Below, piece by piece: positions 1 to 64,000 of a stretch of DNA of 64,000 nucleotides. Below the pieces are notes generated by a model. That model made no database searches, was not told the origin of the DNA, and saw only the letters and a list, made by a program, of their open reading frames with translations. Within the stretch, counting starts at the first letter, position 1. Every line of letters starts with the position of its first letter. The translations under genes were made by a program, and so were the position numbers. This DNA comes from a virus. The stretch lies in the IMG/VR virus record IMGVR_UViG_3300046010_009647, positions 15,500 through 79,499 of that record. One strand, written 5' to 3'.

Positions 1-80
1 CCACAAAAATACCTTCCTCTTTACGGAATGGACATTACTACGTCCACTAATGCGACAATGGAGGATATTGCGGAAGTCAT

Positions 81-437
81 GTGAGCAATGGCCGGCACCT
101 GATCCTGGATCTTTACGACTGTGATCAAGAAATCCTGAATGATTATGAGGAGCTTCAACGATTGCTTGAGGCTTCTCTCGTCATGGCAAAAGCAAATGTC
201 CTACGGATCTTTGGGGAAAAGTTCCAGCCACAGGGTGTAACGCTCTTGGCATTACTGTCTGAATCACATGCATCAATCCATACATGGCCAGAGATTGGCT
301 ATTGTGCTATCGATCTTTATACATGTGGTAATACGACACAGACGCATCGAGCGGCTGAGTTTTTGAAAACAAAACTTAAGGCAAAAACATCAGAAGAAAA
401 AGAGTTGGTAAGGTCAATAACACCTACAGCTGTCTGA
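81..437 (+). CDS. speD: S-adenosylmethionine decarboxylase proenzyme (polyamine synthesis)
   Basis: GRHLILDLYDC N-terminus, LLSESHASIHTWPE pyruvoyl self-cleavage motif, DLYTCG; GTG start. Confidence 0.95.
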   Translation: MSNGRHLILDLYDCDQEILNDYEELQRLLEASLVMAKANVLRIFGEKFQPQGVTLLALLSESHASIHTWPEIGYCAIDLYTCGNTTQTHRAAEFLKTKLKAKTSEEKELVRSITPTAV

Positions 438-497
438 GTAATAGTGTTAACAGGGCTGAGCAATTTATAATAAAGAAATCAAAGTAGTTGTAAAAAG

Positions 498-2069
498 ATG
501 GCGGGCACTCTACGGCTCAGCAACACTGGTACTGGTAACGGTCAAAGTACAATCACCACTGCAGCATCAGGTGATACCACGTACACCTTACCCAGTGGTG
601 GTGGTACCTTTGTAACAACTTCTTCTACACAAGCATTAACCGTACCTTTTGCTTCTGGTACTGTTAGTGCACCTTCTGTTACATTTCTTGGGGATAGTAA
701 TACTGGTATTTATTCCCCAGCTGCAGATACAATTGCATTCACAGAAGGTGGTGTTGAATCCTTAAGGATTGACTCCTCAGGCCGAGTAGGGATTGGCACT
801 ACTAGCCCTTTGGCTCCGCTTCACATAAATAGCGCTGGCGCTGACAACATTGCAGTTCGCATGTCGAACTCGCTGAACACTTGTGTAGTAGGGCCGATCG
901 CCGACGGCACTCTAAATGTTTTTAGCAACTCTGCGCTTCCAATTGTCTTTTCTACAAGCGCAATCGAACGCGCCCGCATCGACAGCTCGGGACGCCTGTT
1001 AGTTGGCACGTCTACAAGCATTACCTCGGCCGGCACAAGCGGTGGTGGTGCTGGATCTACCCCAGCTTTGCAAGTAGTTCACCCTTATCAAAACATTAAT
1101 CTTGCTGGTATTAGTCTTTCTCGCTTCCAAGCGTCCAACCCGTACGGAGCCGTTTTTACCATACAAAAAAGCAAAAATGATACTATTGGTAGCCATGCAG
1201 TAGTTGCTAGCGGTGATGAGCTAGGTGTCATTTCCTTTGATGGAAGCAACGGCACAGCTTTTAATACGGCAGCCACTATTAGCGCTGTTGTAGACGGCAC
1301 CCCCGGCGCCAACGACATGCCGGGCAGGTTAGTGTTCTCCACTACCGCCGACGGAGCGAGCAGCCCGACGGAGCGGATGAGGATTGATAAAGATGGAAAC
1401 GCAGTTTTTAAGACGGACAACTTTAGTAGGACTCGTTTTGACAATATTAGCGGGAATGTTTACGGTATTCTGCTCGGAGCGTCCACTAGTGGTATTATTC
1501 AGGCCGCAAAGAATGACGGCCCTGTTATCTCATTAAACCGCACAAATTCAGACGGAAGTGTTGTAGACATCATCCAAGACGGCACAGTTGAAGGCACAAT
1601 CTCTGTATCCGGCACCACCGTCAGCTACAACGGTGCTCACCTCTCCCGCTGGTCACAACTCCCCGGTGGCACAGAGCGCACTGAAATCATGCGCGGCACT
1701 GTACTAAGCAACATCGACGAGATGTGCGAGTGGGGCGAGGAAAACAACGAACAGCTCAACCGCATGAAGGTGAGTGACGTTGAAGGTGATCCCAACGTGT
1801 CCGGTGTGTTCCAAGTCTGGGACGATGACGGCGACACTTACACCGACGACTTCTACTGCGCGATGACGGGTGACTTCATCATCCGCATTGCCGAAGGTGT
1901 CACCGTGCAGCGTGGACAGCTTCTTATGTCAGCGGGTGACGGAACTGCAAAGCCACAAGGTGATGGCTTTGTTCAAGACAAAACAATAGCCAAAGTCACA
2001 TCAACTCATGTCACATGTACCTACGATGATGGCAGCTACTGCGTGCCTTGCGTGCTGATGGCTTGCTAA
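498..2069 (+). CDS. Tail fibre / receptor-binding protein with putative C-terminal chaperone-like domain
   Basis: Repeated RIDSSGR(V/L) and ERMRI fibre modules, GDSNTGIYSP module, Cys-rich C-terminus (YCVPCVLMAC). Confidence 0.8.
   Translation: MAGTLRLSNTGTGNGQSTITTAASGDTTYTLPSGGGTFVTTSSTQALTVPFASGTVSAPSVTFLGDSNTGIYSPAADTIAFTEGGVESLRIDSSGRVGIGTTSPLAPLHINSAGADNIAVRMSNSLNTCVVGPIADGTLNVFSNSALPIVFSTSAIERARIDSSGRLLVGTSTSITSAGTSGGGAGSTPALQVVHPYQNINLAGISLSRFQASNPYGAVFTIQKSKNDTIGSHAVVASGDELGVISFDGSNGTAFNTAATISAVVDGTPGANDMPGRLVFSTTADGASSPTERMRIDKDGNAVFKTDNFSRTRFDNISGNVYGILLGASTSGIIQAAKNDGPVISLNRTNSDGSVVDIIQDGTVEGTISVSGTTVSYNGAHLSRWSQLPGGTERTEIMRGTVLSNIDEMCEWGEENNEQLNRMKVSDVEGDPNVSGVFQVWDDDGDTYTDDFYCAMTGDFIIRIAEGVTVQRGQLLMSAGDGTAKPQGDGFVQDKTIAKVTSTHVTCTYDDGSYCVPCVLMAC
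971..1014 (+). repeat. 44-bp perfect inverted repeat, partner 9167-9210
   Basis: cgcccgcatcgacagctcgggacgcctgttagttggcacgtcta equals the reverse complement of 9167-9210. Confidence 0.95.
1344..1385 (+). repeat. 42-bp perfect inverted repeat, partner 8811-8852
   Basis: accgccgacggagcgagcagcccgacggagcggatgaggatt equals the reverse complement of 8811-8852; extends further with synonymous mismatches. Confidence 0.95.
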
Positions 2070-2114
2070 GCCGCGTAGTCCTACTCACTAAAAACTGTCA
2101 TATAAACTCTCGAT

Positions 2115-3425
2115 TTGTGTATAGTAAATCGAGAGTATTTTATTACCTTGAAAAAGAAGACTAAGGTGTTGTGGTGTGGTGATATCGTCGCCATGACCGG
2201 TTTTGCTCGTGTAACTGAAAATGTCATCTACCGTCTAAAAGACGACTTTGATATCGTCGTACTTGCTCACAACTGGTGGGGTGATCCATGTGAGCAGCAG
2301 AAGGACTTCAAGATGTATCCTTCTTCTAATCGTTTTCAAACCGCACCATTTGGTGAACAACGCATTCGTGAGATCGTTGAGCGTGAACAACCCGACATCG
2401 TCTTCACGATCAATGACATGTGGATCATTAACGCACAGTACCAGCAGATCCAAGACCTTCATAAACAAGGTAAATTCAAGTTCGTGGGTTATGCACCCAT
2501 GGATTCGTATGGTTGGATTGGTTGTTTAGCAGATACAGCCAACGAGTGGGATGCCATCATTTCTTACACGGAATTTGGTGCGCACGAATTTGTGAAAGGT
2601 GGTATCCGTAAACCAATCGCCGTCATCCCCCATGGTGTAACACCAGGGCAGTTCTATCCCATGGATAGGGATGAGTGCCGCCGCAAGCTTGGGTTGGATG
2701 AAGACCTGTTTATTGTGTTCAACGGGAATAGGAATCAGTTTCGGAAACGACAGGACATTACGATCCAGGCCTTTGCCAAATTTGCAGTTGGTAAACCAGA
2801 AGCACGGTTGTACCTCCATATGGGACTGAAGGATCAAGGTTGGGATGTGATGGGTGTTTTCGGTAGGGAGATGTCAAAGGTGGGGCTCGATCCCAATGGA
2901 CGCATCATCATGACCACGCAGACGGATGGTCCGCCAAACGTATCGGTGGAAATGCTCAATATCATCTACAACGCATGTGATGTGGGCGTTAATACCTGCA
3001 AGGGTGAGGGATGGGGGCTTGTCAACTTTGAACACGCCGCATGTGGTGTGCCGCAAGTGGTGCCCGACCACACGTCTTGCAAGGAGATCTTCGAGGGCTA
3101 TGGCGAACTGATCCGTTGCGACCACGTTGATGTGGACACCAACTACGCAAGGGAGATGCCATGCCCATCCTCCGAGCACCTTACCGAGATCTTGGAGTAC
3201 CTGTACCAAGACAAGGGTATTCGTGAATGGGTTGGCACACGCTGCCGGGAACGCGTGATGGATCCACAGTTCTCATGGGACACTGTTGCGTCTCAATTTG
3301 GTGGCATCTTTGAGGACGTGATGAACGAAGTGGATCATTCGGTCCCAACTGAGATCAGTGAGAAGCCACGAAAGCAGAAGAAAAGCAAAAGTCTGCGGAA
3401 GGAAAAGGCAAGTGCGATAGCCTGA
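2115..3425 (+). CDS. Glycosyltransferase family 4 (GT-B); true start may be TTG 2148
   Basis: TGFARV N-terminal motif, IPHGV, RNQFRK, GEGWGLVNFEHAACGVP (EX7E). Confidence 0.9.
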   Translation: MCIVNREYFITLKKKTKVLWCGDIVAMTGFARVTENVIYRLKDDFDIVVLAHNWWGDPCEQQKDFKMYPSSNRFQTAPFGEQRIREIVEREQPDIVFTINDMWIINAQYQQIQDLHKQGKFKFVGYAPMDSYGWIGCLADTANEWDAIISYTEFGAHEFVKGGIRKPIAVIPHGVTPGQFYPMDRDECRRKLGLDEDLFIVFNGNRNQFRKRQDITIQAFAKFAVGKPEARLYLHMGLKDQGWDVMGVFGREMSKVGLDPNGRIIMTTQTDGPPNVSVEMLNIIYNACDVGVNTCKGEGWGLVNFEHAACGVPQVVPDHTSCKEIFEGYGELIRCDHVDVDTNYAREMPCPSSEHLTEILEYLYQDKGIREWVGTRCRERVMDPQFSWDTVASQFGGIFEDVMNEVDHSVPTEISEKPRKQKKSKSLRKEKASAIA

Positions 3426-3446
3426 TCAAGCGTCAAGGGGAACCAG

Positions 3447-3472
3447 GCCTCTGCTTCGGCAGGGGCTTTTTT
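3447..3472 (+). terminator. Rho-independent terminator
   Basis: GCCTCTGC-TTCG-GCAGGGGC followed by T6. Confidence 0.85.
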
Positions 3473-3601
3473 GTGCCCATAAGTAGGTATGTGCAGCCAG
3501 TAGATGCGACAACCGTCTTCTAGACCCTTTTAACAGGTGCTACTACGTCCGTATTTATCTTACGTAAGCCGTGCGCGGTTTTTGATCAAAAGTGTCATTG
3601 T

Positions 3602-3630
3602 TGAGAACAGTTCTCAGTCTTATGTAAGAC
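3602..3630. promoter_or_regulatory. Adjacent palindromes (7-1-7 and 6-2-6) in an AT-rich intergenic region
   Basis: TGAGAAC-A-GTTCTCA immediately followed by GTCTTA-TG-TAAGAC. Confidence 0.5.
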
Positions 3631-3769
3631 AAAAATAAGACAATCAAGAGAGTGAGACACTTTTAAACAAAACATGCTCATGACTTAGATATAGTAAATA
3701 AGTATGTAGTAGCACCTATCTCAAGGTGATTTGACCGTGCATACCTTGCATATATGTGCTTGATGGTCT

Positions 3770-4222
3770 ATGCTGCCCTGGTACGCCCTGGTCCCAATGG
3801 CCCGCACATATCAAGAGATGCCACCCCTGTGGTGGGTCCAGGAAAATTTGGAGCTTGGCTCTGATCATCCTTGTGGTCTCAAGTGGAAAACGTCTGACCG
3901 CTACCACGATGCCGGTGATGCTGCGGGAAAAACCACTAGCCACGGCAGGTTTTACACCGTATCCATGCTTGGTATTCGGTATCCAGCGCACCGTGTGGTG
4001 TATTACTTGCGTACTGGTGACGACCCAAAGGATGCGGATGTTCTTCACGACAAAGACAACATTGCTCGTGACAACCGTTTAAACCTGACGTTGTATAAAC
4101 GACGTACACGCCCAGCGCCTAAGTACAGGCGTCGTGTCCGGGACGAAGAAGGTAATCTTGTCTTCAGAGATCCCCATACCAATTACCGCTTTATTGACAA
4201 AGGAGATTTCTCAAATGGCTGA
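3770..4222 (+). CDS. HNH_3-like endonuclease
   Basis: GLKWK...YPAHRVVYYLRTG...VLHDKDNIARDNRLNL resembles HNH homing endonucleases. Confidence 0.6.
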   Translation: MLPWYALVPMARTYQEMPPLWWVQENLELGSDHPCGLKWKTSDRYHDAGDAAGKTTSHGRFYTVSMLGIRYPAHRVVYYLRTGDDPKDADVLHDKDNIARDNRLNLTLYKRRTRPAPKYRRRVRDEEGNLVFRDPHTNYRFIDKGDFSNG

Positions 4223-4955
4223 TATCACCAAGCAACTTCTTAATGCAGCAAAATCAATTTCCATTATTCCTTTTATTCCCAACATCAATGAACTATCTGA
4301 TGGTGAACTCGCCCTTCACGGTTTATATCGTGGGTATTACTGTGCTCATGGACACCGCATCCGTGATCAAGACAAGCATTGGTGCTATGAATGCGTCCGT
4401 AAAATCCAAAACAACAACTGTGGATTTGACATCAACTACCTCAACAAAAACTACAAGTCCAGATTGTTTATGCTCTGGAATCAAATTTCTGTTGGTGAGT
4501 GGGATGACTGCTGGGAAGTACCTTGGCTTGCTACAAAACGTACGAGGTTTCCTTCTTACCGCACATTAAACAACTCAAAGACCAATGACAATGTCAATAT
4601 CCACAAGGTGATCTACCAATGTGCCTGGGGAGACGTTGGCAAGATGTTTGTCACACGCACGTGCAAAAACAAGAACTGTCTCAATCCTCTTCATTTAGTT
4701 TCAAGTTGGAATCGCACATTCCCTCCTAAGACTATCCATCCATTCTGTGTTGAGTTTGATCCAGCAAAGGCAATGCAACATGCGCAGAATCAACTGAGAA
4801 ATAAACCCATCCCTATTATTGAGCAGCAATACAAAAACACAATACAACATCCGTTGGTACACAAAAATACCCCGGATTATGATGATATACAGGAGTTGTA
4901 TTACGGTTCATATGTCCAGGAGTTCGGTAAGTCAGCCACAAAGAACTCAGAATAA
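4215..4955 (+). CDS. Zn-binding protein with degenerate His-Me endonuclease-like domain
   Basis: AGGAG before ATG 4215; CxxGH...CxxC, DDCWE, IHKVIY...RTCKNKNCLNPLHL. Confidence 0.55.
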   Translation: MADITKQLLNAAKSISIIPFIPNINELSDGELALHGLYRGYYCAHGHRIRDQDKHWCYECVRKIQNNNCGFDINYLNKNYKSRLFMLWNQISVGEWDDCWEVPWLATKRTRFPSYRTLNNSKTNDNVNIHKVIYQCAWGDVGKMFVTRTCKNKNCLNPLHLVSSWNRTFPPKTIHPFCVEFDPAKAMQHAQNQLRNKPIPIIEQQYKNTIQHPLVHKNTPDYDDIQELYYGSYVQEFGKSATKNSE

Positions 4956-5850
4956 TCCTTTAAATCTCGGTACGTTTAGTCAAACGTCACTGCGTTATCT
5001 CAAAGGAACTCTTGGACCTCAGTGGAAAGTCATTGGTCGCGCTGATACCAGCCAAACATCTAATGGTGGTATTGGCGGAGGGACCTTCAATCATTGGTTC
5101 CTGATCAATATCACGAGCCCTGCTTGGATTATCTTGACAAAAGGACCGCCGCGTCCTCAGTACATTCAAGTATCTGCTTATGACCTAAATAAATCACCTA
5201 TCCAAGGTGATTCAATTTTTGATGCGGATTCGGTCCAGGTTGTTTCTGGTAATGAAATCTACATCCCGTATTTAGATACGGTGATGAATACACAATCAGA
5301 TCTATACAATACATTTTCACGTTATCGTTTAGATCGAGGAGATGATCGTTACTATCCTTTATCTGCAGGTAGCTATCTCATTTGTGTTTCATCTACACGT
5401 AATGAAACGCTTAACTACGAACTTGGTGTTGTCATTGAGTTTCCTTCCAACGAAGTTTTTATTGCACTAGAAGATTTTGACGGCAGTGTCTTTTTAACCG
5501 AGACACAACCTGACCCAGATAAAGAAATTTTAATTAAATCTCCTATTACAACAAATACAACAATTAGTACAGATCCAGAGCGCCCCAATGCTTATAGCCC
5601 ATCACTTGCATCAATCGATGCAGGCGTTATTGTCACCGTCCTCAATGGATCAACCTGGTTTGTAGGCGTGCCTATTCCAGATGACATTGCCCAAGACGAC
5701 TCAAAAATTATTGCAGAACCAGGAAATGACGTTTATTATGATACATTCCATGATCATTCATTATCAGAATGGCGTACTGCATGGGAGCGTGAACACCAAG
5801 ATACCGATAAATTCCCCGATGTATTTGTTCCTTTAGTTAATAGACCATGA
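4912..5850 (+). CDS. Hypothetical, probably virion beta-rich protein
   Basis: Long ORF, NPLNLG and LSAGSYLICV beta-sandwich-like segments. Confidence 0.5.
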   Translation: MSRSSVSQPQRTQNNPLNLGTFSQTSLRYLKGTLGPQWKVIGRADTSQTSNGGIGGGTFNHWFLINITSPAWIILTKGPPRPQYIQVSAYDLNKSPIQGDSIFDADSVQVVSGNEIYIPYLDTVMNTQSDLYNTFSRYRLDRGDDRYYPLSAGSYLICVSSTRNETLNYELGVVIEFPSNEVFIALEDFDGSVFLTETQPDPDKEILIKSPITTNTTISTDPERPNAYSPSLASIDAGVIVTVLNGSTWFVGVPIPDDIAQDDSKIIAEPGNDVYYDTFHDHSLSEWRTAWEREHQDTDKFPDVFVPLVNRP

Positions 5851-5969
5851 TTAAACAACTCCTTGCTTTGTTTCGTAAAACTCCACCCAAGCATTCCCCG
5901 CAAGTTGCTTGGTTGCGTTATTGTATAGAAAATCCTGAAGCCCCAGGATGCCGCATTTATGACGTATGA
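5847..5969 (+). CDS. CP12-like peptide (C-terminal Cys loop only), 40 aa
   Basis: Hand translation MIKQLLALFRKTPPKHSPQVAWLRYCIENPEAPGCRIYDV; ATGA overlap with the upstream stop. Confidence 0.75.
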   Translation: MIKQLLALFRKTPPKHSPQVAWLRYCIENPEAPGCRIYDV

Positions 5970-6106
5970 CAAAAACAAACGACAAGCCTGAAGAAAAAAA
6001 GAAAAAATGTCAGGAAAATAACACACGGATTTACGCTGCTACCGAGAAAGATTGGGAAGACTTCTTTGCTGCACAAGAAGATCTAGATTATTTATTTGAT
6101 CGTTGA
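5966..6106 (+). CDS. Small hypothetical protein, 46 aa
   Basis: ATGA-coupled ORF MTKTNDKPEEKKK...DWEDFFAAQEDLDYLFDR. Confidence 0.5.
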   Translation: MTKTNDKPEEKKKKCQENNTRIYAATEKDWEDFFAAQEDLDYLFDR

Positions 6107-6142
6107 TATCCCGTTTTACAATAAAAGAAACGGGAGATACCC

Positions 6143-6307
6143 ATGTCTAAACTTAACGAATACATTGAAGTGGCTCTTGCCATTCACGCAGCTGCGTCTG
6201 CTATCTGTGCATTGACTCCTACACCAAAGGATGATGACATCCTGCGTAAAGCCTATAAAGTCCTGGAGTTCCTGGCACTGAACATTGGTCGTGCCAAAGA
6301 GCGTTGA
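6143..6307 (+). CDS. Small membrane protein, possible holin, 54 aa
   Basis: GGAG RBS; hydrophobic helix then TPTPKDDD; next to the endolysin. Confidence 0.55.
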   Translation: MSKLNEYIEVALAIHAAASAICALTPTPKDDDILRKAYKVLEFLALNIGRAKER

Positions 6308-6469
6308 TTAATCAGGCAATGCCTGAAACCAGAACACGCACCCGCCTTGTTCTTCTACCCAATCTCTGGTTTCATATGCGTGCTCCTTTGGTAGGGTCAC
6401 GCATTTTTTCTCATCTCCAATTTGCCAGCACATATTGACGCGGATGCGCGGCTCTTTGTATTTTTTCAC
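6308..6469 (-). CDS. Hypothetical protein
   Basis: ORF just after the endolysin; GTG start assumed. Confidence 0.45.
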   Translation of the reverse strand: MKKYKEPRIRVNMCWQIGDEKKCVTLPKEHAYETRDWVEEQGGCVFWFQALPD

Positions 6470-6470
6470 G

Positions 6471-7481
6471 TCAGTAATCCCAGCGCACGCGTGGCTTGCC
6501 TTCTCTGATGCCAAGATGGATGAATCCTTTTGGTGCACCATAGCCTAGCGAGTAAGGCCAATTTTTGTCACACCAGTCTTGCACAGTGTAGACATCGACT
6601 CCATCCACGTAAAAGTCAACGGCACCTTTAGATGGGGCGTTGTAAGTGTGCTCACTGTTCTTAGCACCTCCTACTTGCGTATTGATGGGTTCCGGACGAG
6701 CAGCACTAGTGATAATCAATGGTTTATTGCCAAACTGTTTACGTACTTTCTCAAGGAATAAACACAGTTCTTTTGCTGTGTCGCATTGGTATTGTTTTGT
6801 AAAACGACGTGCTTCCTGATTTAAAGTTAATTCACCGTACGTGATGTTAGGTGTGATCTTGTACGTGAATGGGCTCCAAGGATTGAAGTTGTTGTTGTGT
6901 GGGTTTTGATCTTCTTTCTCTCCAATGTTTTGGAGCTGTCGATCCATGATTTGAATTAATTTGGTGCTGTAGTCAGGATCTGTGGCGTATCCTTCCTTTA
7001 CCAATAGACGAGCACATTCATTCCTACTAGTAGCACGATTCACACCTTTAAAACGACCGAAGTCTTTGTACCAGCGATCAACGAGGTAACAAACACAGGT
7101 TTGTATGTTGGGAAAATCAATAAAGCCAGCCTTGATTGTGACCCATTGACCATTAATGAATTCTTGAGTACTGACATTAGAGCCAGATCCCTTTAAACCA
7201 AAGTAATTATTGACACCTGATGTGTGCTTGCCCCAGCCTGACTCGAGTGCCCACTGTGCAGCGACACATTCAGGCCATTTAGCGCCAGCTTGTTTTGCGG
7301 CCGCAAGAACACCGTCCCAAGTATTGGAGGTTTCTGGTTGTGGTTTTGGCTTATTGCGATATTTAACGGCAAAAGACTCCAGTGTCTCAGGTGTTAACTG
7401 AGACTGGAGCCATTCCCATGCGTCAATTTGATGCAGCTCTTTCGTAAAGAACTCAGCAGCATCCGTTAGTTTGATTGACAT
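6471..7481 (-). CDS. Endolysin: glucosaminidase (GH73) plus peptidase M15 domains
   Basis: AQWALESGWG, NNYFGLKG, GYATDPDY; then IITSAAR...SEH...AVD...FIHLG. Confidence 0.9.
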   Translation of the reverse strand: MSIKLTDAAEFFTKELHQIDAWEWLQSQLTPETLESFAVKYRNKPKPQPETSNTWDGVLAAAKQAGAKWPECVAAQWALESGWGKHTSGVNNYFGLKGSGSNVSTQEFINGQWVTIKAGFIDFPNIQTCVCYLVDRWYKDFGRFKGVNRATSRNECARLLVKEGYATDPDYSTKLIQIMDRQLQNIGEKEDQNPHNNNFNPWSPFTYKITPNITYGELTLNQEARRFTKQYQCDTAKELCLFLEKVRKQFGNKPLIITSAARPEPINTQVGGAKNSEHTYNAPSKGAVDFYVDGVDVYTVQDWCDKNWPYSLGYGAPKGFIHLGIREGKPRVRWDY

Positions 7482-7522
7482 ATCGACCTAGAGCTTTTTA
7501 TTACTCTAGGTCAGGTCAATAA

Positions 7523-7708
7523 TCAAGCAGGTACGGCTTCTTTTACTTCAGTTTCTTCCACTGCTTCTTCCTCTGGAGCAAACTCAAGAGTATCGATCAG
7601 TTGACCAATGAGGTTAGCAGAGAAGGCAATGAGGTTGCCGTCACCAGTGGCACGTGCAGAACCAAAGGAATTAATGGCCGAAACTAGCTGAGACTTTGTG
7701 CAAGCCAT
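7523..7708 (-). CDS. Hypothetical protein
   Basis: ORF with acidic tail in the tail-fibre operon. Confidence 0.55.
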   Translation of the reverse strand: MACTKSQLVSAINSFGSARATGDGNLIAFSANLIGQLIDTLEFAPEEEAVEETEVKEAVPA

Positions 7709-7742
7709 AAAGAACAGATAACTTCAAAAAGTATAACAAAAA

Positions 7743-8066
7743 TCACCAGGGAACGCCAGATTCAGAAGTTGGGTGCAGCTTTGCTTGGATCTGATTGTGT
7801 AGTGCTTCTTCAATTGAAACAACTTGATCAACACCAAGTGCAGCCAAGGTCCACTCAACAACTTGTTCCTTGGTTAAAGAGCTGAAAGGTGTGAAAGAAT
7901 TTGGATTCGGTTTACCAAGACCTACGCTGCCATAACAACCGGCAGTTTTACCGTCTTCTTCTAAAGATGCAGTCCAGTGGACAGTGTACACCGCACCATC
8001 AGGATAGGTATCACCATCGGGAAGATGGCGCTCAAGCTGAGCAATATCCCAAATTGCGTTAGCCAT
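7743..8066 (-). CDS. Tail-fibre-associated / assembly protein
   Basis: VYTVHW...PFSSLTKEQVVEW...GVPW type that typically follows fibre genes. Confidence 0.6.
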   Translation of the reverse strand: MANAIWDIAQLERHLPDGDTYPDGAVYTVHWTASLEEDGKTAGCYGSVGLGKPNPNSFTPFSSLTKEQVVEWTLAALGVDQVVSIEEALHNQIQAKLHPTSESGVPW

Positions 8067-8184
8067 AACAGATGTTTTTTCTTATTCTAGATGCAGTCCA
8101 CTTTGTACCATCCCAGACGTAGTTAACATTACCACTTGAGAAGGTTTGGTTTAATGTTGGTGATGCGGGAAAATTAATAGCCAT
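8059..8184 (-). pseudogene. Truncated N-terminus of a fibre-like gene, 41 aa
   Basis: MAINFPASPTLNQTFSSGNVNYVWDGTKW, then runs into the next gene's promoter and stops. Confidence 0.5.
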
Positions 8185-9638
8185 TAGTTGGTTCCTCCTT
8201 CAAGGGCGGTGAGTCGGTCTGCCAAAGCAGAGATTTGATAGTGCTGCTCATCAATCGTCATGTTGTTGACGGCCACCATGCCTTGTAGGGTTTCGATGCG
8301 CTCCATTGCTTCCTGCAGCGCAGCCGTCAGCAGGGGCACCAGCTTGGATTGGTCGATGCCTTGGTAGACGGGATTGCCGTCAGCATCTACTTCATCCTTG
8401 GTGCCAGTGACACACTCAGGGACTATCGCCTGTACCTCATGGGCCAAAAAGCCGTCAACCGTGGCATCAGACCCGATGAAATTGAATCGATGGACTGGGA
8501 TCTGCGACAGCCGCTCAGTTGCTCCAGCTAATAGCTCGACGTTTTCTTTCAGCCGATAGTCGGACGTTGTGTTGTAGGAGGTAGAAGACGCATTGGTTGT
8601 AATGCTTCCCCGTGCCGTGCCGCCGCCATCCATGAAGAGGATCTGGTTTATTGTCCCACTTGCTGCGGTGTTCCAACAACGGATTGGCCACTGGCTTGCT
8701 CCTCCAGTGACATTAAACATTGAAAGCGTGCCGTTGCTCCCTTGAAAACTGAACAGCTCATTCTCGGCCGATGGGGCTGTAGCGCCAAAAAGTACACGAC
8801 CTGCATTCGTAATCCTCATCCGCTCCGTCGGGCTGCTCGCTCCGTCGGCGGTGGTAGAGAATACTAGTCTTGTCGGAACGTCATTAGCCGATGTCGCCGC
8901 ATCGGCTACAGCTTCTATCCGAGCGCCTTCAACAAACTCAGTTCCATCCGAACCTTGAAAAGAAACAGCGCCTAAGCTGTCCCCATTGGTAACAGCTTGG
9001 TTACCGCCGATAGATCCATTAATTTGGCGGGCCAGCAATAAATACGCGCCATTACCCGCTGCACTTGTATCGCTTGAAATAATTGCGACTCTTCGAGTGT
9101 CGCTACTCGTTCCTTCTACTTGAAACGCTGCTGATACGGATCCGTTAAAGAAGTTGCTACGCGCACTAGACGTGCCAACTAACAGGCGTCCCGAGCTGTC
9201 GATGCGGGCGGATTCTGAAGGAGATCCACCAGCAACCGTAAAAGCGATTGCCGACTCTGACAGGATTCGGAGATTTCCTGAATCACTGTAAATTGCACCT
9301 ACAGACGATCCGTTTTTATACCAACGAATACGGCTTTCAGTAGAACTATCGGATGAATCAACAATGACCTGTGGGTTGGTACTTTTGACGTGTAGAGGTG
9401 CGCTAGGGCTACTAGTCCCCAGACCTAAGCGGCCACTGGAGTCGATGAACAACCGCCCCGTGCCGTTAGTCGAGATGGCTACTTGGTCTGCGCCGGGGGA
9501 GTAGATGCCGGTGTTGCTATCACCTGTAAAACTAAATGCAGGAGCAGATGCGCTGCCCACAGGAACACCACTAATACCTGGAGCACTAATAGAAGTAAGG
9601 CCAGTAATAGAGCCAGTGCCGTTAAGATTAATTGCCAT
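8184..9638 (-). CDS. Tail fibre with peptidase S74 intramolecular chaperone
   Basis: SDYRLKENV, GFLAHEVQ, LVPLLTAALQE coiled coil; RIDSSGR modules. Confidence 0.9.
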   Translation of the reverse strand: MAINLNGTGSITGLTSISAPGISGVPVGSASAPAFSFTGDSNTGIYSPGADQVAISTNGTGRLFIDSSGRLGLGTSSPSAPLHVKSTNPQVIVDSSDSSTESRIRWYKNGSSVGAIYSDSGNLRILSESAIAFTVAGGSPSESARIDSSGRLLVGTSSARSNFFNGSVSAAFQVEGTSSDTRRVAIISSDTSAAGNGAYLLLARQINGSIGGNQAVTNGDSLGAVSFQGSDGTEFVEGARIEAVADAATSANDVPTRLVFSTTADGASSPTERMRITNAGRVLFGATAPSAENELFSFQGSNGTLSMFNVTGGASQWPIRCWNTAASGTINQILFMDGGGTARGSITTNASSTSYNTTSDYRLKENVELLAGATERLSQIPVHRFNFIGSDATVDGFLAHEVQAIVPECVTGTKDEVDADGNPVYQGIDQSKLVPLLTAALQEAMERIETLQGMVAVNNMTIDEQHYQISALADRLTALEGGTN

Positions 9639-9649
9639 TTGTCAGTACC

Positions 9650-10558
9650 TCAAACAATTGCCCAGTTTTGGTCATCACCCACGATGACTTCAACGCCATC
9701 ATTAATTGTGATAGGTCCACAACTTGTGGCGTTATTGCCACTCGGAAGTGTATAACTTGTTGTTACTACTTGTTCATTTAACACAAAAACCTGATCCCCA
9801 CCTGAGCCGGTTGCGCCACCACCTCCGCCAATCTCGGACCAATCGCCGTCTTTATACCCTTCATATCTAATGAGGGTTGTGTTAAAACGCAACATGCCTG
9901 TTAAGGCAGTTGTTGGTCGAGCTGCCGTTGTACCTGTAGGAACTTGAACTGCTCCAGATCCATATGTATATATAGATCCATCTCCACTAACGCGCCAACG
10001 TTCCGTACCCGAAACAGTAATAGATAAGGTATTGGCTGCTCCAGTAAATAAACCAGTATCTGGATCAACGACAAACGTAATGCTTGGATTAGCAGCTGTA
10101 CCGGATGCAAAAATACCTGTTGCAGTGGTGATACTTGCACCGCTAATTGCGTTTCCAGTAATTGAAGCTCCGCTAATTACTTGCCCTGTAATTGTATTCG
10201 CACTTACATTGGCACCGGTAATCGTTGTTCCGCTAACTGTTTGACCGGTGACAAATAAAGCATTAACAGAGTTTCCGGTAATAGAAGCACCACTGACGGT
10301 CTGTCCAGTTACGTAAAACGCGCTAACACCATTCCCTGTGATTGTTGCTCCGCTTACCGTTTGACCTGTAATATATACTGCATTTACGGATGTACCGGTA
10401 ATAGTGGCGCCAGATAGGGTGCCAGTGACCGTTACATTCCCGCTAAAAGTGGGCGATATAACCAGGCCCGAAACAGGGACAGTTACATTAGCTTCACTTG
10501 GGGCAACGCCTGTTGTGAAGGTAATAAAATCTAAGCGAACTTCGCCAAATTGGGCCAT
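9650..10558 (-). CDS. Tail fibre-like structural protein with GxT(V/I)SGxxITG repeats
   Basis: Repeats of about 20 aa; GTTAARP..GMLRFNT motif. Confidence 0.75.
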   Translation of the reverse strand: MAQFGEVRLDFITFTTGVAPSEANVTVPVSGLVISPTFSGNVTVTGTLSGATITGTSVNAVYITGQTVSGATITGNGVSAFYVTGQTVSGASITGNSVNALFVTGQTVSGTTITGANVSANTITGQVISGASITGNAISGASITTATGIFASGTAANPSITFVVDPDTGLFTGAANTLSITVSGTERWRVSGDGSIYTYGSGAVQVPTGTTAARPTTALTGMLRFNTTLIRYEGYKDGDWSEIGGGGGATGSGGDQVFVLNEQVVTTSYTLPSGNNATSCGPITINDGVEVIVGDDQNWAIV

Positions 10559-10599
10559 GCGTTTTTAATTTCACCCGCTAGCGTTATTAGTATTTTAAC

Positions 10600-12003
10600 T
10601 CACGATCCCCAAATAGTGAGTATCATACCATTTACACCTGAGGAAATGGTTACTCCACGAGAGCCGCCAATGGCAACACTAAAAGTATCAGTTGTATCAG
10701 AGTAAGCACCTGTATTTAAATCAGCAACAAAAACAACCGAGGGATTGCTTACGGTTCCCGATGCAAACACACCAGTAGCTGTCCTTAAAGAAGCGCCACT
10801 AATTACACCTGTAACATTAATTCCCGAACTAAAGTACCCGGAGCCAGAAACAATTAAATTGCCATCGTAAATAACAAAATCACCACCGGCATATCCTCCG
10901 CCACCACTGTTTGCTACCCAAGTAGTCGTACCATCCCCATTAGTACTTAAAATACGGCCTGATACGCCAACAATAGTGGGAAAAGAAAACAGACCATAAG
11001 GACGGACATCTCCCGATCCACTAACAAAAGTAACTCCGCCTGCACGATAAGTATTACCTGAAACAGTTCCAAACGTACCGCTGGTTGCTTGTATCGTTAC
11101 ACCAGAAATATCGCTTGTAAAAACGCCGCTAACTCCAGTGATGGTTGTTGCTTGTACCGTGGTACCTGTTATTGTTGCTCCGCTAAGAAAACTAGTAAAT
11201 ACACCTGATACTCCTGTAACAGAAGTAAAAATACCTCTTTCTCCAGTGATTGTCTGCCCAGATAATTGGCTTGTAAAAACACCTGTAATTCCTGTAACAG
11301 TACCAAAGCTGCCGGTATTTCCTGTTATGGTACCTCCGCTAAGAGATGTAAAAGCACCAGAGACAAAAGAGCCGCTTGTGCCTGTGATTGTTTGTCCGCT
11401 TACCGTGCCAGTAACACTAATACCAGATGCAAAGAACCCTGAACCACTAACGTAAAGATTTCCTGAAACAGTGTGATTCCCTGCTATTAATGTTGCAAAC
11501 GTACCTGTTGTAAAACTGGCATTAGTACCGGTTACTGTAGTGCCAGACACCTGGCCAGTGAAAACGCCTGAAACACCAGTAATTGTTGCTGCTTGAACGC
11601 TGTTCCCAGTAATTGTCTGCCCACTTAAAGAGGATGTAAAAACCCCTGTTGCACTGGTTACAGAAGAAAAGGTTCCTGCGTTACCACTGATAGATCCACT
11701 CGTGGTTAAGTTGTTTTGTATAACAACACCACTGAAGGTCGCAAGACCAGAACTGGTTACAGTATTAAAGCTACTGGAACCTAAAACAGTGAGATTGCCA
11801 TTGATCGTTACGTTACCAGTGATTGTTTCACCGGTCACATTTGCGTAATATTGATCTAAATAATTGCGAAATTCTGTAAACGTAATTTTTTTGTTACGCA
11901 GAACAGGGTCCACTTCAAAGACGTGAACCAGGGTCAGTAGATCCTGTTCATCAATCTCGTTCCCATTAATCGCAGGGAACTCACTGATTCTCCTGTTTGC
12001 CAC
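10600..12003 (-). CDS. Tail fibre-like structural protein
   Basis: N-terminal RRISEFP...DLL...KKIT domain, (T/S)GVFT-SGxTITG repeats. Confidence 0.75.
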   Translation of the reverse strand: MANRRISEFPAINGNEIDEQDLLTLVHVFEVDPVLRNKKITFTEFRNYLDQYYANVTGETITGNVTINGNLTVLGSSSFNTVTSSGLATFSGVVIQNNLTTSGSISGNAGTFSSVTSATGVFTSSLSGQTITGNSVQAATITGVSGVFTGQVSGTTVTGTNASFTTGTFATLIAGNHTVSGNLYVSGSGFFASGISVTGTVSGQTITGTSGSFVSGAFTSLSGGTITGNTGSFGTVTGITGVFTSQLSGQTITGERGIFTSVTGVSGVFTSFLSGATITGTTVQATTITGVSGVFTSDISGVTIQATSGTFGTVSGNTYRAGGVTFVSGSGDVRPYGLFSFPTIVGVSGRILSTNGDGTTTWVANSGGGGYAGGDFVIYDGNLIVSGSGYFSSGINVTGVISGASLRTATGVFASGTVSNPSVVFVADLNTGAYSDTTDTFSVAIGGSRGVTISSGVNGMILTIWGS

Positions 12004-12048
12004 CTACGTTTATGCTCAATTCTTTCTCTTAATTATAAATCGGCTTAT

Positions 12049-12369
12049 TTAGCGCACCTTAATCTCGACACGAGGCAAAATATTGGTTACAATATTCCAA
12101 GTCCATTGGACTCCGGTGACAATTCCGCAGGAAAGCAAGATAACCAGCAGTACTTCAGCAACCGTAAGATTACGCCTTACGTAAACAACTTGAGGTTGTT
12201 GCTGTGGCATTGCTGCTTGCTGAGCAATGGCTTGTTGAACGGCAAGCTCACGTGCCCTAGCTTTCATCTGAGCCAAAAGCTCAGGCGTAATTTGGCCTTC
12301 AGGAGCCTGAGGCATGGGTTGTTGGCTAGGGGGAATCTGCTCTTCCATGGTCGCAAATTGTTTTCCCAA
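12049..12369 (-). CDS. Hypothetical membrane protein
   Basis: Gln-rich N-part, one C-terminal hydrophobic helix. Confidence 0.6.
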   Translation of the reverse strand: MGKQFATMEEQIPPSQQPMPQAPEGQITPELLAQMKARARELAVQQAIAQQAAMPQQQPQVVYVRRNLTVAEVLLVILLSCGIVTGVQWTWNIVTNILPRVEIKVR

Positions 12370-12400
12370 AGACTAACATACAAGCAAAGGATGTGCAGGT

Positions 12401-12811
12401 ATGCGGTACGGATTACGCAAAAGCTTAGAGGATATTGCGTACGAGCTTAAAGGGATCAAGAATATCCTTGGTTCCATGTGGCACAGTCGTTACTCAAACG
12501 GAGAAACGGACGCACTAAATCCAGAAGCTTTTGCCGATGAGTACATCTCGACAGAAGAATGCGGTAAACGCCTGGGGGTCTCGGACCAAACCATCCGCAA
12601 TTGGATTGCTATTGGTAGGAAGACCCCAGATAAAGGCTGGGTAGAGGGCATTCATTATGTCAACATCTCCCCTGACGTGCACCGTAAAGCAGTATTACGC
12701 ATCCCCTGGAACCGACTGATCCAGTCCTTTGCCAAAAACGAAAACATTGATTTAAAAAATCTACGCGGAAATTATGACCAATATCGCAATAAACAGGAGT
12801 TCCTGGCGTAA
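12401..12811 (+). CDS. HTH DNA-binding protein (excisionase/MerR-like)
   Basis: ISTEECGKRLGVSDQTIRNWI and EGIHY wing. Confidence 0.75.
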   Translation: MRYGLRKSLEDIAYELKGIKNILGSMWHSRYSNGETDALNPEAFADEYISTEECGKRLGVSDQTIRNWIAIGRKTPDKGWVEGIHYVNISPDVHRKAVLRIPWNRLIQSFAKNENIDLKNLRGNYDQYRNKQEFLA

Positions 12812-13278
12812 TGGCGCATCGTTTCCAGGGGATTGATATTGGTTCTATAACAGTTGAGAACCATGAGGAGCTGTTGCCTGAATCGTTGATCAGGCAAGTA
12901 GAAATGTTCTTGCCTCCTAGTGGATCATTCGATGACGGGTGTCTTCGTCGGTACCTTGAAAATCTAAGGAACTACGAAGAAGAAGACGCTAACTCCGGCA
13001 TGACACTTGCTAATCGGTTGCGTCTTGCGTTCCATGATCTGAGTGCGGATACAATCTGCGGTAAATTCCCACAGGCAGAGTTGCCTTTGAAACGAAGGTT
13101 ACGTTGCGTAGCCGAATACCTTATCCGGTCCGGAGAATTTGATAAGGTAAGGGATGAAAACGGAAAACTTGTCAAAAAACGCGGAGTGCTGGGCAAGTTA
13201 GTTGTACTGTATCAACCAACGCCTAAGCTTCTGGAATCACTACACCGCCAAGGATTATTAAAAGATGGATCGACGTGA
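12811..13278 (+). CDS. Hypothetical protein (possible winged helix)
   Basis: Coupled ORF in operon. Confidence 0.6.
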   Translation: MAHRFQGIDIGSITVENHEELLPESLIRQVEMFLPPSGSFDDGCLRRYLENLRNYEEEDANSGMTLANRLRLAFHDLSADTICGKFPQAELPLKRRLRCVAEYLIRSGEFDKVRDENGKLVKKRGVLGKLVVLYQPTPKLLESLHRQGLLKDGST

Positions 13279-13648
13279 AAAACTAATTGCTTCTGTTATT
13301 GGTCCTGAGCTGGATCAAACGAAAGCACGGATGCTTGATGCCACAATCAAGTTAATCCTTGGTGATATGGGCGAGCAGTACTGCAAGATGTGGGAGTTAG
13401 AAGGCCCAGGTGTTATGGTGTTCCAACCACGGAACAAAGAACGTTCTATGTTCTTCTGGACTTTAAAAGAAATCCACGCTGCACAAGAAGATTGCGAGCG
13501 CAGCAACTCTGGAGATCTTGCTGAGACTTTTAGGCGCATCCTTGGTGCAGCACAAAAGATTGATCCAACGGAAAAGGCTGGTTACATCATCAATGATGAT
13601 GAGGGAATGCGTTATCTCGAGATTGATTACAATAAGGCGGCTGCGTAA
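13265..13648 (+). CDS. Hypothetical protein
   Basis: Coupled ORF in operon. Confidence 0.6.
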   Translation: MDRREKLIASVIGPELDQTKARMLDATIKLILGDMGEQYCKMWELEGPGVMVFQPRNKERSMFFWTLKEIHAAQEDCERSNSGDLAETFRRILGAAQKIDPTEKAGYIINDDEGMRYLEIDYNKAAA

Positions 13649-14244
13649 TGGCTGAGAAAGGACTGCGTGGTGTTGCATCACGTAATGAAGGCGCTGAGCT
13701 AATCACAAATCAAGACTTGGTTCATGCGGCCAACGAGCTTTTGGGCGGCATTACTCTTGACGTGGCTAGTTCCAGGATTGCAAATGAGTACGTACAAGCA
13801 GAAAACTATTACACACCAACGGATGATGGACTAAATGCACAACAGTGGTACGGAAGCTGTTACCTGTTTCCACCAGCGGGCTCCTACTTTTGGGATCAAA
13901 AGCATGAAAAATGGAAAATGACAAGGGCTTCTTCACTGACCCTTTCGTCATCCCATGCTGTATGGTTCCGGCGAATGTACCATGCATGGCTTGCAAAAGA
14001 AATAAAGGAAGGTCTTTATTTCAGCAACTGCCCTGACATGATTCGTTATGAGCCAAAAATCTTCAAGTTCCCAATGTGCATTTTGAGAACTGCACCTTTT
14101 CTCATGTGCCATAAAGATGGTGAGGTAAATAAAAAGCAGACGTGCACTTCGTTTGTTGTGTACCTGCCGCCCCAGGATTCCTCGATTGATGCCGTGGATT
14201 CTTTCGTAAAGATCTACGGTGAGCGCGGGCATCTTCTTGTGTAA
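13648..14244 (+). CDS. Phage Dam-like N6-adenine methyltransferase homologue with altered motif IV
   Basis: LDVASS..AN..V.A..YYT..DDGL..QWYG matches the family, but NPPY is FPPA. Confidence 0.7.
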   Translation: MAEKGLRGVASRNEGAELITNQDLVHAANELLGGITLDVASSRIANEYVQAENYYTPTDDGLNAQQWYGSCYLFPPAGSYFWDQKHEKWKMTRASSLTLSSSHAVWFRRMYHAWLAKEIKEGLYFSNCPDMIRYEPKIFKFPMCILRTAPFLMCHKDGEVNKKQTCTSFVVYLPPQDSSIDAVDSFVKIYGERGHLLV

Positions 14245-14277
14245 TCTCTGTATACTGGAGGACGATTACGGGGATTT

Positions 14278-14865
14278 ATGAGCGTCCTGGCCGATTGGGA
14301 GATCAAGCAACTGGCAGAAGAAGAGCAGATGATCGAACCCTTTGTGGATCATCTGATTAGCAAGGAAGATGGCCGCAAGCTTCTGAGCTATGGACTCAGT
14401 TCTTACGGATATGACATCCGTTTGTCTCCTGCCCAATGCTTGATTTTTGGCAAGGTACAAGCTGGGGATTGTGACCCAAAGAACTTTGATCCTGACATCT
14501 TGAAACCTGCTGACCTCTTGGAGGACGAACGCGGTCAGTACTTCTTGCTTCCTCCATATGGCTATTGCCTGGGCGTTGCACAAGAACGTCTGAAGCTTCC
14601 TCGTGATGTCACTGTTGTGGCTGTAGGTAAATCTACTTACGCACGTTCAGGCATTCTGGTCAACATCACGCCAGCTGAAAGTGGTTGGGAAGGTTACCTG
14701 ACGCTTGAGATCAGTAATTGCACTGGCCTTTTCAATCGCATCTATGCGAATGAGGGGATTACGCAATTGCTGTTCTATCGTGGTAATCCCTGTCATACCA
14801 CGTATCAAGATCGGAAAGGTAAGTACCAAGACCAACCAAACAACGTTGTGTTCTCGCAGGTCTAG
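14278..14865 (+). CDS. dcd: dCTP deaminase
   Basis: SYGLSSYGYDIRL, GKSTYARSG, TPAESGWEGYLTLEI, YANEGITQ, GKYQDQ. Confidence 0.95.
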   Translation: MSVLADWEIKQLAEEEQMIEPFVDHLISKEDGRKLLSYGLSSYGYDIRLSPAQCLIFGKVQAGDCDPKNFDPDILKPADLLEDERGQYFLLPPYGYCLGVAQERLKLPRDVTVVAVGKSTYARSGILVNITPAESGWEGYLTLEISNCTGLFNRIYANEGITQLLFYRGNPCHTTYQDRKGKYQDQPNNVVFSQV

Positions 14866-15260
14866 AAACCTTTACCAAACTGAGCAGCCGGTTTACGGGC
14901 GTATCCAATGGCACCGGTACGCCCACCGGAATCACCTGTACTTGGCAGCTCAACCCCAGCAATCTCTGCTCTAGTACGTGGAACTTCACCTCGCACTAAT
15001 GGTTCATCAATGCTTGCCCTTTGTCTGTATGCACCAGCGGTCTTTGCTGCACGCATGAACTTGGCAACACGATCTTGATCGTTATTGACGGACTCTGCAG
15101 AAGGACGTGCAGTTTCATCAACACGTCGCATGTCAGTGTCATAAGCCTGTTCAGGCCTTAGGTCCGATACCTCGGCTCCTGAGGTACCAGAGCTGACACC
15201 CTGGTTGTAAGTAGCATTAAATCTATTGGCCATAATACAATTGTAGAAGCAGTAAATCAA
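14862..15260 (-). CDS. Hypothetical protein (likely start ATG 15233)
   Basis: ORF MANRFNATY... Confidence 0.55.
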   Translation of the reverse strand: MIYCFYNCIMANRFNATYNQGVSSGTSGAEVSDLRPEQAYDTDMRRVDETARPSAESVNNDQDRVAKFMRAAKTAGAYRQRASIDEPLVRGEVPRTRAEIAGVELPSTGDSGGRTGAIGYARKPAAQFGKGF

Positions 15261-15268
15261 TTATTCCC

Positions 15269-15613
15269 GTGATGCACTCCGCTGCAGGCTTCTTAGATGC
15301 CTTTGTTCAAGACGAGGTTAAGTCCCGCTGCATTGATGAAGGAGATTTCGGTGCTCCTCTCGATAATGAAGAAAATGATGTACCCTTATATGATATGTAC
15401 AACCGAGGTTTGGTCGCATGCGAGCAGGGGCTAGAAAGGAATCCGTTGAATCTCGAGGGAGCACGGCCTGGAATGACGGGCTATATCCCCTCAATGGAGC
15501 AGGGTTTGGCGATGGGAGCGTCTCCGAAACCAAGGACTCTGGTGTTGGAACTGGAGGGACCGGAGGAAAAGGAGCAGATGCTGTCAGCAAAACGTCGTGG
15601 TTTGCTCCGGTAG
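15269..15613 (+). CDS. Hypothetical protein
   Basis: ORF track. Confidence 0.55.
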   Translation: MMHSAAGFLDAFVQDEVKSRCIDEGDFGAPLDNEENDVPLYDMYNRGLVACEQGLERNPLNLEGARPGMTGYIPSMEQGLAMGASPKPRTLVLELEGPEEKEQMLSAKRRGLLR

Positions 15614-15909
15614 ACGAAGTGAGTGACTGCCCTGGAGGTGTCTGCCCAGTCCCCTGGGCCACCAAAGAAGAGCCTCCTGTGGTCCAAGAGGATGTGGTTA
15701 ATCACCCATCTCACTACACAGATGGCGGCATTGAGTGTATTGAAGCCATTGAAGCAGCTTTGACCGCCGAAGAATTCCGTGGTTACTGTAAAGGCAACAA
15801 TTTAAAGTACACCTGGCGTGAACGCCACAAAGGCGGTACAGAATCACTGAAGAAAGCTCAGTGGTATCTGGACCGCCTCATTCAACTTGACGAAGCTCAG
15901 AAGGGCTGA
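15418..15909 (+). CDS. DUF3310 (SaV-like) protein; start uncertain, maybe GTG near 15619
   Basis: DVVNHPSHY..GGIECIEAI..GYCKGNNLKYTWR..K.G..SLKKAQWYL. Confidence 0.85.
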   Translation: MRAGARKESVESRGSTAWNDGLYPLNGAGFGDGSVSETKDSGVGTGGTGGKGADAVSKTSWFAPVDEVSDCPGGVCPVPWATKEEPPVVQEDVVNHPSHYTDGGIECIEAIEAALTAEEFRGYCKGNNLKYTWRERHKGGTESLKKAQWYLDRLIQLDEAQKG

Positions 15910-16202
15910 AGTTCATCGTCATCATCATCGTCGTCGTCTCGATATCCACAGGCGGCGGCGAGTTCTGCTAACTCGAGATCGGTTGGATGATCCCAGTCGA
16001 TCTCAATATTTTCTGACGCCATGATATCTTTGATAGCATGCCACTCCATCAAACGTTGGTGATAGAGACTTAGCAGAGCAAAACGGAGTTCTTCCCAAGT
16101 CATCTCCTCGGACTGGAGTTCAGCTTTGCGCATGGCAAATTGAAGCTCAAGAGGAAGTTCAAACTCCCGTGGCTCGACCGAACGCTCCATTCCACTCTGC
16201 AT
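15897..16202 (-). CDS. Hypothetical acidic protein
   Basis: LPLELQF..RK helix, poly-Asp tail. Confidence 0.6.
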   Translation of the reverse strand: MQSGMERSVEPREFELPLELQFAMRKAELQSEEMTWEELRFALLSLYHQRLMEWHAIKDIMASENIEIDWDHPTDLELAELAAACGYRDDDDDDDDELQPF

Positions 16203-16226
16203 TTGCTAGCTGCAATTATTCTAATG

Positions 16227-16910
16227 CTAGCCGTTGAATATCAGATCGATGGACTCATCGGCAAAGTCCTGCCATAGATCGTCATCGATACGAAAACTAT
16301 TGGCAAATTCGGAAAGGATATAAGGATTGATGCGCTCTTCCAGGGCACGGATTGCGCGTACTTCATGGGGAGCAGCGCTGTAGTTACGGAATGCAGTCAA
16401 CAAGACTTCTGTTGATGCCCAAGGGCTGGTGTCTACATCACGGAGGAAAAGACCCATCTCTTCCCGCCTGCGTTCCAGGAGACCACCAACGACCTTATGG
16501 TTTTGATCAAAGATCCAACGGCTCATCTCCGTGGTGGCACTAGCAAAATCCTCTGCCTCCACATGATCAATGATGTGGCTGTACAAGAAGGACTCCCAAC
16601 CAACGGAATGAATGAACGATACTAGAGCCTGGCGCATGTTGTCGTCAAGCCCAAGGTTCTGCCGCTGGAGCTGGGACTCAATGACGCTGACCTCATGGAA
16701 GAGGTACTCAAGAGCTTTCTCCTGGCTGCAACGCTGACCTTGCTTGACGGGAGAACCATCGGGATAGAATTGGGTTCCAAACCCGATGGTGTATGGCTCT
16801 GCACCAGTGTGTGGATCTGCGTATGCCTTTTCGTTAAACCCTTCGTATTTACGAATTAAGTTAATGGCACGCGAAAGATCCGACATGGAGATAACTATTG
16901 TTATCCCCAA
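16227..16910 (-). CDS. Lysozyme GH24 with C-terminal accessory domain
   Basis: YEG...AYAD....PYTIGFG catalytic E/D/T, ALVSF, GLLERRREE. Confidence 0.9.
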   Translation of the reverse strand: MGITIVISMSDLSRAINLIRKYEGFNEKAYADPHTGAEPYTIGFGTQFYPDGSPVKQGQRCSQEKALEYLFHEVSVIESQLQRQNLGLDDNMRQALVSFIHSVGWESFLYSHIIDHVEAEDFASATTEMSRWIFDQNHKVVGGLLERRREEMGLFLRDVDTSPWASTEVLLTAFRNYSAAPHEVRAIRALEERINPYILSEFANSFRIDDDLWQDFADESIDLIFNG

Positions 16911-16922
16911 TATACATAATTT

Positions 16923-17045
16923 TTATTTACCTTGGCCCCTCATCTTTTTACGGCCGTGGCTAGGCAAGGAGTTTCTGCCCTGCCCTTGTCTGGTGCGCTT
17001 CGGTTTGGACTCAAGTCGGACTGTGGTTGATTTGGGTTTGGCCAT
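16923..17045 (-). CDS. Small basic peptide (KRTRQG...RGQGK type), 40 aa
   Basis: Hand translation MAKPKSTTVRLESKPKRTRQGQGRNSLPSHGRKKMRGQGK. Confidence 0.65.
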   Translation of the reverse strand: MAKPKSTTVRLESKPKRTRQGQGRNSLPSHGRKKMRGQGK

Positions 17046-17081
17046 GGTGTTGTGAAAGCAACGTCAAAAGCTTAGCCCGAA

Positions 17082-17354
17082 TTACCAGGCTTTGCACGAC
17101 CAGTAGCCGGCTGTCAGCTTGCTCTTGGGTTCGTCGCAGTTATGTCTAGCGCGAAAATTTTTACGTCGTTCTGGATTGTCTCGTTTGATTTCCATATTGG
17201 CATCACCAAAGCGTACGATTTTTTCTTCACCATTTTCACACGCTTTTACGACAGACTTTTTACCGCCTTGGATATCACGGCGCGGCTTATTGCACTCCAT
17301 CTTATCCTTAGCAATTTTAGACGCTTTTACAGCTTTCTTATGTTGTTCAGACAT
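17082..17354 (-). CDS. Basic DUF6321-like protein
   Basis: KIVRFGD...RRKNFRARHNC...AGYWSCKAW. Confidence 0.7.
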   Translation of the reverse strand: MSEQHKKAVKASKIAKDKMECNKPRRDIQGGKKSVVKACENGEEKIVRFGDANMEIKRDNPERRKNFRARHNCDEPKSKLTAGYWSCKAW

Positions 17355-20176
17355 TAACTAAATCCTTTAAAGAGAGATGTAAATTCACCAAGAATCTTTT
17401 GACCAGACTTAGATTTGTAATCTTCGTCTTTTGTTTCATCTTCAAATAGTTTAAAATAACTAGGCGCAGGTTTTTCTTTTGTTCCAGTAGTACTGGTTTT
17501 TTCTGTATCAAGAAGATTTTGAATGGACAGTAAAGATTCAAAAGGATCCTTACTTGTTAATCCGGCATAACCACCACCCAACTCCAATCCTTTACCACTC
17601 TTACTGAGAAGCTCCATCTCACCTCTATCTATGTCGGGCATAAACTCGGTATAAAAATTATCTTCACTACCTTGGTACCCAGCGCCTTTAAATATCTTGT
17701 AAAGATCTGTCTCATATTTTGAACTTGCTTCTTTTTTGTCTTCCGGACGTTCAATGTATTCAACACCCAGCTCTTCTTGGCTAGGTGTAACTTTCTTTTC
17801 GTTCAAATACTTGATTGATTCACGTATTTGTTTGGCAGCTCCTGTCCTAAAAAATTCAATGATGTACTCCTTGACTTGATCAATCCCCATGTCTTTACTA
17901 CTTAAACCTAATGTTTCAAGCAGCTTGTCCCACTCTTCTTTGTGCTGTTCTGGATCAATTCCTTCAAGTAAACGATCTGCAAATTCTTCTGGTGTGACAA
18001 AGTTTAAAAATGTAACGTCACCAATATTCAATTTTTCATTTGTAATTTCTGGAAGGATTTTGTTTTGGATGTAATCATCGGCATCTTTTAAAGTGATTAA
18101 ATCTTTTGCCGGATCAAACCCATTGGCTGCTCCCTTAACTTGATAGTGGAGTTTTGCGAATTGATTTTTGTCATTGATGTTGAGACCATAATGGTACGCC
18201 CATTGATTCCACGTCCAGTTGGTACCAGGTACCAGGCTGGTAGCACCTTTGTTTCTTGCTTCTTCCCAGTCTTTATTTATTTGTTCTTTTTGCGTTGTAT
18301 ATTTTGTTAACTTTGGGTCATCTTTTTCAAAATTACCTGTGGGATTCCAGTAAAAATCAGCATTGAAGTTCAAAGGCGCAGTACTACGGACGCCATCTAG
18401 GTAAGCCTTGGCCCTTACATCAGCAATGTCTCTTAAAGAATCAAGGGCACTTTGTGTTTGGAAAACGTTTTGTTCATTTTGCTTTACATCCATGTAGCTA
18501 ATGAATTCACTCATTGAACGTGAAGTATCAAACCTTGGTTTCAAGTAGCGATCAATATAGTCTTTTGCAAATTCTGCGTCGACAGTATACGTTTTACTTG
18601 GATCTAATGGATCAGTAACGGTCATGCCTCCTTCATAACCTTTTGTTAGTTCACCATCAAACCATTTTTGCCAGTTATAGACTGCCGTGCTTCTGCTTGG
18701 TATCCCTGTTGCTCTTTCTAGACTCTTTTCTAAACCTTCTTGAATATCTTCTGGATCTCCCATCCAGCCCAATACGCCACCGATACCAGTGTCACCAAGT
18801 AAAGAATTTGCTAAAGACTCATTAACGGCAACGACTTCTTTTAGTCCAGGCAAATTTGTATACATATCAAACGCCTGTTCTTTTTGTTTTGCAATCCTTA
18901 GTTGATTGGCAGCTTTCTTCAGAGAATCGCTTGTTAAAGAACCAAATACTTGCTGTTGTTGTTGTTCCTTTTCCCCTAAAACGCCGGAGAGTCTTCCTTC
19001 TAAATAGGTTGTTCCTTTGTTGACTTTTATCTTGTCACGTAAACGATCAGGAATATAGTCAAGTGTTGGAACAGCTAATGTTCCATTGTCATATTCTTTC
19101 TTTTGATCGCTGGGCAAAGAGCTGTACCATTCTTTTAAAACAGCAGGGTCTTGCGCTTTAGCCCAGTCTTTTATGTTGTCAAACCTATCTGCTAAGCCAA
19201 GAACTTGATCACGATATTGTTGATAATCAGCATCTGTTAGATACTCTTTATAGTTCTCAGTTATGTTTGGACGTTCTGCAGCATTACCGCGATCTCCTGC
19301 AGCCTTTCCTTGTGTTGTGTAGTACCAGTGCAGGTAAGAATCCCTGTTGAATCTACCAACAACATCTAAATCCGGAATGTATTGACCTGCGACGTATAGC
19401 GACGTTTGAGCCTGGTCCCATTGACGTTGCGCTTCTTGTCCACCGTTTGTATTTAGACGATAGTAAGAGGCATCAAAACCACCCGTAGGTGGTTGAGCAC
19501 CTTGTGATCTGCCGTCCCAAGGCGTTACTTTCTTTTGGTAAGAAGCTGATAAGACATTAATTCCATTGTTCTGTACAAGATCAGCAAATTTAACATCTCC
19601 AAGGGAGGATCCAACTCCTTCCATCAGGGACTTGTAATTCCCTGGTTTAGCATTATTAAACTTTGCTACTACATTGTTATAGCTTGAAAGGGCTCCTTGG
19701 CCGATTAAAGAAGAATTAGCAATGAATACATTACCATTACCATCAACGCTTAGTTTTGCACCAGGGAGTACGCGGTCTTCGTTGGAACCTCCCCTTTTGG
19801 TCCAGTGATCTGACCCGTACGCATCGGAAGCGCTTTCATTACTTGCAGGATAACCATTGCGATCCTGGTAGACCATGACAGTGGTATATGAACCACGGCC
19901 ATTTACGCCTGGTTGATCAGGAAAACCATTTGTATTTACAACTTTGGGAGTCGCTCTTCCCTCTCGTGTGCCATAGTCTTGGTAATGCTTGTAACCCCAA
20001 TCCCATTTAGCTACACCTGTTTTTGCGTTTTCGGCTTGCCATGCCGCACTTAAGTCAGGATTTACATCAACATATTGCGCCCAATGAATATTATTTCTAT
20101 CGTTTAACCAGCTATTGTATCCATTCCTAAGATCGCCATAAGTAGATACGTATTCACTAAATAAGCCCATTAGCAC
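17354..20176 (-). CDS. Large putative virion protein, 940 aa
   Basis: Repeated Y..NPDL...HY..YG..EGR-like motifs; late operon context. Confidence 0.6.
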   Translation of the reverse strand: MLMGLFSEYVSTYGDLRNGYNSWLNDRNNIHWAQYVDVNPDLSAAWQAENAKTGVAKWDWGYKHYQDYGTREGRATPKVVNTNGFPDQPGVNGRGSYTTVMVYQDRNGYPASNESASDAYGSDHWTKRGGSNEDRVLPGAKLSVDGNGNVFIANSSLIGQGALSSYNNVVAKFNNAKPGNYKSLMEGVGSSLGDVKFADLVQNNGINVLSASYQKKVTPWDGRSQGAQPPTGGFDASYYRLNTNGGQEAQRQWDQAQTSLYVAGQYIPDLDVVGRFNRDSYLHWYYTTQGKAAGDRGNAAERPNITENYKEYLTDADYQQYRDQVLGLADRFDNIKDWAKAQDPAVLKEWYSSLPSDQKKEYDNGTLAVPTLDYIPDRLRDKIKVNKGTTYLEGRLSGVLGEKEQQQQQVFGSLTSDSLKKAANQLRIAKQKEQAFDMYTNLPGLKEVVAVNESLANSLLGDTGIGGVLGWMGDPEDIQEGLEKSLERATGIPSRSTAVYNWQKWFDGELTKGYEGGMTVTDPLDPSKTYTVDAEFAKDYIDRYLKPRFDTSRSMSEFISYMDVKQNEQNVFQTQSALDSLRDIADVRAKAYLDGVRSTAPLNFNADFYWNPTGNFEKDDPKLTKYTTQKEQINKDWEEARNKGATSLVPGTNWTWNQWAYHYGLNINDKNQFAKLHYQVKGAANGFDPAKDLITLKDADDYIQNKILPEITNEKLNIGDVTFLNFVTPEEFADRLLEGIDPEQHKEEWDKLLETLGLSSKDMGIDQVKEYIIEFFRTGAAKQIRESIKYLNEKKVTPSQEELGVEYIERPEDKKEASSKYETDLYKIFKGAGYQGSEDNFYTEFMPDIDRGEMELLSKSGKGLELGGGYAGLTSKDPFESLLSIQNLLDTEKTSTTGTKEKPAPSYFKLFEDETKDEDYKSKSGQKILGEFTSLFKGFS

Positions 20177-20508
20177 TCACCAAAAATAAAAACAGCTTCT
20201 TGTTTGATCCAGGCTTCAATCCTATCAAGGTTTACAGAAGAAAAGAACTCTTGTCTTTCAAACCAATTCTTCATATCTTCTGATCCTTTGTGTGCGTTGC
20301 AGCGACGACAGCAAGGAAGTAAGTTATGTCGGTTAGAAGAGCCGGACTTAAAGCGTGGGATGATGTGATCCAGGCTTGTGGCAGCATCGCCACAATAACC
20401 ACACTTATGATCCCAGGCTTGATATATACTTTCTCTGAAACGTTTCTTGGCAAGTTTGGGTGTTAATTCAACTAGCAGGGCGAGGGGCTCGTGCTCGTTG
20501 CAAAACAT
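20170..20508 (-). CDS. HNH endonuclease
   Basis: CGYCG..SLDHIIPRFKSG..NLLPCCRRCN..KG. Confidence 0.9.
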   Translation of the reverse strand: MFCNEHEPLALLVELTPKLAKKRFRESIYQAWDHKCGYCGDAATSLDHIIPRFKSGSSNRHNLLPCCRRCNAHKGSEDMKNWFERQEFFSSVNLDRIEAWIKQEAVFIFGEC

Positions 20509-20644
20509 GCTCTTCGATTGCCGTTAATTTATTCTAATTTCCCTACACAGTTTCGCGGTCACAACAAAGAGATAAAACTTTTCTTAAGACCGTTGACAGG
20601 GCCTTGACTCGCGATAGGGTATGTAGGTAACGACTGCCACACCA

Positions 20645-20863
20645 ATGGCTAAGCACCCTGGCTGGGTCTCTGCTCAGCAACTTGAAGAACTCCTTGGGGT
20701 TGACCGCAAGACGCTCTTCAAGTACCGCGACGACGGCACCTTGAAGCTTGGTCCACACTACGCGGCATTTCCGGAGACCCGTTCCAGGGACAGCTATCGT
20801 TGGAATGTGACAGCAGTCAGGCGACACCTGCAAAAGCAGGGTATGATGCCGGTAGCCGCTTGA
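20645..20863 (+). CDS. Excisionase-like HTH protein
   Basis: WVSAQQLEELLGVDRKTLFKYRDDG..GPHY..YRWN; TTGACA-N16-TAGGGT upstream (20593-20620). Confidence 0.7.
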   Translation: MAKHPGWVSAQQLEELLGVDRKTLFKYRDDGTLKLGPHYAAFPETRSRDSYRWNVTAVRRHLQKQGMMPVAA

Positions 20864-21239
20864 CCCGCCTATAGTGATTCTTGCGCATTTTGTGAGCAAT
20901 GACTAAGTCAGTAATGTTGAGTTCAACATTCTGAAAAGCCATTGCCTCATACATGGACGAACTGATGGACGGCAAGCAGCTCTGCAAATCGCAGGGCTGT
21001 TTTTCTTTTAGACCAAACAAGAAAACCCACTGTGGATGTAGTGGGCGGACAAGTCGCTTTTTACCGGGGACAGATATGGAAAGATCTGGTCCCCAATCAA
21101 GGTCAATTAGTTCTTCTGGTTTAAGGCCATAGGTTGCAACCATGCCGTAAAGCCAGGCAATCTCTTTTGTTTTTCTGCTGGATGCTAAGCGGAAATATTC
21201 ATCCACAATCCGCTGATCCAGGGGCGGTTGGTGGTTCAT
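20817..21239 (-). CDS. Degenerate tyrosine-recombinase-like protein (catalytic residues missing)
   Basis: WLYGMVATYGLKPEE (cf. GLRxxE), RLVRPLHPQW, DLVIAHKMR (cf. DLRHxxxxR); no Tyr box. Confidence 0.6.
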   Translation of the reverse strand: MNHQPPLDQRIVDEYFRLASSRKTKEIAWLYGMVATYGLKPEELIDLDWGPDLSISVPGKKRLVRPLHPQWVFLFGLKEKQPCDLQSCLPSISSSMYEAMAFQNVELNITDLVIAHKMRKNHYRRVKRLPASYPAFAGVA

Positions 21240-21312
21240 GTGTTGTATGAGCTAAGTACCTGCACCATATCGAACGGTGGGCTTGGCTCGCAAGGGGTAA
21301 AGAAAACCTTAA

Positions 21313-21330
21313 TAAGTCTCGTGAGACTTA
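21313..21330. promoter_or_regulatory. 8-2-8 inverted repeat, candidate operator
   Basis: TAAGTCTC-GT-GAGACTTA. Confidence 0.55.
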
Positions 21331-21351
21331 AATACAAGTATAACGTAAGTG

Positions 21352-22881
21352 TTATGGTTTGTAAGGAAGGCCGTTCTTGTCGAACATCGTGAAACCTTGC
21401 ATCACAATAAATTGAGTTGGGACATTGAATAGTTTTTGCATCATTGGCATCATCATTGGAGATTGGCAGTTATATGGCGGTACATCCATTTGGGATAATG
21501 AAAAACGATTCAAGTCGGATGCCAGTGCTTCTTTCTGCTCATTCTCTGTTTGATCAACAAGTTTTTGTTCCCACGCTGCCATGCTCCCAACACCTACAGG
21601 GAAATCAGAAGGCTCGGGCGGGAATGTATTATCTGCAAACTTAAGTGCGTAGATGTGTTTGCAATAACGTAATTCATCGAGCAGTGGTTCCCAATTATCT
21701 GTTAAAGATGTGACGGTTCCTCTGTCACTACTGTAATCTTGATAGGCAGGCATTCCATCTGACGCAGTACCAGGGATGGCGGGGTTTGGTGTCTTCCTAG
21801 TGTAAGTTGCGCCAAAATCTCTGTATACACCAGGGTTGTCGCGTGTTGCGTTACGATCCACCTTGGATGGGGCAACGTCAAAAGGAAGTGTAAAACCACT
21901 AGGTGCATAGACAGTCATCTGCCTGTTTACGGCTGCAACCGTCATGGCACTGTTGTTTAAGACACCTGCCAGTGTGGTTTCTTCGTAACGACCGGGCTTG
22001 ATTGAAGAAGCACCACTGCGTGGATACAGTTTCTTGATGGGTTTGGTGATGTCACGCATGAAGGCAAAATCACGGTGCGTAAAGTCTTGACACGAACAAC
22101 AAAACCTTGCACCTGTAATGAGATAACGCCCAATCGTAAAGGGCTGTGGAGCAGGGGAAATATACTCTTTGTCTGGTGTAACTTGAACAGATCCCGATTT
22201 GCGTACCGTTAATACACCCGTCGTTGGGTTTGTAGCAACCAAGACGGCCTGGATATAGCCATATCGCTTTTGCGTTTGTGGGTCAATAGTGTCGCGATCA
22301 ATGATTTCTCCGTCAACAGAAATGACACGATCTTCAAGGATCTCACTATTTAACGGTGTCAAACCACCTGGTACCCCTGGAACCGCAACAAAGAATGGCG
22401 GAGGAAGTGGGTTGCCTGCACTCCAGGAACCAGCAAGTTTTACGTACCAGTTATTTGCATCTTCTGTAATTGATTCAACGAATAGCCTTTGATTGGTAAT
22501 GGGATCTTTTAGTTTGTCGCTACGCATGGATCCGGCATAACGCCAGCCAGCCCAGTGCATACCCATCTCTTTGTTCCTAGTCGGGAACCCGACAAAAGTC
22601 CCGGATACAACAGGAGATGGATTAACAACAGAACTTGGCGTGCCAGATGGCACGGGAATTTGATATTGGAATGGGTAATTGTATCCGTTGTCGAAGAAAG
22701 TTGCTGTTGCTAGTTCATAGCCACGGCGCCAACGAGACCACGCAGACTCTCTATTGGCAGAGTAAATAGAATCTGGAACTGAGCCCTTAGAGAATTCAGT
22801 CGTTATCGGTTTAACGGACCGTGGATCAAAAACCTCGGACCGACTGAAATTACCAAAAGAGCTTCCACTCTTTTTGGCCAT
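21352..22881 (-). CDS. Protein with split SWIM-type zinc finger
   Basis: FCCSCQDF and YCKHIYA about 140 aa apart. Confidence 0.65.
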   Translation of the reverse strand: MAKKSGSSFGNFSRSEVFDPRSVKPITTEFSKGSVPDSIYSANRESAWSRWRRGYELATATFFDNGYNYPFQYQIPVPSGTPSSVVNPSPVVSGTFVGFPTRNKEMGMHWAGWRYAGSMRSDKLKDPITNQRLFVESITEDANNWYVKLAGSWSAGNPLPPPFFVAVPGVPGGLTPLNSEILEDRVISVDGEIIDRDTIDPQTQKRYGYIQAVLVATNPTTGVLTVRKSGSVQVTPDKEYISPAPQPFTIGRYLITGARFCCSCQDFTHRDFAFMRDITKPIKKLYPRSGASSIKPGRYEETTLAGVLNNSAMTVAAVNRQMTVYAPSGFTLPFDVAPSKVDRNATRDNPGVYRDFGATYTRKTPNPAIPGTASDGMPAYQDYSSDRGTVTSLTDNWEPLLDELRYCKHIYALKFADNTFPPEPSDFPVGVGSMAAWEQKLVDQTENEQKEALASDLNRFSLSQMDVPPYNCQSPMMMPMMQKLFNVPTQFIVMQGFTMFDKNGLPYKP

Positions 22882-22883
22882 AA

Positions 22884-23663
22884 TCAGAAGAAGCCGCCTT
22901 GGGCAAGGATATGAGCCCCTGGGATGTAGCCGGAAACGTTGGGACCATCAGGGAACACACCAACGTAAATGCGGTCACCTCGCTCCAGGTAAACACCTTT
23001 ATTGCGTAACGGAGCAGTAGGACCTAATCCAGTGGTATTACCAGCTTGTGCAACAGGAGCGGCAAGTTGTGGCATCAGATCTGAGCAGTCAACTGTGCCA
23101 CTGTTGGCAGGGAGAGTCTTGGCGAAGAGTACGCGGTAATCACCTGACGCAGGGATAGGTACGGTCGTACCACGGGTTTGGTAGAACACAAAAGTTACCG
23201 CCGGCTGGTAGCCGTAAGCAACACCATTGAACAGGAAACCGCTCGATGTACCACCAGAGTACACAAGAGACGTATTAACGCCCGTTAGTGTTGCACCACC
23301 AGTATATGTGTAATAGCCGTAACCACTTGCGGCAGGAGTGGTCAAGACCCCAGTGGCAGCAACAAACACAACCTGACCACTGACAAGAGATACAACAGTG
23401 CCAGAAGTCGAAGCGTTAACGGTGTAATCTGGGCCACGATAGAAATCATTGCGGCTGATCGTAATGGAATCAACAATACCGCCGTTGTTATTATCCTCTT
23501 GCAGAGCAGCATCCATATCGACCAAGATCGATGGAGCCTGGCCGCCCTGTACAAAAAGGGTATTGGCAGTAGAACTACCAACTGTCTGTGTCGTTACACG
23601 AACCGAATCGAATAACGGACGATCAATAAGCAATGGTTGCTTGTTGGTGCTAGTCGACGCCAA
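22884..23663 (-). CDS. Putative structural protein
   Basis: TSTNKQPLLIDRP start, G.YLERGD.IYVG end; TTG start. Confidence 0.55.
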   Translation of the reverse strand: MASTSTNKQPLLIDRPLFDSVRVTTQTVGSSTANTLFVQGGQAPSILVDMDAALQEDNNNGGIVDSITISRNDFYRGPDYTVNASTSGTVVSLVSGQVVFVAATGVLTTPAASGYGYYTYTGGATLTGVNTSLVYSGGTSSGFLFNGVAYGYQPAVTFVFYQTRGTTVPIPASGDYRVLFAKTLPANSGTVDCSDLMPQLAAPVAQAGNTTGLGPTAPLRNKGVYLERGDRIYVGVFPDGPNVSGYIPGAHILAQGGFF

Positions 23664-23705
23664 TGTTCTACTGCGCTTTTACTGATTCGTTTATTCTAAC
23701 TTGTT

Positions 23706-24419
23706 TTACTCGTAAAGATTTGTGTTTAAAAACATTTGGAAGGGATCGATTAAAAGATTTGAACGCGGCGGATTAAATGCCTGGCTCATAAGTTCTTGTT
23801 TGAACATATCTTTAACGGAGAGTTCTTTTGGTTGATTAGCAGCCAAGGCTGCCATCAGTCCCTGGAACAAGCCAGATGTTTGTTCGGGTGTACTCTGTGA
23901 AGTAGAAGTGGAAGCAGACGTAGGAGAAGCTTGTGGTGTTTGTCCATAAACTTTCTGCAGCTCGGAAAGCTTTTTAACGGGTTGGCCGTAATAGCTTTGA
24001 CCACTTTCTGTTGGCAGAGAAGCCCACTCAGGTGCTAGGGCAGCAGAAACCTTTGGACTAAAACCTTCCTTTTCTAAAACTGATAAACCACCAATCGGCA
24101 TCAAACGATTGCGCATCAGACGTACTGCAGCAAGATCTTGGCTTTGTTGACCAAAATCAGACAGTCCTAAAGCTTTTGCTTGGGCTTCCCAAGTGAACGG
24201 CATGAGCTGATAAGCGCCTGCTGCAGCGCTTGAATATTTACCGCCTTTAATGACTTTATCTGGATGGCGCTTTAAGTCTGGAGCAAGACCGCCACCAAAC
24301 ATCACGCGATAAGAATCCGGTCCACCACGTTCAGTACCTTCTGCAAAACGAATTACTCGTAAAGCATTCTGAATGGCGGGTTTTGGTACGAAGCTTTGAA
24401 GTAATTCGCGTTCTGTCAT
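23706..24419 (-). CDS. Lambda R-like lytic transglycosylase, probably virion-associated
   Basis: IRFAEGT, SAAAGAYQ, DF...SQDLAA, LAPEWASLP, YYGQP. Confidence 0.88.
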   Translation of the reverse strand: MTERELLQSFVPKPAIQNALRVIRFAEGTERGGPDSYRVMFGGGLAPDLKRHPDKVIKGGKYSSAAAGAYQLMPFTWEAQAKALGLSDFGQQSQDLAAVRLMRNRLMPIGGLSVLEKEGFSPKVSAALAPEWASLPTESGQSYYGQPVKKLSELQKVYGQTPQASPTSASTSTSQSTPEQTSGLFQGLMAALAANQPKELSVKDMFKQELMSQAFNPPRSNLLIDPFQMFLNTNLYE

Positions 24420-24429
24420 TTTTATTGCC

Positions 24430-24546
24430 TCATTCTCCTACCCAATTTGAACTCGCTTTGAGACCAGGAATAAATACAGCTTGTAATGCAACAACGAGGC
24501 TGAGCTTGGTCGCAAGGCGTTTAACAAAATTAGGGCAGAGAATCAT
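24430..24546 (-). CDS. 38-aa signal-peptide-like ORF
   Basis: MILCPNFVKRLATKLSLVVALQAVFIPGLKASSNWVGE. Confidence 0.45.
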   Translation of the reverse strand: MILCPNFVKRLATKLSLVVALQAVFIPGLKASSNWVGE

Positions 24547-24600
24547 GGGTCTAAAGCAACAACACTGGCCCCCGTGAATCAAGGATTCGTGTCCAGTAGG

Positions 24601-24627
24601 TTGGGCTTACATGCTAAGCAATGCCAA
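24601..24627 (-). ncRNA. Bulged-stem RNA motif, family A, only late-strand copy
   Basis: TTGG-CA-T-TGC-TTA-GCA-TG-TAAGC-CCAA on the minus strand. Confidence 0.6.
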
Positions 24628-24632
24628 AGATT

Positions 24633-25583
24633 TTACTTATTGGTAAGAATACGTGCAAGCATTGCCTGTCTGTAGGCTTCTGCAAGATCTTGTGCTTGTG
24701 TCTGAGGAGTTGGCGCTGTCTGCGGCATAGGAGTAACCAAAGACCCGCCACCTGTTACAGCATTAAACATAGACTCTGTTGCAGAACCAAAAGAAGGCAA
24801 CTGCCCGGGCATTGGTGTCACATCGGGACGAACACCAAATTCATTAGCGGGAGCAACGGCATTTAACATTGCTTCTGATTCAGCCGGGAGAGCAGGCACT
24901 GGTGCGCCACCAGGGTACAACGTACGTTGTATAGCTTCATAACCAGATTGACCGGGCTTCACTTGCTTGGCAAGACCGCCATATTTTGCAGCCCAAATCT
25001 CCATGCCTTTATCACGTAGATCATTGCGCAATTGACCAACGTTTTGGAACTCAGGATTTTGTGCGGTTAACTGAGCAATACGACTACGTTCTGCGTTATA
25101 AGCTTGTTCTTCTGGTGAAAGTTTGACGGGAGGTGTTACAGAAGGTGGACGTGTCCCACCAGGTGCTGCTGGTTGGCGTGCAGGTTCTGCAGCAGCAAGT
25201 GCTAGTTGATCAGCGGAAAATAAACTACCGTACTGTCCACCGACGTTCCCGGGAGCACGTTTATAAACAAGATCTTGACCACTTTGTGCAGGATACCAAG
25301 TCTGACCGCCTACGTTAATGGGACCAGTTGCTGCAGTCGTTTGATTCCAACCACCTTTGCCTAGTAAAACTTCTTGACCACCAAGTTTAGCGCCATAGAG
25401 ATTAGGCACTGCTCCGCCGCCAACTCCTGAAAGGTTTTGAAGCATTCCAATAAACGGGTTGGCAGGCTTAGCGCCCGTAATTGCCCCTCCTGAACGAAGC
25501 CTGTTGAGGACGGCTTGTTGCTCCCTTGCACGTTGCTGGGCAGCAGCGCTCGTAGTTGGTTTACGATTCATAATTACCTCCAA
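24633..25583 (-). CDS. Pro/Gly/Gln-rich putative virion protein
   Basis: Late operon; GMEIWAAKY..LAKQVKPGQSGY segment. Confidence 0.55.
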   Translation of the reverse strand: MEVIMNRKPTTSAAAQQRAREQQAVLNRLRSGGAITGAKPANPFIGMLQNLSGVGGGAVPNLYGAKLGGQEVLLGKGGWNQTTAATGPINVGGQTWYPAQSGQDLVYKRAPGNVGGQYGSLFSADQLALAAAEPARQPAAPGGTRPPSVTPPVKLSPEEQAYNAERSRIAQLTAQNPEFQNVGQLRNDLRDKGMEIWAAKYGGLAKQVKPGQSGYEAIQRTLYPGGAPVPALPAESEAMLNAVAPANEFGVRPDVTPMPGQLPSFGSATESMFNAVTGGGSLVTPMPQTAPTPQTQAQDLAEAYRQAMLARILTNK

Positions 25584-26035
25584 ACCTCATGTAAATAAAT
25601 GCGTGATCCCACAGCCGTATCGGCAGGGCCAGGTAAAGCCTGGATAAATTCAGCACCAGAGCGTTCGTAACGATATCTGGCTTGGAACGGATCCTTGTAG
25701 TTGGGAACGTAAAGGATGCCGGCTAAACGGTTGGTTTCGTAGAGATAAATCTCATCCCAAACCTTGAGTGCCTCTTTGGCATTACTGGATCTGATCGTAC
25801 GATCAACGTCACCAACAATACTTTCAAGGCGGGTAGAAGGTGAAGTAGCAACTTCAGTCTTCTTTTCAGCTGTGTCGCAGCGACCAATCTGAATAACGAT
25901 CTTGTCGTAAAAGTACGAATCTGGGACCGTATTCATTGCTTCTTCCAGACGGGCATAGTCACCCGCTGGCACGGAAACCGTGAAGTAGCCCAGATGATAC
26001 CGGACTCTACTTTTATCAAAGTCGCTGAGCTGCAC
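25574..26035 (-). CDS. Putative head completion/adaptor protein
   Basis: LSDFDKSRVRYHLGY helical protein downstream of capsid genes. Confidence 0.5.
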   Translation of the reverse strand: MQLSDFDKSRVRYHLGYFTVSVPAGDYARLEEAMNTVPDSYFYDKIVIQIGRCDTAEKKTEVATSPSTRLESIVGDVDRTIRSSNAKEALKVWDEIYLYETNRLAGILYVPNYKDPFQARYRYERSGAEFIQALPGPADTAVGSRIYLHEVWR

Positions 26036-26074
26036 AGCTTATTTCCGTATGTTCTCAATTATAAATGAACTGAA

Positions 26075-26707
26075 TTAAGCAAGATAAGGATTCAGCTCGG
26101 ACGAAAGAAGAGTATTGAATAAATCTGGTGTAGCACTTGGGCGCAACATTTGCTGAACCATTTCACGTTTAAATTGTGTTTTGGGACTTTCTTTTTGTTG
26201 TCCCATAAGTAGCGAGCCGAGTAAATAACCAACCATCTGATCTTGTTCATTGGATTGATTGGAAACAGAGCCAGGATTCTCTGACGAGACTGCTGCTGTA
26301 CTTGCTGTCGGCATTACATCGGTTAGCTTGCCATCTGGTGCTTTGTAACGACCAGTAGCAAGCCATTCAAGTTGTGGGTCAGTAATGAATTTTTTCCCTG
26401 CTAGTGCCAGGTGTACATGTGTGTCATGACCAGGATCACCGGGGCCGAGGGCTTCGTTAAATAAACCAAGCTGCTTAGCTCGCCAACTTAATTCACCCGT
26501 GCGCTGCTTCCAAGGGATTGCTTTCCCCCCTTCGTAGGCAGGGGCAACATCTGGACGCCAATCGGTAACGTCAATTGCCAAACCCTTGGGATGATAGCCC
26601 GTAGGTGAATGCCCACTTCCTACACCACCAAAGGCAGGGTTTTCACCAACACGTAAACCAAAACGCTGGAGGTATTTACCAATATCGACAATTGATCTTT
26701 CAGCCAT
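26075..26707 (-). CDS. M15-like (LAS) metallopeptidase-domain protein, probably virion-associated
   Basis: YHPKGLAIDV (HxxxxxxD) and HDTHVHLA (HxH). Confidence 0.7.
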   Translation of the reverse strand: MAERSIVDIGKYLQRFGLRVGENPAFGGVGSGHSPTGYHPKGLAIDVTDWRPDVAPAYEGGKAIPWKQRTGELSWRAKQLGLFNEALGPGDPGHDTHVHLALAGKKFITDPQLEWLATGRYKAPDGKLTDVMPTASTAAVSSENPGSVSNQSNEQDQMVGYLLGSLLMGQQKESPKTQFKREMVQQMLRPSATPDLFNTLLSSELNPYLA

Positions 26708-26735
26708 CGTATGTTTTATTTTTAATTGTAAGACT

Positions 26736-26759
26736 AAAAAACCCCTGGTTTCCCAGGGG
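26736..26759 (-). terminator. Rho-independent terminator ending the capsid operon
   Basis: CCCCTGG/CCAGGGG stem with T6 on the minus strand. Confidence 0.85.
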
Positions 26760-26779
26760 CTTTATGGGGAGATGAGTAA

Positions 26780-27208
26780 TCAAACTCTGATCAGGTCGGC
26801 TGCCAGGACTGAGTCCCAGTCAACACGTTTGATTTGTTTTAACTGTTCGAGATTGTTGAACCTTTCACCCGATAAGGACATCTGAAGATCTTTAATCTCT
26901 CGGGCTGTTTTCAATCCAATACCCTTAATATGATCAGCAATCATTTGGGCGGTAGCTGAATTGATATTTAAACGGTTGTCCGGGGGGAAAGTCCGTGGCT
27001 CTTCCTGTGCAGCTTTATCTTTTACTTGAAGCGTTTTTACCGTTTTGGTAGCAGCTTCATCAGGTGTAAGTTCAGTTCTGTAAGCGGTATAAAGGCGACC
27101 GTCTTGGTCTTCGACCATGTACCAATCGCCGTTATCCCATTCGCTTACAATCTTGACTCTTGCACCTGTTTTTTTGTGTTGATAAAGCATTGCTGCAGTG
27201 GTTGACAT
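26780..27208 (-). CDS. Helix-hairpin-helix (ComEA-like) DNA-binding protein
   Basis: LNINSATA..I..IKGIGLKTAREI...F.NLEQL..I. Confidence 0.8.
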   Translation of the reverse strand: MSTTAAMLYQHKKTGARVKIVSEWDNGDWYMVEDQDGRLYTAYRTELTPDEAATKTVKTLQVKDKAAQEEPRTFPPDNRLNINSATAQMIADHIKGIGLKTAREIKDLQMSLSGERFNNLEQLKQIKRVDWDSVLAADLIRV

Positions 27209-27243
27209 AAGACCAGTTTGTTACTGGTCTTAGTTTAACCTAA

Positions 27244-28035
27244 TCAGCTAACAGTGCGGCCCAGGAGGTAGCCATCGATATCTTCGTAGCCGGCAGCGGT
27301 ATCAGGCTGCAGGTAGCACACTTCAACCACGAAGTAACCAGTACGGCCAGCAGATGCATCACCACTGGAGATGTACCAACCACCAGAGGTGGAGGTAGCG
27401 GTCTGCGAACCACGTGCCTGGACGGTATAGGTGGTAGCAGCAGTGATCTGCTTGTACACGTTATTGACGGTCACACCAGCGGCACCGGTAGCAGTCAGGA
27501 AAGGCTGAGTGCTGTAGGCGGCAGCGCCAGCGGTGAAGAAGATTTCACCAGGCTGTGCACCAGAGGTGGTGGAGGTCAGGTTGGCTTGAGCCACGGCTTC
27601 ACCAACGGTGCCGGTGGAAGTAAGGCCAGGACCAAAGGTGATCACGTTGCCAGTGGCAGCGTAGATACCAGAAGCCACACGACCATCACCCCAGCCAGAA
27701 GCCACGGAAGCGGTAGCGCGATACACATAGGCAGGAATGGTGGCATCACCAGAGATCACCATGCCGGTGATGTCGGGACGGGTGTCATCATTCCGATAAG
27801 GGGAAGGAACAATCACACTGCCGGAAGCAACTGCACCACCACCAGAGGTAGCGGTAACAGCCACGTAACCACGCTGCTGGAAATAACGGTAGCCAGGGAC
27901 GGCCAGCACAGAAGTGGGGCCACCCTTGGAACCATCATTAACACCTGCATAGTCGGCATCAATATTCTTGTACCAACCGTTCAGAGGTTCTGCCCAGTTA
28001 CCTGGGAAGATTTTTTTAGCGGACAAATAGGTCAT
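27244..28035 (-). CDS. Abundant structural protein (decoration/minor capsid)
   Basis: Directly after MCP, same strong codon bias, Gly/Ala/Thr-rich. Confidence 0.6.
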   Translation of the reverse strand: MTYLSAKKIFPGNWAEPLNGWYKNIDADYAGVNDGSKGGPTSVLAVPGYRYFQQRGYVAVTATSGGGAVASGSVIVPSPYRNDDTRPDITGMVISGDATIPAYVYRATASVASGWGDGRVASGIYAATGNVITFGPGLTSTGTVGEAVAQANLTSTTSGAQPGEIFFTAGAAAYSTQPFLTATGAAGVTVNNVYKQITAATTYTVQARGSQTATSTSGGWYISSGDASAGRTGYFVVEVCYLQPDTAAGYEDIDGYLLGRTVS

Positions 28036-28068
28036 TTATCTTTTCCTATGTTGTTTATACGTTAGTTA

Positions 28069-29238
28069 TCAGATAGAGCCGTCATCTTGAACGAAGCTGT
28101 AGGCAGTGGTCACGAAGTCCTTGTTCAGGATCTCGAAGCCAGCGTACAGTTGCCAAATCAGGATGATAAAGCGGCTGAAGTCATCGTTGTTGTTGATCAG
28201 CACCTGAGCATTCGGGCCGCCGATGCCAACGCCAACAGACTGAGGACCGAAGAAGAAGCCTTGGGCCACTTCTTTCGAGGAGTAGGTGTTACCGGTACCA
28301 ACATCAAAGGATGCAGTAACGCTCTTGGTCGGGAAGTTGGTCGACTCGAAGAACTTCACACCTTCGAACTGAACACCAGTCGGCATCACAGGCTCACCAG
28401 CCAGGAAGTAACCCTGACCAGCTTGGGGACCCATGTAGAAGCTGGAGTTGTTAGGCATCATGGGGTTACCCATGTACATGCCTTGACCAGGATTGCCGCT
28501 ATAACGGGCGATCTCACGGAAGTCGGGATCACGACGCAGGTGCATCATGAAGGTAGGATCGCAGATGCAGCGATACAGACCATCAGCGAAGGTCGGGGTG
28601 TTACGCTTGCGCAGATCCTTAACAACGGTCAGCAGGTCGGTACGCACCTGGAACTGCTGCACTTCATTGCCGTATTCAGTGGCAGTATAGCCAATACGAC
28701 CAGAAGCATCTTTGGTCTTACCACCAGCGAAGTAGTAACCGCCTTGGGTGGTAGAAGCAGCGCCATTAGCTTCTGCTTTCGACAGTTCGTCAATGAAGAC
28801 GCGGTCACGCCAACGGCGATAGTCGTCAAGCAGCGTCAGGCTACCGATCGACTGGTGGAACATATTCAGGTTACCGGTGTCCAGCAGCAGACGCTGGGCG
28901 GTAATCAGAGTTTCACGAGCGATCTTGAAGGTCGAAGGCTGGGTCGGATCACCCGGATCTGCAGGACCAGTGTATTCCTTAAGCACCACCAGGACTTTCT
29001 CCTTGGTGATGTTACGGCTGTTAGCGGTACCGATGGTTTGGTCGGCAATACGCTCACGGCTGTCCTTAGTACCAGGGGTACCCCAGAACTTATAGCGGTC
29101 TAACTGAACGGTTTGACCAGGCTGACGAGTGAAGTCGTGAACAACCACGGGCTCGACTGCCATTTCTGCGATATACGCAGGGTGGGGACGGTAAAGTTCC
29201 GCACCCAAAATCTTTGGAAAATCGTTATCAATGAACAC
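28069..29238 (-). CDS. Major capsid protein
   Basis: Follows portal and scaffold; GGAGG RBS with GTG start; strongest codon bias; DFTRQPGQTV and DDFSRFIILIW resemble N4-gp56-type MCPs. Confidence 0.85.
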   Translation of the reverse strand: MFIDNDFPKILGAELYRPHPAYIAEMAVEPVVVHDFTRQPGQTVQLDRYKFWGTPGTKDSRERIADQTIGTANSRNITKEKVLVVLKEYTGPADPGDPTQPSTFKIARETLITAQRLLLDTGNLNMFHQSIGSLTLLDDYRRWRDRVFIDELSKAEANGAASTTQGGYYFAGGKTKDASGRIGYTATEYGNEVQQFQVRTDLLTVVKDLRKRNTPTFADGLYRCICDPTFMMHLRRDPDFREIARYSGNPGQGMYMGNPMMPNNSSFYMGPQAGQGYFLAGEPVMPTGVQFEGVKFFESTNFPTKSVTASFDVGTGNTYSSKEVAQGFFFGPQSVGVGIGGPNAQVLINNNDDFSRFIILIWQLYAGFEILNKDFVTTAYSFVQDDGSI

Positions 29239-29342
29239 TTTGTTTTATCCTCCAGTGTCGCAGGAAGTGTTTTATCGGGTGAAAGAGTCAGACATGAGTA
29301 TGTCTTATCTAACACAAATTTTAGCAGTGCGTAATTTATTTA

Positions 29343-30083
29343 TTACACGTACTGCATGGTTGTCATCCCAAGTCCTCGAGGGTTTTGGGAAACGTATGGA
29401 TCCTCAGGGTCAAGTACAGGTTGCTGGACGAAACCTGGGACGCCCGCCATCTGTGCAAGACTAGCCGTACCTCCGCCAACAAGACCACCAAGACCTGCAA
29501 CAACAGGAAGACCTGCCATATACAAACCTTGTTTTACACGATTGCCCTCAACAGCAGATAAAGCCTTTTGCTGGGCAGCCATGATTTGGTTCCCATATTC
29601 AGTGGCTTTATCTAAAGCTGCTCGAGCCGTAGATGTCGCGCCTGCTTCTGCTGCTTTAACTCCACGATTTAAGTAAGGGAGCGCAGCCTCGCCATAACCT
29701 TGGGCAATATCCTGGAAGTTTGCTCTGGCAATATTAGAAGATTGGCCTAAAGCACCAATACGGGATCCTACTAAAGCACCAAGGCCGCCTGCACCTGCTG
29801 CTTCTAGGAGAATACGCCCAGGATCCTTTTCCTCTTCTCCAAGAAGATTCCCGGCTACTGATCCACCGGCACCAATAAGACCATATGCTAAAGGTGCATA
29901 TTGAGTAGTCTTAGTAGGACTCAAATATTCAGGTAACTTACCTAAATACTTGCCAGCAAGGAGGTCTTGCGTTTTATCAAGACCTCCTTCGAGAGCGTTA
30001 AATAAACGCTCTCTTGTGGATCCTTTGGGAACGGCGGCTCGCGCATCACTGAGTAAATTTGCACCGCGCGTTAAAATTCCCAC
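29343..30083 (-). CDS. Gly/Ala-rich putative internal virion protein
   Basis: GxxxG hydrophobic segments; LAGKY motif. Confidence 0.55.
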   Translation of the reverse strand: MGILTRGANLLSDARAAVPKGSTRERLFNALEGGLDKTQDLLAGKYLGKLPEYLSPTKTTQYAPLAYGLIGAGGSVAGNLLGEEEKDPGRILLEAAGAGGLGALVGSRIGALGQSSNIARANFQDIAQGYGEAALPYLNRGVKAAEAGATSTARAALDKATEYGNQIMAAQQKALSAVEGNRVKQGLYMAGLPVVAGLGGLVGGGTASLAQMAGVPGFVQQPVLDPEDPYVSQNPRGLGMTTMQYV

Positions 30084-30087
30084 GACC

Positions 30088-31056
30088 TCACTCCATCACA
30101 AACAGTTTGTTTGCAACAACTTGAGGCTGCGCTTGGTTAAGGAGACGCCAAGCTTGTGCAGGATCCACATCCATTTGTTGCTTGAAGCTGCCCCAGAAGT
30201 TTTCAGGTTGCTGAGGAGCAGAAGCAGAAGGAGGAGCAGGGAACTGGCCCAGCATCGGATTCACTGCTTCAGTGCGATAACCAGGGGTTTCAAGCTCGGT
30301 CTCGCTTTCGTACACAGGGTACGGACCTTCAGGACCAAAGAACTTCAGGGTGTAATCGCTGAGAACATCGGGGTTCGTCAGGATTTCGTTGTAAGCCAGG
30401 TTCTCTTGGTGCTCGTTGACCGCAAACTCAGCATAGTTTTCGATCAGACCTTTGGCTTGAGTGCCCCAGGCAACAGCACTATCCAGCATGCCTTCCAGTT
30501 GAAGGGCGTAGTTGTTGAGAATAGCTGGTGCTTCAACGCCGTACGCGCTTACCACGTGGCGGGTTTCTGGACTCCACTGGAGCAGGTCCGCTACGTCCTC
30601 CAAGGATTGAACCGAGAAGGTTTGGGAAGAGTTGGGCGAGGATGTCGGGTTGGCTTGCCAAGTCTGCGGAGCCGATTGTGGCGTAACTTGGGGCGCTTGC
30701 TGGCCGTAATTGGCCGGGGCGTACTGTGTCGTCGGAGCTGATGGTTGACCCTGGAACGGGGATTGAACTGGTGCGCTCAGCAGGTTCACCACCTTGTTGA
30801 ACGCCGATTCCCATGGGTTGCCCTGACTCTCCGATGGGGATTGGGGGGCGTACTGAGACGGGGCGGATTGGTAATTGGGGGCCGCCTGAGGTACCGCTTG
30901 GGGGTAGCTCGTACCCACCTGATACTGGACCGGAGCTGCCACTGGAGCCTGGGCTGCTGGTGCTGCCTGGTAACTGGGCACCACGTAGCTGCTGGGAGCC
31001 ACCGCTGCCGGAGTCGGGCTCGTCTGTGGGATCGATTGGACGGTAGCGTCCTGCAT
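30088..31056 (-). CDS. Putative capsid scaffolding protein
   Basis: AGGAG RBS, Pro/Gln/Ala-rich N-half, between portal and MCP. Confidence 0.65.
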   Translation of the reverse strand: MQDATVQSIPQTSPTPAAVAPSSYVVPSYQAAPAAQAPVAAPVQYQVGTSYPQAVPQAAPNYQSAPSQYAPQSPSESQGNPWESAFNKVVNLLSAPVQSPFQGQPSAPTTQYAPANYGQQAPQVTPQSAPQTWQANPTSSPNSSQTFSVQSLEDVADLLQWSPETRHVVSAYGVEAPAILNNYALQLEGMLDSAVAWGTQAKGLIENYAEFAVNEHQENLAYNEILTNPDVLSDYTLKFFGPEGPYPVYESETELETPGYRTEAVNPMLGQFPAPPSASAPQQPENFWGSFKQQMDVDPAQAWRLLNQAQPQVVANKLFVME

Positions 31057-32803
31057 AACTCATCTCCTTTTGTAGAGCTTCTAATGTTCGATACAGATAT
31101 GGAGTTAAGTCCAATCTTGGGTCCGCAGCCATCGGAAGATCCGGTGCTTGCGGGTGGGGAGTCTGCATCATTCCCCCCACTAACCTGGCAAATGCAGAGT
31201 ATGCACCCTGTAATTCATTCACCATCCTGAATGGGAACCCAGATAACATCTCGGCCCGCTCCTCATCCGTCTTAGACGGGAAGAGGTACTTCAATGCTTC
31301 AATGCTATCAACACCTAATTCTTGTAGGTTTCTTACAACAATTGAGTTGTTGAGAATATCTTGGGTAGAGTCCTCATAAACAGGGCCTAACCAACGCCAT
31401 AGAACGGTGACATCTCCATCGGGAATAAGACCCATGACTCCTGGCGGAATCATCTGAGTCTCGATACAAGCCATCATAATCTTTTTGAGCTTGTCGTTAT
31501 ACATTTGCATCGCTTGCTTATATGCTTCTTCTTCTTCCGGTGGGGCACCAGGGGCAAGTGACACAGGCTTCTCAAGTCCTGCTGCAGCAGCAAGAGTTGA
31601 CTTAAACAATTGCTCTTCCTGGTAAATAATTAATTCCAGACAACGACAAAGACCATGAGTGTAAATGGCATTTGCTTTTTTCTTCGACGTTGCAGATACA
31701 CGTCCAAACAACGACTTGTACTCTGTTGCTGTTACACCAGCAGAAATAGATAGTTCATCCACGCCGCCAAGGGCAGTACGGATCTCTTCTCGATACTGAC
31801 GAGCAAATGCGTTTTGGTCACCAGTAATTGCATCTGGAACAATATAACCAACACGGTCGTTTGGCTCCAGGTTTGCAATAACGCGTGGAACACGGATCTG
31901 ACCATCAATACCACGGCTGACAGGGTCAGCCTTAAACATCGAACGGCTTAACGGAGAAGGACTTGTAAAGCCTGAGTTAGCAGCAATAGAGGGACGTTGT
32001 ACTGTAACATCGCCTCCAGCCTCCATAAGGTCTGTCTTGGGGCGAGACGACAACAGTGTTGGGTTACCAAAGAAGGTGATGTTTTTGCGCATGGTGCGCA
32101 TCAAATCATCATGCGTACAAATATGATTGGCCATTGCATCGAATTCACCGATGCCTTCTGTCGAAAATCCTTGTGGATTATTAAGAATTTCAACGCAAGG
32201 AATAAAGCCAAGACTATTGGTTAACTGTTTTGTATTTCCTGTCAACGCATAGGTTGGCATATCAAAGTTCATCTCCGAATCGGAGTGAGTTTCTTCAATC
32301 TCAGTTGTTTTGATTGAAAGGCGAATATAGCGCTTAGCTCCAGGGCTATATGTGCTTTGATTCCCGGTCAGGTTTGTTGTATTAATATTCTCGCCAAAGC
32401 CATTACCACGGCGCACCTTATAGCTGTAGATGATTACAACTTCATCCAGCTCGCCATCAACGTTGTAATAAGCACGATATTCGTGCTCACGAAAATAGTA
32501 GAGACGGTAATTATTTTTGGTTGGACGAATGTAAAAAAGACCTTTGCCATCACAGAGGAAATACTCCCAGATTGAATCCAGGCGCGTATCCATCTTGTTG
32601 TACTTCATCACGCGATCAAGGAAATCCTTGCGCTGTGCACCGAAGTTGTCTTGAGATGGAAAGAATTCTACCCCTTGGCGAATGCCAAAGAGTTTCATCT
32701 GAGCAATATGAGACGCAACGATGCCCGTATCAACAACAATATTGCTGTCCTTATCCAGGTAAGCGTTGATGATTTCTTGTAAACGGGCCTTAGCGTCAGC
32801 CAT
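30533..32803 (-). CDS. Portal protein with low-complexity tail overlapping the scaffold gene
   Basis: Position after terminase; NSLGFIPCVEILN..GEF motif typical of portals. Confidence 0.75.
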   Translation of the reverse strand: MADAKARLQEIINAYLDKDSNIVVDTGIVASHIAQMKLFGIRQGVEFFPSQDNFGAQRKDFLDRVMKYNKMDTRLDSIWEYFLCDGKGLFYIRPTKNNYRLYYFREHEYRAYYNVDGELDEVVIIYSYKVRRGNGFGENINTTNLTGNQSTYSPGAKRYIRLSIKTTEIEETHSDSEMNFDMPTYALTGNTKQLTNSLGFIPCVEILNNPQGFSTEGIGEFDAMANHICTHDDLMRTMRKNITFFGNPTLLSSRPKTDLMEAGGDVTVQRPSIAANSGFTSPSPLSRSMFKADPVSRGIDGQIRVPRVIANLEPNDRVGYIVPDAITGDQNAFARQYREEIRTALGGVDELSISAGVTATEYKSLFGRVSATSKKKANAIYTHGLCRCLELIIYQEEQLFKSTLAAAAGLEKPVSLAPGAPPEEEEAYKQAMQMYNDKLKKIMMACIETQMIPPGVMGLIPDGDVTVLWRWLGPVYEDSTQDILNNSIVVRNLQELGVDSIEALKYLFPSKTDEERAEMLSGFPFRMVNELQGAYSAFARLVGGMMQTPHPQAPDLPMAADPRLDLTPYLYRTLEALQKEMSYAGRYRPIDPTDEPDSGSGGSQQLRGAQLPGSTSSPGSSGSSGPVSGGYELPPSGTSGGPQLPIRPVSVRPPIPIGESGQPMGIGVQQGGEPAERTSSIPVPGSTISSDDTVRPGQLRPASAPSYATIGSADLASQPDILAQLFPNLLGSILGGRSGPAPVESRNPPRGKRVRR

Positions 32804-32837
32804 TATTCACCTTGTTCTTTAATTAAATACTAGCAGC

Positions 32838-33197
32838 TCAGGAGACGTACTTAGCATCAAAGCTAGAAGGAACATCAGCCTGTCTACCCAATGGATTTTG
32901 TCTGTTGTAATCACGAATATATTGACGAAAATCACCACGATTTGGGAACATGTTTTTAAAACGTAGCTCCTCTACTTCATTGAGGAATTGTCCTTGTGTC
33001 ATGGGAAGACGAGGGTCTTGTCCCACAGGAATACCCTGGGAGAGCAACTGGACATCCATACCACCACCCTGATAAGGTAACGGCATCATTTGACCAAATC
33101 CGCCACGATAGACGAGATCACTTACTGCACTTCCGTTGCCTGGCATTCCAGGAACTCCATATCCGCCATCTGTTCTAATCATTGCATGCCACCTCAA
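32838..33197 (-). CDS. Hypothetical protein (likely start ATG 33182)
   Basis: ORF with TAGAATAA upstream. Confidence 0.5.
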   Translation of the reverse strand: MRWHAMIRTDGGYGVPGMPGNGSAVSDLVYRGGFGQMMPLPYQGGGMDVQLLSQGIPVGQDPRLPMTQGQFLNEVEELRFKNMFPNRGDFRQYIRDYNRQNPLGRQADVPSSFDAKYVS

Positions 33198-33207
33198 TCC
33201 GTTTATT

Positions 33208-33390
33208 CTACTCTTCTATAACCTCGTAACCAGCAGCGTCATTAACCTTGGAAATGATAATACCAGTACCACGAACATCCCAATTAAGTACGTCACCTTC
33301 TTGCCAGCCCAGCTCTTCCGTCACCTCATCGGGAAGTACAATGTAAGGCTCTCCGTTCTCGTCCTCCTGGACTTCAAGGATGTAGCTCAT
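33208..33390 (-). CDS. AbrB/MazE-like DNA-binding protein
   Basis: IVLPDEVTEELGWQEGDVLNW...IIISK. Confidence 0.8.
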   Translation of the reverse strand: MSYILEVQEDENGEPYIVLPDEVTEELGWQEGDVLNWDVRGTGIIISKVNDAAGYEVIEE

Positions 33391-33689
33391 TTTGACTCAA
33401 GTAATTTCTCAACTAGCTTATCAAGCTTTGCGTTGATCTGATTGAAGTTGTCATGCATCTGCTGGATTTCTCTCAGGAAGTCTACCTTGAGAACGTACTC
33501 CAAAGGCATACGTTTTAAATCGTCTTCCAAGACGTCAATCCTTCGTTTTTGCGAACCAATGTAATTAAAAGCTTGTTGAATCTGGTCGTTTTGCCTGCCA
33601 AGGATTTTACCTGCGACCCAACTGCCACCGGTAATGGCTGATACAACGGCCGTCAAACCGATAGCAATGTACTCAGGTCCCACGACCAA
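33387..33689 (-). CDS. Membrane-anchored coiled-coil protein (possible lysis accessory)
   Basis: N-terminal TM helix, EYVLKVDF, KLDKL coiled coil. Confidence 0.6.
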   Translation of the reverse strand: MVVGPEYIAIGLTAVVSAITGGSWVAGKILGRQNDQIQQAFNYIGSQKRRIDVLEDDLKRMPLEYVLKVDFLREIQQMHDNFNQINAKLDKLVEKLLESK

Positions 33690-33715
33690 ATTTCGCTTTT
33701 TTCTAATTCTAATGT

Positions 33716-35242
33716 TTAGTAATCAAGTTGCAATTTACCTTTGCGCATAAGACCATTAATCATCCAGACAAGGGCATCAACGCAGTCGTCATGGCTACTA
33801 ACGCCAAAGTTAGTCAGCTCTTCAAACATAGCGGTAAAGTTGCGATATCGATTGAAGATGATCTTACGGTCCTCAAAAAGACCCATGCAACCACGGAAGC
33901 GTGCCAATTTATCAGCACGGAATCCTTTGACGGGATGCCAATTTAAGTTGTAAAGACTCTCGTTATTTAGGCATACACGTTTGAAGTCAGCTTCCAGGGA
34001 AGCCTGGTACTGTACAGCTTCTGAATAGATGTCACACGTGGAGTAAGTCGGAAAGTAATTACCGTTTTCATCTCGACCAAGTACCGACCAATCATTAAGC
34101 AGTTCTTTGAGGGCATCTAGTTTTTCTAGGTTGCCCATCACGCGTAAACGACGGTAGTCAATAACGTGAATCTGGTCGCCAATGCGTCCACCAAGAACCA
34201 TCACAGTGTAATCATTCTTCTCTTTGGTACCAGCGGATAAATCAACGCCAATAGCAAGCGTATCAAACTCTGTAGAGATCTCGGCTTTAACAATTAGCTC
34301 AGGCGCAAGCGATAGTTCGTTTTGCCTGATGACTTGATTCATGTACTGGAAAGAGAAAGCAATTGGCGCTTGCCGTTTCTTTTCCTTAAGGTAATCCAGT
34401 GACCACATATCAGGCCAATAAGATCGTTCATCCCCTGTTTTAGGATCGTTAAGGATTGCAGAAAGAACAATTTGTAACCAGTTGTTTTGCGTGTTGAATG
34501 TTGTTGCATGAATGTCATCATGTCGAAAGCGCGTACCAAGGCAGATTGCCCTAGCTCCTTCAAACATGGTGGGTGCGATCACAGCATTCCAGTTATCCTG
34601 CATCTGCTTACGAATGTCAGGGTTAGAAATGTCTGCTGCTGATTTGATGGCGTCATCGATGATGACCAAGTGTGAACGCTTGGAGGTCACTGAGCCCTTA
34701 AGACCTGCTGCACAAAGCGTAAATTGTTCTTCACCTGTGGTGTCGATACCAGCAAACTTGTGATCAATAGACCAGTACTCATTACTGGTGACGTTCTTTA
34801 AAAGACGGACCGTTGGAAAAACTTCTTGGTAGCGTTTGCTTTCAATGATACGTTTGATGGTTGCTGACTTGGAACGCGCAATATCAACCGTGTAAGACAA
34901 ATAGAGGATCTGTAGCGGCTTCTTGGCTTGTGTATGGATACCAATGGCCCAAGCTGTAAACAAACCAAGGACCGTACTCTTGGCTGATCCCCTAGGCGCC
35001 AGGAGATCAACGTTTGGTCCTGCAATCTTTAAGAGGCAACTGCTGTCTTCACCTGTCACAAAGTGACGATGCCATTCTTTGTGATGATGAGCCGGAGGTT
35101 TATCTGCTACATACTCACAGAAAAAACCAAAATCTTCCCTTGCTTTCTCCAGGGATTCAAGATTTCGGGGAACACGAATTTGCTGTCTGCGTGCCGCAGC
35201 TTGTGCATTACGTCGATACGCAAGATGTTGATACGCAGGCAC
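33716..35242 (-). CDS. terL: Terminase large subunit
   Basis: APRGSAKST Walker A, LVIIDD Walker B, GTRF, GVDLS...DYT and HDDCVDA nuclease motifs. Confidence 0.93.
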   Translation of the reverse strand: MPAYQHLAYRRNAQAAARRQQIRVPRNLESLEKAREDFGFFCEYVADKPPAHHHKEWHRHFVTGEDSSCLLKIAGPNVDLLAPRGSAKSTVLGLFTAWAIGIHTQAKKPLQILYLSYTVDIARSKSATIKRIIESKRYQEVFPTVRLLKNVTSNEYWSIDHKFAGIDTTGEEQFTLCAAGLKGSVTSKRSHLVIIDDAIKSAADISNPDIRKQMQDNWNAVIAPTMFEGARAICLGTRFRHDDIHATTFNTQNNWLQIVLSAILNDPKTGDERSYWPDMWSLDYLKEKKRQAPIAFSFQYMNQVIRQNELSLAPELIVKAEISTEFDTLAIGVDLSAGTKEKNDYTVMVLGGRIGDQIHVIDYRRLRVMGNLEKLDALKELLNDWSVLGRDENGNYFPTYSTCDIYSEAVQYQASLEADFKRVCLNNESLYNLNWHPVKGFRADKLARFRGCMGLFEDRKIIFNRYRNFTAMFEELTNFGVSSHDDCVDALVWMINGLMRKGKLQLDY

Positions 35243-35272
35243 AGTAAGTATTGTTCAGTGTATTACTGAATA

Positions 35273-35632
35273 CTACCTCATTTGCCGTCTTCGTTGCTCT
35301 TCTTCTGTTCTTTGTACTTGCGAGCTTTGTCCAGGGCGGCCTTGCGCTTCTCCTTGTCCGACATCTCGCTGCCGTCCTCGTTCTTGGCCTCTTTCTTCTT
35401 GAAATGTTCCAGGAGTTCTGGAGGCATTTTGTTCTTGCTCATTTTGCTTATTATTACGGATAGCGTTTAAAACTTCAGCACCTTCAGATGCAGGGGATTC
35501 ACCACCAACGGGTGCTCCTTGTAAACGACGAATCCCGCCAAAGCGATTTTTCTGAAGCTGCTGAACAACGTTCATTAAACCACCAGCGAGGTTGGCGTCG
35601 GGAGCAGCTTGGGCTTGTGGTGCTGGGTTCAT
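35273..35632 (-). CDS. Hypothetical protein
   Basis: ORF track; 3' half overlaps a second frame. Confidence 0.45.
   Translation of the reverse strand: MNPAPQAQAAPDANLAGGLMNVVQQLQKNRFGGIRRLQGAPVGGESPASEGAEVLNAIRNNKQNEQEQNASRTPGTFQEERGQERGRQRDVGQGEAQGRPGQSSQVQRTEEEQRRRQMR
35278..35442 (-). CDS. Small Lys/Glu-rich protein, 54 aa
   Basis: MSKNKMPPELLEHFKKKEAK...KSNEDGK; good codon usage. Confidence 0.6.
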   Translation of the reverse strand: MSKNKMPPELLEHFKKKEAKNEDGSEMSDKEKRKAALDKARKYKEQKKSNEDGK

Positions 35633-35647
35633 GAGTTTTATTTTAAA

Positions 35648-36274
35648 TCAACTTTCCTCATACTGCATCTTTGCCCAGATGCTCATCGAGGCTTCTTCCA
35701 AGGGAATCTCAATGGGATCATCTTTGAAGATCACCATTAATTCACGAATGGCGCGGTCAGCACCAGCCATCAATAAACCTTTACGATCTCGACTAGAAGT
35801 AAATTGCTCAATCTGAGCAATCGTACCGCGTAATTCTTTTTGCATACCAGCGATGCGTGCAACGCCTGCATCACGTTTTACGACACCATTATCTACGTCG
35901 TCACGTAATTTACGGATATCTTCTTGCATCTCCTCAATTTCATAGAGGAGTTTCCTACGGTGATCCGGTTTAGGGTAGTGGCTTTTAACCCACTGCTCAC
36001 ATGGAACAATACTTCCTTTGTAACCAAGAAACCTGGCGTATAGGTAGCACTCGATTATCGAAAAAGTTTCTTCAGCAAAACTAACGAAAGCGTCTTGTTC
36101 AGCAGAGTCGATATTATCAACCCACTGATCAAACAGCTCAATATCGATAAGCTCGTTGCGCCTGGTTGTAGTCGCGGGTTTCGTCAGCTTGCTTGAACTC
36201 CTGTCCTTGAGAAGCGGAAGTTCGTTGTTCTTCTGCGCCTTTACCGATGGTTTCACGTTCTTGGGTTCCGGCAT
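35648..36274 (-). CDS. Helical protein, candidate terminase small subunit; start uncertain
   Basis: Upstream of terL; coiled-coil core. Confidence 0.5.
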   Translation of the reverse strand: MPEPKNVKPSVKAQKNNELPLLKDRSSSKLTKPATTTRRNELIDIELFDQWVDNIDSAEQDAFVSFAEETFSIIECYLYARFLGYKGSIVPCEQWVKSHYPKPDHRRKLLYEIEEMQEDIRKLRDDVDNGVVKRDAGVARIAGMQKELRGTIAQIEQFTSSRDRKGLLMAGADRAIRELMVIFKDDPIEIPLEEASMSIWAKMQYEES

Positions 36275-36386
36275 CTTCTAATTTCTTCTTAGAGAAACTA
36301 TAAGCCACTTCCGCAGCTTGCTTATATTTATCTAGATCAAACCAGTCATCGGCTTCGGTTTGACCTGCAGGCACGCTACTGGTCAT
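36138..36386 (-). CDS. Small protein, paralogue 2 (MTSSVPAGQ)
   Basis: AAGGAG RBS; DDWFDLDKY. Confidence 0.65.
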   Translation of the reverse strand: MTSSVPAGQTEADDWFDLDKYKQAAEVAYSFSKKKLEDAGTQERETIGKGAEEQRTSASQGQEFKQADETRDYNQAQRAYRY

Positions 36387-36407
36387 GACTCATTTCTCCT
36401 TAAGTGA

Positions 36408-36587
36408 TCAGAAGTTGCTCATCATGCTGGCAAGGCCCTGAGCAAAGATGTTGCGACGACCTTCCGTCGATTCTTGACGCTTTTGACGACCTTTAGAACC
36501 TTCTAGCTTATCAAGAAGTTGTTGAAACTTATCGATATCAAAGTAGTCGTCGGCAGAAGACTGCCCAGCGGGAACAGAAGAAGTCAT
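36408..36587 (-). CDS. Small protein, paralogue 1 (MTSSVPAGQ), 59 aa
   Basis: Hand translation MTSSVPAGQSSADDYFDIDKFQQ...GLASMMSNF. Confidence 0.7.
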   Translation of the reverse strand: MTSSVPAGQSSADDYFDIDKFQQLLDKLEGSKGRQKRQESTEGRRNIFAQGLASMMSNF

Positions 36588-36625
36588 TGTAATAACGCTT
36601 GGTTATGTATCTATTTTAAACAGTA

Positions 36626-37312
36626 TTAACCAAAGACTGAACCAATTAAACCATACATGGAGCCAGCTAACTGCATTTTGCCAATACTTTTATCTGCTGA
36701 TGTCCTTTGCTTCATGGATTCCAGACTGTACTTACCTGTTGTTTCGGCGACATCACGAGAAGCCTGGGCCTCAATACCTGCAACTTTTTCAAGCCCCGCA
36801 TTGATAATTGGCTGTAGATCCAGCTTGCCTTTAACTTCAATGTTGGCAACTGCCTGGCGCCATTCAGATTCTTTATCTGCGCCGTATTTAACACCTTCTA
36901 AACCAAGGCTTGCTGCATATTTCTGTGCATCAGAGTAGGCACGGGCAACTTCTTTATCGGCATCAGCGCGAATACCAGCGGAACTAACTTGTGCGTTAGC
37001 GCCGATCTGCGCAGCGTTTTGAGACCATTGACCTTGGATGTTAGCAAGATTTTCTTGACCTGTTTGAAGGGTTTGAAAAATACCTGCATAGTCAGAAGCA
37101 CTAAGAGGATTTGTTGCAGCAGGATTAAAATCGCTAGGGGTATTGTTACTTTCTCTAGTAGGTTTTCCTATCCATGTATCCCTACCTTGGGAATACGATT
37201 TAATGTCGCCGTAATTAACGTTGTTATACTGCCTTGCAATTTGTTTGGCTTCTTGACGACTTACACCACCATCGGATGATGCAGCTTTTTTAACATCTTG
37301 CTTCCAGCCCAT
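36626..37312 (-). CDS. Putative DNA-pilot/ejection-like protein
   Basis: Ala-rich helical repeats (KYAA, KYGAD). Confidence 0.5.
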   Translation of the reverse strand: MGWKQDVKKAASSDGGVSRQEAKQIARQYNNVNYGDIKSYSQGRDTWIGKPTRESNNTPSDFNPAATNPLSASDYAGIFQTLQTGQENLANIQGQWSQNAAQIGANAQVSSAGIRADADKEVARAYSDAQKYAASLGLEGVKYGADKESEWRQAVANIEVKGKLDLQPIINAGLEKVAGIEAQASRDVAETTGKYSLESMKQRTSADKSIGKMQLAGSMYGLIGSVFG

Positions 37313-37314
37313 TG

Positions 37315-37998
37315 TTACGCTCCGTATTGATAGTTAATCGCCTGTACAGGAGAAGGACCCGCAGCTTTTGCAATAGTAGGATAACGATTGGTTAAACGTC
37401 CAGTTGCATCACGTTCTGGTGTTCCAAAGATGTTAGAAAGCATCTCTTGTTGAGGAGTCATCACTTTGCCAGATGAAATCAGATCTCTTTTCAACATGTC
37501 CGCAAATGCCTGAGGACTGCGGATGCCTAAGCTCTCAGCAGTCTTTCCGAATCCACTATATTCATCAGCGGTGTAACCAATACCCTGCTGACCATAAACA
37601 GATTCTGCAAGATTACGGTAAGAAGGACTTGCATAGTCAACTTCTTTTTTGTAGCTTCTTGCGAGGCTTTTTTCAATAAATTCAGGATTAGAGAAACGAT
37701 CGCGGTAAGCTTCTAAAAAGGCTTCAGCACCTCCTCGATTACCACCTTTTACAAGGCTTTTAAACTGCGATTTAATCGCTCTACGGCGTTGCGGAGAAGC
37801 CCTGACTTGATCAAGACCATAAGCGTTGAGCTTCTCCTGAAGAGGCGTCATTTGATACGCAGCAGGACCGCCTCCACTGACAGCACCACCAATGCCGCCA
37901 AGAAGACCACCAGCAACAGCACCAATCGGTCCAAAAACAGATCCTGCTGCTGCGCCGCTTACCCCTCCTCCAAGTAAACCTCCGATATCAAACGCCAT
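37315..37998 (-). CDS. Glycine-zipper putative ejection protein
   Basis: GAAAGSVFGPIGAVAGGLLGGIGG. Confidence 0.55.
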   Translation of the reverse strand: MAFDIGGLLGGGVSGAAAGSVFGPIGAVAGGLLGGIGGAVSGGGPAAYQMTPLQEKLNAYGLDQVRASPQRRRAIKSQFKSLVKGGNRGGAEAFLEAYRDRFSNPEFIEKSLARSYKKEVDYASPSYRNLAESVYGQQGIGYTADEYSGFGKTAESLGIRSPQAFADMLKRDLISSGKVMTPQQEMLSNIFGTPERDATGRLTNRYPTIAKAAGPSPVQAINYQYGA

Positions 37999-38045
37999 TT
38001 GGGGATACGACCTTATCTAATGACTTTATTTTAACTGTAAGGAAT

Positions 38046-38489
38046 CTAAGCAACAAAGGAAGAGTAACGCCCAGCAAGACCAGGGTTTCTAATGCCTTGA
38101 AGCATTTGAGCCTGACGATAGTTTGGATCATTAACAGAAAATTTAGCTGCCCAACGAGGAGCATCTTTCTGTTCAAAAATATCTTTGTTCTGTGCAAAAA
38201 GATTTGTACCAAAGTCAAGATCACGCATAATGCCGCCAAGCTGCTGCATCTGTTGGAAGGACTGATTGGTATTACTTGTGCCCATCATGCCAAGGCCAAG
38301 GTTGGCCAAGCCAAGAAGACCAGCCGCTTGTCCCATACCACCGCCAGCGCCGCCATAACTAGGAGCGGAACCACCAAAACCACCGACATTTAAAGACGCG
38401 CCACCAAAGGGATTGGAAGCTAACGAATCCCCAATTCCACCGAACGCACCGGCTGAATCAACGCCAAAGACAGGATTTGTAAAAGACAT
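38046..38489 (-). CDS. Gly-rich putative internal virion protein
   Basis: Gly-rich; LAGRY near C-terminus. Confidence 0.5.
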   Translation of the reverse strand: MSFTNPVFGVDSAGAFGGIGDSLASNPFGGASLNVGGFGGSAPSYGGAGGGMGQAAGLLGLANLGLGMMGTSNTNQSFQQMQQLGGIMRDLDFGTNLFAQNKDIFEQKDAPRWAAKFSVNDPNYRQAQMLQGIRNPGLAGRYSSFVA

Positions 38490-38494
38490 TTTAT

Positions 38495-38974
38495 TTAGAG
38501 GTTTCCAATGTACTGCCTTTGGGTAAAGGGATTCGCCGCAGTGCGTTGAGACCCTTGTTTAATCATATCGACCATAGGCCCAGAGAAGCGGTACTTCTCT
38601 GACATAGCCTCCTGCCACTTATTAGGAAGATTAAGCAAGCCAGCAAAGATATTTGATTCCATACCAAGACGCTGCTTTTCGCGTGCAACATCTTTCATGT
38701 AAGGGCCAAGGACTTCGAGTTGTTCACGAAGGCGTTGAGGATCGTTTTCACGTTGACGATTCATTTCACCCCAATAGATCAAGGGGCCATACTCCTCACC
38801 AAAAGCCTCTTTAAACTGTTTTACACCCTCTGGATCGATGTTGTAACGACCAGCTAAATTAGGCTGTGTAGCTTGATTACCAAAGCCCTGTACATTTAAT
38901 TGGCCGCCATAGTTGGTATACAGCGAGGGAGTACTAGCTTGTCCTAGGCCAAAGATATTTGGGGCCATGATCAA
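38495..38974 (-). CDS. Putative internal virion protein
   Basis: LAGRY motif; late operon. Confidence 0.5.
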   Translation of the reverse strand: MIMAPNIFGLGQASTPSLYTNYGGQLNVQGFGNQATQPNLAGRYNIDPEGVKQFKEAFGEEYGPLIYWGEMNRQRENDPQRLREQLEVLGPYMKDVAREKQRLGMESNIFAGLLNLPNKWQEAMSEKYRFSGPMVDMIKQGSQRTAANPFTQRQYIGNL

Positions 38975-39876
38975 CCAAAGCTAATTTGAGGAGCTTGCAG
39001 GGTGGAGCCTGCGTAAGGGTTGGCAGTTAACGCAGTACGTAGGTTGGCACCCGCTTGTTGCTGCGCACCAGTAGCAAGTTGACCAGCAGTTGAAATGGTG
39101 CCAAGCATTGCATAATTCTGACCCTGCGTATTGATCAAAGCTTGTTGACGGGCAAGTTGCTCATTCAAGCGTTGACGAAGAATAGGATCAATCCGCTTTT
39201 CAGATTGAATCATCATATCTACATCGTTTTGACGCAGATCTTGAACGGCTTGCAGAGTGGGCTGGAGATATGCACCACCATACTGCTGTGCAATCTGCGC
39301 CTGAACTTCTGCATCCTTCATCGCTTCTGCGCGTTCTTTCGCACGTTGTCCACGAGAAGCAGAAGAACCACCCTCCCTGCCAGCAATTTCTTCACCGGTT
39401 GCTTCAGCTTTTGCTTTTTCTGCCATGCCACCAAGACCTTGGGCCACAGCAGGAGCAAGTAAGCCGCCAGCTAAACCAATCGCAGCACCGGGGAGGCCGC
39501 CAACGCGAGCACCAAGGGCAGCTGCACCTAAGGCTGTTGGAATACCTACGCCAGCAGTGATGCCTGCTTCCAAGGTGCGTCCTTCTTGTGCTGAACCTAC
39601 GGCGCTAAGAATAGAAGGGGCAGCAGCCAAGGCACCGCCTAGCAGTTGACCACGAGGAAATAATGCACCGGCTTGTTGCATAGCTTGAGCGCCTCTTTGC
39701 CCGCCTACGCCAAACATATTTCCAACATTCTGTGCTTGACGTTGCCCGTAAGCAGCAAACGAAGCTCTTGGATCTCGAGCGTAACCTTGAGCTGCGGTTA
39801 AGAGGTCATAAGGAACAATGGCACCGCCCTGTGCAATACGCTCAGAGGGACCGCCAGTAGAGCTGTAAGTCGCCAT
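38971..39876 (-). CDS. Glycine-zipper/coiled-coil putative ejection protein
   Basis: Hydrophobic Gly/Ala segments, then Gln-rich coil. Confidence 0.55.
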   Translation of the reverse strand: MATYSSTGGPSERIAQGGAIVPYDLLTAAQGYARDPRASFAAYGQRQAQNVGNMFGVGGQRGAQAMQQAGALFPRGQLLGGALAAAPSILSAVGSAQEGRTLEAGITAGVGIPTALGAAALGARVGGLPGAAIGLAGGLLAPAVAQGLGGMAEKAKAEATGEEIAGREGGSSASRGQRAKERAEAMKDAEVQAQIAQQYGGAYLQPTLQAVQDLRQNDVDMMIQSEKRIDPILRQRLNEQLARQQALINTQGQNYAMLGTISTAGQLATGAQQQAGANLRTALTANPYAGSTLQAPQISFG

Positions 39877-39912
39877 TAATTTATTGAATGTCTTTTATTT
39901 AAATAAATTCTA

Positions 39913-40809
39913 TCACTGCACGCCTTGTGTATATGCAGTGTATTCATTAGTTGTAGGAAGCGTTGGCCGATTACCCGCAGCAATTGCCTCATTAACAACA
40001 TTTCCTGTTAGTACACCGCCAAGGGATCCTGCAAGGCCCGCAACCACGGCTTTTGCAGCTCTACCTTTACCTGTAGCGGCACGAGCCGCAGCACCTCCTG
40101 CAATGGCACCACCAGCAATACCAAGGGCAGATGGAATCGTAACTGGGTAGCCCAGAAGACGAGCCTCTGGATAACCCTGTAAATTCTCAGGAGTTGCCTT
40201 AAGCACGCCAAGCATACCTTTGTCTTGGTAGTGACTCCTCAAGAAATTACCGTAACGTTCAGGGGTAAGATCTGGAATATCTTTTTTCGCTTCTTCGTAA
40301 GCAAGGGGTCTCCCTGTACGCCCAAGGAAGAAGCGTTCAAATAACTCAGGAACCGGTTGACTTGTTTGACGGCGATCTTCTGATCCTTCCTCTGCATAGG
40401 ATTGCGCAAAACCCTTGGGCCTGAACAGCTCACCAACATTGGTAATGTCATAGGCGCCAGATACAGCAATAGCAGGTGCAACAGCAGCTGCCATTACAAG
40501 ACCAGTACCAAGTACACCCATTTCCTTAGATGCTTCTTTACCGATTGCAACACGAGCTGCTTTATCAGCTAAAGCGTTGGGATGATTGAATGCCCACCAA
40601 ACAGCCCTGGTGCCATCGGTAACAATATCTGTGAGCAGACGTGCTGAATAAGCGCCAAGAAACTCTTGAGGTTTTTGACGAAGAGTAATACCTTCCTGTT
40701 GTAGTTCTTGTTTAAATTGAGGACCAAAGACTGTTACACGTTGATTTGGGCGTTTATCAATTAAACGCAATCCAGTTTTAGCGCCTGAAACAAAAGGAAT
40801 GTCAGCCAT
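39913..40809 (-). CDS. Putative internal virion/membrane protein
   Basis: Hydrophobic Gly/Ala segments. Confidence 0.5.
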   Translation of the reverse strand: MADIPFVSGAKTGLRLIDKRPNQRVTVFGPQFKQELQQEGITLRQKPQEFLGAYSARLLTDIVTDGTRAVWWAFNHPNALADKAARVAIGKEASKEMGVLGTGLVMAAAVAPAIAVSGAYDITNVGELFRPKGFAQSYAEEGSEDRRQTSQPVPELFERFFLGRTGRPLAYEEAKKDIPDLTPERYGNFLRSHYQDKGMLGVLKATPENLQGYPEARLLGYPVTIPSALGIAGGAIAGGAAARAATGKGRAAKAVVAGLAGSLGGVLTGNVVNEAIAAGNRPTLPTTNEYTAYTQGVQ

Positions 40810-40810
40810 G

Positions 40811-41326
40811 TTACGCCACTCCTGGTTGTGAGAACAGCGCTAATTCTTCTGGTGAAAGGTAATTAGCTATGTTTGGCAGTTCTTTGTCGACGTAATCATT
40901 GAGGAATTCAATGCCAGCAGTTTGAAATTGTGTACCAGGTGCAACTGCTTGTACGTCAAGTTTATTGATTGCCGCACGTTGACCCATTTCCTGCATGATT
41001 TGCTGGGACTGCGACATATCCGTTGGTACCGGACGGTTCCCATACAAAAGATTAGACGCAGCAACGGTTGAACCAAGGGATGCGCCGATATTAGCGACGT
41101 TTTCTACAGTGCCCCGAACCAAGGGATTTTTAACATTACGCGTCAAACCACGAGCTGCCATGGTTGCAGGAAAAGCAGCTGCAAGATCCATCAAACCATA
41201 AGTAGCAGCGGCAGTTGGTCCTTCCAACAAACCGAAGCCGGCCGCTAGTGCGCTGCCAGGTACAACAGATTTTGCGACATCACCTGCGTTGCGTCCTACA
41301 AAACCTAATAAACGTTGGAAGTTCAC
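40811..41326 (-). CDS. Hypothetical Ala/Gly-rich protein
   Basis: ORF in late operon. Confidence 0.5.
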   Translation of the reverse strand: MNFQRLLGFVGRNAGDVAKSVVPGSALAAGFGLLEGPTAAATYGLMDLAAAFPATMAARGLTRNVKNPLVRGTVENVANIGASLGSTVAASNLLYGNRPVPTDMSQSQQIMQEMGQRAAINKLDVQAVAPGTQFQTAGIEFLNDYVDKELPNIANYLSPEELALFSQPGVA

Positions 41327-41357
41327 CTATCTACTCTTTTCTTTTTATTATAAAACG

Positions 41358-41918
41358 TTAGGCTTCTTCAATTTCTTCTGCGCTTGGTTTCTTGGTGTCT
41401 TCACCTTTGAGCAGCTGTGCTACCGAGACATTTCCTTCTGCTTCATTCTCGGCTTTATTTTCAGCTGTTGCCATTAAGTAGCCCTTGGGATCTGGGTTAG
41501 CAGCACGTGGCATTGGATTGCTAATACGATCATCAGGTTTAAGTGTGGGACTTAATGCATACATGTCCCGCCAAATAGGATTAAAGCCTGGTTGATCTTC
41601 TGGACGTTGTTTTGTTAACGCACGTCCCACGTTAAAGTCATAGTCTTCTTTGCGATTAAAACGTCCAATACCAGCAAAGATCTCTAAGTTTTGGGCATCC
41701 TCACCAACAAATTGAAGGCCTGGGTTGAAACGCAGTTTACGTGTCTGAATGCGCCGCAAAAGGTCTGTGTTATCAAACCGGTTTGGGGTCCAGGGTGCAG
41801 TGCCACTATCTGCTTTAGCAGAAAAAAGATCATCAAAATTTAGCTGACGCTTTTTAGCGAATACATCTTTTGTGTAATCAATGTATCTGCCAAGCTCTAA
41901 GCGATGATCTTTTGCCAT
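41358..41918 (-). CDS. Hypothetical protein
   Basis: Coupled ORF. Confidence 0.55.
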   Translation of the reverse strand: MAKDHRLELGRYIDYTKDVFAKKRQLNFDDLFSAKADSGTAPWTPNRFDNTDLLRRIQTRKLRFNPGLQFVGEDAQNLEIFAGIGRFNRKEDYDFNVGRALTKQRPEDQPGFNPIWRDMYALSPTLKPDDRISNPMPRAANPDPKGYLMATAENKAENEAEGNVSVAQLLKGEDTKKPSAEEIEEA

Positions 41919-42151
41919 TAGTCTTCAGATTTACTGGTATCTTTTTTCTTTTTTAACCCTACCAGGGTTTGACGTAACCGTGCTTGCTTTACGGTCTTGT
42001 CATCATATTTATCTGGACTAGCAAGGACATTAGCCTGGAGCTGAGCAGAGGTAATACCCTTCTTCTTAGCCTTGGCAGTGAAGGCGCCTTCCTTCATCTC
42101 CATACCTTGAATCCACTTCTTGTCTTTCTTTTTCTTTTCAGCCATGATCAA
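41918..42151 (-). CDS. Small basic protein (KWIQ...GAFT...KQARL type)
   Basis: Lys-rich, typical small phage virion protein. Confidence 0.6.
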   Translation of the reverse strand: MIMAEKKKKDKKWIQGMEMKEGAFTAKAKKKGITSAQLQANVLASPDKYDDKTVKQARLRQTLVGLKKKKDTSKSED

Positions 42152-45100
42152 CGACTCCGACGTTTACCAGCACGGCGTCCTGCTTGTGCCATAAGTTGTT
42201 GAGTTACAACTTCAAGGCCAGAGGGAAACCTTTGTGGTGAAAAAACAATTTTTTCTGGTTCAACTTTAGCAAGGGCTTGCCTTGTTGATTGCATCTCAGT
42301 GCCAATACGTTGCGGGTCAAGTGCTTGTAATTGTTGGCCGAGGTCACCAAAGCGAAGCGTCATCGGCTTCGAGGGTTGCTGTGTTGTGCCAAGTCGTGTT
42401 CCAACCGAAACTCCTGCTGGATATTGCTGAAGATTGGTTTCAGGTACCAAGTAGAATTCACGTGTGGGTCCAATAATCGGACCGCCGGTGTAAAGAGGTT
42501 TGTTGGCTGGACTGGTGAGCCTACGCTGCTGTTCTGGTGTTTGAGCAGATTTAAGCTCAACAGAACCGTAATAAGCAGACGGCCCTTCCTCTAAGTATGT
42601 ATCTACATCAACGATATCTTCGGAGCCGTAACCAACACGTTCACCCGTAGGTTTACCAGAAAGATCCTTGGGTGAGAACATGACATCCCTTGGAACAGGA
42701 CCCGAAACCCTACGTGTAAGAGAGGGGTCAGCTTGCGAAACACTCCGATAGTTTTTGGGCATTAAGCCTTCTTGTTGTGCAGCGATAAGATCTTCGTTTG
42801 TAATTGGATAAACTTCACCACTCTTGCCAAGGCTTACCAGGTGCCTTTGGGCTGCTGGATTTCCAGGGCGTCCAATAATGCCTTGGACAAATTCGTAAGC
42901 AGTAGGTGACTCAAGAACAGGAAGTTGAATTCCTTTTTCCGAGCGAAGCTCATTTTGAACACGACCCGCAATGCGCACGTTGGCCTGTGGAACCTGGACG
43001 CCTGCTTGGCGGGCAGCTTTAGCAACAGGATTCTCTTTAAGATTTCCACGGCCTGCGGCCATGTTTAAGAAATTATTAATAGACTGAATACTTTCAGTAG
43101 GTACGCCAATCTTGCTGAGGTTTGAAGCTTCACGTTTAGCTTTTGTCAATTCGTCGTTTAATTGACGTTGTGCGCGGATCATGGCATCTTCCATATCAGC
43201 GCGACGAACGCGAGCGGCATAACTGACAGGGTTACCTTCTGTATCTTCAACCTGGAGAGGAGCCTGAACAATTTCATCGGTTGCCTCATAAACATCCGAA
43301 AGGAAGTTATAAGGTTTGCCGTATTGTGAAACGCCTTGTTTCCTGACTTGGCCAACAGGTTGATTAATGGCTGCATTAAGTGCAGTCATTTCTTGTTCAT
43401 AAGCATCGTTAGAAATTAATCCTTGCTTAAGTTGACGCTGTAGATTGCGCTCAGCGCGTTCAACGTTTTTAGATTTAGAAAGCAATCCAGGGATTGCTAC
43501 AGGTTGCGTAGTAATGTAATCAGGATCGTAAGGCTTGCGTCCAATTTTGTATAGATACTCACCGGTTTCCTCACCAGTATCCGATAAACGTGTTAAGTCA
43601 AGATCAGAAACAGTTAAGTTCGTAAGCGTTGGTTCAGACTCTCCGGGGGCAAAAGTAACTCCTTGTGCAATTTTAGTTTGACGACCAGCCTTTGTGGTGT
43701 AAGGGCTGTACTGAATGTTGTACACTTCATCAGGAATTTCTATGTCAGGTGCCCCACCAACTAGGCGCCCTTTCTGAGAACCGCGTCCGGATTGGGGAGT
43801 AATTACCTCACCCGTTGGCGCATCAAAGTACAATCCTTCCTGCAAACCTTCTTGTACATATTTGCTCTGCCCAAGATCACCAACGGTTCTTTCGTATACG
43901 TCGGTTAAAGTACGACCGGTGTCAATGTATTTTTGAGCTTTGACACGAAGTTCCGGCATTTGTTTGCCAAACGCTTCTGCATCTGCAATTGCACGTTCCT
44001 TGTTAACAAGGAAAGGAACTTCAACCTCTACTTTTTCACCTGCTTCAACGCGTCGGATGGTGTCTTCGTCAAGCATTTCGCGGAAGCGCTGTGTTGGATA
44101 CAAGTTACCATCATTGTCGGCTTCAATGCGAGTAGGTATATCTAGGTCATACGCATCAATAGGCCGCACTTCTCGAGAGGGAAAATAAATGCCGGTATCA
44201 GGACCTGCACGATGAAGTGTGTCCCATTCTGTTGCAAATTTATCAATGCCGTATTGATATTGTTCAGAAAGTTTTTCTTGTTTAATTCGACGCGTTTCAA
44301 GGTTTTCTGTCTGACGTGTCAAAAACTCTTGTGGATCAGTTAAAAGAGTTTTTCTAGAGGGGTCGACTGTTTCAACTACCTCAACACCTCCTTCAACGCC
44401 AAACAAATCTTGCAAAGGATCATAGTCGCCCTCTTTAAGTTCAAGAACAGATTCTTTTCCTCCACGGAAAGAACGCCGTACTTCACCTGTGGGATTTACC
44501 AAATCACCTGACACAATACGACCTGTGCGATCAACGTCTGCATTTACAACATTTAGTGCTCTAGCAAAAGCGGTTGGCCCTCCTTCAACAGTTGCAGCAT
44601 TGTAAGAAGGATCCAAGAAGTCGCGGTTACCTGTGTTTGCAAAAGCTTCGATACGAGCATTGATTTCAAACTCAGGCAAGCCGGCTTCACTCAGTTGACT
44701 AAGGGCTGGGCTGACATATTGGGCTTTATCACGACGAGTTAATTGAGCTTCTTTAATATCTCGTTGTTCGTTTTCAACTGTGTTCCTGTAATCTTGTTGA
44801 TCAAAACCTGTGTCATTAGCTTTGTTCTGTTGAGACACAACAGAAGGTGCTTCTTTTTGCTGGAGAGTTGTTAAGTCAACTGTAGCTTGAGGAATTGCAG
44901 CGGGAGGTGCTGCAACTTTTGAAGGGGAAGGAGTCGCACGCAGTGGAGGAGTGGCAGCAACAGTAGAAAGATCAGCTTGCTTAACACCTAACCCTGTTTG
45001 TTTTGTTTGAGAAGGACGACGGCCAGCTAATTTCATAGCGCCATACGTACCAGCGCCCAAAACACCTAAGCCTGCTGCTACAGCACCAAGAATCCCTGGT

Positions 45101-45249
45101 ACATTTGACTCCTCTTGCGGTTGACGAAGCTGATTACGGCGGAATTCAAGTACCTGTGGTGCTAACTCAGCCTTTTCTTCCGGATCTTCGGGGTATGGAG
45201 TCCCAGTGGCACGGCTGTATGCGGCAAAATCGGCAGGTGATAACGCCAT
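42148..45249 (-). CDS. Large putative internal virion protein, 1033 aa
   Basis: MALSPADFAAYSRATG start, one TM-like segment, long hydrophilic body. Confidence 0.6.
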   Translation of the reverse strand: MALSPADFAAYSRATGTPYPEDPEEKAELAPQVLEFRRNQLRQPQEESNVPGILGAVAAGLGVLGAGTYGAMKLAGRRPSQTKQTGLGVKQADLSTVAATPPLRATPSPSKVAAPPAAIPQATVDLTTLQQKEAPSVVSQQNKANDTGFDQQDYRNTVENEQRDIKEAQLTRRDKAQYVSPALSQLSEAGLPEFEINARIEAFANTGNRDFLDPSYNAATVEGGPTAFARALNVVNADVDRTGRIVSGDLVNPTGEVRRSFRGGKESVLELKEGDYDPLQDLFGVEGGVEVVETVDPSRKTLLTDPQEFLTRQTENLETRRIKQEKLSEQYQYGIDKFATEWDTLHRAGPDTGIYFPSREVRPIDAYDLDIPTRIEADNDGNLYPTQRFREMLDEDTIRRVEAGEKVEVEVPFLVNKERAIADAEAFGKQMPELRVKAQKYIDTGRTLTDVYERTVGDLGQSKYVQEGLQEGLYFDAPTGEVITPQSGRGSQKGRLVGGAPDIEIPDEVYNIQYSPYTTKAGRQTKIAQGVTFAPGESEPTLTNLTVSDLDLTRLSDTGEETGEYLYKIGRKPYDPDYITTQPVAIPGLLSKSKNVERAERNLQRQLKQGLISNDAYEQEMTALNAAINQPVGQVRKQGVSQYGKPYNFLSDVYEATDEIVQAPLQVEDTEGNPVSYAARVRRADMEDAMIRAQRQLNDELTKAKREASNLSKIGVPTESIQSINNFLNMAAGRGNLKENPVAKAARQAGVQVPQANVRIAGRVQNELRSEKGIQLPVLESPTAYEFVQGIIGRPGNPAAQRHLVSLGKSGEVYPITNEDLIAAQQEGLMPKNYRSVSQADPSLTRRVSGPVPRDVMFSPKDLSGKPTGERVGYGSEDIVDVDTYLEEGPSAYYGSVELKSAQTPEQQRRLTSPANKPLYTGGPIIGPTREFYLVPETNLQQYPAGVSVGTRLGTTQQPSKPMTLRFGDLGQQLQALDPQRIGTEMQSTRQALAKVEPEKIVFSPQRFPSGLEVVTQQLMAQAGRRAGKRRSR

Positions 45250-45369
45250 TTGGAACTTATGAGCTATAGATTTCTTGTTATCTGTATTTTAACGGGAATA
45301 ATTTAGAAAAAGCTGCGTACGTTAGACTATTACCAAGAGAAAACGCTAAACACCTGGGGAAATACAGAC

Positions 45370-45579
45370 ATGCACCCTAAGAATCGCATGGAAAAAGCAA
45401 TTGCCCTAGAAGCAATTGCTGATGTAGCTGAAAAGATGGAACAATCAGGTGCCAGTGGGATGGATGTTGCAGCATTTACGTCTGGTGCGCGGCAAAAGCT
45501 GACAGAAGAGCGGCCAGATCCGGATAAATACGCAAAAGCTGCGGTGTCTGCGGCCAAGTGGAGTAAAGCAAACGCCTAA
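45370..45579 (+). CDS. Hypothetical protein
   Basis: TAGACT -10 box upstream, terminator downstream. Confidence 0.6.
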   Translation: MHPKNRMEKAIALEAIADVAEKMEQSGASGMDVAAFTSGARQKLTEERPDPDKYAKAAVSAAKWSKANA

Positions 45580-45607
45580 ATAATAACGTCAAGTAGATTA
45601 ATGTACA

Positions 45608-45634
45608 GCCGGGGCTAAATACCCCGGCATTTTT
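45608..45634 (+). terminator. Rho-independent terminator
   Basis: GCCGGGG/CCCCGGC stem plus ATTTTT. Confidence 0.8.
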
Positions 45635-45822
45635 GTCTGTATTCTTGGGCAAAACCTTTGTAACACCTACAAATTTTAGGTGTTATGTACAGTGTGATAC
45701 AAAAAGACCGGCCCTATAGAGGTCAAAAAAGGGAAAAAATTTTACTGGCGCTTCTCCAACACCCCACGCGACGTGAATTGCGTATAGAAAAAAAGAAAGG
45801 GTGGGTGGGTTGAAATAGTTAT

Positions 45823-45849
45823 CGGGGGCTGCGCATCCGTAGAACGCAG
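45823..45849 (+). ncRNA. Divergent H-type pseudoknot (family B-like)
   Basis: CGGG/TCCG stem; loop CTGCG pairs with CGCAG after TAGAA. Confidence 0.4.
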
Positions 45850-45870
45850 AGTTCCATTGTATTCGGTACC

Positions 45871-46137
45871 ATGACGACAGTAATGACGACGATTAGCACA
45901 GATGAGATGACTAGCCGACTTGTCGATGCAGCGTTCGCGCTGCGAGCAGGCAAGAAGGTTGTCATGAAGCCTGGCGTGCTGCGAGCCAGTGGCTGGTCAG
46001 CTAGCCAAGTGATTAAGTTCTTGTTAGAGGAACTGTATGAGTGCGAAGTTTACATGGATAACGACGTGATGTGGAAGGTGTGGATTACACGCCGCCCCGA
46101 AGATCACGGATTAGTTATCGAAGGCAGTTGCCGTTGA
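45871..46137 (+). CDS. Early hypothetical protein
   Basis: ORF track. Confidence 0.55.
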   Translation: MTTVMTTISTDEMTSRLVDAAFALRAGKKVVMKPGVLRASGWSASQVIKFLLEELYECEVYMDNDVMWKVWITRRPEDHGLVIEGSCR

Positions 46138-46351
46138 CGATTGTAATTTACCCTGGTGAGAGCCAGGGTTTACTACAGCCCTCAATCCCTACATTCCCCA
46201 CCTAATTACCGTACAATCCTTGTCAATTCACTAGGTATTTATACCTTTTGATACGAATTCGTATCGCGCGCGACCTCATTTAGGCTACAGCTGGGGGTTG
46301 GTCTTACAGAACAGTTGCAGCATATACCCGACCTACAGACTCGGGATTAAC

Positions 46352-46376
46352 CGTCAAGCTGGACGTTAAACGTAGC
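46352..46376 (+). ncRNA. Divergent H-type pseudoknot (family B)
   Basis: CGTC-AAGCTG-GACG-TTAAAC-GTAGC. Confidence 0.5.
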
Positions 46377-46401
46377 AGACAACTCGGCGGTCGGTCACGA
46401 C

Positions 46402-46435
46402 CTTGGCATCCACACTTCAGTGGTTTAAGTCCAAG
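46402..46435 (+). ncRNA. Family A bulged-stem RNA motif
   Basis: CTTGG-CA-T-CCAC-loop-GTGG-TT-TAAGT-CCAAG. Confidence 0.65.
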
Positions 46436-46454
46436 CTCACCCTACGGAGTAACC

Positions 46455-46652
46455 GTGGACTACACCGTCAACATCATCGAGCGTAACGGTCAGTACTTCC
46501 TCCAAGAAGTCTTTGCAGTTACTGAGTTCCAGTATGTGGAACAAGTGACTGCAGGTCCGTTCCAAGCTCGATGGCAAGCAGACGTGCGACGCTCACAGGA
46601 GTATCCGGCATACCGGGGACTAACTGATGAGTACTGCCGTCTGCAACACTGA
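46455..46652 (+). CDS. Early hypothetical protein
   Basis: GGAG RBS, GTG start. Confidence 0.6.
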   Translation: MDYTVNIIERNGQYFLQEVFAVTEFQYVEQVTAGPFQARWQADVRRSQEYPAYRGLTDEYCRLQH

Positions 46653-46716
46653 TCCGTTAAAGCGGGTTGGGAGGTGCAAACCCTCCCACAGTTATTGCCC
46701 CCAGCGGAGATGGGCA
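46648..46716 (+). ncRNA. Family C T-loop three-way junction plus hairpin
   Basis: ACTG/CAGT, CCG-TTAAAG-CGG, TGGGAGG-TGCAAAC-CCTCCCA, TGCCC/GGGCA. Confidence 0.65.
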
Positions 46717-46736
46717 CCGCACACACGGAGAACACC

Positions 46737-46817
46737 GTGACCTTCACCGTTACCGAAACACTCGCACTCGCCGCCATCTTTGTGGTGGCATGTGTGATCG
46801 GTTACGTTACCGACTGA
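46737..46817 (+). CDS. 26-aa single-TM peptide
   Basis: GGAG plus GTG; MTFTVTETLALAAIFVVACVIGYVTD. Confidence 0.6.
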   Translation: MTFTVTETLALAAIFVVACVIGYVTD

Positions 46818-46878
46818 TCCGTCTAAGCGGGAGGCAGGGTGCAAACCCCTGCCCAGTCATTGCCACAATCCCGTGGCA
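46812..46878 (+). ncRNA. Family C T-loop three-way junction plus hairpin
   Basis: GACTG/CAGTC, CCG-TCTAAG-CGG, GGCAGGG-TGCAAAC-CCCTGCC, TGCCAC/GTGGCA. Confidence 0.7.
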
Positions 46879-46894
46879 TCTACACCAAACGACA

Positions 46895-47074
46895 GTGACT
46901 CAACGCATTGCAACCTACGTGATCATCGCTGCTTCCATCATGGGTATTGGTGGGCAAGCCGTTATCTACTTCACAGATAAGGCAACTGCTCACCAATGCA
47001 TTAACCATGACTGGCCTAAGGAGCATGACACACTCCACCGTAACTGGTGCATCACCAACGGTTACGACATCTGA
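46895..47074 (+). CDS. Small membrane-anchored protein
   Basis: GTG start MTQRIATYVIIAASIMGIGG...; Cys pair. Confidence 0.6.
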   Translation: MTQRIATYVIIAASIMGIGGQAVIYFTDKATAHQCINHDWPKEHDTLHRNWCITNGYDI

Positions 47075-47137
47075 GTCCGTTTAAGCGGCGTTCCAGGGTG
47101 CAATTCCCTGGTTCAGTATTGCCACAACTCAGTGGCA
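47071..47137 (+). ncRNA. Family C T-loop three-way junction plus hairpin
   Basis: CTGA/TCAG, CCG-TTTAAG-CGG, CCAGGG-TGCAATT-CCCTGG, TGCCAC/GTGGCA. Confidence 0.7.
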
Positions 47138-47153
47138 TCTCACGACACTACCT

Positions 47154-47315
47154 ATGACTTACTACGTCATCATCAAGAATCACGACGAATTCTCTCAGGC
47201 TTATCTCCAGGGCTGTGAGCAATCATTTAATACTGAGCAACAAGCTCAGGATTACATTCAAACATTTGAGGATTGGGAGCAAGATCTCCTGGAGATTGAC
47301 TTCAATCCTTTCTGA
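47154..47315 (+). CDS. Small acidic protein, 53 aa
   Basis: MTYYVIIKNHDEF...FNTEQQAQDYI...DFNPF. Confidence 0.6.
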   Translation: MTYYVIIKNHDEFSQAYLQGCEQSFNTEQQAQDYIQTFEDWEQDLLEIDFNPF

Positions 47316-47376
47316 GTAACAGGCGTGATGCCAGGGGATCAAATCCCCTACTCAGTATTGCCACAATCCCGTGGCA
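47312..47376 (+). ncRNA. Family C T-loop three-way junction plus hairpin
   Basis: CTGAGT/ACTCAG, GGCG/TGCC, AGGGG-ATCAAAT-CCCCT, TGCCAC/GTGGCA. Confidence 0.65.
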
Positions 47377-47394
47377 TTTACTCAACTCAACACT

Positions 47395-47643
47395 ATGCTG
47401 TGCTACTACCCATACGAAGGTGCAACCGAGCGCATCACCTGGCATGGAGGAGAATCAACCATGCTTCACTACCAAGTGCAGGTTGATGACTACAAGGGAG
47501 ATCCTGACTGGATCGACCGTTACTCCCAGACACTTGGCGGAGGTATCCCTTGTGGTACTAAGGAGTTATTAGCTGCTATGTCTGATTACTATCAGCACAT
47601 CAGCCAACTCCATCTCGACACAATGGCTGGAACTATCTTCTGA
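47395..47643 (+). CDS. Early hypothetical protein
   Basis: ATG after CTCAACTCAACACT linker. Confidence 0.6.
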   Translation: MLCYYPYEGATERITWHGGESTMLHYQVQVDDYKGDPDWIDRYSQTLGGGIPCGTKELLAAMSDYYQHISQLHLDTMAGTIF

Positions 47644-47644
47644 T

Positions 47645-47692
47645 TCCTGCTCTAAGGGGCTTCGGCCCTTTACTGCAGGATTCAACTCCTGC
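47645..47692 (+). ncRNA. Family D two-state hairpin
   Basis: TCCTGC...GCAGGA...TCCTGC with inner TTCG hairpin. Confidence 0.5.
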
Positions 47693-47711
47693 TCCCATAC
47701 CACACAACACC

Positions 47712-47900
47712 ATGACTAAACTCAACATCCGTAAGAACCTTGCGTCAATCCTTGCCAATACTGCAGCAGCAGTTGAGAATGCCAAGGTACCTACCAAGGC
47801 AGGCATGACAGAGAAGCTGAACGAGTATCGTACTCGGGCGGCGGCACTCATCATGCCGAACGACATGGCATTCATCATCCAACCCAAGCAAGGTAACTGA
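47712..47900 (+). CDS. Early hypothetical protein
   Basis: ORF track. Confidence 0.6.
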   Translation: MTKLNIRKNLASILANTAAAVENAKVPTKAGMTEKLNEYRTRAAALIMPNDMAFIIQPKQGN

Positions 47901-47903
47901 TTC

Positions 47904-48119
47904 ATGCGACGCAACTACCAACGTAACTACTTCTCTGACTCCTGTGTTGCTATTGTTCTCGGCACTGGTCTTGGCTTATTCCTATCTGTTGGAGCACAGA
48001 AAGTTCTCAACAGACACTACAAGGCCACGTGCCACAACCAACCAGGACATAACCTGATCTACACCAAGTCTTTCCTTGGTGACACGTACTTTTGCATCAA
48101 TGCAAAGTACATGAACTGA
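47904..48119 (+). CDS. Small membrane-anchored protein
   Basis: TM helix, Cys pair. Confidence 0.6.
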   Translation: MRRNYQRNYFSDSCVAIVLGTGLGLFLSVGAQKVLNRHYKATCHNQPGHNLIYTKSFLGDTYFCINAKYMN

Positions 48120-48120
48120 T

Positions 48121-48181
48121 CTCTGCACTTAAGCCTTCTCATCCTTGTGATGCGTGGCTTTTCTGCAGGGTTCTCCCTGCA
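48121..48181 (+). ncRNA. Family D two-state hairpin
   Basis: CTCTGCA...TGCAGGG...CCCTGCA with inner AAGCC/GGCTT. Confidence 0.5.
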
Positions 48182-48199
48182 CTACACCAAACAACACCA

Positions 48200-48481
48200 A
48201 TGACAATCACGATCAGCCCCAGAGAAATTACAGATGCTCAACAGATGTTGAACATCGAACCAAACGACTGTTACCTGGAGTTTACGCAAGGTACTGTCTA
48301 TCTTTGTTGGGTTACCGACAAGGAGACAGCTCAGATGTATATCGACAACCTCTTCGAGTGTGTCGATGTCAAGTTGTACGGCAATTGGGTAGACATCTAC
48401 GGACAACACGAACGTGAAGTCCCAGTGTCATTACCCGATGTCAAACTGTTTGACTGCCGTTACATCCTCGCTACTAACTGA
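48200..48481 (+). CDS. Early hypothetical protein
   Basis: ATG after A/C-rich linker. Confidence 0.6.
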   Translation: MTITISPREITDAQQMLNIEPNDCYLEFTQGTVYLCWVTDKETAQMYIDNLFECVDVKLYGNWVDIYGQHEREVPVSLPDVKLFDCRYILATN

Positions 48482-48482
48482 C

Positions 48483-48686
48483 ATGAAGACAATCTACTCA
48501 ATGGGCAAAGGCAAGTATGTGATCCTTGATTCTTATGAGTCTTATCCTGAGAATCGCCTTGGATCTATTGCTATTGCCCTCCTCGCACTCCTCCTTGCCA
48601 CCATCAGTGGCACAGCATTGTTGGGTGTGGATCTTACCAAGATCAATCCACAGCCCGTCAAAGCACAACCTACAATCACTCGCTGA
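48483..48686 (+). CDS. Small membrane protein
   Basis: TM helix IAIALLALLLATI. Confidence 0.55.
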   Translation: MKTIYSMGKGKYVILDSYESYPENRLGSIAIALLALLLATISGTALLGVDLTKINPQPVKAQPTITR

Positions 48687-48687
48687 C

Positions 48688-49044
48688 ATGACCACACAAC
48701 TCAAAGAACACACCGAAGTACTTGAGGCACGCATCCAATGCCTGATCGACAAGCTGCTTGCACATTACGCTAAACAGTACGGAGATGGCGGCATTGCATT
48801 TGACATGGTCAAAGGCGTCAAGTACTACAAGCTCATCCAACGTGACGTCAAACGCTCAACGTTGAATGGCAACACTGGTGCCTGCGTGCATGCATTCATT
48901 CATCGCCAGACTGGCTGTGTCTTTAAACCAGCAAGCTGGAAGGCACCAGCTAAGCACGTACGTTATAACCTCATGGACGAGGTATCGTTTGCCACCTGCA
49001 TCCAAGATGCTGATTGGGCTGGCTCATACCTCTACATGAAGTAA
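48688..49044 (+). CDS. Conserved phage hypothetical protein
   Basis: KYYKL...VHAFI...G.VFKPASWKAPAKHVRYNL. Confidence 0.75.
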   Translation: MTTQLKEHTEVLEARIQCLIDKLLAHYAKQYGDGGIAFDMVKGVKYYKLIQRDVKRSTLNGNTGACVHAFIHRQTGCVFKPASWKAPAKHVRYNLMDEVSFATCIQDADWAGSYLYMK

Positions 49045-49052
49045 CCACAAAT

Positions 49053-49105
49053 CCCTGGGCCTTCGTTGTTGAGAATCTTTCGCAACAAGGATGTAAGTCC
49101 CAGGG
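49053..49105 (+). ncRNA. Family A bulged-stem RNA motif
   Basis: CCCTGGG...long variable stem...TG-TAAGT-CCCAGGG. Confidence 0.65.
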
Positions 49106-49133
49106 CTATCCCAAACACCACAGCAACTAACCA

Positions 49134-49508
49134 ATGCGTACTCGAATTTCAATCGTCAAAGAAGATAGGATCTGGAACCTGAGGTGCCAGGGCTATCGTT
49201 ATGACTCCATTGCACAAATTGTTAATTGCAAACCGGTATCCATTACACAAGTCATTAGACGTGTACGTAACCGTCCTCCGTACGAGCAAGATCCTGTGCG
49301 TCGTGGAAGATTTAATTCTTTCTTGAGCGATGCACAGATAGAAGATATTCGTACCCGTAAAGCGCACGGAGAACACGTCTCCAAACTTGCAGAAGAATAC
49401 TACATCACTATTGCAGCTATCTATCACATCACTTCATACCGCACCTACAAGAACCCTTGTGGTGACAGTGGTTATCAATTCAATTTTAACAATCGTTTAA
49501 TGTCCTGA
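49134..49508 (+). CDS. Tandem HTH DNA-binding protein
   Basis: GYRYDSIAQIVNC and VSKLAEEYYIT..AIYHI HTH-like segments. Confidence 0.65.
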   Translation: MRTRISIVKEDRIWNLRCQGYRYDSIAQIVNCKPVSITQVIRRVRNRPPYEQDPVRRGRFNSFLSDAQIEDIRTRKAHGEHVSKLAEEYYITIAAIYHITSYRTYKNPCGDSGYQFNFNNRLMS

Positions 49509-49510
49509 TC

Positions 49511-49548
49511 ACTGGGCATCCACACGCAATGTGGTGTAAGTCCCAAGT
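49511..49548 (+). ncRNA. Family A bulged-stem RNA motif
   Basis: TGGG-CA-T-CCACA-CGCAA-TGTGG-TG-TAAGT-CCCA. Confidence 0.7.
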
Positions 49549-49572
49549 ACAAACCATTCAACTCACAACACA

Positions 49573-49779
49573 ATGACAGAAGACAACAAGCGGTATCACC
49601 TCATCATCAACGTTGATGAAAAGTATGCCATCGTCAACGCACTAGCCTTCTATCATGCACACCACACCCTGGGTGCATTGATGGATGAAGATGAGTGTGA
49701 ACAATACATGCTCGCATTCCAAGAAGATGGTCCTGCCTTTGTTGATTCCCTAGCAACAAAGGTGGCCAATACCTTCTGA
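49573..49779 (+). CDS. Early hypothetical protein
   Basis: ORF track. Confidence 0.6.
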   Translation: MTEDNKRYHLIINVDEKYAIVNALAFYHAHHTLGALMDEDECEQYMLAFQEDGPAFVDSLATKVANTF

Positions 49780-49780
49780 T

Positions 49781-49823
49781 CCCTGGGCAGCACCGACGTA
49801 AATACGGTGTGTAAGTCCCAGGG
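49781..49823 (+). ncRNA. Family A bulged-stem RNA motif
   Basis: CCCTGGG-CA-G-CACCG-loop-CGGTG-TG-TAAGT-CCCAGGG. Confidence 0.75.
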
Positions 49824-49852
49824 TTTTACTGTCTACCTACTCAATTCAAGCA

Positions 49853-49990
49853 ATGACTGAACTCGATCCCAACTACAACGCTGACTTGCTTGATGCCATG
49901 GCTGACATGGCATATGAACAAGAGCAAGCCATGCGTGAAGAATACGAACTCAACCCACCTGAACTGGAGACTTACGATGACCAAGCCTAA
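49853..49990 (+). CDS. Very acidic 45-aa peptide
   Basis: MTELDPNYNADLLDAMADMAYEQEQAMREEYELNPPELETYDDQA. Confidence 0.55.
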   Translation: MTELDPNYNADLLDAMADMAYEQEQAMREEYELNPPELETYDDQA

Positions 49991-50077
49991 GTACACACTG
50001 CGTCAAGCATGGGATGACGGTGACATCATCATCATCCTGATCGCAATCATTTCAATCATCATCACAGAGTTTGCATC

Positions 50078-50446
50078 ATGTCTTACATCTCAGAACTCAA
50101 GAAGTTCTACCCCAAGTCCTACAAAGCACGCTTCGCAATCAATGCCTACAACGTGCACAAGTACTTCGAGCACAAAGACCCAACGGTCGTCACGGTCCAC
50201 GAAACCTATCTCAGGTACGGCGGAACCGAAGAAGGAGGTTGGTACTACACCCAAGGAGACCCTCTCGTCAGCCACTGCATCTTCTCCAAGAGGCAAGCGG
50301 TCCAGGTCTACGTCAAGTACTTCGAAGAGTACGAGATCGAAGGCCAACCTTCTCTTGGAGATACGACAACTCGATCCAACATCGACATCAGTTTCTCCAA
50401 TGAACTAGCTAAGGCTTACCCTGAATCCCGTCCGTACTACTGCTGA
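50078..50446 (+). CDS. Conserved phage hypothetical protein
   Basis: YGGTEEGGWYY...YPESRPYYC. Confidence 0.7.
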   Translation: MSYISELKKFYPKSYKARFAINAYNVHKYFEHKDPTVVTVHETYLRYGGTEEGGWYYTQGDPLVSHCIFSKRQAVQVYVKYFEEYEIEGQPSLGDTTTRSNIDISFSNELAKAYPESRPYYC

Positions 50447-50449
50447 TCA

Positions 50450-50692
50450 ATGCAAGCAACTGCAACACCTGCACTCAGTATCAACCAACGCAATCTCTAT
50501 GCGTACTACCTTAATCACAAGAAGAAGTATGGGAACACACCCTGCTTCGTACCTAAGCTTCCATCGCAAAACTCAAGGCTTGAGCAATATCTCCAGGCCT
50601 TGGTGAGACTGGAAGAATACGGATTGATACGTGTAGACAGAAGCAGTGCTAACTACACAGCATGGATCATGCTTGCACCTAAGAGCGCATAA
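50450..50692 (+). CDS. Winged-helix-like protein
   Basis: LSINQRNLY...ALVRLEEYGLIRV. Confidence 0.6.
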   Translation: MQATATPALSINQRNLYAYYLNHKKKYGNTPCFVPKLPSQNSRLEQYLQALVRLEEYGLIRVDRSSANYTAWIMLAPKSA

Positions 50693-50769
50693 CGTAGGTA
50701 TTTATACTTAATATTGTTCGCTATTCGCAAATAGCGAATACATGCCAATACTTCAGTCATAGCCTCAAT

Positions 50770-50810
50770 CCTGGGCGTCACCTACGTAAGTATGGTGTGT
50801 AAGTCCCAGG
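50770..50810 (+). ncRNA. Family A bulged-stem RNA motif
   Basis: CCTGGG-CG-T-CACC-loop-GGTG-TG-TAAGT-CCCAGG. Confidence 0.75.
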
Positions 50811-50813
50811 GGT

Positions 50814-51041
50814 TTATCCGACTACATTACGTACATCAGGTGTAAACCGTTGCATCTGATCTAACAACCTAAGCTCTGCTTGTTTGTTCTGCATCGGAAT
50901 GCTTTCATTCCGTACAACAGATGTTAAGAAGTCCATTACTTTATCTTGTGGTGGCATAGAACCATGAGCCTTCATGTATTCTTGTTGCCATCCTTGAAGG
51001 AAAGGACTGTTATTCATTGCATATCTACCAGCTAATAACAT
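50814..51041 (-). CDS. Late-type small protein in opposite orientation
   Basis: MLLAGRYAMNN...; TAGGAT -10 box upstream on the minus strand. Confidence 0.55.
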   Translation of the reverse strand: MLLAGRYAMNNSPFLQGWQQEYMKAHGSMPPQDKVMDFLTSVVRNESIPMQNKQAELRLLDQMQRFTPDVRNVVG

Positions 51042-51070
51042 GGACCTAAGTATGTCCTTAAACTGCTCAG
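51042..51070 (+). ncRNA. Family B H-type pseudoknot
   Basis: GGAC-CTAAGTAT-GTCC-TTAAAC-TGCTCAG. Confidence 0.65.
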
Positions 51071-51097
51071 TCCATCCTACTCACCATCAACTCAACC

Positions 51098-51385
51098 ATG
51101 GAACAAGCTAAGAAGTATCCAGCAATTGACTGGACCAAGAATGAGTATCATCAATTGCAGCTAGTAGTTGATGCACTCAAAGCCATTTGTGCTCGCGAAG
51201 ATAAGCGTCATCAAATGGACGAGCATCTCGATCCACACATGCGTAACGTTGTCGATGAGGTAATCGGCATGTTAGAAGATGAGATCGACTACGATCCAAC
51301 ACCTCACGAACCTGGTGAACCACCCATCACTGCAGCAGAAATGCATGCAGCTGCATGGAAAGAACACCAGGAAATGCATCGATAA
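51098..51385 (+). CDS. Early hypothetical protein
   Basis: DYDPT..GEPPIT..EMH..AW motif. Confidence 0.65.
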   Translation: MEQAKKYPAIDWTKNEYHQLQLVVDALKAICAREDKRHQMDEHLDPHMRNVVDEVIGMLEDEIDYDPTPHEPGEPPITAAEMHAAAWKEHQEMHR

Positions 51386-51558
51386 CATCAGGTAGTACAC
51401 ATGTATTTCCCCCTCACACTCCCCCAAGGAGAACCAGGGGGGAACCTTCTATATACATAAGTACTTCCTATGCATTACATCTTTTAATACACCAATTAAT
51501 CCTTGACAACCCTGGTAGACTAACCAAGTCTTCTAGACCACACATCAATTCAACTCAC

Positions 51559-51768
51559 ATGACAAACTCAAACACTCCTCGCATTCCTGATTCAATTGAC
51601 ATCCAACGTCTTCAAGCTATGCAGCTTGTAGCCAAGATGAAAGAATCAGCTGAGAAACATGGCATTGGTTTTATCGGGGGCTTTATATCCCCCAATGGAG
51701 AGAAATTTGTAATGACAAACATGGATGATGATGATGCCATAGCACTCATGCCGGAGGATCTCAAGTGA
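51559..51768 (+). CDS. Early hypothetical protein
   Basis: ATG after TCAACTCAC. Confidence 0.6.
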   Translation: MTNSNTPRIPDSIDIQRLQAMQLVAKMKESAEKHGIGFIGGFISPNGEKFVMTNMDDDDAIALMPEDLK

Positions 51769-51962
51769 CCAAGAAATCTCCCATTAGTTTTGATCGCACC
51801 ATTCATGGTGTGAACATCACTGAACATGGTATCAAGTCAGTAAGTAAACAGATCAAACTTGGACCATTCCAACTGACTGTCAACGCCAGTCCCAATGGCG
51901 TCAAAGGATCAGTCAGTATTCCTGGCACAGGCTTGAGCATTCCAAACATTAAGTTAATCTAA
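51765..51962 (+). CDS. DUF4236-like protein
   Basis: KQIKLGPFQLTVN.S..G...SVSIPGTGLS. Confidence 0.6.
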   Translation: MTKKSPISFDRTIHGVNITEHGIKSVSKQIKLGPFQLTVNASPNGVKGSVSIPGTGLSIPNIKLI

Positions 51963-51999
51963 AGATCTGGGCATCCTTACGGTGTAAGTCCCAGGTCTT
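51962..51999 (+). ncRNA. Family A bulged-stem RNA motif (minimal)
   Basis: AAGATCTGGG-CA-T-CC-TTAC-GG-TG-TAAGT-CCCAGGTCTT. Confidence 0.75.
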
Positions 52000-52021
52000 G
52001 TCCACCAACTCAACTCAATTC

Positions 52022-52207
52022 ATGTCTGTTTACGTTGACTATCTCAACATGTTTGATCGCATCAATCTTGCTGACTGCGCAAAGCGCAGAGCAAGTGCAA
52101 ATGTTTTAGATGAAACACGATTCAATGGCGAGTACGACACAGCACGTCTGTGGATGAAGTACCGCCTCATCAAGACCACCCACCATTCCTACGTGGAGGA
52201 CAACTGA
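52022..52207 (+). CDS. Early hypothetical protein
   Basis: ATG after CAACTCAACTCAATT. Confidence 0.55.
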   Translation: MSVYVDYLNMFDRINLADCAKRRASANVLDETRFNGEYDTARLWMKYRLIKTTHHSYVEDN

Positions 52208-52458
52208 TGACAGTCCTTGCAATCGAACATACTTCATTCACTGACACTCATGTCACAGTTACAGCAGTTGTTGACGACATGCGCCTGCTCTATCGGGCGA
52301 CTCGCTTTGACCCTGAAGAGTGGGCTCCTGCATTGTGCACAACAACTATTGAGTTGGATCCAGAGGAACCGATTCCTCTTGACGAAGATGGCTTCTGCAG
52401 CTATCTTGATCAACTCGATCCTCTGTGGCAACTACTCGATCTGAGTGACGACGAATGA
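52207..52458 (+). CDS. Acidic hypothetical protein
   Basis: GGAGG RBS; V.AVVDD...AT.FDPEEW.PALC. Confidence 0.65.
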   Translation: MTVLAIEHTSFTDTHVTVTAVVDDMRLLYRATRFDPEEWAPALCTTTIELDPEEPIPLDEDGFCSYLDQLDPLWQLLDLSDDE

Positions 52459-52552
52459 TTGGTTTCTCACTTGAATTCAAACGCTGGTACTTTGTACTGC
52501 GTGGTCCCAAGGGTCGAGTGTACTTGGCAACTGGCTTTATGAAATGATCAAC

Positions 52553-52580
52553 CGTCCTGGGCATGACGTTAAACTGCCTA
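52553..52580 (+). ncRNA. Family B H-type pseudoknot
   Basis: CGTC-CTGGGCAT-GACG-TTAAAC-TGCCTA. Confidence 0.7.
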
Positions 52581-52605
52581 CACTCAACTCAACTCCAACC
52601 TCATC

Positions 52606-54321
52606 ATGTATTTCCAACTCCCCTCCAATCTGCAACAAGAACTCCTGGCTTACGATCCAAAGCTCAAGGCTTTGGTCAAAGAGCAGGAACCTAAGAAGAC
52701 TACGAAGAAAGCTAAGTATCCACTGGGTAATATCCCACATCTTATCCCTGAGAATGTGGTACGTGCTGGTCTACAACAAGATGCGATTGACCGCATCAAT
52801 GCATCAGGTGTACCTGAGCGTTATCACCGCTTTACCAAGGTAGTTGATATCGCTACACCACAAGCACGTACGATTACCATTGCAGTTCTTTATCACTTCG
52901 AGCAATGCTGGTACGCCGCATGGTTACCTGCCAAGGGAGAGGACTATCTCTATGGCTATGCCTATGCATTCAAGAATACTGCTGCTGCAGCTAAAATGTT
53001 GCCTCGCCGTATTTGGGAAAGCAAAGATCAATGCACTGAACACACCATTGGTCGTGGCTCACAGACCTTTACATACTCACGTACTATAACCAAGGAAGAT
53101 GTTATCTCCGGCAATGATGCGCGCAACTGGCGTGCTATGGGTATAGCTAGTTACTACCAGAAGTCACGTGATATGAATGACGCAATCAATAGCTTTGAGA
53201 AAACCTTGATGGAAACAATTCCAACATGGGACGATTGTCGTTCTATGTTTGATCGCATCAAATGTAATAACCTTTTTGATGCACTTGAGTTTCCATTTCC
53301 ACTAACAAACTGTATTGAAGATCGTTCAGCATTCAAGCTAACGGTTGATGGCATGGTTAACCTTGCTAATCGATGGATGGCATCGAATACTTACGCATCT
53401 CTACACTACCTAACCATGCATAGTATTGAACACATTATTACTGCACCTTCTATTAAGAAACAACTTCAACTTATGCTTGACAAATCTGTAGCTGAATACA
53501 ATAACCCTGAGAACAATCAGCGCAAGGCAGTCAAGTATGGCTACAAAGAGTTTGAGCAAACGACAAACTCTATCTACTTCATTAATCATGTGTGGCCTGA
53601 TTGCCCACTTGATTACTACCGTACATACTTTGAAGAGCTACGTGTCGTTAATCTCTATCACCTACGTACCAATGATGCCTTGCTTGCTTGGCTGCGTGAG
53701 CACATGTCTGTTGCATCATTCCTTAATATGATGCGCAAACATGTTGAGAAATCAAATGAAGAGCATTCCAGGATGTCTAAGTTTTCTGATCACGACTTTA
53801 TTATCCATGCATGGTATGAGATGAATGATACGTTCTCAATGATGATGCGTGTCTTTGAGAACGGCAAGACTATCGAAGCACCTAAGCGTTGGCGCATGCC
53901 TGACTTCCATGACTATGTGCAAGCAGAAGCATGGAAGATAGCTAACAAGAAGGAATCGCTGCACCAGGATTTATTCCCTACACCTGTCAAGGTCAGCATG
54001 GGTGACAGTGATTGGACATTCCTTCAACCCATTGACACTCATCAGTTAGCGCAATGGGGACAAGCTGTCCGTAACTGTGTTGGCTCTGCGTCCCAGTATG
54101 CAGAGGACATCAAGAAACGCAATCACTTCATTGTGCTTTGTATGATTGATGGCAAGCCAACCTTCACTATCCAACTGGATGTATCCATGGGTGTGATGAA
54201 TGTCAAGCAGATTGCTGGCGTCGGCAACCAGCGATTGGACGAAGATCAGAAGGAGAAGTACTCCAATGCATTCAAGCTGGCCTTGCAATCTCGGAATGAT
54301 GAGCTAAGCTCTAAGAGCTGA
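52606..54321 (+). CDS. PcfJ-domain protein
   Basis: C-terminal FHD...L..WG..VRNCVGS...Y...FTIQL...Q..G..N. Confidence 0.75.
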   Translation: MYFQLPSNLQQELLAYDPKLKALVKEQEPKKTTKKAKYPLGNIPHLIPENVVRAGLQQDAIDRINASGVPERYHRFTKVVDIATPQARTITIAVLYHFEQCWYAAWLPAKGEDYLYGYAYAFKNTAAAAKMLPRRIWESKDQCTEHTIGRGSQTFTYSRTITKEDVISGNDARNWRAMGIASYYQKSRDMNDAINSFEKTLMETIPTWDDCRSMFDRIKCNNLFDALEFPFPLTNCIEDRSAFKLTVDGMVNLANRWMASNTYASLHYLTMHSIEHIITAPSIKKQLQLMLDKSVAEYNNPENNQRKAVKYGYKEFEQTTNSIYFINHVWPDCPLDYYRTYFEELRVVNLYHLRTNDALLAWLREHMSVASFLNMMRKHVEKSNEEHSRMSKFSDHDFIIHAWYEMNDTFSMMMRVFENGKTIEAPKRWRMPDFHDYVQAEAWKIANKKESLHQDLFPTPVKVSMGDSDWTFLQPIDTHQLAQWGQAVRNCVGSASQYAEDIKKRNHFIVLCMIDGKPTFTIQLDVSMGVMNVKQIAGVGNQRLDEDQKEKYSNAFKLALQSRNDELSSKS

Positions 54322-54370
54322 AGCCACAGCAGGGGCATCCTATCCTCGTAAATGGGATGCCTCTTTACCT

Positions 54371-54580
54371 ATGGACTACACCGATGACCAACTGCTTGCC
54401 ATGGCCATGGCCAACATTGGTGAATACATCACGGACAACTCACCACAGTACATCTTGATTGAAGAAGATCCTCGTAATGAGGATGACTACGATAGCTGGA
54501 CTTACGGAATGGAAGTCCTACCTCAAGACCACACTTGGCAGTCAGATTCAATTGACGTAAGTCCAAGTGAGGCCGACTAG
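54371..54580 (+). CDS. Acidic hypothetical protein
   Basis: ORF; 3' end overlaps an RNA motif and the tRNA 5' end. Confidence 0.55.
   Translation: MDYTDDQLLAMAMANIGEYITDNSPQYILIEEDPRNEDDYDSWTYGMEVLPQDHTWQSDSIDVSPSEAD
54532..54569 (+). ncRNA. Family A bulged-stem RNA motif abutting the tRNA
   Basis: CACTTGG-CA-GTCAG-ATTCAA-TTGAC-G-TAAGT-CCAAGTG. Confidence 0.7.
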
Positions 54581-54646
54581 CCCAACGGCAGAGGCAACGG
54601 ATTTAAGCTCCGTCAAGTCTCGGTTCAAATCCGAGGTCGGCTACCA
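54571..54646 (+). tRNA. trnL: tRNA-Leu(TAA), short variable loop, encoded CCA
   Basis: Acceptor GGCCGAC/GTCGGCT, anticodon stem ACGGA/TCCGT with loop TT-TAA-GC, T-arm CTCGG-TTCAAAT-CCGAG, A73-CCA. Confidence 0.9.
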
Positions 54647-54673
54647 ACCCATTAAACTTTTTACTTAACTAAA

Positions 54674-54871
54674 ATGAATCAAGATCAAGGGATGTTTTTG
54701 CGTGATTGCATTCGTGCTAGCGCTAAAATGATTGCATGCGAACTGGCAGTATTACATGATGTTGCAAGTTCACTTAGCGCTATAACAATTGAACTGAAAG
54801 AGATTAACTCTAATTTATATGACATAGACTCTAAATTATCTAAGCTTGCTGCTCAAACTGAAAAGCCTTAA
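54674..54871 (+). CDS. Coiled-coil hypothetical protein, AT-rich
   Basis: ORF track. Confidence 0.5.
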   Translation: MNQDQGMFLRDCIRASAKMIACELAVLHDVASSLSAITIELKEINSNLYDIDSKLSKLAAQTEKP

Positions 54872-54883
54872 AAATTTGATTAA

Positions 54884-54913
54884 CCTGGGCATCTCTAAAG
54901 TGTAAGTCCCTGG
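54884..54913 (+). ncRNA. Family A bulged-stem RNA motif
   Basis: CCTGGG-CA-T-CT-CTAA-AG-TG-TAAGT-CCCTGG. Confidence 0.7.
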
Positions 54914-54940
54914 CTAACAACTTACCTCCAACTCAACATC

Positions 54941-55303
54941 ATGCAATTCTTTGCTGCTTTCAAGTCCATCATCCCTGAGTTCCATGCTTATGCAGATGAG
55001 GACAAGCGTTACAACATTGGTGCTACCTGGACCGACAACGAAGGTCTGCGTGACTACCACAACCTTGAAATGCGGTACGTCCGTAACTCTGAGAAGCTTG
55101 CGCTCCAGGGTGAGCCACAGCCCGATGGCTCATGGAAATACGTCGAACCCAATGGCAGCGTCCATGTGATCTCAGCAGAACGAGCACGGCACTTCATGGA
55201 GACCACGCAAGCCCATGCCACCATGATGTGTGGAATGCTTGAGCGCCTCAAGGATGCTGGTCTCTATGACAAGTTCATTGACACCGACGCAAATCCTGCC
55301 TAA
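54941..55303 (+). CDS. Hypothetical protein
   Basis: ORF with strong codon bias. Confidence 0.65.
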   Translation: MQFFAAFKSIIPEFHAYADEDKRYNIGATWTDNEGLRDYHNLEMRYVRNSEKLALQGEPQPDGSWKYVEPNGSVHVISAERARHFMETTQAHATMMCGMLERLKDAGLYDKFIDTDANPA

Positions 55304-55306
55304 GGT
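55278..55306 (+). promoter_or_regulatory. Sigma70-type promoter
   Basis: TTGACA-N17-TAAGGT. Confidence 0.55.
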
Positions 55307-55321
55307 ACTAGCGGAATGTTC

Positions 55322-55346
55322 GGCCCCTGCGCAAGCGGGGGTCTTT
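55322..55346 (+). terminator. GC hairpin, probable terminator
   Basis: GGCCCCTGC-GCAA-GCGGGGGTC-TTT. Confidence 0.65.
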
Positions 55347-55350
55347 CTCT

Positions 55351-55671
55351 ATGACACACGACTCCATTGATCTCGACCTTGTCGACAAGACCGTTGCATT
55401 AATACCAGATCATGCTTGGACTCAAGTGAGACAAGCAATTGTTACAGCCTTAGTTGATAACATGCCTGGCTCCGTGATCCAACATCTGACTGGTTCTTAT
55501 GATGACTTTGATCGTGCAGAAAAAATTCTGTACGATTACTACGAACTTCCTGCACTGTCGCATGAACTGATTGCAGATGCATTCAAGATCATGGGCGAAG
55601 TCAATTGTTTTGAACTACTTCATTCATTGAACCTTACCGAAGATGAATTGCAGGCAATGCAACAGCAGTAA
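55351..55671 (+). CDS. Hypothetical protein
   Basis: ORF track. Confidence 0.6.
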   Translation: MTHDSIDLDLVDKTVALIPDHAWTQVRQAIVTALVDNMPGSVIQHLTGSYDDFDRAEKILYDYYELPALSHELIADAFKIMGEVNCFELLHSLNLTEDELQAMQQQ

Positions 55672-55978
55672 CACACGCGTTACTTGTACTGAACATCTGG
55701 GATCTGATGTAACCAAACGTTATTGTCGTTGTCTTGATTGTGGTTGCAAGTTCCGTACTGTTGAACGGTATGAAGTTGCTAAACCAATTCCATTGAAAGC
55801 CTACAAACCTATTGGTACCAGGAATGGAAACTCTTTCTTGACTGACAATGATGTGTTGATGATTCGTCATCTACATCAGAAAGGATTGAGCAACGGTCAA
55901 ATAGCAATACGCTATGACACTGCTCGCAGTACAATCTCACGTATTGTCAACTACAAAACTTACACCAACATCAAATGA
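55643..55978 (+). CDS. Zn-ribbon (NrdR/Ogr-like) plus HTH regulator
   Basis: CRQCNS...RYCRCLDCGCKFRTVE; LSNGQIAIRYDTARSTISRIV. Confidence 0.75.
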   Translation: MNCRQCNSSNTRVTCTEHLGSDVTKRYCRCLDCGCKFRTVERYEVAKPIPLKAYKPIGTRNGNSFLTDNDVLMIRHLHQKGLSNGQIAIRYDTARSTISRIVNYKTYTNIK

Positions 55979-56340
55979 CACAACAACACCCCATCACCCC
56001 ACCGCCAGAGCTGATAAAGCAGTGGTACATGGAGGCTACTGGCCCGGACTACGAGGGAGAGATCGCTCGCCGCGCTGCTCAATGGGGCGCCGACCAGGAG
56101 CTAGAGGCTTGCCGCATGGAGATCATTGATGGAGCAGGACTTTTTTACATCGACGAAACCAGTGACCGTGTTCGTTTAACCGAAGACATCTGGACTGCCC
56201 GCCGCCCCAAGCCGCCGAGCTTGAAGGAGCAGGCGTTACAAGCACTTGCTGAAGCCGACGTTGGTCTAACAGAATTGGAGTGGCCTCAATGTTCCGACAC
56301 CATCCGCCGCGCTCTTGAACAACTTCCCGACAACAACTAA
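55975..56340 (+). CDS. Conserved phage hypothetical protein, GC-richer
   Basis: HPITPPPEL..AAQWGADQELEAC..RPKPPSLKEQAL..IRRALEQLPD. Confidence 0.7.
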   Translation: MTQQHPITPPPELIKQWYMEATGPDYEGEIARRAAQWGADQELEACRMEIIDGAGLFYIDETSDRVRLTEDIWTARRPKPPSLKEQALQALAEADVGLTELEWPQCSDTIRRALEQLPDNN

Positions 56341-56348
56341 TTACTACA

Positions 56349-56648
56349 ATGACAACCAAGCGACAATTTGATTACAAGATTGGTGACCGTGTTGCTGAAC
56401 GTCCCAAACCCCATGGGATCTACACAAACAACCAACAAACAAGAGAACGCATCTCTCAGTACAGGAGCCAGCGGTATGGTGAAGTGGTTGGTATTAATTA
56501 CAAGAACAACTCACGTGGTGCTACCCAAAAGTTCTTGCTTGTTCGTTGGGATCATTTACCTAGCCCAACTGAACATGCCACTGCACGCATCTGTCCTGTG
56601 TCAGCACTAGAACGTCTGACCAAAGAAGTCCTTGTCCCTGGTGAATGA
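56349..56648 (+). CDS. SH3-like hypothetical protein
   Basis: YKIGDRV..GEVV..LVRWD. Confidence 0.6.
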   Translation: MTTKRQFDYKIGDRVAERPKPHGIYTNNQQTRERISQYRSQRYGEVVGINYKNNSRGATQKFLLVRWDHLPSPTEHATARICPVSALERLTKEVLVPGE

Positions 56649-56649
56649 C

Positions 56650-56859
56650 ATGACTGAAAACCAAATTCATTTCATACGTGGTTGCTGTACAACAATCCTT
56701 ATGTTTGCAGGGATTGGTTTATTAGCTGCAATTTTTTTGTCACCTGATGAACCTGTAGACAAAGCGAAGTTTGAAGTCATTGATCAGTACGAAGGTTGTT
56801 CAGTAATCCGTTACACTGATCCCACATCTCGCTGGCATTACTTCCTTAAGTGCTCATGA
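56650..56859 (+). CDS. Small membrane-anchored protein
   Basis: TM helix, FEVIDQYEGC.VIRY..YFLKC. Confidence 0.6.
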   Translation: MTENQIHFIRGCCTTILMFAGIGLLAAIFLSPDEPVDKAKFEVIDQYEGCSVIRYTDPTSRWHYFLKCS

Positions 56860-57509
56860 ACGTACAACTTGTTTGGGCAACGCCCAATGCAGAGGAGATG
56901 ATCACGCGCATGGCACGCGTCTCTGCGCCCAAGAATCAAGACAACATGGATACCGCACCTAAGTTGTTGCGTTATCTGATTAAACATCAGCACTGGTCAC
57001 CTTACGAGATGGCCAACATGTGTGTTGAAATCAACACAACACGTGCAATCTCACCGCAGATCCTTAGGCATCGTTCATTCAGCTTCCAGGAATTCAGTCA
57101 GCGTTATGCTGATGTCTCTGATGTAGGCAGCATCATACTGCCGCATCTACGTAGTCAAGACTACAAGAACAGACAGAACTCCAACGATGATCTAAAGGAA
57201 CGCTTGGGTGGTGAGAAGCTTGCTCACTACTACAGACGGATGTCTACAATCTTGGAAGACTCCAAGCATTTGTACCAAGAGATGATCAGTGAGGGTATCG
57301 CAAAAGAGTCAGCGCGTTTTGTGTTGCCTCTTGCTGCACCAACCCGTTTGTATATGAATGGCACTATCAGATCTTGGATCCATTACCTACAACTGAGGAC
57401 TCATGAATCAACCCAACTCGAACACAGAGAAATTGCAGAAGCAATCAAAGGAATCTTCTGCAAAGAATTCCCAATCATCGGAGAGGCTGTATTCTCAACA
57501 GATCAATGA
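56856..57509 (+). CDS. thyX: FAD-dependent thymidylate synthase
   Basis: HWSPYE, QILRHRSFSFQEFSQRY (RHRX7S), KESARFVLP, TQLEHR. Confidence 0.97.
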   Translation: MNVQLVWATPNAEEMITRMARVSAPKNQDNMDTAPKLLRYLIKHQHWSPYEMANMCVEINTTRAISPQILRHRSFSFQEFSQRYADVSDVGSIILPHLRSQDYKNRQNSNDDLKERLGGEKLAHYYRRMSTILEDSKHLYQEMISEGIAKESARFVLPLAAPTRLYMNGTIRSWIHYLQLRTHESTQLEHREIAEAIKGIFCKEFPIIGEAVFSTDQ

Positions 57510-57621
57510 TCTGATTGAGAGGTATAAAAAACCAGAGCAAGCACGCCAGTTTCTTATGGAAGCTGGCATCATTGATGAGAATGGAGACCTCATGCCTCCA
57601 TATCAAAACACCTCAACCTAA

Positions 57622-57738
57622 TTAAAAGGTTGCAGCACTTTGCTTCTTCAGTTCCGTGACGGCATGCTTGGACTCTATATCTTTGCGTGCCAGTTTTTTC
57701 CGTTTGTCCACCAAGTAAACGATCAGTGCTTTGTTCAT
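57622..57738 (-). CDS. Small basic peptide, 38 aa
   Basis: MNKALIVYLVDKRKKLARKDIESKHAVTELKKQSAATF, ATGA-coupled to the DUF4278 gene. Confidence 0.5.
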   Translation of the reverse strand: MNKALIVYLVDKRKKLARKDIESKHAVTELKKQSAATF

Positions 57739-57887
57739 TTGACTTGTCCTCCAGTGACGTAAGGAAAGTAGCAGATGCTACGGTAGGTCAGGCAAAGCCA
57801 TGGACGGTGTGCTAAGTTCCACCATGCCTTGTCTGCCTTAGCCTGATCCTCTTGGTTGTATTTGCAACCACGATACGTTAACGTCAT
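57735..57887 (-). CDS. DUF4278-like protein, 50 aa
   Basis: MTLTYRGCKY...LTYRSICY (two LTYR units). Confidence 0.75.
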   Translation of the reverse strand: MTLTYRGCKYNQEDQAKADKAWWNLAHRPWLCLTYRSICYFPYVTGGQVK

Positions 57888-57894
57888 GGCTTTG

Positions 57895-57908
57895 GTATCT
57901 ATTGATAC
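57895..57908. promoter_or_regulatory. NtcA-like box between the -10 and the DUF4278 start
   Basis: GTA-TCTATTGA-TAC; TATAGT -10 on the minus strand at 57914-57919. Confidence 0.55.
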
Positions 57909-57961
57909 GGAAACTATATGACGATTGATGTATATGATGTAGTTCACCATGTAACATAACT

Positions 57962-58153
57962 ATGATTTCTATTTCAGAAACCTGCAAAGAGTTCAACAAA
58001 GCAATGGGTATCAAAGGAAGGTTTTTCCTTTTTGTCCTTGGTTTTGTTGGGCTATTGTTTCCTGGTTGGGTAGCCTACGTTGTTCTTTCTGGGCTTGCTA
58101 AATGTACAGAAGATAAAAATATGTATGCACTTTTAAAACAACTTACAGACTAA
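57962..58153 (+). CDS. Small membrane protein
   Basis: Hydrophobic segment. Confidence 0.5.
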   Translation: MISISETCKEFNKAMGIKGRFFLFVLGFVGLLFPGWVAYVVLSGLAKCTEDKNMYALLKQLTD

Positions 58154-58155
58154 CA

Positions 58156-58344
58156 ATGTCTTTTCTTTTGGCTCGTGTCACAGATGAATCTGATCTTCCA
58201 GATGATTACTATTCATTTGTCCAACAGTTTACATACTGGCAAGGAAGCTACGCTTCTCAACTTGATACGGAATCATTGATGATCTTGCTATGGCAAATGG
58301 ACAAACGTATTAAAGAGCTTGAGGCAAATCAAAGTAATCTGTAA
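58156..58344 (+). CDS. Hypothetical protein
   Basis: ORF track. Confidence 0.5.
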   Translation: MSFLLARVTDESDLPDDYYSFVQQFTYWQGSYASQLDTESLMILLWQMDKRIKELEANQSNL

Positions 58345-58640
58345 TGAAAGGATTTAGTTCCACCAAGCAACACACACGTTCATCTAGTTATTGGGTTGCT
58401 TCCTACACCAAAGACAATCAGGATGAGCCGCTTGGCATACACAAGAAAGTCTTGTCCTATAAACCAGGGCAAGATAAAGAAGTCTTGATGACAAACTATT
58501 GCAACTCCATCATGAAGATCAACAGAAACATATGGGAGATCTTGGTGCACCAAGGTCCATCTGAGGTCCCAGACTCAGGTGATCAAATCGTGATTCGTTT
58601 ATCACGCGAACCTTTCAAAGGCTGTAGTCAACTGCAATAA
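58344..58640 (+). CDS. Hypothetical protein
   Basis: ORF track. Confidence 0.55.
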   Translation: MKGFSSTKQHTRSSSYWVASYTKDNQDEPLGIHKKVLSYKPGQDKEVLMTNYCNSIMKINRNIWEILVHQGPSEVPDSGDQIVIRLSREPFKGCSQLQ

Positions 58641-58656
58641 TTCTGAACGGGAAGAT

Positions 58657-58684
58657 GGACCTGAGCATGTCCTAAAACTACTCA
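58657..58684 (+). ncRNA. Family B H-type pseudoknot
   Basis: GGAC-CTGAGCAT-GTCC-TAAAAC-TACTCA. Confidence 0.65.
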
Positions 58685-58719
58685 TCAGTTTTTCTTATCA
58701 TTCAACTCAACTCAACACC

Positions 58720-59496
58720 ATGAAACTCCTCAAATTCTCCACAGGTAACGGCAAGCTCAAGAACCGTCTGATCTTTAACATCCCAGCGGGCTATGCATGT
58801 CCACACGCTGGTGTCTGTAAGACCATGGCTGATCGTGTCACTGGCAAGATCATGGACTTACCTCAGTTCACTGGCACAGAAGCAGATGAGTATCGTTGCT
58901 TTGCTGCCATGGCAGAGACCAGGCCGACCGTACGTGAAGCTCGTTGGCACAACTGGGATCTGTTGCGTGAGACCATGCATATGAATGGGAATCAAGCCAT
59001 GCTTTTGCGTGATCTGATCGACCTATCACTCTCGATGCAGCCATCAAAGAAGCTGCTTCGGATCCATGAGTCAGGCGATTTCTGGACTGAAAACTACATG
59101 CGTGCTTGGATCATGGTCGCACAAGAGCGTCCTAAGCAAACGTTCTACGCGTACACCAAGTCGCTTGGTATGTGGCTGAACCTCAAGGACATCATCCCAT
59201 CTAACTTCTATCTCACTGCATCGCAAGGTGGGACACTCGATTACCTGATCCCCAAGTATCCTGAGGTGTTTCAGCGCATTGCTTATGTGGTCTACACAGA
59301 AGAGGAAGCGCAAGAGCGTGGGCTAGAGATTGATCACTCAGATGAGCTATGCTTAGGCACCAAGCCTTTTGCTCTTTTAGTTCATGGCTCACAGCGAGCA
59401 GGATCAGAAGCAAGTAAAGCACTCAGCAAACGAAAGAAAGAAGGAGGCTTTATCGGATACGGAAAGTCAAATAAAACCTTGCATCAAATGCGGTAG
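58720..59496 (+). CDS. GP88-family protein (radical-SAM-like Cys cluster)
   Basis: GNGKL..FNIPAG.ACP.AG.C...CFA, RIHESGDF, FYAYTKS. Confidence 0.75.
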   Translation: MKLLKFSTGNGKLKNRLIFNIPAGYACPHAGVCKTMADRVTGKIMDLPQFTGTEADEYRCFAAMAETRPTVREARWHNWDLLRETMHMNGNQAMLLRDLIDLSLSMQPSKKLLRIHESGDFWTENYMRAWIMVAQERPKQTFYAYTKSLGMWLNLKDIIPSNFYLTASQGGTLDYLIPKYPEVFQRIAYVVYTEEEAQERGLEIDHSDELCLGTKPFALLVHGSQRAGSEASKALSKRKKEGGFIGYGKSNKTLHQMR

Positions 59497-59899
59497 TATC
59501 CGACGTTATCCGCCACGCCCTGGTACAAAAACTGGGGCGTGTATTGATTGCGCCAATGCAAGGAATAAAAGATGGGAAGACAAAAATAAAGAACGTGTTA
59601 AAGAAGTGCAACTTTCATATAAGATGCGCAATCTTGAAACATGGAAAGAATCTAAACGTAAGTCAGTTGCAAAAGAAAGAAAAAATAATCCAGAAAAAAC
59701 AAACGCACGCAAACAAGTGAGGGACGCCATAAAAAAAGGGATTCTTTTACCTGTATCACAATGTGCTTGTAAAGACTGCGGTACAACAGCCTGTGACTAC
59801 CATCATGAAAATTACCTATTACCTTTAGAAGTTGTTCCTTTGTGTCGTTATTGTCACATTAAAAGACACAAGACTTGCGGATCAAGTGAAATCGGATAG
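59384..59899 (+). CDS. HNH-like endonuclease with Zn fingers; start uncertain
   Basis: CIKC, CIDC, CKDCG...HHENY..PLEV..LCRYCHIKRH; AT-rich. Confidence 0.7.
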   Translation: MAHSEQDQKQVKHSANERKKEALSDTESQIKPCIKCGSIRRYPPRPGTKTGACIDCANARNKRWEDKNKERVKEVQLSYKMRNLETWKESKRKSVAKERKNNPEKTNARKQVRDAIKKGILLPVSQCACKDCGTTACDYHHENYLLPLEVVPLCRYCHIKRHKTCGSSEIG

Positions 59900-59925
59900 T
59901 ATGCATCCGTCTTTCATTTGATCCC

Positions 59926-60159
59926 ATGAGTTACGTCATTGCTTGCTGGCGGTGGGGCACACCACATGCCATCACCGCTAACGGTGAAGCCAATCAATTT
60001 GAACTCATTCCACTAGACTCTGATGTAGCTTTGAACAAGATCTTTTCCCATCCTTATCGGGCAGGGGCACAACAGATCTTGACTTGGATTAACGACAACG
60101 ATGAAGACCTTGCCTGTAAAGAACTCTCAATTCAAGATGAATCCAGGTTCCGTAAATGA
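59926..60159 (+). CDS. Hypothetical protein
   Basis: ORF track. Confidence 0.55.
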   Translation: MSYVIACWRWGTPHAITANGEANQFELIPLDSDVALNKIFSHPYRAGAQQILTWINDNDEDLACKELSIQDESRFRK

Positions 60160-61960
60160 TCGGTACCTTGTCTTTGACCTCGAGAGTGATGGTCTTTATG
60201 ACAAGGTTACCAAGATCCATTGCATTGTGATCTATGACATCACAGCCAACCAAACTTTTAGTTATGGGCCTGATCGCATTACTGATGCTATTGCTCATCT
60301 GGCAACCGCTGATGTTTTGATAGGCCATAACATTTGTTTTTATGACGTACCAGTTCTGCAAAAGCTGCATTCATTTGACTGCAAATCACGCATCATTGAC
60401 ACACTCATTTGCACACGATTGATCTGGCCCAAGGAGAAACTCTATGACCTTGACATCGAACAATATCCGCAGGTTCCACCGAACCAGCGAGGTGCTGCAT
60501 CCCTTAAGGCATGGGGATGGAGACTGGCCGATCACAAGATCAGCTTCAAAGACTTCTCGGAATATTCTGAGGAGATGTTGGAATACTGCAAACAAGACGT
60601 TGCAGTTACAACAAAACTCTGGGCGCACATCGTTAAAGAGAACTATCCAGAACCAGCTCTTAAGCTTGAGCACGACTTTGCTCTCGCCATTAACAAACAA
60701 ATTAGAGCAGGTGTTCCTTTTGATGTGGATGCATGTCTTGATCTTGTGGATGATCTCCGAGCAAAACAAACAGAACTTGAAACACATTTGAAAGAAATCT
60801 TTCCACCACTTGCGCATCGCACTTGGTTTACTCCCAAGGTCAACAATCAGAAACGTGGCTATGTCAAAGGAGTGCCCTTTGAAAAAGTGCGGCATGAAGA
60901 ATTCAATCCTGGATCTCGTGACCAGATTGTTAATCGACTTAAGGCTAAGTACGGATGGGAACCAGAAAAGACAACTGAAAAAGGAAATCCAATCCTTAAT
61001 GATGAAGTGTTAGAGGCGTTGCCTTATCCAGAAGCCAAGCCTCTGGCAGAATACATGCTCATCCAGAAACGTCTTGGTCAAATTGCAGATGGCAACAACG
61101 CTTGGCTCAAGCTGGTTAATAATGACAGCGGTTGTATGCACGGTGACGTTATTACTAACGGCTGCGTCACTGGTCGTTGTGCTCACCGATACCCAAATAT
61201 GGGTCAGGTGCCAGCGGGTTATTCGCCATACGGCAAAGAATGTCGGTCATTATTTCATGCGCCACAAGGATGGGACATGATCGGTATTGATGCCAAAGCA
61301 TTGGAGCTGCGTTGTCTTGCTGGCTATCTTGCCTTGTGGGATGGCGGTGAGTACGCACGTGTTGTAACAGATCCAGAGATTGATATCCACGTTTACAACC
61401 AAGAGCGTTTTGGTGTGGCTACCAGGGACATCAGCAAGCGTTTGCTGTATGCCGTGTTGTATGGCGCTGGTCACCTCAAGGCTGGCAGCATTGTGGATCC
61501 GAATGAAAAAGATGAAGAAGTTCTGCGTGAACTAGGAAGAACTGCAATTAATTCATTCATGACTGGTGTGCCAGCATTGAAGAAACTAAAGCAACAGATC
61601 GACAGTTACATTGCACATCGTGGCTATCTCATTGGATTAGATAAGCGCATCTTGTATTGTCGTTCTGCATTCAAGGGATTGAATGTGTTGTTGCAATCAG
61701 CAGGTGCAATTCTTATGAAGCAAGTTGTTATTAACATTCATAACAACATTGAACAGAACCTTGGCTTGATTCACGGCAAAGACTGGGAGCAAGTCCTGAT
61801 GGTGCACGACGAATGCCAGTTGGTTTGTAAGCCGCAATACACAGGGCGTATCCGTGACCAAGCCATGGCAGCTTTTCCACAGGCACAGAAATTCTTTGGC
61901 TTCTTGTGTCCGCTTGAGGGGGATGCTAGAGTTGGGTCGAATTGGAACGAAACCCATTAA
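60137..61960 (+). CDS. polA: T7-like family A DNA polymerase with 3'-5' exonuclease
   Basis: Exo FDLESD, GHNI..YD, YCKQD; motif A DAKALELR, motif B KRLLYAVLYG (Tyr at the 762-equivalent), motif C VHDE. Confidence 0.97.
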   Translation: MNPGSVNDRYLVFDLESDGLYDKVTKIHCIVIYDITANQTFSYGPDRITDAIAHLATADVLIGHNICFYDVPVLQKLHSFDCKSRIIDTLICTRLIWPKEKLYDLDIEQYPQVPPNQRGAASLKAWGWRLADHKISFKDFSEYSEEMLEYCKQDVAVTTKLWAHIVKENYPEPALKLEHDFALAINKQIRAGVPFDVDACLDLVDDLRAKQTELETHLKEIFPPLAHRTWFTPKVNNQKRGYVKGVPFEKVRHEEFNPGSRDQIVNRLKAKYGWEPEKTTEKGNPILNDEVLEALPYPEAKPLAEYMLIQKRLGQIADGNNAWLKLVNNDSGCMHGDVITNGCVTGRCAHRYPNMGQVPAGYSPYGKECRSLFHAPQGWDMIGIDAKALELRCLAGYLALWDGGEYARVVTDPEIDIHVYNQERFGVATRDISKRLLYAVLYGAGHLKAGSIVDPNEKDEEVLRELGRTAINSFMTGVPALKKLKQQIDSYIAHRGYLIGLDKRILYCRSAFKGLNVLLQSAGAILMKQVVINIHNNIEQNLGLIHGKDWEQVLMVHDECQLVCKPQYTGRIRDQAMAAFPQAQKFFGFLCPLEGDARVGSNWNETH

Positions 61961-62439
61961 TGACAACGGAAGAAGCTCAAGAATTATTTGAGTACAAAAA
62001 CGGATTTTTGTATTGGAAAAAATCTGGCAGTGGAAGAAAATTAAATAAACCAGTTGGCTGTATAGATACTAAAGGTTATGCTGTTTGCAGGGTAAAAAAT
62101 AAACAATGGAAATTGCACCGTCTTATTTGGGTTTGGCATGGAAACGAATTAGATTCTAATAAACAAATTGATCACATTGATCGTAATCCATTAAATAATA
62201 AAATAGAAAATTTGCGTTTAGTAACTCCTTTAGAGAATCGCCAAAACAATGGTGGAAAATTTGTTAAATTAAAAAAGAAAGACAGATGGCAATGGTGGGA
62301 AGCGTATACTCCAAGAACTGGAAACAAGCCTGCAAAAACTATCGGTTGTTATAAAACCAAAAAAGAAGCTGAAGAAGCTGTGAGGCTTTACTTTGAAGGC
62401 GACTCTCGTGTAGGATCCTCATGGGCTGAAACCCACTAA
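61960..62439 (+). mobile_element. HNH(-AP2-like) homing endonuclease fused to a duplicated polA C-terminus
   Basis: LHRLIW..IDHIDRNPLNNKIENLR; ends EGDSRVGSSWAETH, like polA EGDARVGSNWNETH; AT-rich. Confidence 0.9.
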
Positions 62440-62445
62440 GTAAAA

Positions 62446-62473
62446 CGTCCTAAGCATGACGTTAAACTGCTTT
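62446..62473 (+). ncRNA. Family B H-type pseudoknot
   Basis: CGTC-CTAAGCAT-GACG-TTAAAC-TGCTTT. Confidence 0.7.
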
Positions 62474-62493
62474 AACACTTCACATCTGATCTC

Positions 62494-63312
62494 ATGAATT
62501 ACGTTGACGTTTGCGCCATCCTTAACGAGAATCCTCGTGAGGTATACACCAGTGCAACTTCATCTAATCTCTGTGCGGAAGTAATGCTTCCGCCTGTTGG
62601 CAACAAAGCTCCCACACTTCTAACCTTCCATGTTTACGGGAAAGCCTGCGACCGATTTAAAGACTTTTCCAAAGGAAGCCGTATCTACATTCACGGCGCC
62701 AAGTTACGGTTTGATCTGGAATCAAAGGCGTACTCGCTCCATGGAGGAGTTATTGCTCAAGTTACTGAAGCATTCCCTGTCCTCAACGACGTCATCTTGA
62801 CGGGACGTTGCATCAAAGACATTGATCAAACTGATGCACGTGCCTTCAAGACAACAGCAGATGGCTTGATGATTGCCAATCAAACAATCTCTGTTAACAC
62901 TGGTCGTAACCAAGCTGATCTGTTTAACTTCTATGCAATTAACACGGCACAAGATAAGTTAAACCAAGCTGAACTTCTGGTTAATTTCACGCGTAAAGGA
63001 ACAGGCATCACCATCCGTGGTCGTCTGGTTACCGACGCATGGACGGACAAGGACTCCCAGCAGCGTCGTAGCATCACCAAGATTCAGTTGGTGCAGATGA
63101 CACTGGCTCCTAAGAGCGGTGAGTCTCAACCAAAATCTGTGGCATCCCAGACAACCGTGGCATCCACCGATAACGTTGCTAGCCTATGGGGAGGCAAGAC
63201 CGCTGAAGAACCAGTCGATCCTTGGACCCAAGCCTCAGGTGGTGGCCTGCCTGATCTCCCTGGTCAGTATGGCAGCGCACCTAACTTTGACGACAACGAA
63301 CCTCCATTCTGA
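62494..63312 (+). CDS. ssb: Single-stranded DNA-binding protein with two OB folds
   Basis: NDVILTGR..KG..ITIRGRL..WTDKD.Q.RS; N-terminal second OB-like unit; acidic tail DDNEPPF. Confidence 0.85.
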   Translation: MNYVDVCAILNENPREVYTSATSSNLCAEVMLPPVGNKAPTLLTFHVYGKACDRFKDFSKGSRIYIHGAKLRFDLESKAYSLHGGVIAQVTEAFPVLNDVILTGRCIKDIDQTDARAFKTTADGLMIANQTISVNTGRNQADLFNFYAINTAQDKLNQAELLVNFTRKGTGITIRGRLVTDAWTDKDSQQRRSITKIQLVQMTLAPKSGESQPKSVASQTTVASTDNVASLWGGKTAEEPVDPWTQASGGGLPDLPGQYGSAPNFDDNEPPF

Positions 63313-63315
63313 TTC

Positions 63316-63546
63316 ATGCCTCTTCAACTTGATCTTAAAGAACAAGATCTTCTTTCTTTAGAAGACGCTATTGCGTACGAGTTTTTCATGGACAGTGCAT
63401 ACAAAATTATGCACAGTGCCAATGAAAAAGATTTTGACATTGTTGAGCAAGTTGCAAAACTTGCTACAGCCTCCTATCTAATTGCGCACATTTTTTGCGA
63501 AGCACGTTTAGCTAACTCACAACAAACCAATGACACCGACGCATGA
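63316..63546 (+). CDS. Hypothetical protein
   Basis: ORF track. Confidence 0.55.
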   Translation: MPLQLDLKEQDLLSLEDAIAYEFFMDSAYKIMHSANEKDFDIVEQVAKLATASYLIAHIFCEARLANSQQTNDTDA

Positions 63547-63769
63547 TCAGTTTACTCTCCTTTATGAGGATGAGAATACTAAGCTTTTGTATGAATTCAA
63601 AGCTGTTGTTGCTGACGATGTAATCAATCGCCTTGTGGATTTCCTCAAGGGTTGTGGCTACATGGAAAGCAGCATCTTTGAATGCATGAAGGAATCTTCT
63701 GAGATGTACTTCGATTCATTAAGTACTAAGCAATCCTTAATGAATTGGGGCAAGCCTGATCCAGAATAA
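63530..63769 (+). CDS. Hypothetical protein
   Basis: EF....DDVI...DFLKGCGY. Confidence 0.6.
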   Translation: MTPTHDQFTLLYEDENTKLLYEFKAVVADDVINRLVDFLKGCGYMESSIFECMKESSEMYFDSLSTKQSLMNWGKPDPE

Positions 63770-63774
63770 AGATC

Positions 63775-63802
63775 CGTCCTGAGCATGACGTTAAACTGCT
63801 CA
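63775..63802 (+). ncRNA. Family B H-type pseudoknot
   Basis: CGTC-CTGAGCAT-GACG-TTAAAC-TGCTCA. Confidence 0.75.
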
Positions 63803-63822
63803 CTTCTGACTACGAAACAACC

Positions 63823-64000
63823 ATGACTTCTTCCATGACCACCAAGAAAACTTCTGCGCTTGCATCCAGGGGACTTGATTCCTTCAAGCTTTTTCAATCC
63901 AAAGAGTTTGTCTCTGGCTACCAGAATCTTGTAACAATTCAACCACTCAACAAATCAAAGGTACGTGGTTGGTTTGTCCGTAAGTCTGATCTTGATACCT
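63823..64000 (+). CDS. Partial ORF running off the window
   Basis: ATG ACT TCT TCC ATG..., open to the end. Confidence 0.55.
   Translation, partial: MTSSMTTKKTSALASRGLDSFKLFQSKEFVSGYQNLVTIQPLNKSKVRGWFVRKSDLDT

Follow-up and report, generated by a model that had tools for sequence, protein, structure and literature searches.

In the early region of phage T7, structured elements between the genes serve as RNase III sites, where cutting leaves the upstream message with a stabilizing hairpin at its 3′ end. In gut phages, tRNAs are paired with theta ribozymes, which are HDV-like, and the text of the paper on these pairs leaves open the role of many HDV-like ribozymes that do not accompany a tRNA (PMC10879173). 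Here we describe four families of folded RNA elements (A to D) in a 64,000-nt stretch of DNA (the window) from a 79.5-kb S-EIV1-like cyanophage. As in T7, structured elements lie between phage early genes and an asymmetric internal loop is present, and it is proposed that a hairpin left at the 3′ end likewise stabilizes the upstream message. Unlike the T7 sites, the four folds are unrelated to one another, families B and C lack about two turns of stacked helix and are too short for RNase III (B has helices of 6-7 bp and 2-16 bp, or 6-7 bp and 2-5 bp in its short copies, and C has 5 + 5 bp), and cleavage is something that we only infer.

A sequence-only reading of this DNA had placed about 20 folded intergenic positions on the plus strand and sorted them into four different folds; ∼19-21 positions were found, and the four families stand, A, B and C by covariance models and D by inspection. 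Element counts come from covariance-model searches of the whole genome (the window and L026), on both strands and with filters off. Family A, a three-way junction, has three strong copies and one weak copy, while family B, a bulged stem, has eight, family C, an H-type pseudoknot, has five (the third at about 58654), and family D, a three-strand stem, has two. All A-D copies are on the plus strand within 46400-63803, and the covariance-model search found the genome otherwise free of A, B and C. The families follow each other along the operon in the order A, D, B, C, as they do in S-EIV1, and the late genes, on the opposite strand, have neither such elements nor such leaders. Together with two additional conserved hairpins (45823 and 54328), a tRNA and one leader example, the features are as follows, with R1, R2 and R3 denoting covariance models.

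45823..45851, plus strand: hairpin that precedes the first early gene and weakly resembles family B in its 5′ half; conserved in S-EIV1; −8.7 kcal/mol, z −1.2
46400..46437, plus strand: family B copy 1 (CUUGG/CCAAG subtype), in a 5′ UTR and distant from any stop codon; R1 36.3 bits, E 3e-6
46646..46717, plus strand: family A copy 1, a three-way junction whose P1 contains UGA; hairpin P4 follows and includes the next ATG; R3 77.3 bits
46811..46879, plus strand: family A copy 2 and hairpin P4; R3 76.6 bits, fold z −3.1
47069..47138, plus strand: family A copy 3 and hairpin P4; R3 65.2 bits, fold z −3.2
47310..47378, plus strand: degenerate family A copy, T-arm-like hairpin and P4 retained; R3 13.2 bits, E 0.41; repeat family D1
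47641..47693, plus strand: family D copy 1; fold −27.1 kcal/mol, z −5.8
48117..48186, plus strand: family D copy 2; fold z −3.6
49053..49107, plus strand: family B copy 2; R1 32 bits
49510..49548, plus strand: family B copy 3; R1 36.8 bits
49781..49823, plus strand: family B copy 4; R1 39.9 bits
50769..50811, plus strand: family B copy 5, separated from its gene by a window-specific insert at 50817-51079 (synteny); R1 39.1 bits
51038..51070, plus strand: family C pseudoknot copy 1 (GGAC stem subtype); R2 42.5 bits
51965..51996, plus strand: family B copy 6 (short form); R1 36.2 bits
52550..52581, plus strand: family C copy 2, 5′ of the gene for a 571-aa PcfJ-like protein; R2 46.5 bits
52582..52605, plus strand: example of a G-free leader, with ACUCAAC repeats
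54328..54362, plus strand: conserved-loop hairpin 3′ of the 571-aa gene; stem covaries with S-EIV1, fold z −3.2
54532..54569, plus strand: family B copy 7, within the 3′-terminal codons of ORF 54371-54580, 1 nt ahead of the tRNA; R1 35.1 bits; arrangement shared by 12 relatives
54571..54646, plus strand: tRNA-Leu(UAA) in an element slot, then a 27-nt G-free leader and ATG
54883..54914, plus strand: family B copy 8 (short, thermodynamically weak); R1 26.9 bits, −5.4 kcal/mol
58653..58685, plus strand: family C copy 3, 5′ of a GP88-family gene (Pfam); R2 39.5 bits
62443..62474, plus strand: family C copy 4, 5′ of the SSB gene; R2 46.5 bits
63772..63803, plus strand: family C copy 5; R2 49.5 bits

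Covariation is present in all helices of families A-D. G-U pairs outnumber A-C by 33:16 across the family alignments, modest support for a sense-strand RNA, and by 83:5 where the search pattern left positions free in 131 independent family-C copies. Since the helices covary and G-U pairs exceed A-C, it is the sense RNA that folds. Family C is an H-type pseudoknot, its 3′ tail base-pairing with the loop of the hairpin and compensatory changes supporting the two helices, with 91% of cells paired (stem 1, 87%; the pseudoknot helix, stem 2, 95%), a level matched in 0/500 shuffles. Pairs 6-24 and 5-25 covary in the 131 independent copies outside the positions fixed by the search pattern, and L003 and L013 carry an additional compensated pair. 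The element measures ∼29 nt and consists of a stem of 4-5 bp, a first loop of 2 nt, a second stem of 5 bp and a third loop, UAAAC, whose three A are invariant. The outer stem of family B is 94.8% paired, and its GUAAGU bulge is invariant in 54/54 aligned copies. Family A has 98.6% of cells paired, both sides changed in 10 of its 14 pairs, and invariant loops UGCAAAC and UYWAAG; its P1 (4 bp) adjoins P3 (7 bp), which places an acceptor-like stem beside a hairpin that resembles a T arm and has a 7-nt loop. The first family D copy pairs a UGA stop codon within its basal stem, and its middle strand can pair with either flanking copy. Fold z is about −3 for most copies, and three short B copies are weak, at −5 to −10 kcal/mol. 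The earlier statement that the fold is conserved rather than the DNA sequence fits the compensatory stems but misses the loops and bulges, which are invariant in sequence as well.

The proposed order of stop codon, fold, linker and start codon, often without a Shine-Dalgarno sequence, was confirmed. The elements typically lie 3′ of a stop codon and are followed by a G-poor leader without a Shine-Dalgarno sequence, 16-42 nt long up to the ATG (B 25-32, C 20-37 and D 18-25 nt from the element end). The leaders contain 0-7% G, compared to 21.6% across the region, with the exception of three family-A leaders that include hairpin P4 and have 12-28% G. The motif AACUCAAC is frequent in the leaders, at the usual position of a Shine-Dalgarno sequence, while all 9 plus-strand genome copies of AACTCAAC are in this region and 7 of the 9 sit 8-24 nt 5′ of a start codon. 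On the upstream side, the stop codon is located inside A, D and the tRNA, and the UGA within P1 of family A terminates, in 110/131 copies, a reading frame open for 45 codons or more. For family C, the distance from stop codon to element has a hard lower bound at 6 nt, which is also the mode (14/37 copies in S-EIV1-like contexts and 22/84 in others). Family C occurs after all three stop codons and starts 4-5 nt past the A-site codon. The next start codon is 11-171 nt from family C where the next gene has a Shine-Dalgarno-like motif. The interpretation offered with the sequence-only reading is partly supported: a gene-by-gene system acting on the RNA fits the strand specificity, covariation, sense G-U pairs and constant placement with respect to stop and start codons. 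Fusion of adjacent ORFs by frameshifting or readthrough was considered and dropped, as a frame count from the coordinates gave inconsistent frames, and a pseudoknot between the family B bulge and ACUUA in the leader was dropped as well, this motif being in only 14% of B leaders.

The elements also appear to be new, with no characterized Rfam family matching. With the Rfam 15 covariance models only the tRNA passes the gathering score, and the A-D elements have zero matches at E up to 10, as do the family-C copies in 12 other loci. A 101-nt search of family C against the preQ1-I riboswitch and pistol (E up to 10) also returned zero matches, and Rfam found no ribozymes in this cyanophage. Neither ARAGORN nor RF00005 takes family A for a tRNA, both detecting the true tRNA only, and the loop UGCAAAC fails the T-loop consensus UUCRANY. 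A literature search that covered papers other than the S-EIV1 genome paper found no description of these motifs. Among about 40 early proteins, Pfam gave solely HTH, PcfJ-like, GP88, SSB and DUF matches and no RNA-binding domain; it likewise found no phage RNA polymerase, and the largest ORF (1033 aa) is without a polymerase domain.

What lies beside the elements may bear on their function. In the window and in 12/12 relatives examined, B ends 1-2 nt 5′ of tRNA-Leu, and 3′ of this tRNA come a G-free leader of 18-27 nt and ATG; the gene downstream of the tRNA has a leader alone. Cutting by RNase P at this tRNA would delete the stop codon of ORF 54371-54580. At the orthologous site of the 571-aa gene, whose protein is only 46% identical across the genomes compared, most genomes have C and L004 has B. 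Family C itself is found in at least 118 IMG/VR stretches, many of them from unrelated phages, and is almost identical among phages whose leaders differ greatly; an IMG/VR scan for family D gave 99 matches, an estimated ∼30 of which are probably chance. Putative HDV-like ribozymes start 0-1 nt 3′ of family C in 12/133 copies, and tRNAs start 4-5 nt 3′ of it in 4/135. Ribozyme and tRNA neighbors thus account for about 12% of family-C copies, all in other phages; the phage studied here has only the one B site. The 12 predicted ribozymes have the P1/P3/L3/P2 layout, and the one at 4745-4814 of L085 scores 37.8 bits (gathering score 44) against the full RF02682 model, with a local E-value of 6e-6. 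Family C is present in tRNA arrays as well, with pistol and RAGATH-5 ribozymes within about 1 kb and twister a few kb off, and L037 has a true pistol at a site apart from family C.

Because family C adjoins RNA cutting sites in many unrelated phages, the elements most likely mark and protect message ends. Considering the folds, strand, positions and neighbors of the elements, we favor, at somewhat short of even odds, the reading that they are 3′-end punctuation caps, one per cistron, that insulate the next leader. The A, B, C and D elements would act in cis as RNA punctuation in long early/middle transcripts, each compact fold being assigned to the end of the upstream cistron, at or just 3′ of its stop codon. 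The transcript would be cut just 3′ of the fold, or decay would proceed from downstream, and the fold left as the 3′-terminal structure would shield the upstream message against 3′-to-5′ exonucleases. The fold may also keep upstream sequence and terminating ribosomes from disturbing the next item. In this phage that would be the unstructured, G-poor, Shine-Dalgarno-less leader of about 20-30 nt, often with AACUCAAC, as a landing pad for the next gene, and in other phages a tRNA or self-cleaving ribozyme. It is from this arrangement that we infer cutting beside the elements in this phage, exonuclease blocking and S1-mediated recruitment of ribosomes by the leader, and by analogy the reading drawn from ribozyme and tRNA neighbors may extend to A and D. 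The sequence-only reading had also offered the elements as 5′ roadblocks against RNase J. This is now disfavored, because C and B lie directly 5′ of cleavage sites and would end at 3′ ends, and the tie to the upstream stop codon is tighter than that to the downstream gene. Several points count against a cap. As passive barriers the short B copies would be too weak, and their invariant bulge suggests a bound factor; a terminating ribosome must unfold the basal stem of A and D, which is odd for a pure cap; RNase P cutting at the tRNA would cost the ORF upstream its stop codon; and in this lineage the elements keep a narrow distance of 20-30 nt from the start codon, as a translational role would suit as well.

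The invariant unpaired nucleotides (the B bulge and both A loops), the retention of the conserved loop even in weak short B copies, and the family order shared with S-EIV1 would also fit operators for phage or host RNA-binding proteins that set translation or decay, with the four families marking gene classes (cf. T4 RegA, gp32 and chloroplast PPR caps). We consider this unlikely, since B and C exchange at one orthologous gene, the slot can hold a tRNA, and Pfam found no RNA-binding domain in about 40 early proteins; for family C, near-identity despite very different leaders makes a lineage-specific protein improbable. The tRNA-like half of family A, the real tRNA in the same slot and the company family C keeps with tRNA arrays and ribozymes could instead point to processing signals, either endonuclease targets (RNase P/Z for A, another RNase for B-D) or small self-cleaving RNAs. 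The absence of Rfam tRNA or ribozyme matches and of an ARAGORN call, the unmet T-loop consensus of A and the mere 29 nt or so of C make this improbable. In addition, a cut at the 5′ border of A or D would leave the upstream ORF without its stop codon, and any ribozyme that C adjoins forms an HDV-like unit of its own.

Slightly less probable again is that the elements are ribosome-recruiting leaders, in which the fold docks the 30S subunit or S1 and the G-poor track feeds the start codon, replacing the Shine-Dalgarno sequence. The tight ATG spacing and the AACUCAAC motif where a Shine-Dalgarno sequence is absent would be explained; selection experiments for S1 ligands gave pseudoknots, and cyanobacterial S1 supports initiation without Shine-Dalgarno sequences. 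Against it, B and C also precede untranslated tRNAs, C can be 11-171 nt from the start codon of a gene with a Shine-Dalgarno-like motif, the gene 3′ of the tRNA has a leader but no fold, and the tie to the upstream stop codon is left unexplained. A main role in the DNA, as recombination anchors for cassette shuffling (cf. T4 PeSL) or as promoters or hairpin promoters, is very improbable despite the ends of homology blocks being enriched 3.5-fold (91/272, or 33%, in modules covering 9.6% of the region), two cassette inserts terminating at element edges and −10-like hexamers in C and B plausibly spaced from tRNA 5′ ends, since G-U-rich pseudoknot covariation on the sense strand is not selectable in duplex DNA, sigma-70-like promoters are depleted (14 observed, 29.9 expected) with none at the elements, no phage RNA polymerase was found, and loops under purifying selection across genomes whose 571-aa orthologs have only 46% identity argue for a function beyond crossover homology. 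The promoter role was therefore dropped, and the anchoring that had been suggested earlier has some support from the enrichment of block ends, which may be a by-product.

Returning to the cap reading, a broader form of it is possible but doubtful. Family C may be an undescribed, widespread and autonomous phage RNA, a 29-nt triple-helical pseudoknot serving as a 3′-terminal cap with which HDV-like ribozymes, RNase P or host endonucleases make stable single-gene messages, while S-EIV1-like cyanophages would run a whole early operon on four cap classes and a dedicated G-free, Shine-Dalgarno-less leader. Four covarying families absent from Rfam in one operon offer a compact natural system for transcript partitioning, in which to study how phages divide a long transcript into units that each have their own stability and translation. 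Cyanobacteria are not known to have Rho and make little use of Shine-Dalgarno sequences, which is why such a system matters especially in these hosts. Family C also links this cyanophage to unrelated phages and suggests a testable function for HDV-like ribozymes that do not accompany a tRNA, and small portable insulator or stabilizer parts of this kind would be useful in operon engineering.

In other phages, family C takes the place that the tRNA holds in the theta pairs, immediately ahead of a putative HDV-like ribozyme, whose cleavage site would be at the 5′ border of the ribozyme itself; unlike in those pairs, a 29-nt pseudoknot that follows a stop codon is the partner on the upstream side, and a text search of the paper found no description of such a partner (PMC10879173). 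The cyanophage differs from the theta-pair phages in being without ribozymes. Mitochondrial tRNA punctuation and the t-elements of plant mitochondria likewise use folded units between coding regions to set message ends, and in the cyanophage one slot is filled by a genuine tRNA, while half of family A is tRNA-like; in contrast to these systems, A is undetected as a tRNA, B, C and D are not tRNA-like, and A, D and the tRNA enclose the upstream stop codon. The T4 PeSL elements also repeat between genes and flank small early ORFs, with cassette boundaries at the repeats, but a PeSL is a promoter joined to a stem-loop, whereas here no promoter is evident and selection is on the RNA fold. An N4-type hairpin promoter, which has its hairpin on the template strand and is served by a giant virion RNA polymerase, also differs, given the G-U pairs on the sense strand here and a largest ORF of 1033 aa in which no polymerase domain was found. 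In architecture, family C resembles compact H-type pseudoknots with an A-rich third loop, namely luteovirus frameshift signals, preQ1-I aptamers and P1 plus pseudoknot of pistol, although it has no slippery site and an inconsistent downstream frame, unlike the former, and no Rfam match, unlike the latter two. Finally, bacterial REP elements, intercistronic stabilizer hairpins and chloroplast PPR termini are intergenic barriers that give cistrons differential stability, as proposed here, but REP elements and PPR termini are simple palindromes or protein footprints, whereas the elements of this phage are specific tertiary folds with invariant loops.

The contig from which the window is taken (bases 15500-79499) is 79,499 bp long, and its family-A DNA polymerase (60101-61960) shares 71% identity with that of Synechococcus phage S-EIV1, a phage from a high-Arctic lake with a 79,178-bp genome and an identical gene order. 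A plus-strand block from ~45700 to the window end carries ~45 small genes, along with thyX, GP88, the DNA polymerase, SSB and one tRNA-Leu(UAA); no RNA polymerase was found by Pfam among the large ORFs of the phage. Relatives were taken as 24 IMG/VR loci around the 571-aa PcfJ-like gene (46-92% protein identity). Copies from the window, from S-EIV1 and from these relatives were aligned to give three covariance models, for families A, B and C, which were then run without filters against both strands of the entire genome. The series of folded elements between early genes described in the sequence-only reading proved real, with eight copies of B, five of C, and three strong and one weak copy of A. 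These copies lie exclusively on the plus strand between 46400 and 63803, and no further genome match to the three models on either strand was better than E 0.4. B is likewise on the plus strand in 84/84 matches in relatives, and family D has 2 copies in the window and 17 more in relatives. Together with the tRNA, three hairpins account for most intergenic gaps above 45 nt that the elements leave unoccupied:

45823: conserved hairpin, intergenic
54328: conserved hairpin, intergenic
55322: terminator-like hairpin, intergenic

Genes joined stop to start have no element between them, and the late genes, on the opposite strand, have ordinary A/T-rich upstream regions from which elements are absent.

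Family A is a three-way junction in which CUGA and UCAG form P1, P2 is a small invariant hairpin and P3 is a 7-bp hairpin with the loop UGCAAAC, followed by UUAUUGCC and a fourth hairpin (P4) downstream; 98.6% of cells are paired, and both sides have changed in 10 of the 14 pairs. The outer stem of B (6-7 bp, 94.8% paired) includes a pair that is G-C in 39 sequences and U-A in 15, and encloses a 5′ gap of 2-3 nt, an inner hairpin of 2-16 bp and an invariant 3′ bulge, GUAAGU. C folds as an H-type pseudoknot, in which five bases in the 8-nt loop of a 4-5-bp hairpin pair with a tail past a UAAAC linker. Its cells are 91% paired, a level reached by 0 of 500 shuffles, and its loop-tail helix is 95% paired; for one pair of this helix, never left open, 29 sequences have A-U and 17 have G-C. 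In D, the stop codon is part of a long basal stem, accompanied by a variable inner hairpin and a third strand that repeats the first; the middle strand can pair with either, and at its variable sites compensation is better in the downstream partner than in the upstream one. The pair counts thus confirm, for the helices of A, B and C, the compensatory stem changes noticed earlier. The fold z-score is near -3 for most copies, with three short B copies as exceptions. G-U outnumbers A-C by a modest margin in the family alignments (33:16) and by 83:5 in 131 unique C copies among the matches listed, which indicates that the RNA of the sense strand forms the folds.

In this lineage, the most frequent spacing from the upstream stop codon is 3-4 nt for B, 6 nt for C, 2 nt for D and -4 nt for A, where the stop lies inside P1, all with long tails. 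The ATG follows the element end by mostly 25-32 nt for B, 20-37 nt for C, 18-25 nt for D, and 18 nt for A, or 36-48 nt with P4 counted in. The order of stop codon, fold, leader and start codon first proposed therefore holds when measured. Of 131 A copies among the matches listed from IMG/VR, 110 use the UGA of P1 to close, in frame, a reading frame that is open for 45 codons or more. When the window and its relatives are taken together, G makes up 4-9% of the leaders that follow B, C and D, compared with 21.6% for the region, and 17.6% of those of A, including P4; in the window alone, most leaders have 0-7% G. All nine plus-strand genome copies of AACTCAAC fall inside the early region, seven of them 8-24 nt 5′ of a start codon. 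CA-rich, G-free leaders boost initiation without a Shine-Dalgarno, which cyanobacterial S1 supports, and the G-poor leader is probably a separate part that serves as a landing pad for such initiation. A TAGGTATTTATAC repeat at 46231-46243 and 50697-50709 marks two long non-coding stretches; past each copy come a small inverted repeat and a copy of B, in that order, and both stretches may serve as promoter or operator regions for early genes.

A strict pattern for B matched 73 IMG/VR stretches, all on contigs of ≤88 kb and nearly all with G-poor leaders, and A occurs in at least 119, on contigs of ≤82 kb among the matches listed; both look confined to the S-EIV1-like lineage. For C, a degenerate 24-nt pattern matched at least 118 stretches. 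Among the matches listed, about half have this lineage's G-poor leader, and the others, many of them with a strong Shine-Dalgarno in the leader, are spread over contigs between 1 and 208 kb long. The pattern left the tail positions of pairs 6-24 and 5-25 unfixed, yet in the 131 unique copies among the matches listed pair 6-24 is A-U in 78, G-C in 43, G-U in 8 and other in 2, and pair 5-25 is paired in 118. By this comparison of sequences, C, which has no Rfam match, is an autonomous RNA motif spread widely among phages. Its distances from the upstream stop, among the matches listed, never drop below a hard minimum and peak sharply at 6 nt in both context classes (14/37 and 22/84), which puts the first stem of C just outside a ribosome with the stop codon in the A site. 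Where the next start has a Shine-Dalgarno-like motif, it lies 11-171 nt away among the matches listed. Four copies among them are followed after 4-5 nt by a tRNA, two of these within a tRNA array. In one other IMG/VR locus (L059, 8954-9754), C is flanked by a tRNA array on one side and a 600-nt ROOL RNA (347 bits) on the other, and in two more (L075 and L130) the family B signature GGUGUAAGUCC lies a few bases past C, with a twister-P5 ribozyme present on the same contigs.

An HDV-like ribozyme layout, scored as a 7-bp P1, 3-bp P3, 7-nt L3 and P2, begins 0-1 nt after C in 12 of 133 copies among the matches listed, in three sequence groups; a shuffled control gave 0.75 cases per 125 with a first, slightly different detector. 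The example at L085 4745-4814 matches the Faecalibacterium HDV model end to end (37.8 bits against a gathering score of 44, local E 6e-6) and contains the core strings GGGCAAC and GGCUAA. Because cleavage by HDV-like ribozymes falls at their 5′ edge, the RNA released upstream is predicted to end 1 base past the pseudoknot. At several of these loci the same strand also has, 550-1000 nt upstream, a pistol or a RAGATH-5 ribozyme, leaving one small ORF bracketed. Such arrangements (L037 369-1110 and L085 4704-4850, also in L035, L062, L043, L076, L088 and L106) lie on unrelated large phage contigs, with the C pseudoknot and HDV-like ribozyme on the downstream side of the ORF, and look like ribozyme-cut gene cassettes. 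Theta ribozymes, of the same ribozyme type, have been described directly 3′ of phage tRNAs in a paper that offers no explanation for cases without a tRNA (PMC10879173).

In the window and in 12 of 12 relatives examined, tRNA-Leu(UAA), with its CCA encoded, occupies the slot of an element. The end of a B copy lies 1-2 nt 5′ of it, and on its 3′ side an 18-27-nt G-free leader with ACUCAAC precedes the start of a conserved gene. As RNase P must cut the tRNA 5′ end, B would be left as the final structure on the RNA upstream. The copy has been retained although it falls within the final codons of ORF 54371-54580; in S-EIV1, which lacks the tRNA, these codons still contain a degenerate form of B, and the C-terminus is the same. 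The ORF (69 aa) runs through B to a stop on tRNA positions 8-10, of which RNase P cleavage would strip it.

The tie to the upstream cistron and the position at predicted RNA cut sites lead us to propose, tentatively, that the elements may well be punctuation caps at the 3′ ends of cistrons. A-D would then be part of the upstream cistron's end and not of the next gene's start; as compact folds they would persist as protective 3′ termini after cutting, and would also insulate whatever comes next, be it leader, tRNA or ribozyme. Our confidence stays below the halfway mark because the short B copies are weak, termination requires the ribosome to unfold the base of A and D, and the cut at the tRNA would cost the ORF reading into it its stop. 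The invariant bulge of B also suggests a bound factor. Protein operators are nevertheless an unlikely explanation; the PcfJ-like gene is preceded by C in most genomes and by B with its own leader in one relative (L004), a swap that speaks against class-specific regulators. That the elements are themselves processing signals or ribozymes is quite doubtful. Ribosome-recruiting folds would suit the place before start codons, and are improbable given that elements also stand 5′ of tRNAs, which argues against a purely translational role. Action at the DNA level is very improbable; a promoter role is opposed by the sense-strand G-U pairs, the absent phage polymerase and the depletion of sigma-70-like matches in 45200-64000 to about half (14 versus 29.9 from shuffled sequence). 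Punctuation caps and these four alternatives very probably include the correct reading between them, the remainder falling to readings not thought of. A TTGACA - 7 nt - TAGACT site at 51503-51521, conserved at ~12545 of another phage locus (L001), has a spacing unfit for a sigma-70 promoter.

The elements also coincide with mosaic boundaries, including two insertions relative to close relatives:

50817-51079: insert of 263 nt, minus-strand ORF and C copy, directly after a B copy
54652-54959: insert of 308 nt, ORF, B copy and leader, after the tRNA

Homology-block ends fall inside modules in 91 of 272 cases, with modules making up 9.6% of the region (14 relatives; counts not independent), gene borders being natural breakpoints anyway. 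The idea that the elements are recombination anchors survives in part: the block ends and inserts show that exchange at the repeats happens, but this need not be their purpose. The first insert, window-specific over 50814-51079, parts B from its gene; its C copy is of a GGAC stem subtype, and its 75-aa ORF occurs elsewhere beside a B copy, in L006 and L008. In another locus (L017, ~9400-10000), an extra putative HNH-like ORF lies between C and the PcfJ-like gene, with the original start site used.

Intercistronic structures that stabilise or process RNA are a known kind, as in T7 RNase III sites, REP elements and tRNA punctuation. What is new here is the set of four specific covarying folds, none of them catalogued, their interchangeable use with a tRNA, the stop codon built into two of the four, the dedicated G-free leader, and, in unrelated phages, the tie of one fold to HDV-like ribozymes and tRNAs.

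Follow-up and report, generated by a model that had tools for sequence, protein, structure and literature searches.

Family A, a folded RNA module recurring at gene borders in an S-EIVl-related phage and other cyanophages

The window analyzed here, a 64,000-nt stretch from the 79.5 kb genome of a phage related to Synechococcus phage S-EIVl, contains a repeated bulged stem with a TAAGT bulge, referred to in the following as Family A. The question raised by these repeats is whether they act as RNA or as DNA, and what they do at the places where they occur. The nine copies named in an earlier sequence-only reading were all present, eight on the + strand and one on the − strand. The inner stems were as quoted there (CC/GG, CT/AG, CACC/GGTG, CCAC/GTGG, TGC/GCA and GTCAG/TTGAC), and TAAGC indeed occurred once among the nine. 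When all 79.5 kb of the genome were scanned with a loose pattern, no further Family A copies emerged. The sequence TAAGTCC alone occurred 14 times against 6.3 expected, which is weak by itself. The copies and two adjoining features are as follows:

Copy 1, 46400–46437, + strand: CUUGG-C-A-U-CCAC[ACUUCA]GUGG-U-U-UAAGU-CCAAG (18.6 bits, E 0.01), in a 5' leader, ~158 nt past a promoter/operator-like box and 18 nt ahead of GTG 46455.
Copy 2, 49053–49105, + strand: CCCUGGG ... G-UAAGU-CCCAGGG (z −4.3), with a long P2 (UUGUUG/CAACAA plus an inner hairpin), starting 8 nt past the stop TAA 49042–49044 and ending 28 nt ahead of ATG 49134.
Copy 3, 49511–49548, + strand: P2 CCACA[CGCAA]UGUGG (28.5 bits), starting 2 nt past TGA 49506–49508 and ending 24 nt ahead of ATG 49573.
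Copy 4, 49781–49823, + strand: P2 CACCG[ACGUAAAUA]CGGUG (29.3 bits), starting 1 nt past TGA 49777–49779 and ending 29 nt ahead of ATG 49853, with orthologues in L080, L052, L117 and L122.
Copy 5, 50769–50811, + strand: bulge G, not A, and a second GUAAGU inside the P2 loop (27.2 bits), ~62 nt past a promoter/operator-like box; in relatives, 25–30 nt ahead of the g51098 homologue.
Copy 6, 51965–51996, + strand: the minimal form, CUGGG-C-A-U-CC[UUAC]GG-U-G-UAAGU-CCCAG (50.3 bits, E 3.5e-11), directly after TAA 51960–51962 and ending 25 nt ahead of ATG 52022; at this junction the motif is kept in 10 relatives, with compensatory changes in P2.
Leader, 51997–52021, + strand: an example of a G-poor leader, 3' of copy 6, ..CCACCAACUCAACUCAAUUC-AUG, without a Shine-Dalgarno sequence.
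Copy 7, 54532–54569, + strand: ACUUGG-C-A-GUCAG[AUUCAA]UUGAC-G-UAAGU-CCAAGU (24.8 bits), ending 1 nt ahead of tRNA-Leu(UAA); the orthologue in relatives has UAAGC.
tRNA-Leu(UAA), 54571–54646, + strand: copy 7 is its 5' leader.
Copy 8, 54883–54914, + strand: a degenerate copy with a U·U mismatch in P1 and a CU/AG P2 (32.6 bits, z +0.7), starting 11 nt past TAA 54869–54871 and ending 26 nt ahead of ATG 54941.
Copy 9, 24599–24629, − strand: the weakest copy, UUGG-C-A-U-UGC[UUA]GCA-U-G-UAAGC-CCAA, within a − strand structural-gene operon, starting 5 nt past the stop of a 316-aa ORF (24633–25583).

A covariance model built from 23 sequences from other phages and one window copy recovered seven of the + strand copies, with E values from 3.5e-11 to 0.01. 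The − strand copy reached only 10.5 bits (E 1.6), and the sole reason why copy 2 was missed was the length of its P2 insert (38 nt). Folding of single sequences was uneven, with z scores from −4.3 to +0.7 and three window copies folding no better than shuffles, so the case for Family A rests on comparative data. In IMG/VR, 72 phage contigs carry 97 folded instances between them.

The motif has three parts: a closing helix (P1), an invariant asymmetric loop and a free-form distal hairpin (P2). In P1, GG/CC and one C·G pair are invariant and the outer pairs covary; the third pair switches between G-C, A-U and U-A in copies that had not been picked by the scan pattern. The loop places an unpaired A on the 5' strand opposite R-U-A-A-G-Y on the 3' strand. 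This A is nearly invariant (86 of the 97 instances) and is followed by a pair that is either U·U or Watson–Crick (G-C 20, C-G 12, G-U 7, U-A 3, A-U 1). The sequence-only reading had described this region as CR:TG pairs with a bulged nucleotide. It is better read as an unpaired A and then a covarying pair, and once it is read this way copies 2 and 7, which had been set apart as deviant at the CR:TG step, become regular. C8 pairs either with the G that precedes UAAG, which leaves a 5-nt bulge, or with the one that follows, as chosen by RNAalifold; these positions never vary. P2 is free in sequence and in length (3 to more than 12 bp). The smallest copies, with 5–8 bp in P1 and 3–4 bp in P2, measure about 28 nt.

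Over 78 distinct model matches, pairing was found in 86.1% of cells, compared to 76.5% in shuffles and at most 52.6% in slid registers, and the covariation score was 0.216, compared to 0.071 in shuffles, none of 500 reaching the observed value. RNAalifold recovered P1 and P2 unaided from an ungapped alignment. At one orthologous junction in 10 relatives, P2 was CC/GG, CACC/GGUG, CAACA/UGUUG or longer. GNRA or UNCG loops made up 16 of the 29 tetraloops, where we estimate from base frequencies that chance would give ≈5%. The earlier proposal of a structured element whose bulge is conserved while its distal hairpin varies freely and covaries is thus borne out by the covariation and by the pairing relative to shuffles. 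The role suggested along with it, in which the loop would bind a protein or ligand or make a tertiary contact, is conjectural.

Family A is also uncatalogued, in agreement with the earlier remark that it was not recognized as a named motif. At gathering thresholds, Rfam 15 returned tRNA-Leu only, and with E values up to 10 the region 46000–55200 gave only two chance-level matches, both away from the copies. Kink-turns have a three-nucleotide bulge followed by tandem sheared G·A and A·G pairs; in Family A a G24·A9 pair is possible, but the second position would be U/C opposite C, not A·G, and this class was rejected. Small ribozymes are often found in the intergenic DNA of phages, and an internal loop with about ten invariant nucleotides would suit a small self-cleaving ribozyme or a riboswitch. 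However, neither a further conserved flank nor a pseudoknot partner accompanies the ~28-nt minimal form, ribozyme and riboswitch families were not matched even at E up to 10, and we regard such an identity as highly improbable. A common ligand is hard to reconcile with the downstream genes, which are unrelated: small ORFs, a capsid gene, a tRNA and a gene for a helix-turn-helix (HTH) DNA-binding protein. Ligand sensing is unlikely because copies precede such unrelated genes and a tRNA, with up to nine in one genome. Riboswitches require functionally related downstream genes, and this class was likewise rejected.

The placement of the motif was strongly constrained. According to the sequence-only reading, random orientation relative to transcription would suggest a DNA site; orientation proved to be strand-specific, with 85 instances co-oriented with the local genes and 2 opposed, compared to 22 and 16, respectively, for unstructured pattern matches, which lay mostly inside ORFs. 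Seventy-three of the 97 instances were outside any ORF of at least 70 aa. The median distances were 7 nt past the stop codon and 31 nt ahead of the next start, and the motif usually lay 16–45 nt ahead of that start. The 30 nt on its 3' side, the leader, contained 10% G against a background of 22% (97 instances) and had no Shine-Dalgarno sequence. In the window, promoter/operator-like boxes at 46232 and 50695 each lie upstream of a motif copy. The GNRA/UNCG tetraloops, the co-orientation and the location outside ORFs indicate that Family A is an RNA rather than a DNA element.

A GC-rich hairpin that lies within 15 nt past a stop codon, as found in 74 of 95 cases, might be a transcription terminator or attenuator closing each small gene. 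We consider this very unlikely. No copy has a U-tract, the tails instead reading CUCACC, GCUAUC, GUACAA and similar, and none was called by a terminator scan that did find canonical terminators with a hairpin and U-run at 45608–45628 and 55322–55343. Copies also occur in 5' leaders past promoter-like boxes and directly ahead of a tRNA, and a sequence-invariant loop has no role in intrinsic termination. The lack of a directly following U-tract led us to reject a Rho-independent terminator.

Lying ~30 nt upstream of genes, the motif could instead be a promoter, related to that of Syn5, which a phage-encoded RNA polymerase recognizes, perhaps as an extruded hairpin. TGGGCA and GTAAG occur in this order both in the motif and in the Syn5 promoter, ATTGGGCACCCGTAA-G, which is likewise from a cyanophage (PMC3950665; Syn5 genome sites). 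However, ATTGGGCACCCGTAA is a contiguous 15 bp element without a closing helix or variable insert, whereas the two halves of the motif are separated by 9 to more than 40 nt. P1 closure and covariation would have no role in such promoters, the covariance model did not match Syn5 promoters, and a search of the genome for the T7-type polymerase family PF00940 found nothing. The motif of a T7-like contig is located ahead of the very gene that encodes the polymerase. A promoter of this kind is therefore extremely improbable, and with variable spacing and no PF00940 gene, the motif was rejected as a Syn5-type promoter, which needs a fixed-length contiguous element and a cognate polymerase gene.

The instances in IMG/VR came from four unrelated lineages of cyanophages: S-EIVl-like, T4-like, T7-like and S-CBWM1-like. 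Cultured S-EIVl carries two further copies. In an S-CBWM1-like phage the motif precedes the major capsid gene; in the T7-like contig, the motif-bearing stretch ahead of the gene for the phage RNA polymerase would, by analogy with T7, be transcribed by the host polymerase. Searches of 185,579 cellular species genomes gave no matches, and then 30 at chance level. The motif was absent from the whole genome of cultured S-CBWM1 and from the regions compared in cultured Sf-FS3 and S-SKS1, showing that it is dispensable. The sequence-only reading had gone without this reach far beyond one genome, as well as the stop–motif–leader–start architecture and the gene-cassette boundaries.

Those boundaries became apparent when relatives were compared. 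In the window, a cassette of tRNA-Leu, an ORF and copy 8 is inserted behind copy 7, so that copies 7 and 8 flank it; relatives lack both tRNA-Leu(UAA) and the small ORF after it. L028 and L112 have an additional gene, which is bordered by a pair of identical motif copies. Between relatives, g48688 and g49134 trade places at motif borders, and at one orthologous site S-CBWM1 and uncultured relatives differ in the presence of the motif. The copies thus mark joints of small-gene exchange between these viruses.

These observations also suit a motif that is mainly a DNA recombination joint, similar to PeSL or attC, with conserved halves that would serve the exchange of gene cassettes and a hairpin that is incidental or formed in single-stranded DNA. 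Like attC and REP elements, Family A is a strand-specific, imperfect hairpin, positioned just after ORFs, whose foot is conserved, whose centre varies and which contains extrahelical bases. Integron attC sites have the core sites RYYYAAC / GTTRRRY and depend on an integron integrase, while REP or IS200-IS605-type hairpins occur as near-identical copies within a genome, together with a Y1 (HUH) transposase. Family A has no R''/R' attC consensus, and searches with PF00589, PF00239 and PF01797 found neither a tyrosine or serine recombinase nor a Y1 transposase in the genome. Both classes were rejected, attC for lack of the core and of a PF00589 or PF00239 match, and REP for the wide variation of P2 among copies and lack of a PF01797 match. 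Family A further differs from both in its absence from cells and its RNA-type tetraloops. The strong divergence of P2 within the genome, the compensatory changes that maintain pairing in orthologous copies and the enrichment of RNA-type tetraloops indicate long-term selection on the RNA fold, and a primarily DNA-level role is improbable.

Another lead comes from the ribosome. The sequence UUGGG-UUAAGU-CCCG was confirmed within E. coli 16S rRNA, at h37, the hexaloop hairpin U1086–G1099 (U-GGG-UUAAGU-CCC-G), which belongs to the uS2 contact region next to the mRNA exit. Both h37 and the motif have a GG(G)/CC(C) stem around UAAGU, and the motif looks as if the first U of the h37 loop had given way to C-A-[P2]-G. 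uS2 touches h35–h37 (PMC10931766), and h35–h37 line the mRNA channel with S2 (PMC8406268). The motif might copy h37 and offer a docking site to free uS2 (together with bS1) or to some other partner of h37, either to recruit or modulate ribosomes on leaders without a Shine-Dalgarno sequence or to regulate a group of phage genes as their translational operator; we consider this unlikely. The position 16–45 nt upstream of start codons, ahead of G-poor leaders, is consistent with such a role, and the absence from cellular genomes fits mimicry of an rRNA feature better than mimicry of an mRNA signal. On the other hand, the likeness covers only ~10 nt and may be coincidental, and the third pair of the stem is variable in the phage motif, not a fixed G-C as in h37. 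The E. coli rpsB leader, a known uS2 operator, contains no similar sequence, the uS2 surface is already occupied on mature ribosomes, and one copy precedes a tRNA rather than a coding gene.

The explanation that we prefer, with a confidence somewhat short of even, is that Family A is a portable, cis-acting leader or intercistronic RNA module that is read by a host factor, punctuates and stabilizes phage mRNAs, and serves as a recombination joint. We infer factor binding, and processing or stabilization by the module. The invariant loop would be the docking surface for a factor met by all these unrelated phages in the cyanobacterial cell, for instance an endoribonuclease or a component of the ribosome. 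That this factor comes from the host and not from the phage is suggested by the occurrence of the motif in four unrelated lineages, among which no common phage protein family was found. Since the motif is absent from cellular transcripts, a host enzyme would have to recognize it for another reason. The module might punctuate polycistronic or primary transcripts, defining and protecting the leader of the downstream cistron on its 5' side and holding that leader unfolded. Because the same ~20 conserved bases are present at many gene borders, it could also act as a joint for recombinational exchange of small cassettes. The three window copies that fold no better than shuffled sequence, and the cultured relatives that lack the motif, speak against this explanation.

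In function, such a module may correspond to the hairpins that RNase III processes between the early genes of T7. Like R0.3, R0.5, R1, R1.1 and R1.3 of T7, Family A consists of multi-copy intercistronic hairpins, co-oriented with the genes of polycistronic mRNA, just past stop codons and a few tens of nucleotides ahead of the next start. Both have a conserved helix base, an internal loop on the 3' side and a variable tip, with some GNRA loops. The T7 helix base is CUCAAGGU../..GCCUUUAUGAU, and the T7 sites have no sequence similarity to Family A. T7 sites have a constant upper stem and a helix of about two turns (around 20 bp) around the cleavage loop, whereas P2 of Family A varies from 3 to more than 12 bp. 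Minimal copies, with at most ~12 stacked pairs, are too short for classical RNase III.

The PeSLs of T4-type phages combine a terminator-like stem-loop with a sigma-70-type promoter (PMC2839356, PMC4122927). No sigma-70-like promoter is present inside the Family A units, and the promoter-like matches at 45275, 47752, 48647 and 52379 adjoin no copy; PeSL was therefore rejected as a class. Unlike PeSLs, Family A also has an invariant asymmetric loop and occurs as single copies in unrelated phage lineages. The resemblance between the two is that each is a conserved intergenic motif found on the flanks of small variable genes, where it delimits insertions, deletions and replacements or swaps between close relatives.

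The window comprises bases 15500–79499 of a complete virus genome of 79.5 kb (IMG/VR), whose sole cultured DNA relative is Synechococcus phage S-EIVl. Its genes are arranged as follows:

Up to ~45.2 kb, - strand: structural genes (portal, major head protein, terminase)
After ~45.2 kb, + strand: a block of many small genes, then ThyX, GP88, DNA polymerase A and SSB

The - strand operon is headed by a 1033-aa ORF (42148–45249, - strand). It was considered as a possible hidden polymerase, but Pfam, PHROG and PDB yielded nothing similar and its match in the protein atlas was uninformative, which leaves it unassigned.

Family A is a bulged stem with a closing helix (P1), an asymmetric loop in which an unpaired A faces R-UAAG-Y, and a variable distal hairpin (P2). 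The sequence-only reading had claimed nine copies, eight on the + strand and one on the - strand, and all were found, both by reading the sequence and by a loose pattern scan, which detected no further copy in the whole 79.5-kb genome. The inner stems that it quoted and the single UAAGC variant were also correct. It had not recognized the element as a named motif, and a search of Rfam indeed returned only tRNA, both with gathering thresholds and with E relaxed to 10. TAAGTCC occurred 14 times, compared to 6.3 expected. When the copies were folded as single sequences, z-scores ranged from −4.3 to +0.7, and single-sequence folding was therefore not decisive.

An exact-pattern scan of IMG/VR returned at least 120 loci. 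Matches were sorted by two features outside the pattern, the outer P1 pair and at least two pairs closing P2, which left, with redundancy removed, 97 structured instances from 72 loci among the matches listed; 24 of the listed loci were S-EIVl-like, and about 48 shared two or fewer ORFs with the window genome. A P2 stem was present in 80% of all matches listed, versus 25% for shuffled inserts. Orientation relative to transcription had been set beforehand as a check, and the motif proved strand-specific: among the matches listed, 85 structured instances were co-oriented with neighboring ORFs and two were opposed, and 73 of the 97 lay outside any ORF of at least 70 aa. The 45 unstructured matches among those listed, mainly within ORFs (22 co-oriented, 16 opposed), behave like chance.

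A covariance model was built from an ungapped alignment of 24 minimal copies, the shortest form of the motif. In this seed, column 10 pairs with column 19 as G-C, A-U or U-A, with U.U in the main class; the A before column 10 is unpaired and nearly invariant (86 of 97 among the matches listed). The model recovered seven window copies and produced 87 matches among the loci listed. On these matches, pairing was 86.1%; shuffles gave 76.5%, and slid registers no more than 52.6%. The covariation score was 0.216 versus 0.071 in shuffles (reached by 0/500). In fifteen matches beyond the reach of the original pattern, the third P1 pair alternates between G-C, A-U and U-A, while the core GG-C-A ... G-UAAG-Y-CC is constant. 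RNAalifold independently recovered P1 and P2 from the ungapped seed, with a preference for a C8-G24 pair, a bulged Y and the internal loop A(N)/(N)RUAA; the positions concerned, being invariant, do not discriminate between this and a 5-nt bulge. GNRA or UNCG made up 16 of 29 tetraloops of minimal copies among the matches listed, which is an RNA-hairpin signature. GUAAGU paired no better than in shuffles with the P2 loop or with the 45 nt on either side of the motif, giving no pseudoknot partner there. An alternative fold in copy 6, CUUAC-GUAAG, was confined to the UUAC-loop variant and was rejected as a family-wide structure.

Sub-families of Family A have their own conserved P2 contents, seen as P2 inserts in L005, L029, L012, L045, L047 and L116, and also in L020, L056, L057, L091, L098 and L119:

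Sub-family with P2 content GUCUUGGCGGAUU, at times with a second GUAAGUC
Sub-family with P2 content GCAGGGGUGUA
Sub-family in T4-like cyanophages with the 12-nt loop UUAGCGUUGCAU as P2 content

This conservation suggests added functions on the variable arm.

Three loci (L022, L037 and L106) encode a T7-type RNA polymerase 38% identical to that of Syn5; in these, the motif is flanked by a stop codon and a small ORF and is located 5' of the polymerase gene. Another record, G003, is a T4-like cyanomyovirus (Kyano_Gp96; relatives S-SM2, Sf-FS3 and others). In two further records (G001, G002), the motif is directly 5' of a capsid gene that has 67% identity to its counterpart in Synechococcus phage S-CBWM1, and the covariance model did not find it in the S-CBWM1 genome. 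Ahead of orthologous capsid genes (L135 2436–2500 versus L127 1490–1581), this 32-nt module is missing in cultured S-CBWM1 and present in its uncultured relatives, a clear-cut case of presence/absence polymorphism. These non-S-EIVl-like phages have one copy per record, whereas S-EIVl-like phages have several. Cultured S-EIVl has two, at 40727–40786 and 41437–41477, both intergenic and co-oriented, and is the only one of the cultured phages examined to contain the motif; neither the minimal motif nor the Kyanoviridae-type variant had a BLAST match in cultured phages, and the covariance model found no copy in the Syn5 genome or in the regions of Sf-FS3 and S-SKS1 that were retrieved (~9 kb each). 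In cellular genomes, the strict pattern had 0 matches in 185,579 species. A looser pattern had 30, compared to ~38 estimated by chance; none of the 30 was cyanobacterial, and a P2 stem of at least three pairs was present in four and absent in 26. The occurrence of the motif in four unrelated phage lineages, yet not in cellular genomes, implies that a small, self-sufficient RNA module has spread horizontally. Among metatranscriptomes, only two runs contained parts of the region, in both cases as contigs that had been assembled and came from relatives; where these end near copies (49049, 49786), the ends are those of the assembly and not readable as RNA ends.

Among the matches listed, the median distance from the preceding stop codon to the motif was 7 nt (≤15 nt in 74 of 95), and that from the motif to the next start codon was 31 nt (16–45 nt in 71 of 90); the distances were similar outside the S-EIVl group. 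Across phages, the 30 nt after the motif contained 10% G among the matches listed, compared to a 22% background. A leader word, CAACUCAAC, has seven exact occurrences in the window (0.8 expected) and is frequent behind the motif in the window phage, three of the seven (51088, 52006, 54929) being leaders behind a motif copy. The sequence CAACTCAAC, present seven times on the + strand (0.8 expected; 51088, 52006, 52585, 54929, 58703 and other positions), is always just 5' of a start codon, and these start codons are without a Shine-Dalgarno sequence. The copies at 46400 and 50769 do not follow a stop codon, and 60–160 nt upstream of them is a repeated box, TAGGTATTTATAC, with palindromes. The box occurs twice (46232–46290 and 50695–50745; 0.01 expected), each time followed by a distinct perfect palindrome, GATACGAATTCGTATC and TTCGCTATTCGCAAATAGCGAA, and relatives have TGGCA-N9-TGCCA at the second site. 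These look like two promoter-operator regions within the small-gene block. Another copy ends 1 nt before tRNA-Leu. The constant partner of the motif is therefore the sequence downstream of it.

A 75-aa ORF without family match (50814–51041, - strand) occupies a 290-nt gap behind copy 5. The gap is absent in relatives, where the homologue of the gene starting at 51098 follows directly, and the ORF may be an inserted regulator gene. A second intergenic family forms four consecutive units at 46648–47376, each opening with a small hairpin, CCG-UYWAAG-CGG; three of the four have UAAG in unpaired context (UCUAAG, UUUAAG), and the first has UUAAAG. The Family A loop also contains UAAG, as does UUUAAGC, the anticodon loop of tRNA-Leu(UAA) in the phage.

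An intrinsic terminator was rejected, as no copy has a U-tract, though true hairpin-plus-U sites are nearby. Each of these is a canonical terminator with a GC hairpin and a U-run:

45608–45628: terminator near the start of the + strand block
54330–54365: terminator after the PcfJ-like gene
55322–55343: terminator after the gene starting at 54941

Ordinary terminators are thus in use in the phage in addition to Family A. A promoter like that of Syn5, which has TGGGCA..GTAAG in common with the motif, was also rejected: the spacing is variable, the genome is without a T7-type polymerase, the covariance model gives no Syn5 match, and a T7-like contig has the motif upstream of its polymerase gene. 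Nor is it an attC-like or REP-like element: copies within one genome are divergent, and no recombinase or transposase, Y1 included, was found in the genome. When the ORFs of the 72 loci, among the matches listed, were clustered for a phage-encoded partner, no protein was common to all lineages. DUF7717 (window 48688–49044) recurs in 14 loci among the matches listed and was rejected as the partner, being missing from two complete genomes (G004, G005).

These results establish Family A as a genuine structured RNA module, uncatalogued and restricted to phages, in the transcript leaders of cyanophages. To our knowledge, structured RNA families are few in cyanophage biology, which thereby gains a well-supported, widespread one without curated match. 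The module provides an entry point to how phage mRNAs, both early and late, are punctuated, stabilized or translated in cyanobacteria, where initiation is mostly not led by Shine-Dalgarno sequences. Cultured S-EIVl has two copies, so function is directly testable.

Our preferred reading, which we put forward tentatively, is that Family A would be a processing and stability punctuation mark recognized by a putative host factor. By analogy, its closest functional counterpart would be the T7 RNase III sites, which we folded from the T7 genome. Like Family A, they combine a conserved base with an internal loop on the 3' side and a tip that varies, and they lie between early cistrons. Minimal Family A copies, however, do not reach the length that classical RNase III requires, and a different enzyme or factor would be needed.

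The core also resembles 16S rRNA helix 37 (U-GGG-UUAAGU-CCC-G), a stretch that we verified in E. coli 16S rRNA. Helices h35–h37 are contacted by uS2 (PMC10931766) and line the mRNA channel (PMC8406268). The rpsB mRNA has a known uS2 operator, and comparison of the E. coli rpsB leader with the motif revealed no similar sequence. It is conceivable, but improbable, that the motif mimics rRNA: a helix placed before phage genes without Shine-Dalgarno sequences would carry a copy of h37, the hairpin in contact with uS2, and unrelated cyanophages would have spread it horizontally to capture a ribosomal protein or subunit (uS2/bS1). If so, it would be a viral "landing pad" or r-protein sponge in bacteria.

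Copies of Family A also mark gene cassette boundaries. Ahead of the homologue of the gene starting at 52022, the motif is kept in ten relatives with differing but compensated P2 helices. In two loci (L028, L112), this junction contains an extra gene flanked by two identical copies, with the same 13 nt ahead of both. L017 has a small ORF inserted immediately 5' of the motif. In the window, a unit of tRNA-Leu, an ORF (54674–54871) and copy 8 is inserted behind copy 7, whose orthologue in relatives is directly followed by the homologue of the gene starting at 54941. The genes starting at 48688 and 49134 are in swapped order in the window phage versus L028, L052 and L080, and motif copies lie at the borders. 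This cassette-joint role is a side effect of the module, and it provides a concrete basis, at the level of sequence, for how S-EIVl-type phages shuffle small early genes like cassettes. The same boundary behavior has been described for the PeSL elements of T4-type phages (PMC2839356, PMC4122927). Although PeSL units contain a promoter and Family A units do not, Family A likewise bounds insertions and swaps between relatives.

Follow-up and report, generated by a model that had tools for sequence, protein, structure and literature searches.

Stop codons of neighbouring cyanophage early genes lie within a small RNA fold resembling the acceptor/T-arm half of tRNA

Why should a run of small phage genes each end inside a folded RNA? 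The locus raising this question lies in the window, a 64-kb stretch of DNA belonging to a 79.5-kb relative of Synechococcus phage S-EIV1, a freshwater cyanophage. An initial annotation described four tandem three-way junctions here, each starting on a TGA stop codon, and read them as tRNA mimics cut by RNase P/Z, as decoys for anticodon- or tRNA-sensing defences, or as cassette joints. We found that the ends of four neighbouring early genes all fall within copies of a small conserved RNA fold like the acceptor/T-arm half of a tRNA. The earlier interpretation was partly borne out: the tRNA likeness and the cassette joints stood, while the RNase P cut and the anticodon decoy were weakened.

Four gene ends within a repeated fold

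The three-way junction, about 47 nt long, occurs in exactly four copies in the window, all on the plus strand, with starts at 46648, 46812, 47071 and 47312 (W1 to W4). A covariance model built from relatives scored them at 79.4, 77.5, 51.6 and 35.8 bits, respectively (E 4e-23 to 4e-9), confirming the four tandem units first placed at 46648–47376; the next-best match within the 64-kb window scored 11.8 bits. Given this gap, and the 99.2% pairing against slid controls described below, the four units are more than chance. The TGA codons at 46650, 46815, 47072 and 47313 are the stops of ORFs of 65, 26, 59 and 53 aa, respectively, and all four lie within the closing stem, as had been noted. The features are as follows, with P1 the closing stem, P2 the side hairpin and P3 the T-arm-like stem.

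46455–46652, plus strand: ORF1, 65 aa, without known family; last codon CAC and TGA inside the W1 closing stem
46648–46692, plus strand: W1 three-way junction; P1 ACTG/CAGT (46648-51 / 46689-92); P2 at 46653-46666
46668-74 / 46682-88, plus strand: W1 P3, with loop TGCAAAC
46693–46720, plus strand: W1 linker TATT and module 2, with helices GCCC/GGGC and GCGG/CCGC in a pseudoknot arrangement
46727-30, plus strand: GGAG, then a GTG start at 46737, 3' of W1 module 2
46737–46817, plus strand: ORF2, 26 aa, a hydrophobic peptide; ends GAC-TGA inside W2
46812–46858, plus strand: W2 three-way junction; P1 GACTG/CAGTC (46812-16 / 46854-58); P3 GGCAGGG/CCCTGCC; loop TGCAAAC
46859–46878, plus strand: W2 linker ATT and hairpin TGCCAC-AATCCC-GTGGCA
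46895–47074, plus strand: ORF3, 59 aa, GTG start, homologue of an S-EIV1 ORF; ends ATC-TGA inside W3
47071–47116, plus strand: W3 three-way junction; P1 CTGAG/TTCAG (47071-75 / 47112-16); P3 CCAGGG/CCCTGG; loop TGCAATT
47117–47137, plus strand: W3 linker TATT and hairpin TGCCAC-AACTCA-GTGGCA
47154–47315, plus strand: ORF4, 53 aa; ends TTC-TGA inside W4
47312–47355, plus strand: W4 three-way junction; P1 CTGAGT/ACTCAG (6 bp; 47312-17 / 47350-55); P2 GGC/GCC
within 47312–47355, plus strand: W4 P3 AGGGG/CCCCT (5 bp) and loop ATCAAAT
47356–47376, plus strand: W4 linker TATT and hairpin TGCCAC-AATCCC-GTGGCA
47395–47643, plus strand: ORF5, 82 aa, the gene served by the W4 downstream module

The short hairpin and the GC stem with a 7-nt T-loop-like loop were present as first described (TGCAAAC twice, TGCAATT and ATCAAAT), and the W2 three-way junction is the MFE fold. 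The account of the 3' side held in part. TATT or CATT follows each unit, and the TGCCAC-N6-GTGGCA hairpin is found at W2, W3 and W4; W1 lacks it, having in its place the GCCC...GGGC plus GCGG...CCGC pseudoknot, then GGAG and GTG. A PHROG and Pfam search of the small ORFs flanking the joints returned no family.

Among 105 distinct copies, 99.2% of cells were paired, versus 31–52% with partners slid, and double changes were seen at 10 of the 15 pairs. The covarying positions were six of the seven P3 pairs and the two outer closing pairs of P1. RNAalifold alone predicted the two inner hairpins and did not close the short P1 on energy; we accepted P1 because its two outer pairs covary and because CTAA is compensated by TTAG. 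About 10% of cells were G-U, including an invariant U-G in P2, and about 2% were non-pairs. Because G-U pairs are present, the fold is strand-specific and belongs to the sense-strand RNA; every copy within a locus lies on the same strand as the ORFs. P2 and the loop are strongly conserved in sequence, beyond the needs of pairing. Stem P3 is hypervariable, its substitutions being compensated, and shows hardly any association with the family of either flanking ORF (modal share 0.41 and 0.33).

In synthetic RiboJ a self-cleaving ribozyme is backed by an insulating hairpin, and the element recalls that layout: conservation is high in P2 and at the centre of the three-way junction, and a hairpin stands between the junction and the ribosome-binding region. 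An undescribed ribozyme of this kind is nevertheless very improbable: no Rfam ribozyme matched even at E<=10, the hammerhead core (CUGANGA ... GAA) is absent, and divergent members in which P2 is missing entirely still keep the T-arm and P1. The hammerhead itself was rejected on reading the sequence, in which CUGAU is followed by CC instead of GA and the GAA strand is missing.

Resemblance to tRNA

The tRNA likeness proved stronger than first seen. Of 141 distinct copies, 93 have a combined P1 and P3 of 12 bp and 134 one of 11–13 bp. The two lengths compensate (7+5, 6+6, 5+6/7), a pattern that stems from no more than two or three sublineages. In 138 of the 141 copies the loop has 7 nt. Its closing pair, the equivalent of G53-C61, is G-C in 105 of 105 copies, and the loop sequence U/A, G/U, C, R, A supplies equivalents of U54, C56, R57 and A58. 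At position 55 most copies depart from tRNA, with G in place of U. Divergent copies have textbook T loops (TTCGATT, TTCGACT, TTCAAGT, ATCGAAT), and some copies carry the T-loop sequence GGTTCGATTCC. After the stack come A (92/105, 88%), U (104/105, 99%) and U (100/105, 95%), then R-C-C opening module 2. The element thus has the parts of a tRNA-like minihelix: a coaxial helix of about 12 bp, a 7-nt T-loop with its invariants, and an unpaired discriminator with a trailer lacking CCA. The position-55 G, the few sublineages behind the length compensation, the failure of RNAalifold to close P1 and the low copy number per genome (see below) were counted against the tRNA-mimic reading.

The elements are not true tRNAs. 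They share with tRNA (RF00005) the 12-bp acceptor/T stack, the 7-nt T-loop, G53-C61, C56, R57, A58 and the A after the stack, but they have no D or anticodon arm and overlap a coding end, and tRNA models are blind to them. ARAGORN reported only a tRNA-Leu at 54571 in the window and did not detect the four units, and cmscan at E<=10 gave no tRNA match on the units or on copies with canonical T loops. The Rfam search that had been suggested also came up empty: the motif is absent from Rfam 15 in gathering and E<=10 scans. It may figure among the 8,495 unnamed candidates of a catalogue of possible structured RNAs drawn up from IMG/VR (PMC10690425).

The tRNA-minihelix geometry, and the conservation of P2 and the loop in sequence past pairing needs, would suit a binding site or decoy for a factor that recognizes the acceptor/T-arm, such as a phage regulator of translation, a host enzyme that modifies tRNA or adds CCA, or a defence nuclease directed at tRNA. 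In a variant, a tRNA-like RNA of about 50 nt would be freed by RNase P and RNase Z. We consider this quite unlikely. Release by RNase P would cost the upstream mRNA its last codon and stop, a candidate partner gene was not found, and the flanking ORFs have no known family. The proposed decoy for anticodon nucleases is unlikely in particular, since the element has no anticodon arm and is unseen by ARAGORN and the Rfam tRNA model.

Partial tRNA shapes within longer transcripts are not without precedent. The mascRNA at the 3' end of MALAT1 and the mitochondrial tRNA punctuation model are examples of tRNA-like signals in long transcripts. The t-elements of plant mitochondria are likewise tRNA-like processing signals in long transcripts (PMC1920247). 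In these systems, as here, the shape lies between functional units and the acceptor/T-arm stack with its T-loop is the part retained; such shapes are readable by RNase P and RNase Z and make mRNA ends. The phage element differs in lying in the early operon of a dsDNA cyanophage, where cleavage is only putative, and in being smaller, about 47 nt, with one side hairpin replacing the D and anticodon arms. It differs further in having a stop codon within its acceptor-like stem and a second fixed hairpin or pseudoknot after it.

Stop codons, linkers and a putative processing site

The upstream stop and last sense codon lie inside P1 in about 85–90% of copies; the stop codon was inside P1 in 122 of 131 pattern matches and 123 of 149 model matches, and variants with a TAA stop have matching TTAG in the opposite P1 strand. 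P2 occupies the 14 nt 3' of the UGA. Essentially every copy has a module 2, a hairpin or pseudoknot whose start lies 4 nt past the stack. Covariation is seen in both helices of the pseudoknot type, and after the hairpin type an SD-like motif was found in none of 51 leaders. The distance from stop to downstream start is narrow (52–99 nt, median 81), and the phase of that start relative to the stop showed a weak preference (56:44:33, 133 copies). W1 is in frame with ORF2, but given these start phases stop-codon readthrough fusing adjacent ORFs was rejected, as was translational bypass of the T4 gene 60 style: the last sense codon reappears downstream in 58 of the 133 copies, and codon shuffling predicts 59.8. 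Nor is the fold an intrinsic terminator, since the P3 hairpin is followed by the 3' strand of P1 and not by a U run. Within 46640–47400 we found no sigma-70-like promoter or terminator-like site, and the four genes therefore probably share one transcript.

The fold probably marks a cut and cap site of a long early transcript. The reading we tentatively favour, at a little under an even chance, is that a tRNA-minihelix mimic punctuates the early polycistronic mRNA, that a host nuclease cuts the AUU linker, and that the repeats also serve as recombination joints. Each unit would be a cis-acting element of the sense-strand early mRNA with two modules. In the first, a closing stem of about 5 bp stacks on a 7-bp GC stem with its 7-nt T-loop to form the acceptor/T-arm minihelix, a side hairpin takes the place of the D and anticodon arms, and an unpaired discriminator-like A followed by UU comes after the stack. 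The second, a hairpin or pseudoknot, precedes a C/A-rich leader that lacks structure, after which the next gene starts. A host endonuclease cutting in the A-UU linker would leave the upstream cistron its stop codon and give it a tRNA-like 3' cap, while the downstream cistron would have a 5' hairpin about 2 nt from its new end. Every small gene would in this way be a self-contained, insulated expression cassette.

Which enzyme might cut? The RNase P cleavage first proposed was weakened, because a 5' cut would strip the upstream gene of its last sense codon and stop; a cut on the 3' side, by RNase Z or RNase E, suits the anatomy better. RNase Z is a candidate because it recognizes the shape of the acceptor/T-arm and cleaves behind the discriminator. 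It makes its contacts with the T-arm and acceptor stem rather than with the D or anticodon arms, its cut falls immediately 3' of the discriminator, and a C at the next position is inhibitory; some RNase Z enzymes require a mature 5' end (PMC7479834). The mRNA-embedded element has no such end, which speaks against RNase Z. RNase E is the other candidate, with a putative AUU cut between two structures. Other intergenic positions in the same phage carry unrelated folds, so the job may be a generic one, stability or insulation, independent of tRNA enzymes. Phages offer parallels: T7 has RNase III sites between its early genes, and T4 has, upstream of gene 32, an RNase E site with an AUU core beside a hairpin. 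These too are host endonuclease sites in phage polycistronic early mRNA whose products keep protective structures; the present element is a three-way junction with a T-loop rather than a long bulged hairpin, and its enzyme is putative.

The embedding of stop codons also suits a translation-gated insulator or coupler that acts without cleavage, which we regard as unlikely, if less so than a decoy. A ribosome stopped on the UGA would melt P1 and P2, which together cover some 16 nt downstream of it, and spare the T-arm hairpin; the folds would keep the following gene's C/A-rich leader single-stranded regardless of the upstream cassette, and upstream translation may tune downstream initiation. The location of the stop and last sense codon in P1, the filling of the 14 nt past the UGA by P2, the SD-less leaders, the narrow stop-to-start distance and the several unrelated folds at the same kind of position are all consistent with such a coupler. 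It leaves unexplained the T-loop invariants, the 12-bp ruler and the conserved A-UU, and the start phase preference is weak.

A bolder form of the punctuation reading is possible but doubtful. In it, a dsDNA phage would use mitochondria-style tRNA punctuation, with host tRNA-maturation enzymes dividing the early polycistron wherever a miniature tRNA mimic occurs; translation would gate this processing, as a terminating ribosome must melt the acceptor-like stem made of the stop and last codon, and the joints would turn the small early genes into freely exchangeable cassettes across a widespread cyanophage lineage. If cutting is true, a widespread and little-studied freshwater cyanophage lineage divides and protects its early messages with miniature tRNA mimics. 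Organelles and a few non-coding RNAs of eukaryotes provide known cases of this principle, and one in a dsDNA phage operon is undescribed. The clean covariation and built-in ruler give sharp predictions, namely the positions of the ends and their shift with stem length, and the 47-nt element might be used as an insulator or processing part in cyanobacterial synthetic operons.

Distribution and gene shuffling

The cassette joints were upheld when gene order was compared among relatives. The 142 flanking ORFs fall into 51 families whose order is permuted across contigs; similarity to the nearest relatives ends at the elements, and the breakpoints of gene-order change are the joints. As repeats, the joints would be homologous exchange points that shuffle cassettes, and the motif offers a definite sequence from which to study the shuffling of small host-takeover genes by phages. 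A similar role is documented for the PeSLs (promoter-early stem-loops) of T4-type phages, each a terminator-like stem-loop plus an early promoter, which mediate such shuffling (PMC2839356, PMC4122927). Both are short intergenic repeats around small variable early genes, at gene-swap breakpoints between relatives. The present joints, however, have no promoter- or terminator-like site (46640–47400) and consist of a covarying tRNA-like junction containing a stop codon. The permuted order, the abrupt ends of similarity and the PeSL precedent might suggest that the elements are mainly DNA-level recombination joints permitting small-gene swaps, with the RNA fold secondary. We think this improbable, slightly more so than a decoy. 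Recombination favours identical sequence, yet P3 is hypervariable with compensation and barely tied to the flanking ORF families; the G-U pairs indicate a strand-specific fold, and the promoter/terminator component of PeSLs is absent. The shuffling is more plausibly something that the repeats bring about than the purpose they serve. An integron attC cassette joint, which would have R''/R' cores (RYYYAAC / GTTRRRY), was rejected: no GTTRRRY core is visible by eye in the consensus, and no IntI integrase was seen in a scan limited to 10 of the larger window proteins.

The motif recurs in more than 110 related phage contigs of IMG/VR. In every case the copies form a same-strand array with small ORFs in between, and there are only 2–4 of them per genome of about 80 kb. 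Among GenBank phages S-EIV1 alone matched, at its own two copies (KJ410740, 43447-43503 and 43741-43797, minus strand). The motif might serve as a marker for S-EIV1-like phages in metagenomes. A pattern search of 185,579 prokaryote genomes gave 122 matches, of which only five had the whole motif, on three short contigs, and an origin in host genomes was accordingly rejected; the number of matches without the whole motif is about that expected by chance. Two of the three contigs, at 4–5 kb, look like mis-binned phage DNA, and the third is a 20-kb contig of a Ktedonobacteraceae MAG carrying three copies.

The junction array and its genome setting

The parent IMG/VR virus record is 79,499 bp long, and the window comprises its bases 15500–79499. 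In GenBank it has a single relative by DNA, Synechococcus phage S-EIVl (KJ410740, 79,178 bp), which came from a high-arctic lake; the DNA match to S-EIVl falls exactly on junction elements. A long run of small + strand ORFs extends from about 45.3 kb onward, followed 3' by PcfJ-like, ThyX, GP88, family-A DNA polymerase, HNH and SSB genes. The junction array lies among small ORFs annotated without function, upstream of the replication genes, and we read this cluster as early genes. A sigma-70-like promoter match (45275–45302, +) and a terminator-like hairpin with a T run (45608–45628, +) precede the small-gene array, and are the only ones on the + strand of 45.2–48.3 kb. Because no promoter-like or terminator-like site was found within the array, its four genes are probably on one transcript. 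Further downstream, an HNH endonuclease ORF (61942–62436) directly follows the family-A DNA polymerase gene, overlapping its end.

The initial annotation described four tandem three-way junctions here, each starting on a stop codon, and all four (W1–W4) are present as described, each opening N-C-T-G-A.

Features of the array region
45249, − strand: end of the 1033-aa gene
46650, + strand: W1, TGA stop of ORF1; short hairpin TCCGT-nnAA-GCGG; loop TGCAAAC on the GC stem
46815, + strand: W2, TGA stop of ORF2; short hairpin as in W1; loop TGCAAAC
47072, + strand: W3, TGA stop of ORF3; short hairpin as in W1; loop TGCAATT
47313, + strand: W4, TGA stop of ORF4; short hairpin GGC/GCC; loop ATCAAAT
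49092, 49529, 49804, 50792 and 51977, + strand: second repeated fold, CCTGGGC ... GTGTAAGTCCCAGG

Each unit runs through a short hairpin (P2), a GC stem with a 7-nt loop (P3), the 3' strand of the closing stem (P1), TATT or CATT, and a second structured module (module 2). The TGCCAC/GTGGCA-type hairpin said to follow every unit does follow W2–W4 (TGCCAC-N6-GTGGCA), but W1 carries a different module that had not been separated from it. Folded singly, the units did moderately better than shuffles (z −1.7 to −4.0), and the three-way junction was the minimum-energy fold for W2 and one S-EIVl copy.

The next two intergenic segments, 47640–47711 and 48117–48190, likewise begin on C-TGA. Both hold the hairpin GCAGGA-TTCAAC-TCCTGC, with a T-loop-like loop and a 5' arm that has an alternative upstream pairing; these folds may be related in design to W1–W4. 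The second repeated intergenic fold recurs within 49090–52000, and a T-rich stretch often follows it.

Conservation of the fold and its stop codon

A 16-base seed pattern, CTGATCCGTNNAAGCGGG, was scanned against IMG/VR contigs and matched in at least 119 stretches; the whole junction was present in 131 of 140 among the pattern matches listed. Pairs were counted in an alignment of 105 distinct copies. Standard pairs filled 99.2% of cells, versus 82% when columns were shuffled and 31–52% when partners were slid. Both sides had changed at 10 of 15 pairs, six of the seven GC-stem pairs covary with three to five pair types, and the outermost closing pair alternates among A-U, G-U, G-C and C-G. In 79% of copies the U that follows CAGN pairs with the opening base of the last sense codon, giving a fifth closing pair, which also shows double changes. 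P2 is invariant in the pattern-derived set by construction, being part of the search pattern; copies from the model-based set have CCAG/CTGG, TTCG/CGAA or GGC/GCC there, or lack P2. RNAalifold by itself predicts P2 and P3 and misses the short P1, so P1 rests on covariation, not energy.

A covariance model made from this alignment found four copies in the window and no more in the whole 79.5-kb genome, with all else at or below 11.8 bits. The same model found 205 copies in loci of 100 relatives, always clustered on the same strand at spacings of about 165–750 nt; four complete genomes of about 80 kb have 2–4 copies apiece, in a single cluster each. G-U pairs, including an invariant U-G in P2, make up about 10% of all cells and all non-pairs combined about 2%; on the opposite strand the G-U pairs would become A-C mismatches. 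Every copy is oriented like its flanking ORFs. The junction is an RNA-level feature of the sense strand.

In 122 of 131 pattern matches the TGA of the CTGA motif terminates, in frame, a long upstream ORF (median in-frame open length about 85 codons, versus about 10 in the other frames), and likewise in 123 of 149 model matches. In six copies TAA replaces TGA at the identical place and the 3' strand reads TTAG instead of CAG, so that stop and pairing are both preserved. The base preceding the stop is C in all 105 copies, and the last sense codon, mostly R-N-C (AGC, AAC, GAC, GCC, GGC), lies entirely within the stem. Translational bypassing and stop-codon readthrough were both rejected on test. 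The ORF3 C-terminus appears adapted to its joint: ORF3 (46895–47074) ends ...YDI-TGA inside W3, and its S-EIVl homologue (3475–3663 of the S-EIVl locus) ends ...ATK-TAA with no such joint behind.

Likeness to tRNA and candidate processing

In tRNA the acceptor stem (7 bp) and the T stem (5 bp) stack into twelve base pairs. Of 141 distinct copies of the junction, 93 have a closing stem and a GC stem that add up to 12 bp, and 134 fall within 11–13 bp. The length of one stem offsets that of the other: the main type has 7+5, the W3 type 6+6, and the W4 type 5+6 or 5+7. This compensation is suggestive of a ruler, although it comes from just two or three sublineages and is no statistical proof. The loop has 7 nt in 138 of the 141, its closing pair is G-C in all copies, and its consensus, U(A)-G/U-C-R-A-N-N, supplies equivalents of G53, U54, C56, R57, A58 and C61. 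Most copies differ from tRNA in having G at the U55 equivalent; textbook T loops occur in divergent members (TTCGATT, TTCGACT, TTCAAGT, ATCGAAT), one of them within GGGGTTCGATTCCCC. Past the stack come A (88%), U (99%) and U (95%), then R-C-C opening module 2; a discriminator-like A precedes a trailer without CCA. The suggestion that the units are tRNA mimics holds for stack length, T-loop invariants and the 3' A-U-U. It fails for the rest of the molecule: D and anticodon arms are absent, and ARAGORN and the Rfam tRNA model report no junctions, even those with canonical T loops, which rules out tRNA identity. An Rfam search, also proposed in the initial annotation, matched no Rfam 15 family at E ≤ 10.

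Module 2 always starts 4 nt past the stack. Among 150 copies, 66 have the W1 type, 53 the CCAC hairpin and 31 other hairpins. The W1 type (46696–46720, aligned with 59 relatives) has two covarying helices interleaved in pseudoknot order, with 99.2% of cells paired versus 28–45% when slid. The first varies as GCCC/GGGC, ACCC/GGGU and GCCU/AGGC, the second as GCGG/CCGC, GUGG/CCAC and GCAG/CUGC, with a conserved GGAGAU separating the two helices. The module is a pseudoknot or else a two-state switch before the ribosome-binding site, the short inter-helix loop permitting two alternative hairpins. A GGAG-type Shine-Dalgarno lies just upstream of the start in 20 of 64 W1-type copies, W1 included, and in none of 51 hairpin-type copies, where a G-poor, C/A-rich leader comes next. 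Stop and start are 52–99 nt apart (median 81).

A processing-and-capping signal is the best fit to the anatomy of the joint, which combines a tRNA-minihelix shape, a discriminator-like A, UU rather than CC, and a further structured module always 4 nt away. We hold this reading tentatively, at somewhat under an even chance. RNase P cuts tRNA at the 5' edge of the stack; here an RNase P-like cut would strip the last codon and stop, whereas a 3'-side cut would leave the upstream cistron whole. Cyanobacterial tRNA genes mostly lack an encoded CCA and need RNase Z. The RNase E site consensus is RAUUW / RN-WUU, and the conserved AUU between two structures would suit RNase E as well as RNase Z; RNase Z specifically is about half as probable as the processing reading itself. 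Cleavage by either enzyme would end the upstream cistron in a stop codon and tRNA-like 3' cap, and would leave the downstream one a hairpin preceded by about 2 free nucleotides at its 5' end, the classic layout of a 5' stabiliser. That the joint is an undescribed ribozyme is very improbable. RNase Z cleaves directly 3' of the discriminator, and some RNase Z enzymes require a mature 5' end (PMC7479834). That requirement points against the processing reading, as do the unrelated folds at other intergenic positions of the same phage, given which the joint may serve insulation or stability in a generic way. With the stop inside the closing stem, the joint might instead be a translation-gated insulator working without cleavage, which we consider unlikely. 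A protein-binding site, decoy or released small RNA is less likely again.

Cassette shuffling and distribution

The proposal that the units are cassette joints fits the cassette order in relatives. Sorting the 142 ORFs upstream of joints gave 51 families. Contigs differ in the order of these (0-1 versus 1-0; 3-7 versus 2-7), and similarity to the nearest relatives is interrupted at joints. In one relative's locus (L053) the ORF1 cassette lies behind the W3 equivalent, in another (L026) ORF4 alone is replaced (47141–47332), and in a third (L051) the ORF2-W2-ORF3 block is replaced (46734 to 47071). Shuffling as a by-product of the repeats is well supported. Recombination as the sole function is improbable: the stems are hypervariable yet always compensated, which argues for selection on the fold rather than on repeats solely as recombination homology. 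Knowing the family of either flanking ORF says little about GC-stem sequence (modal share 0.41 and 0.33), and module-2 type is slightly better associated with the downstream ORF (0.79) than with the upstream one (0.70).

The motif is all but confined to phages. With one genome per prokaryote species, only five of 122 pattern matches, on three contigs, are real, and the others agree in number with the chance expectation. Two contigs, of 4–5 kb, come from cyanobacterial and pond MAGs. The third (DATGKW010000021), from a Ktedonobacteraceae MAG (soil Chloroflexota), has three GC-rich copies at about 18800–19720, at the end of a 20-kb contig. These read CCTGATCCGTCCAAGCGGG ... CAGGCCAT, and none occur elsewhere in the MAG's 4.9 Mb. 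Possibly phage DNA was mis-binned into this MAG; alternatively, the motif may not be confined to cyanophages. The motif is undescribed in Rfam and the literature searched, though it could be among the 8,495 unnamed IMG/VR candidate RNAs catalogued in 2023. Processing signals resembling tRNA have precedents, as does the shuffling of cassettes through repeats. The novelty is that a dsDNA phage operon combines the two, that the three-way form is miniature, and that the acceptor-like stem incorporates the stop codon.

ORF2 (46737–46817), between W1 and W2, encodes a strongly hydrophobic 26-aa product with its own GGAG and GTG start, and its family is among the commonest cassette families in relatives (17 members).
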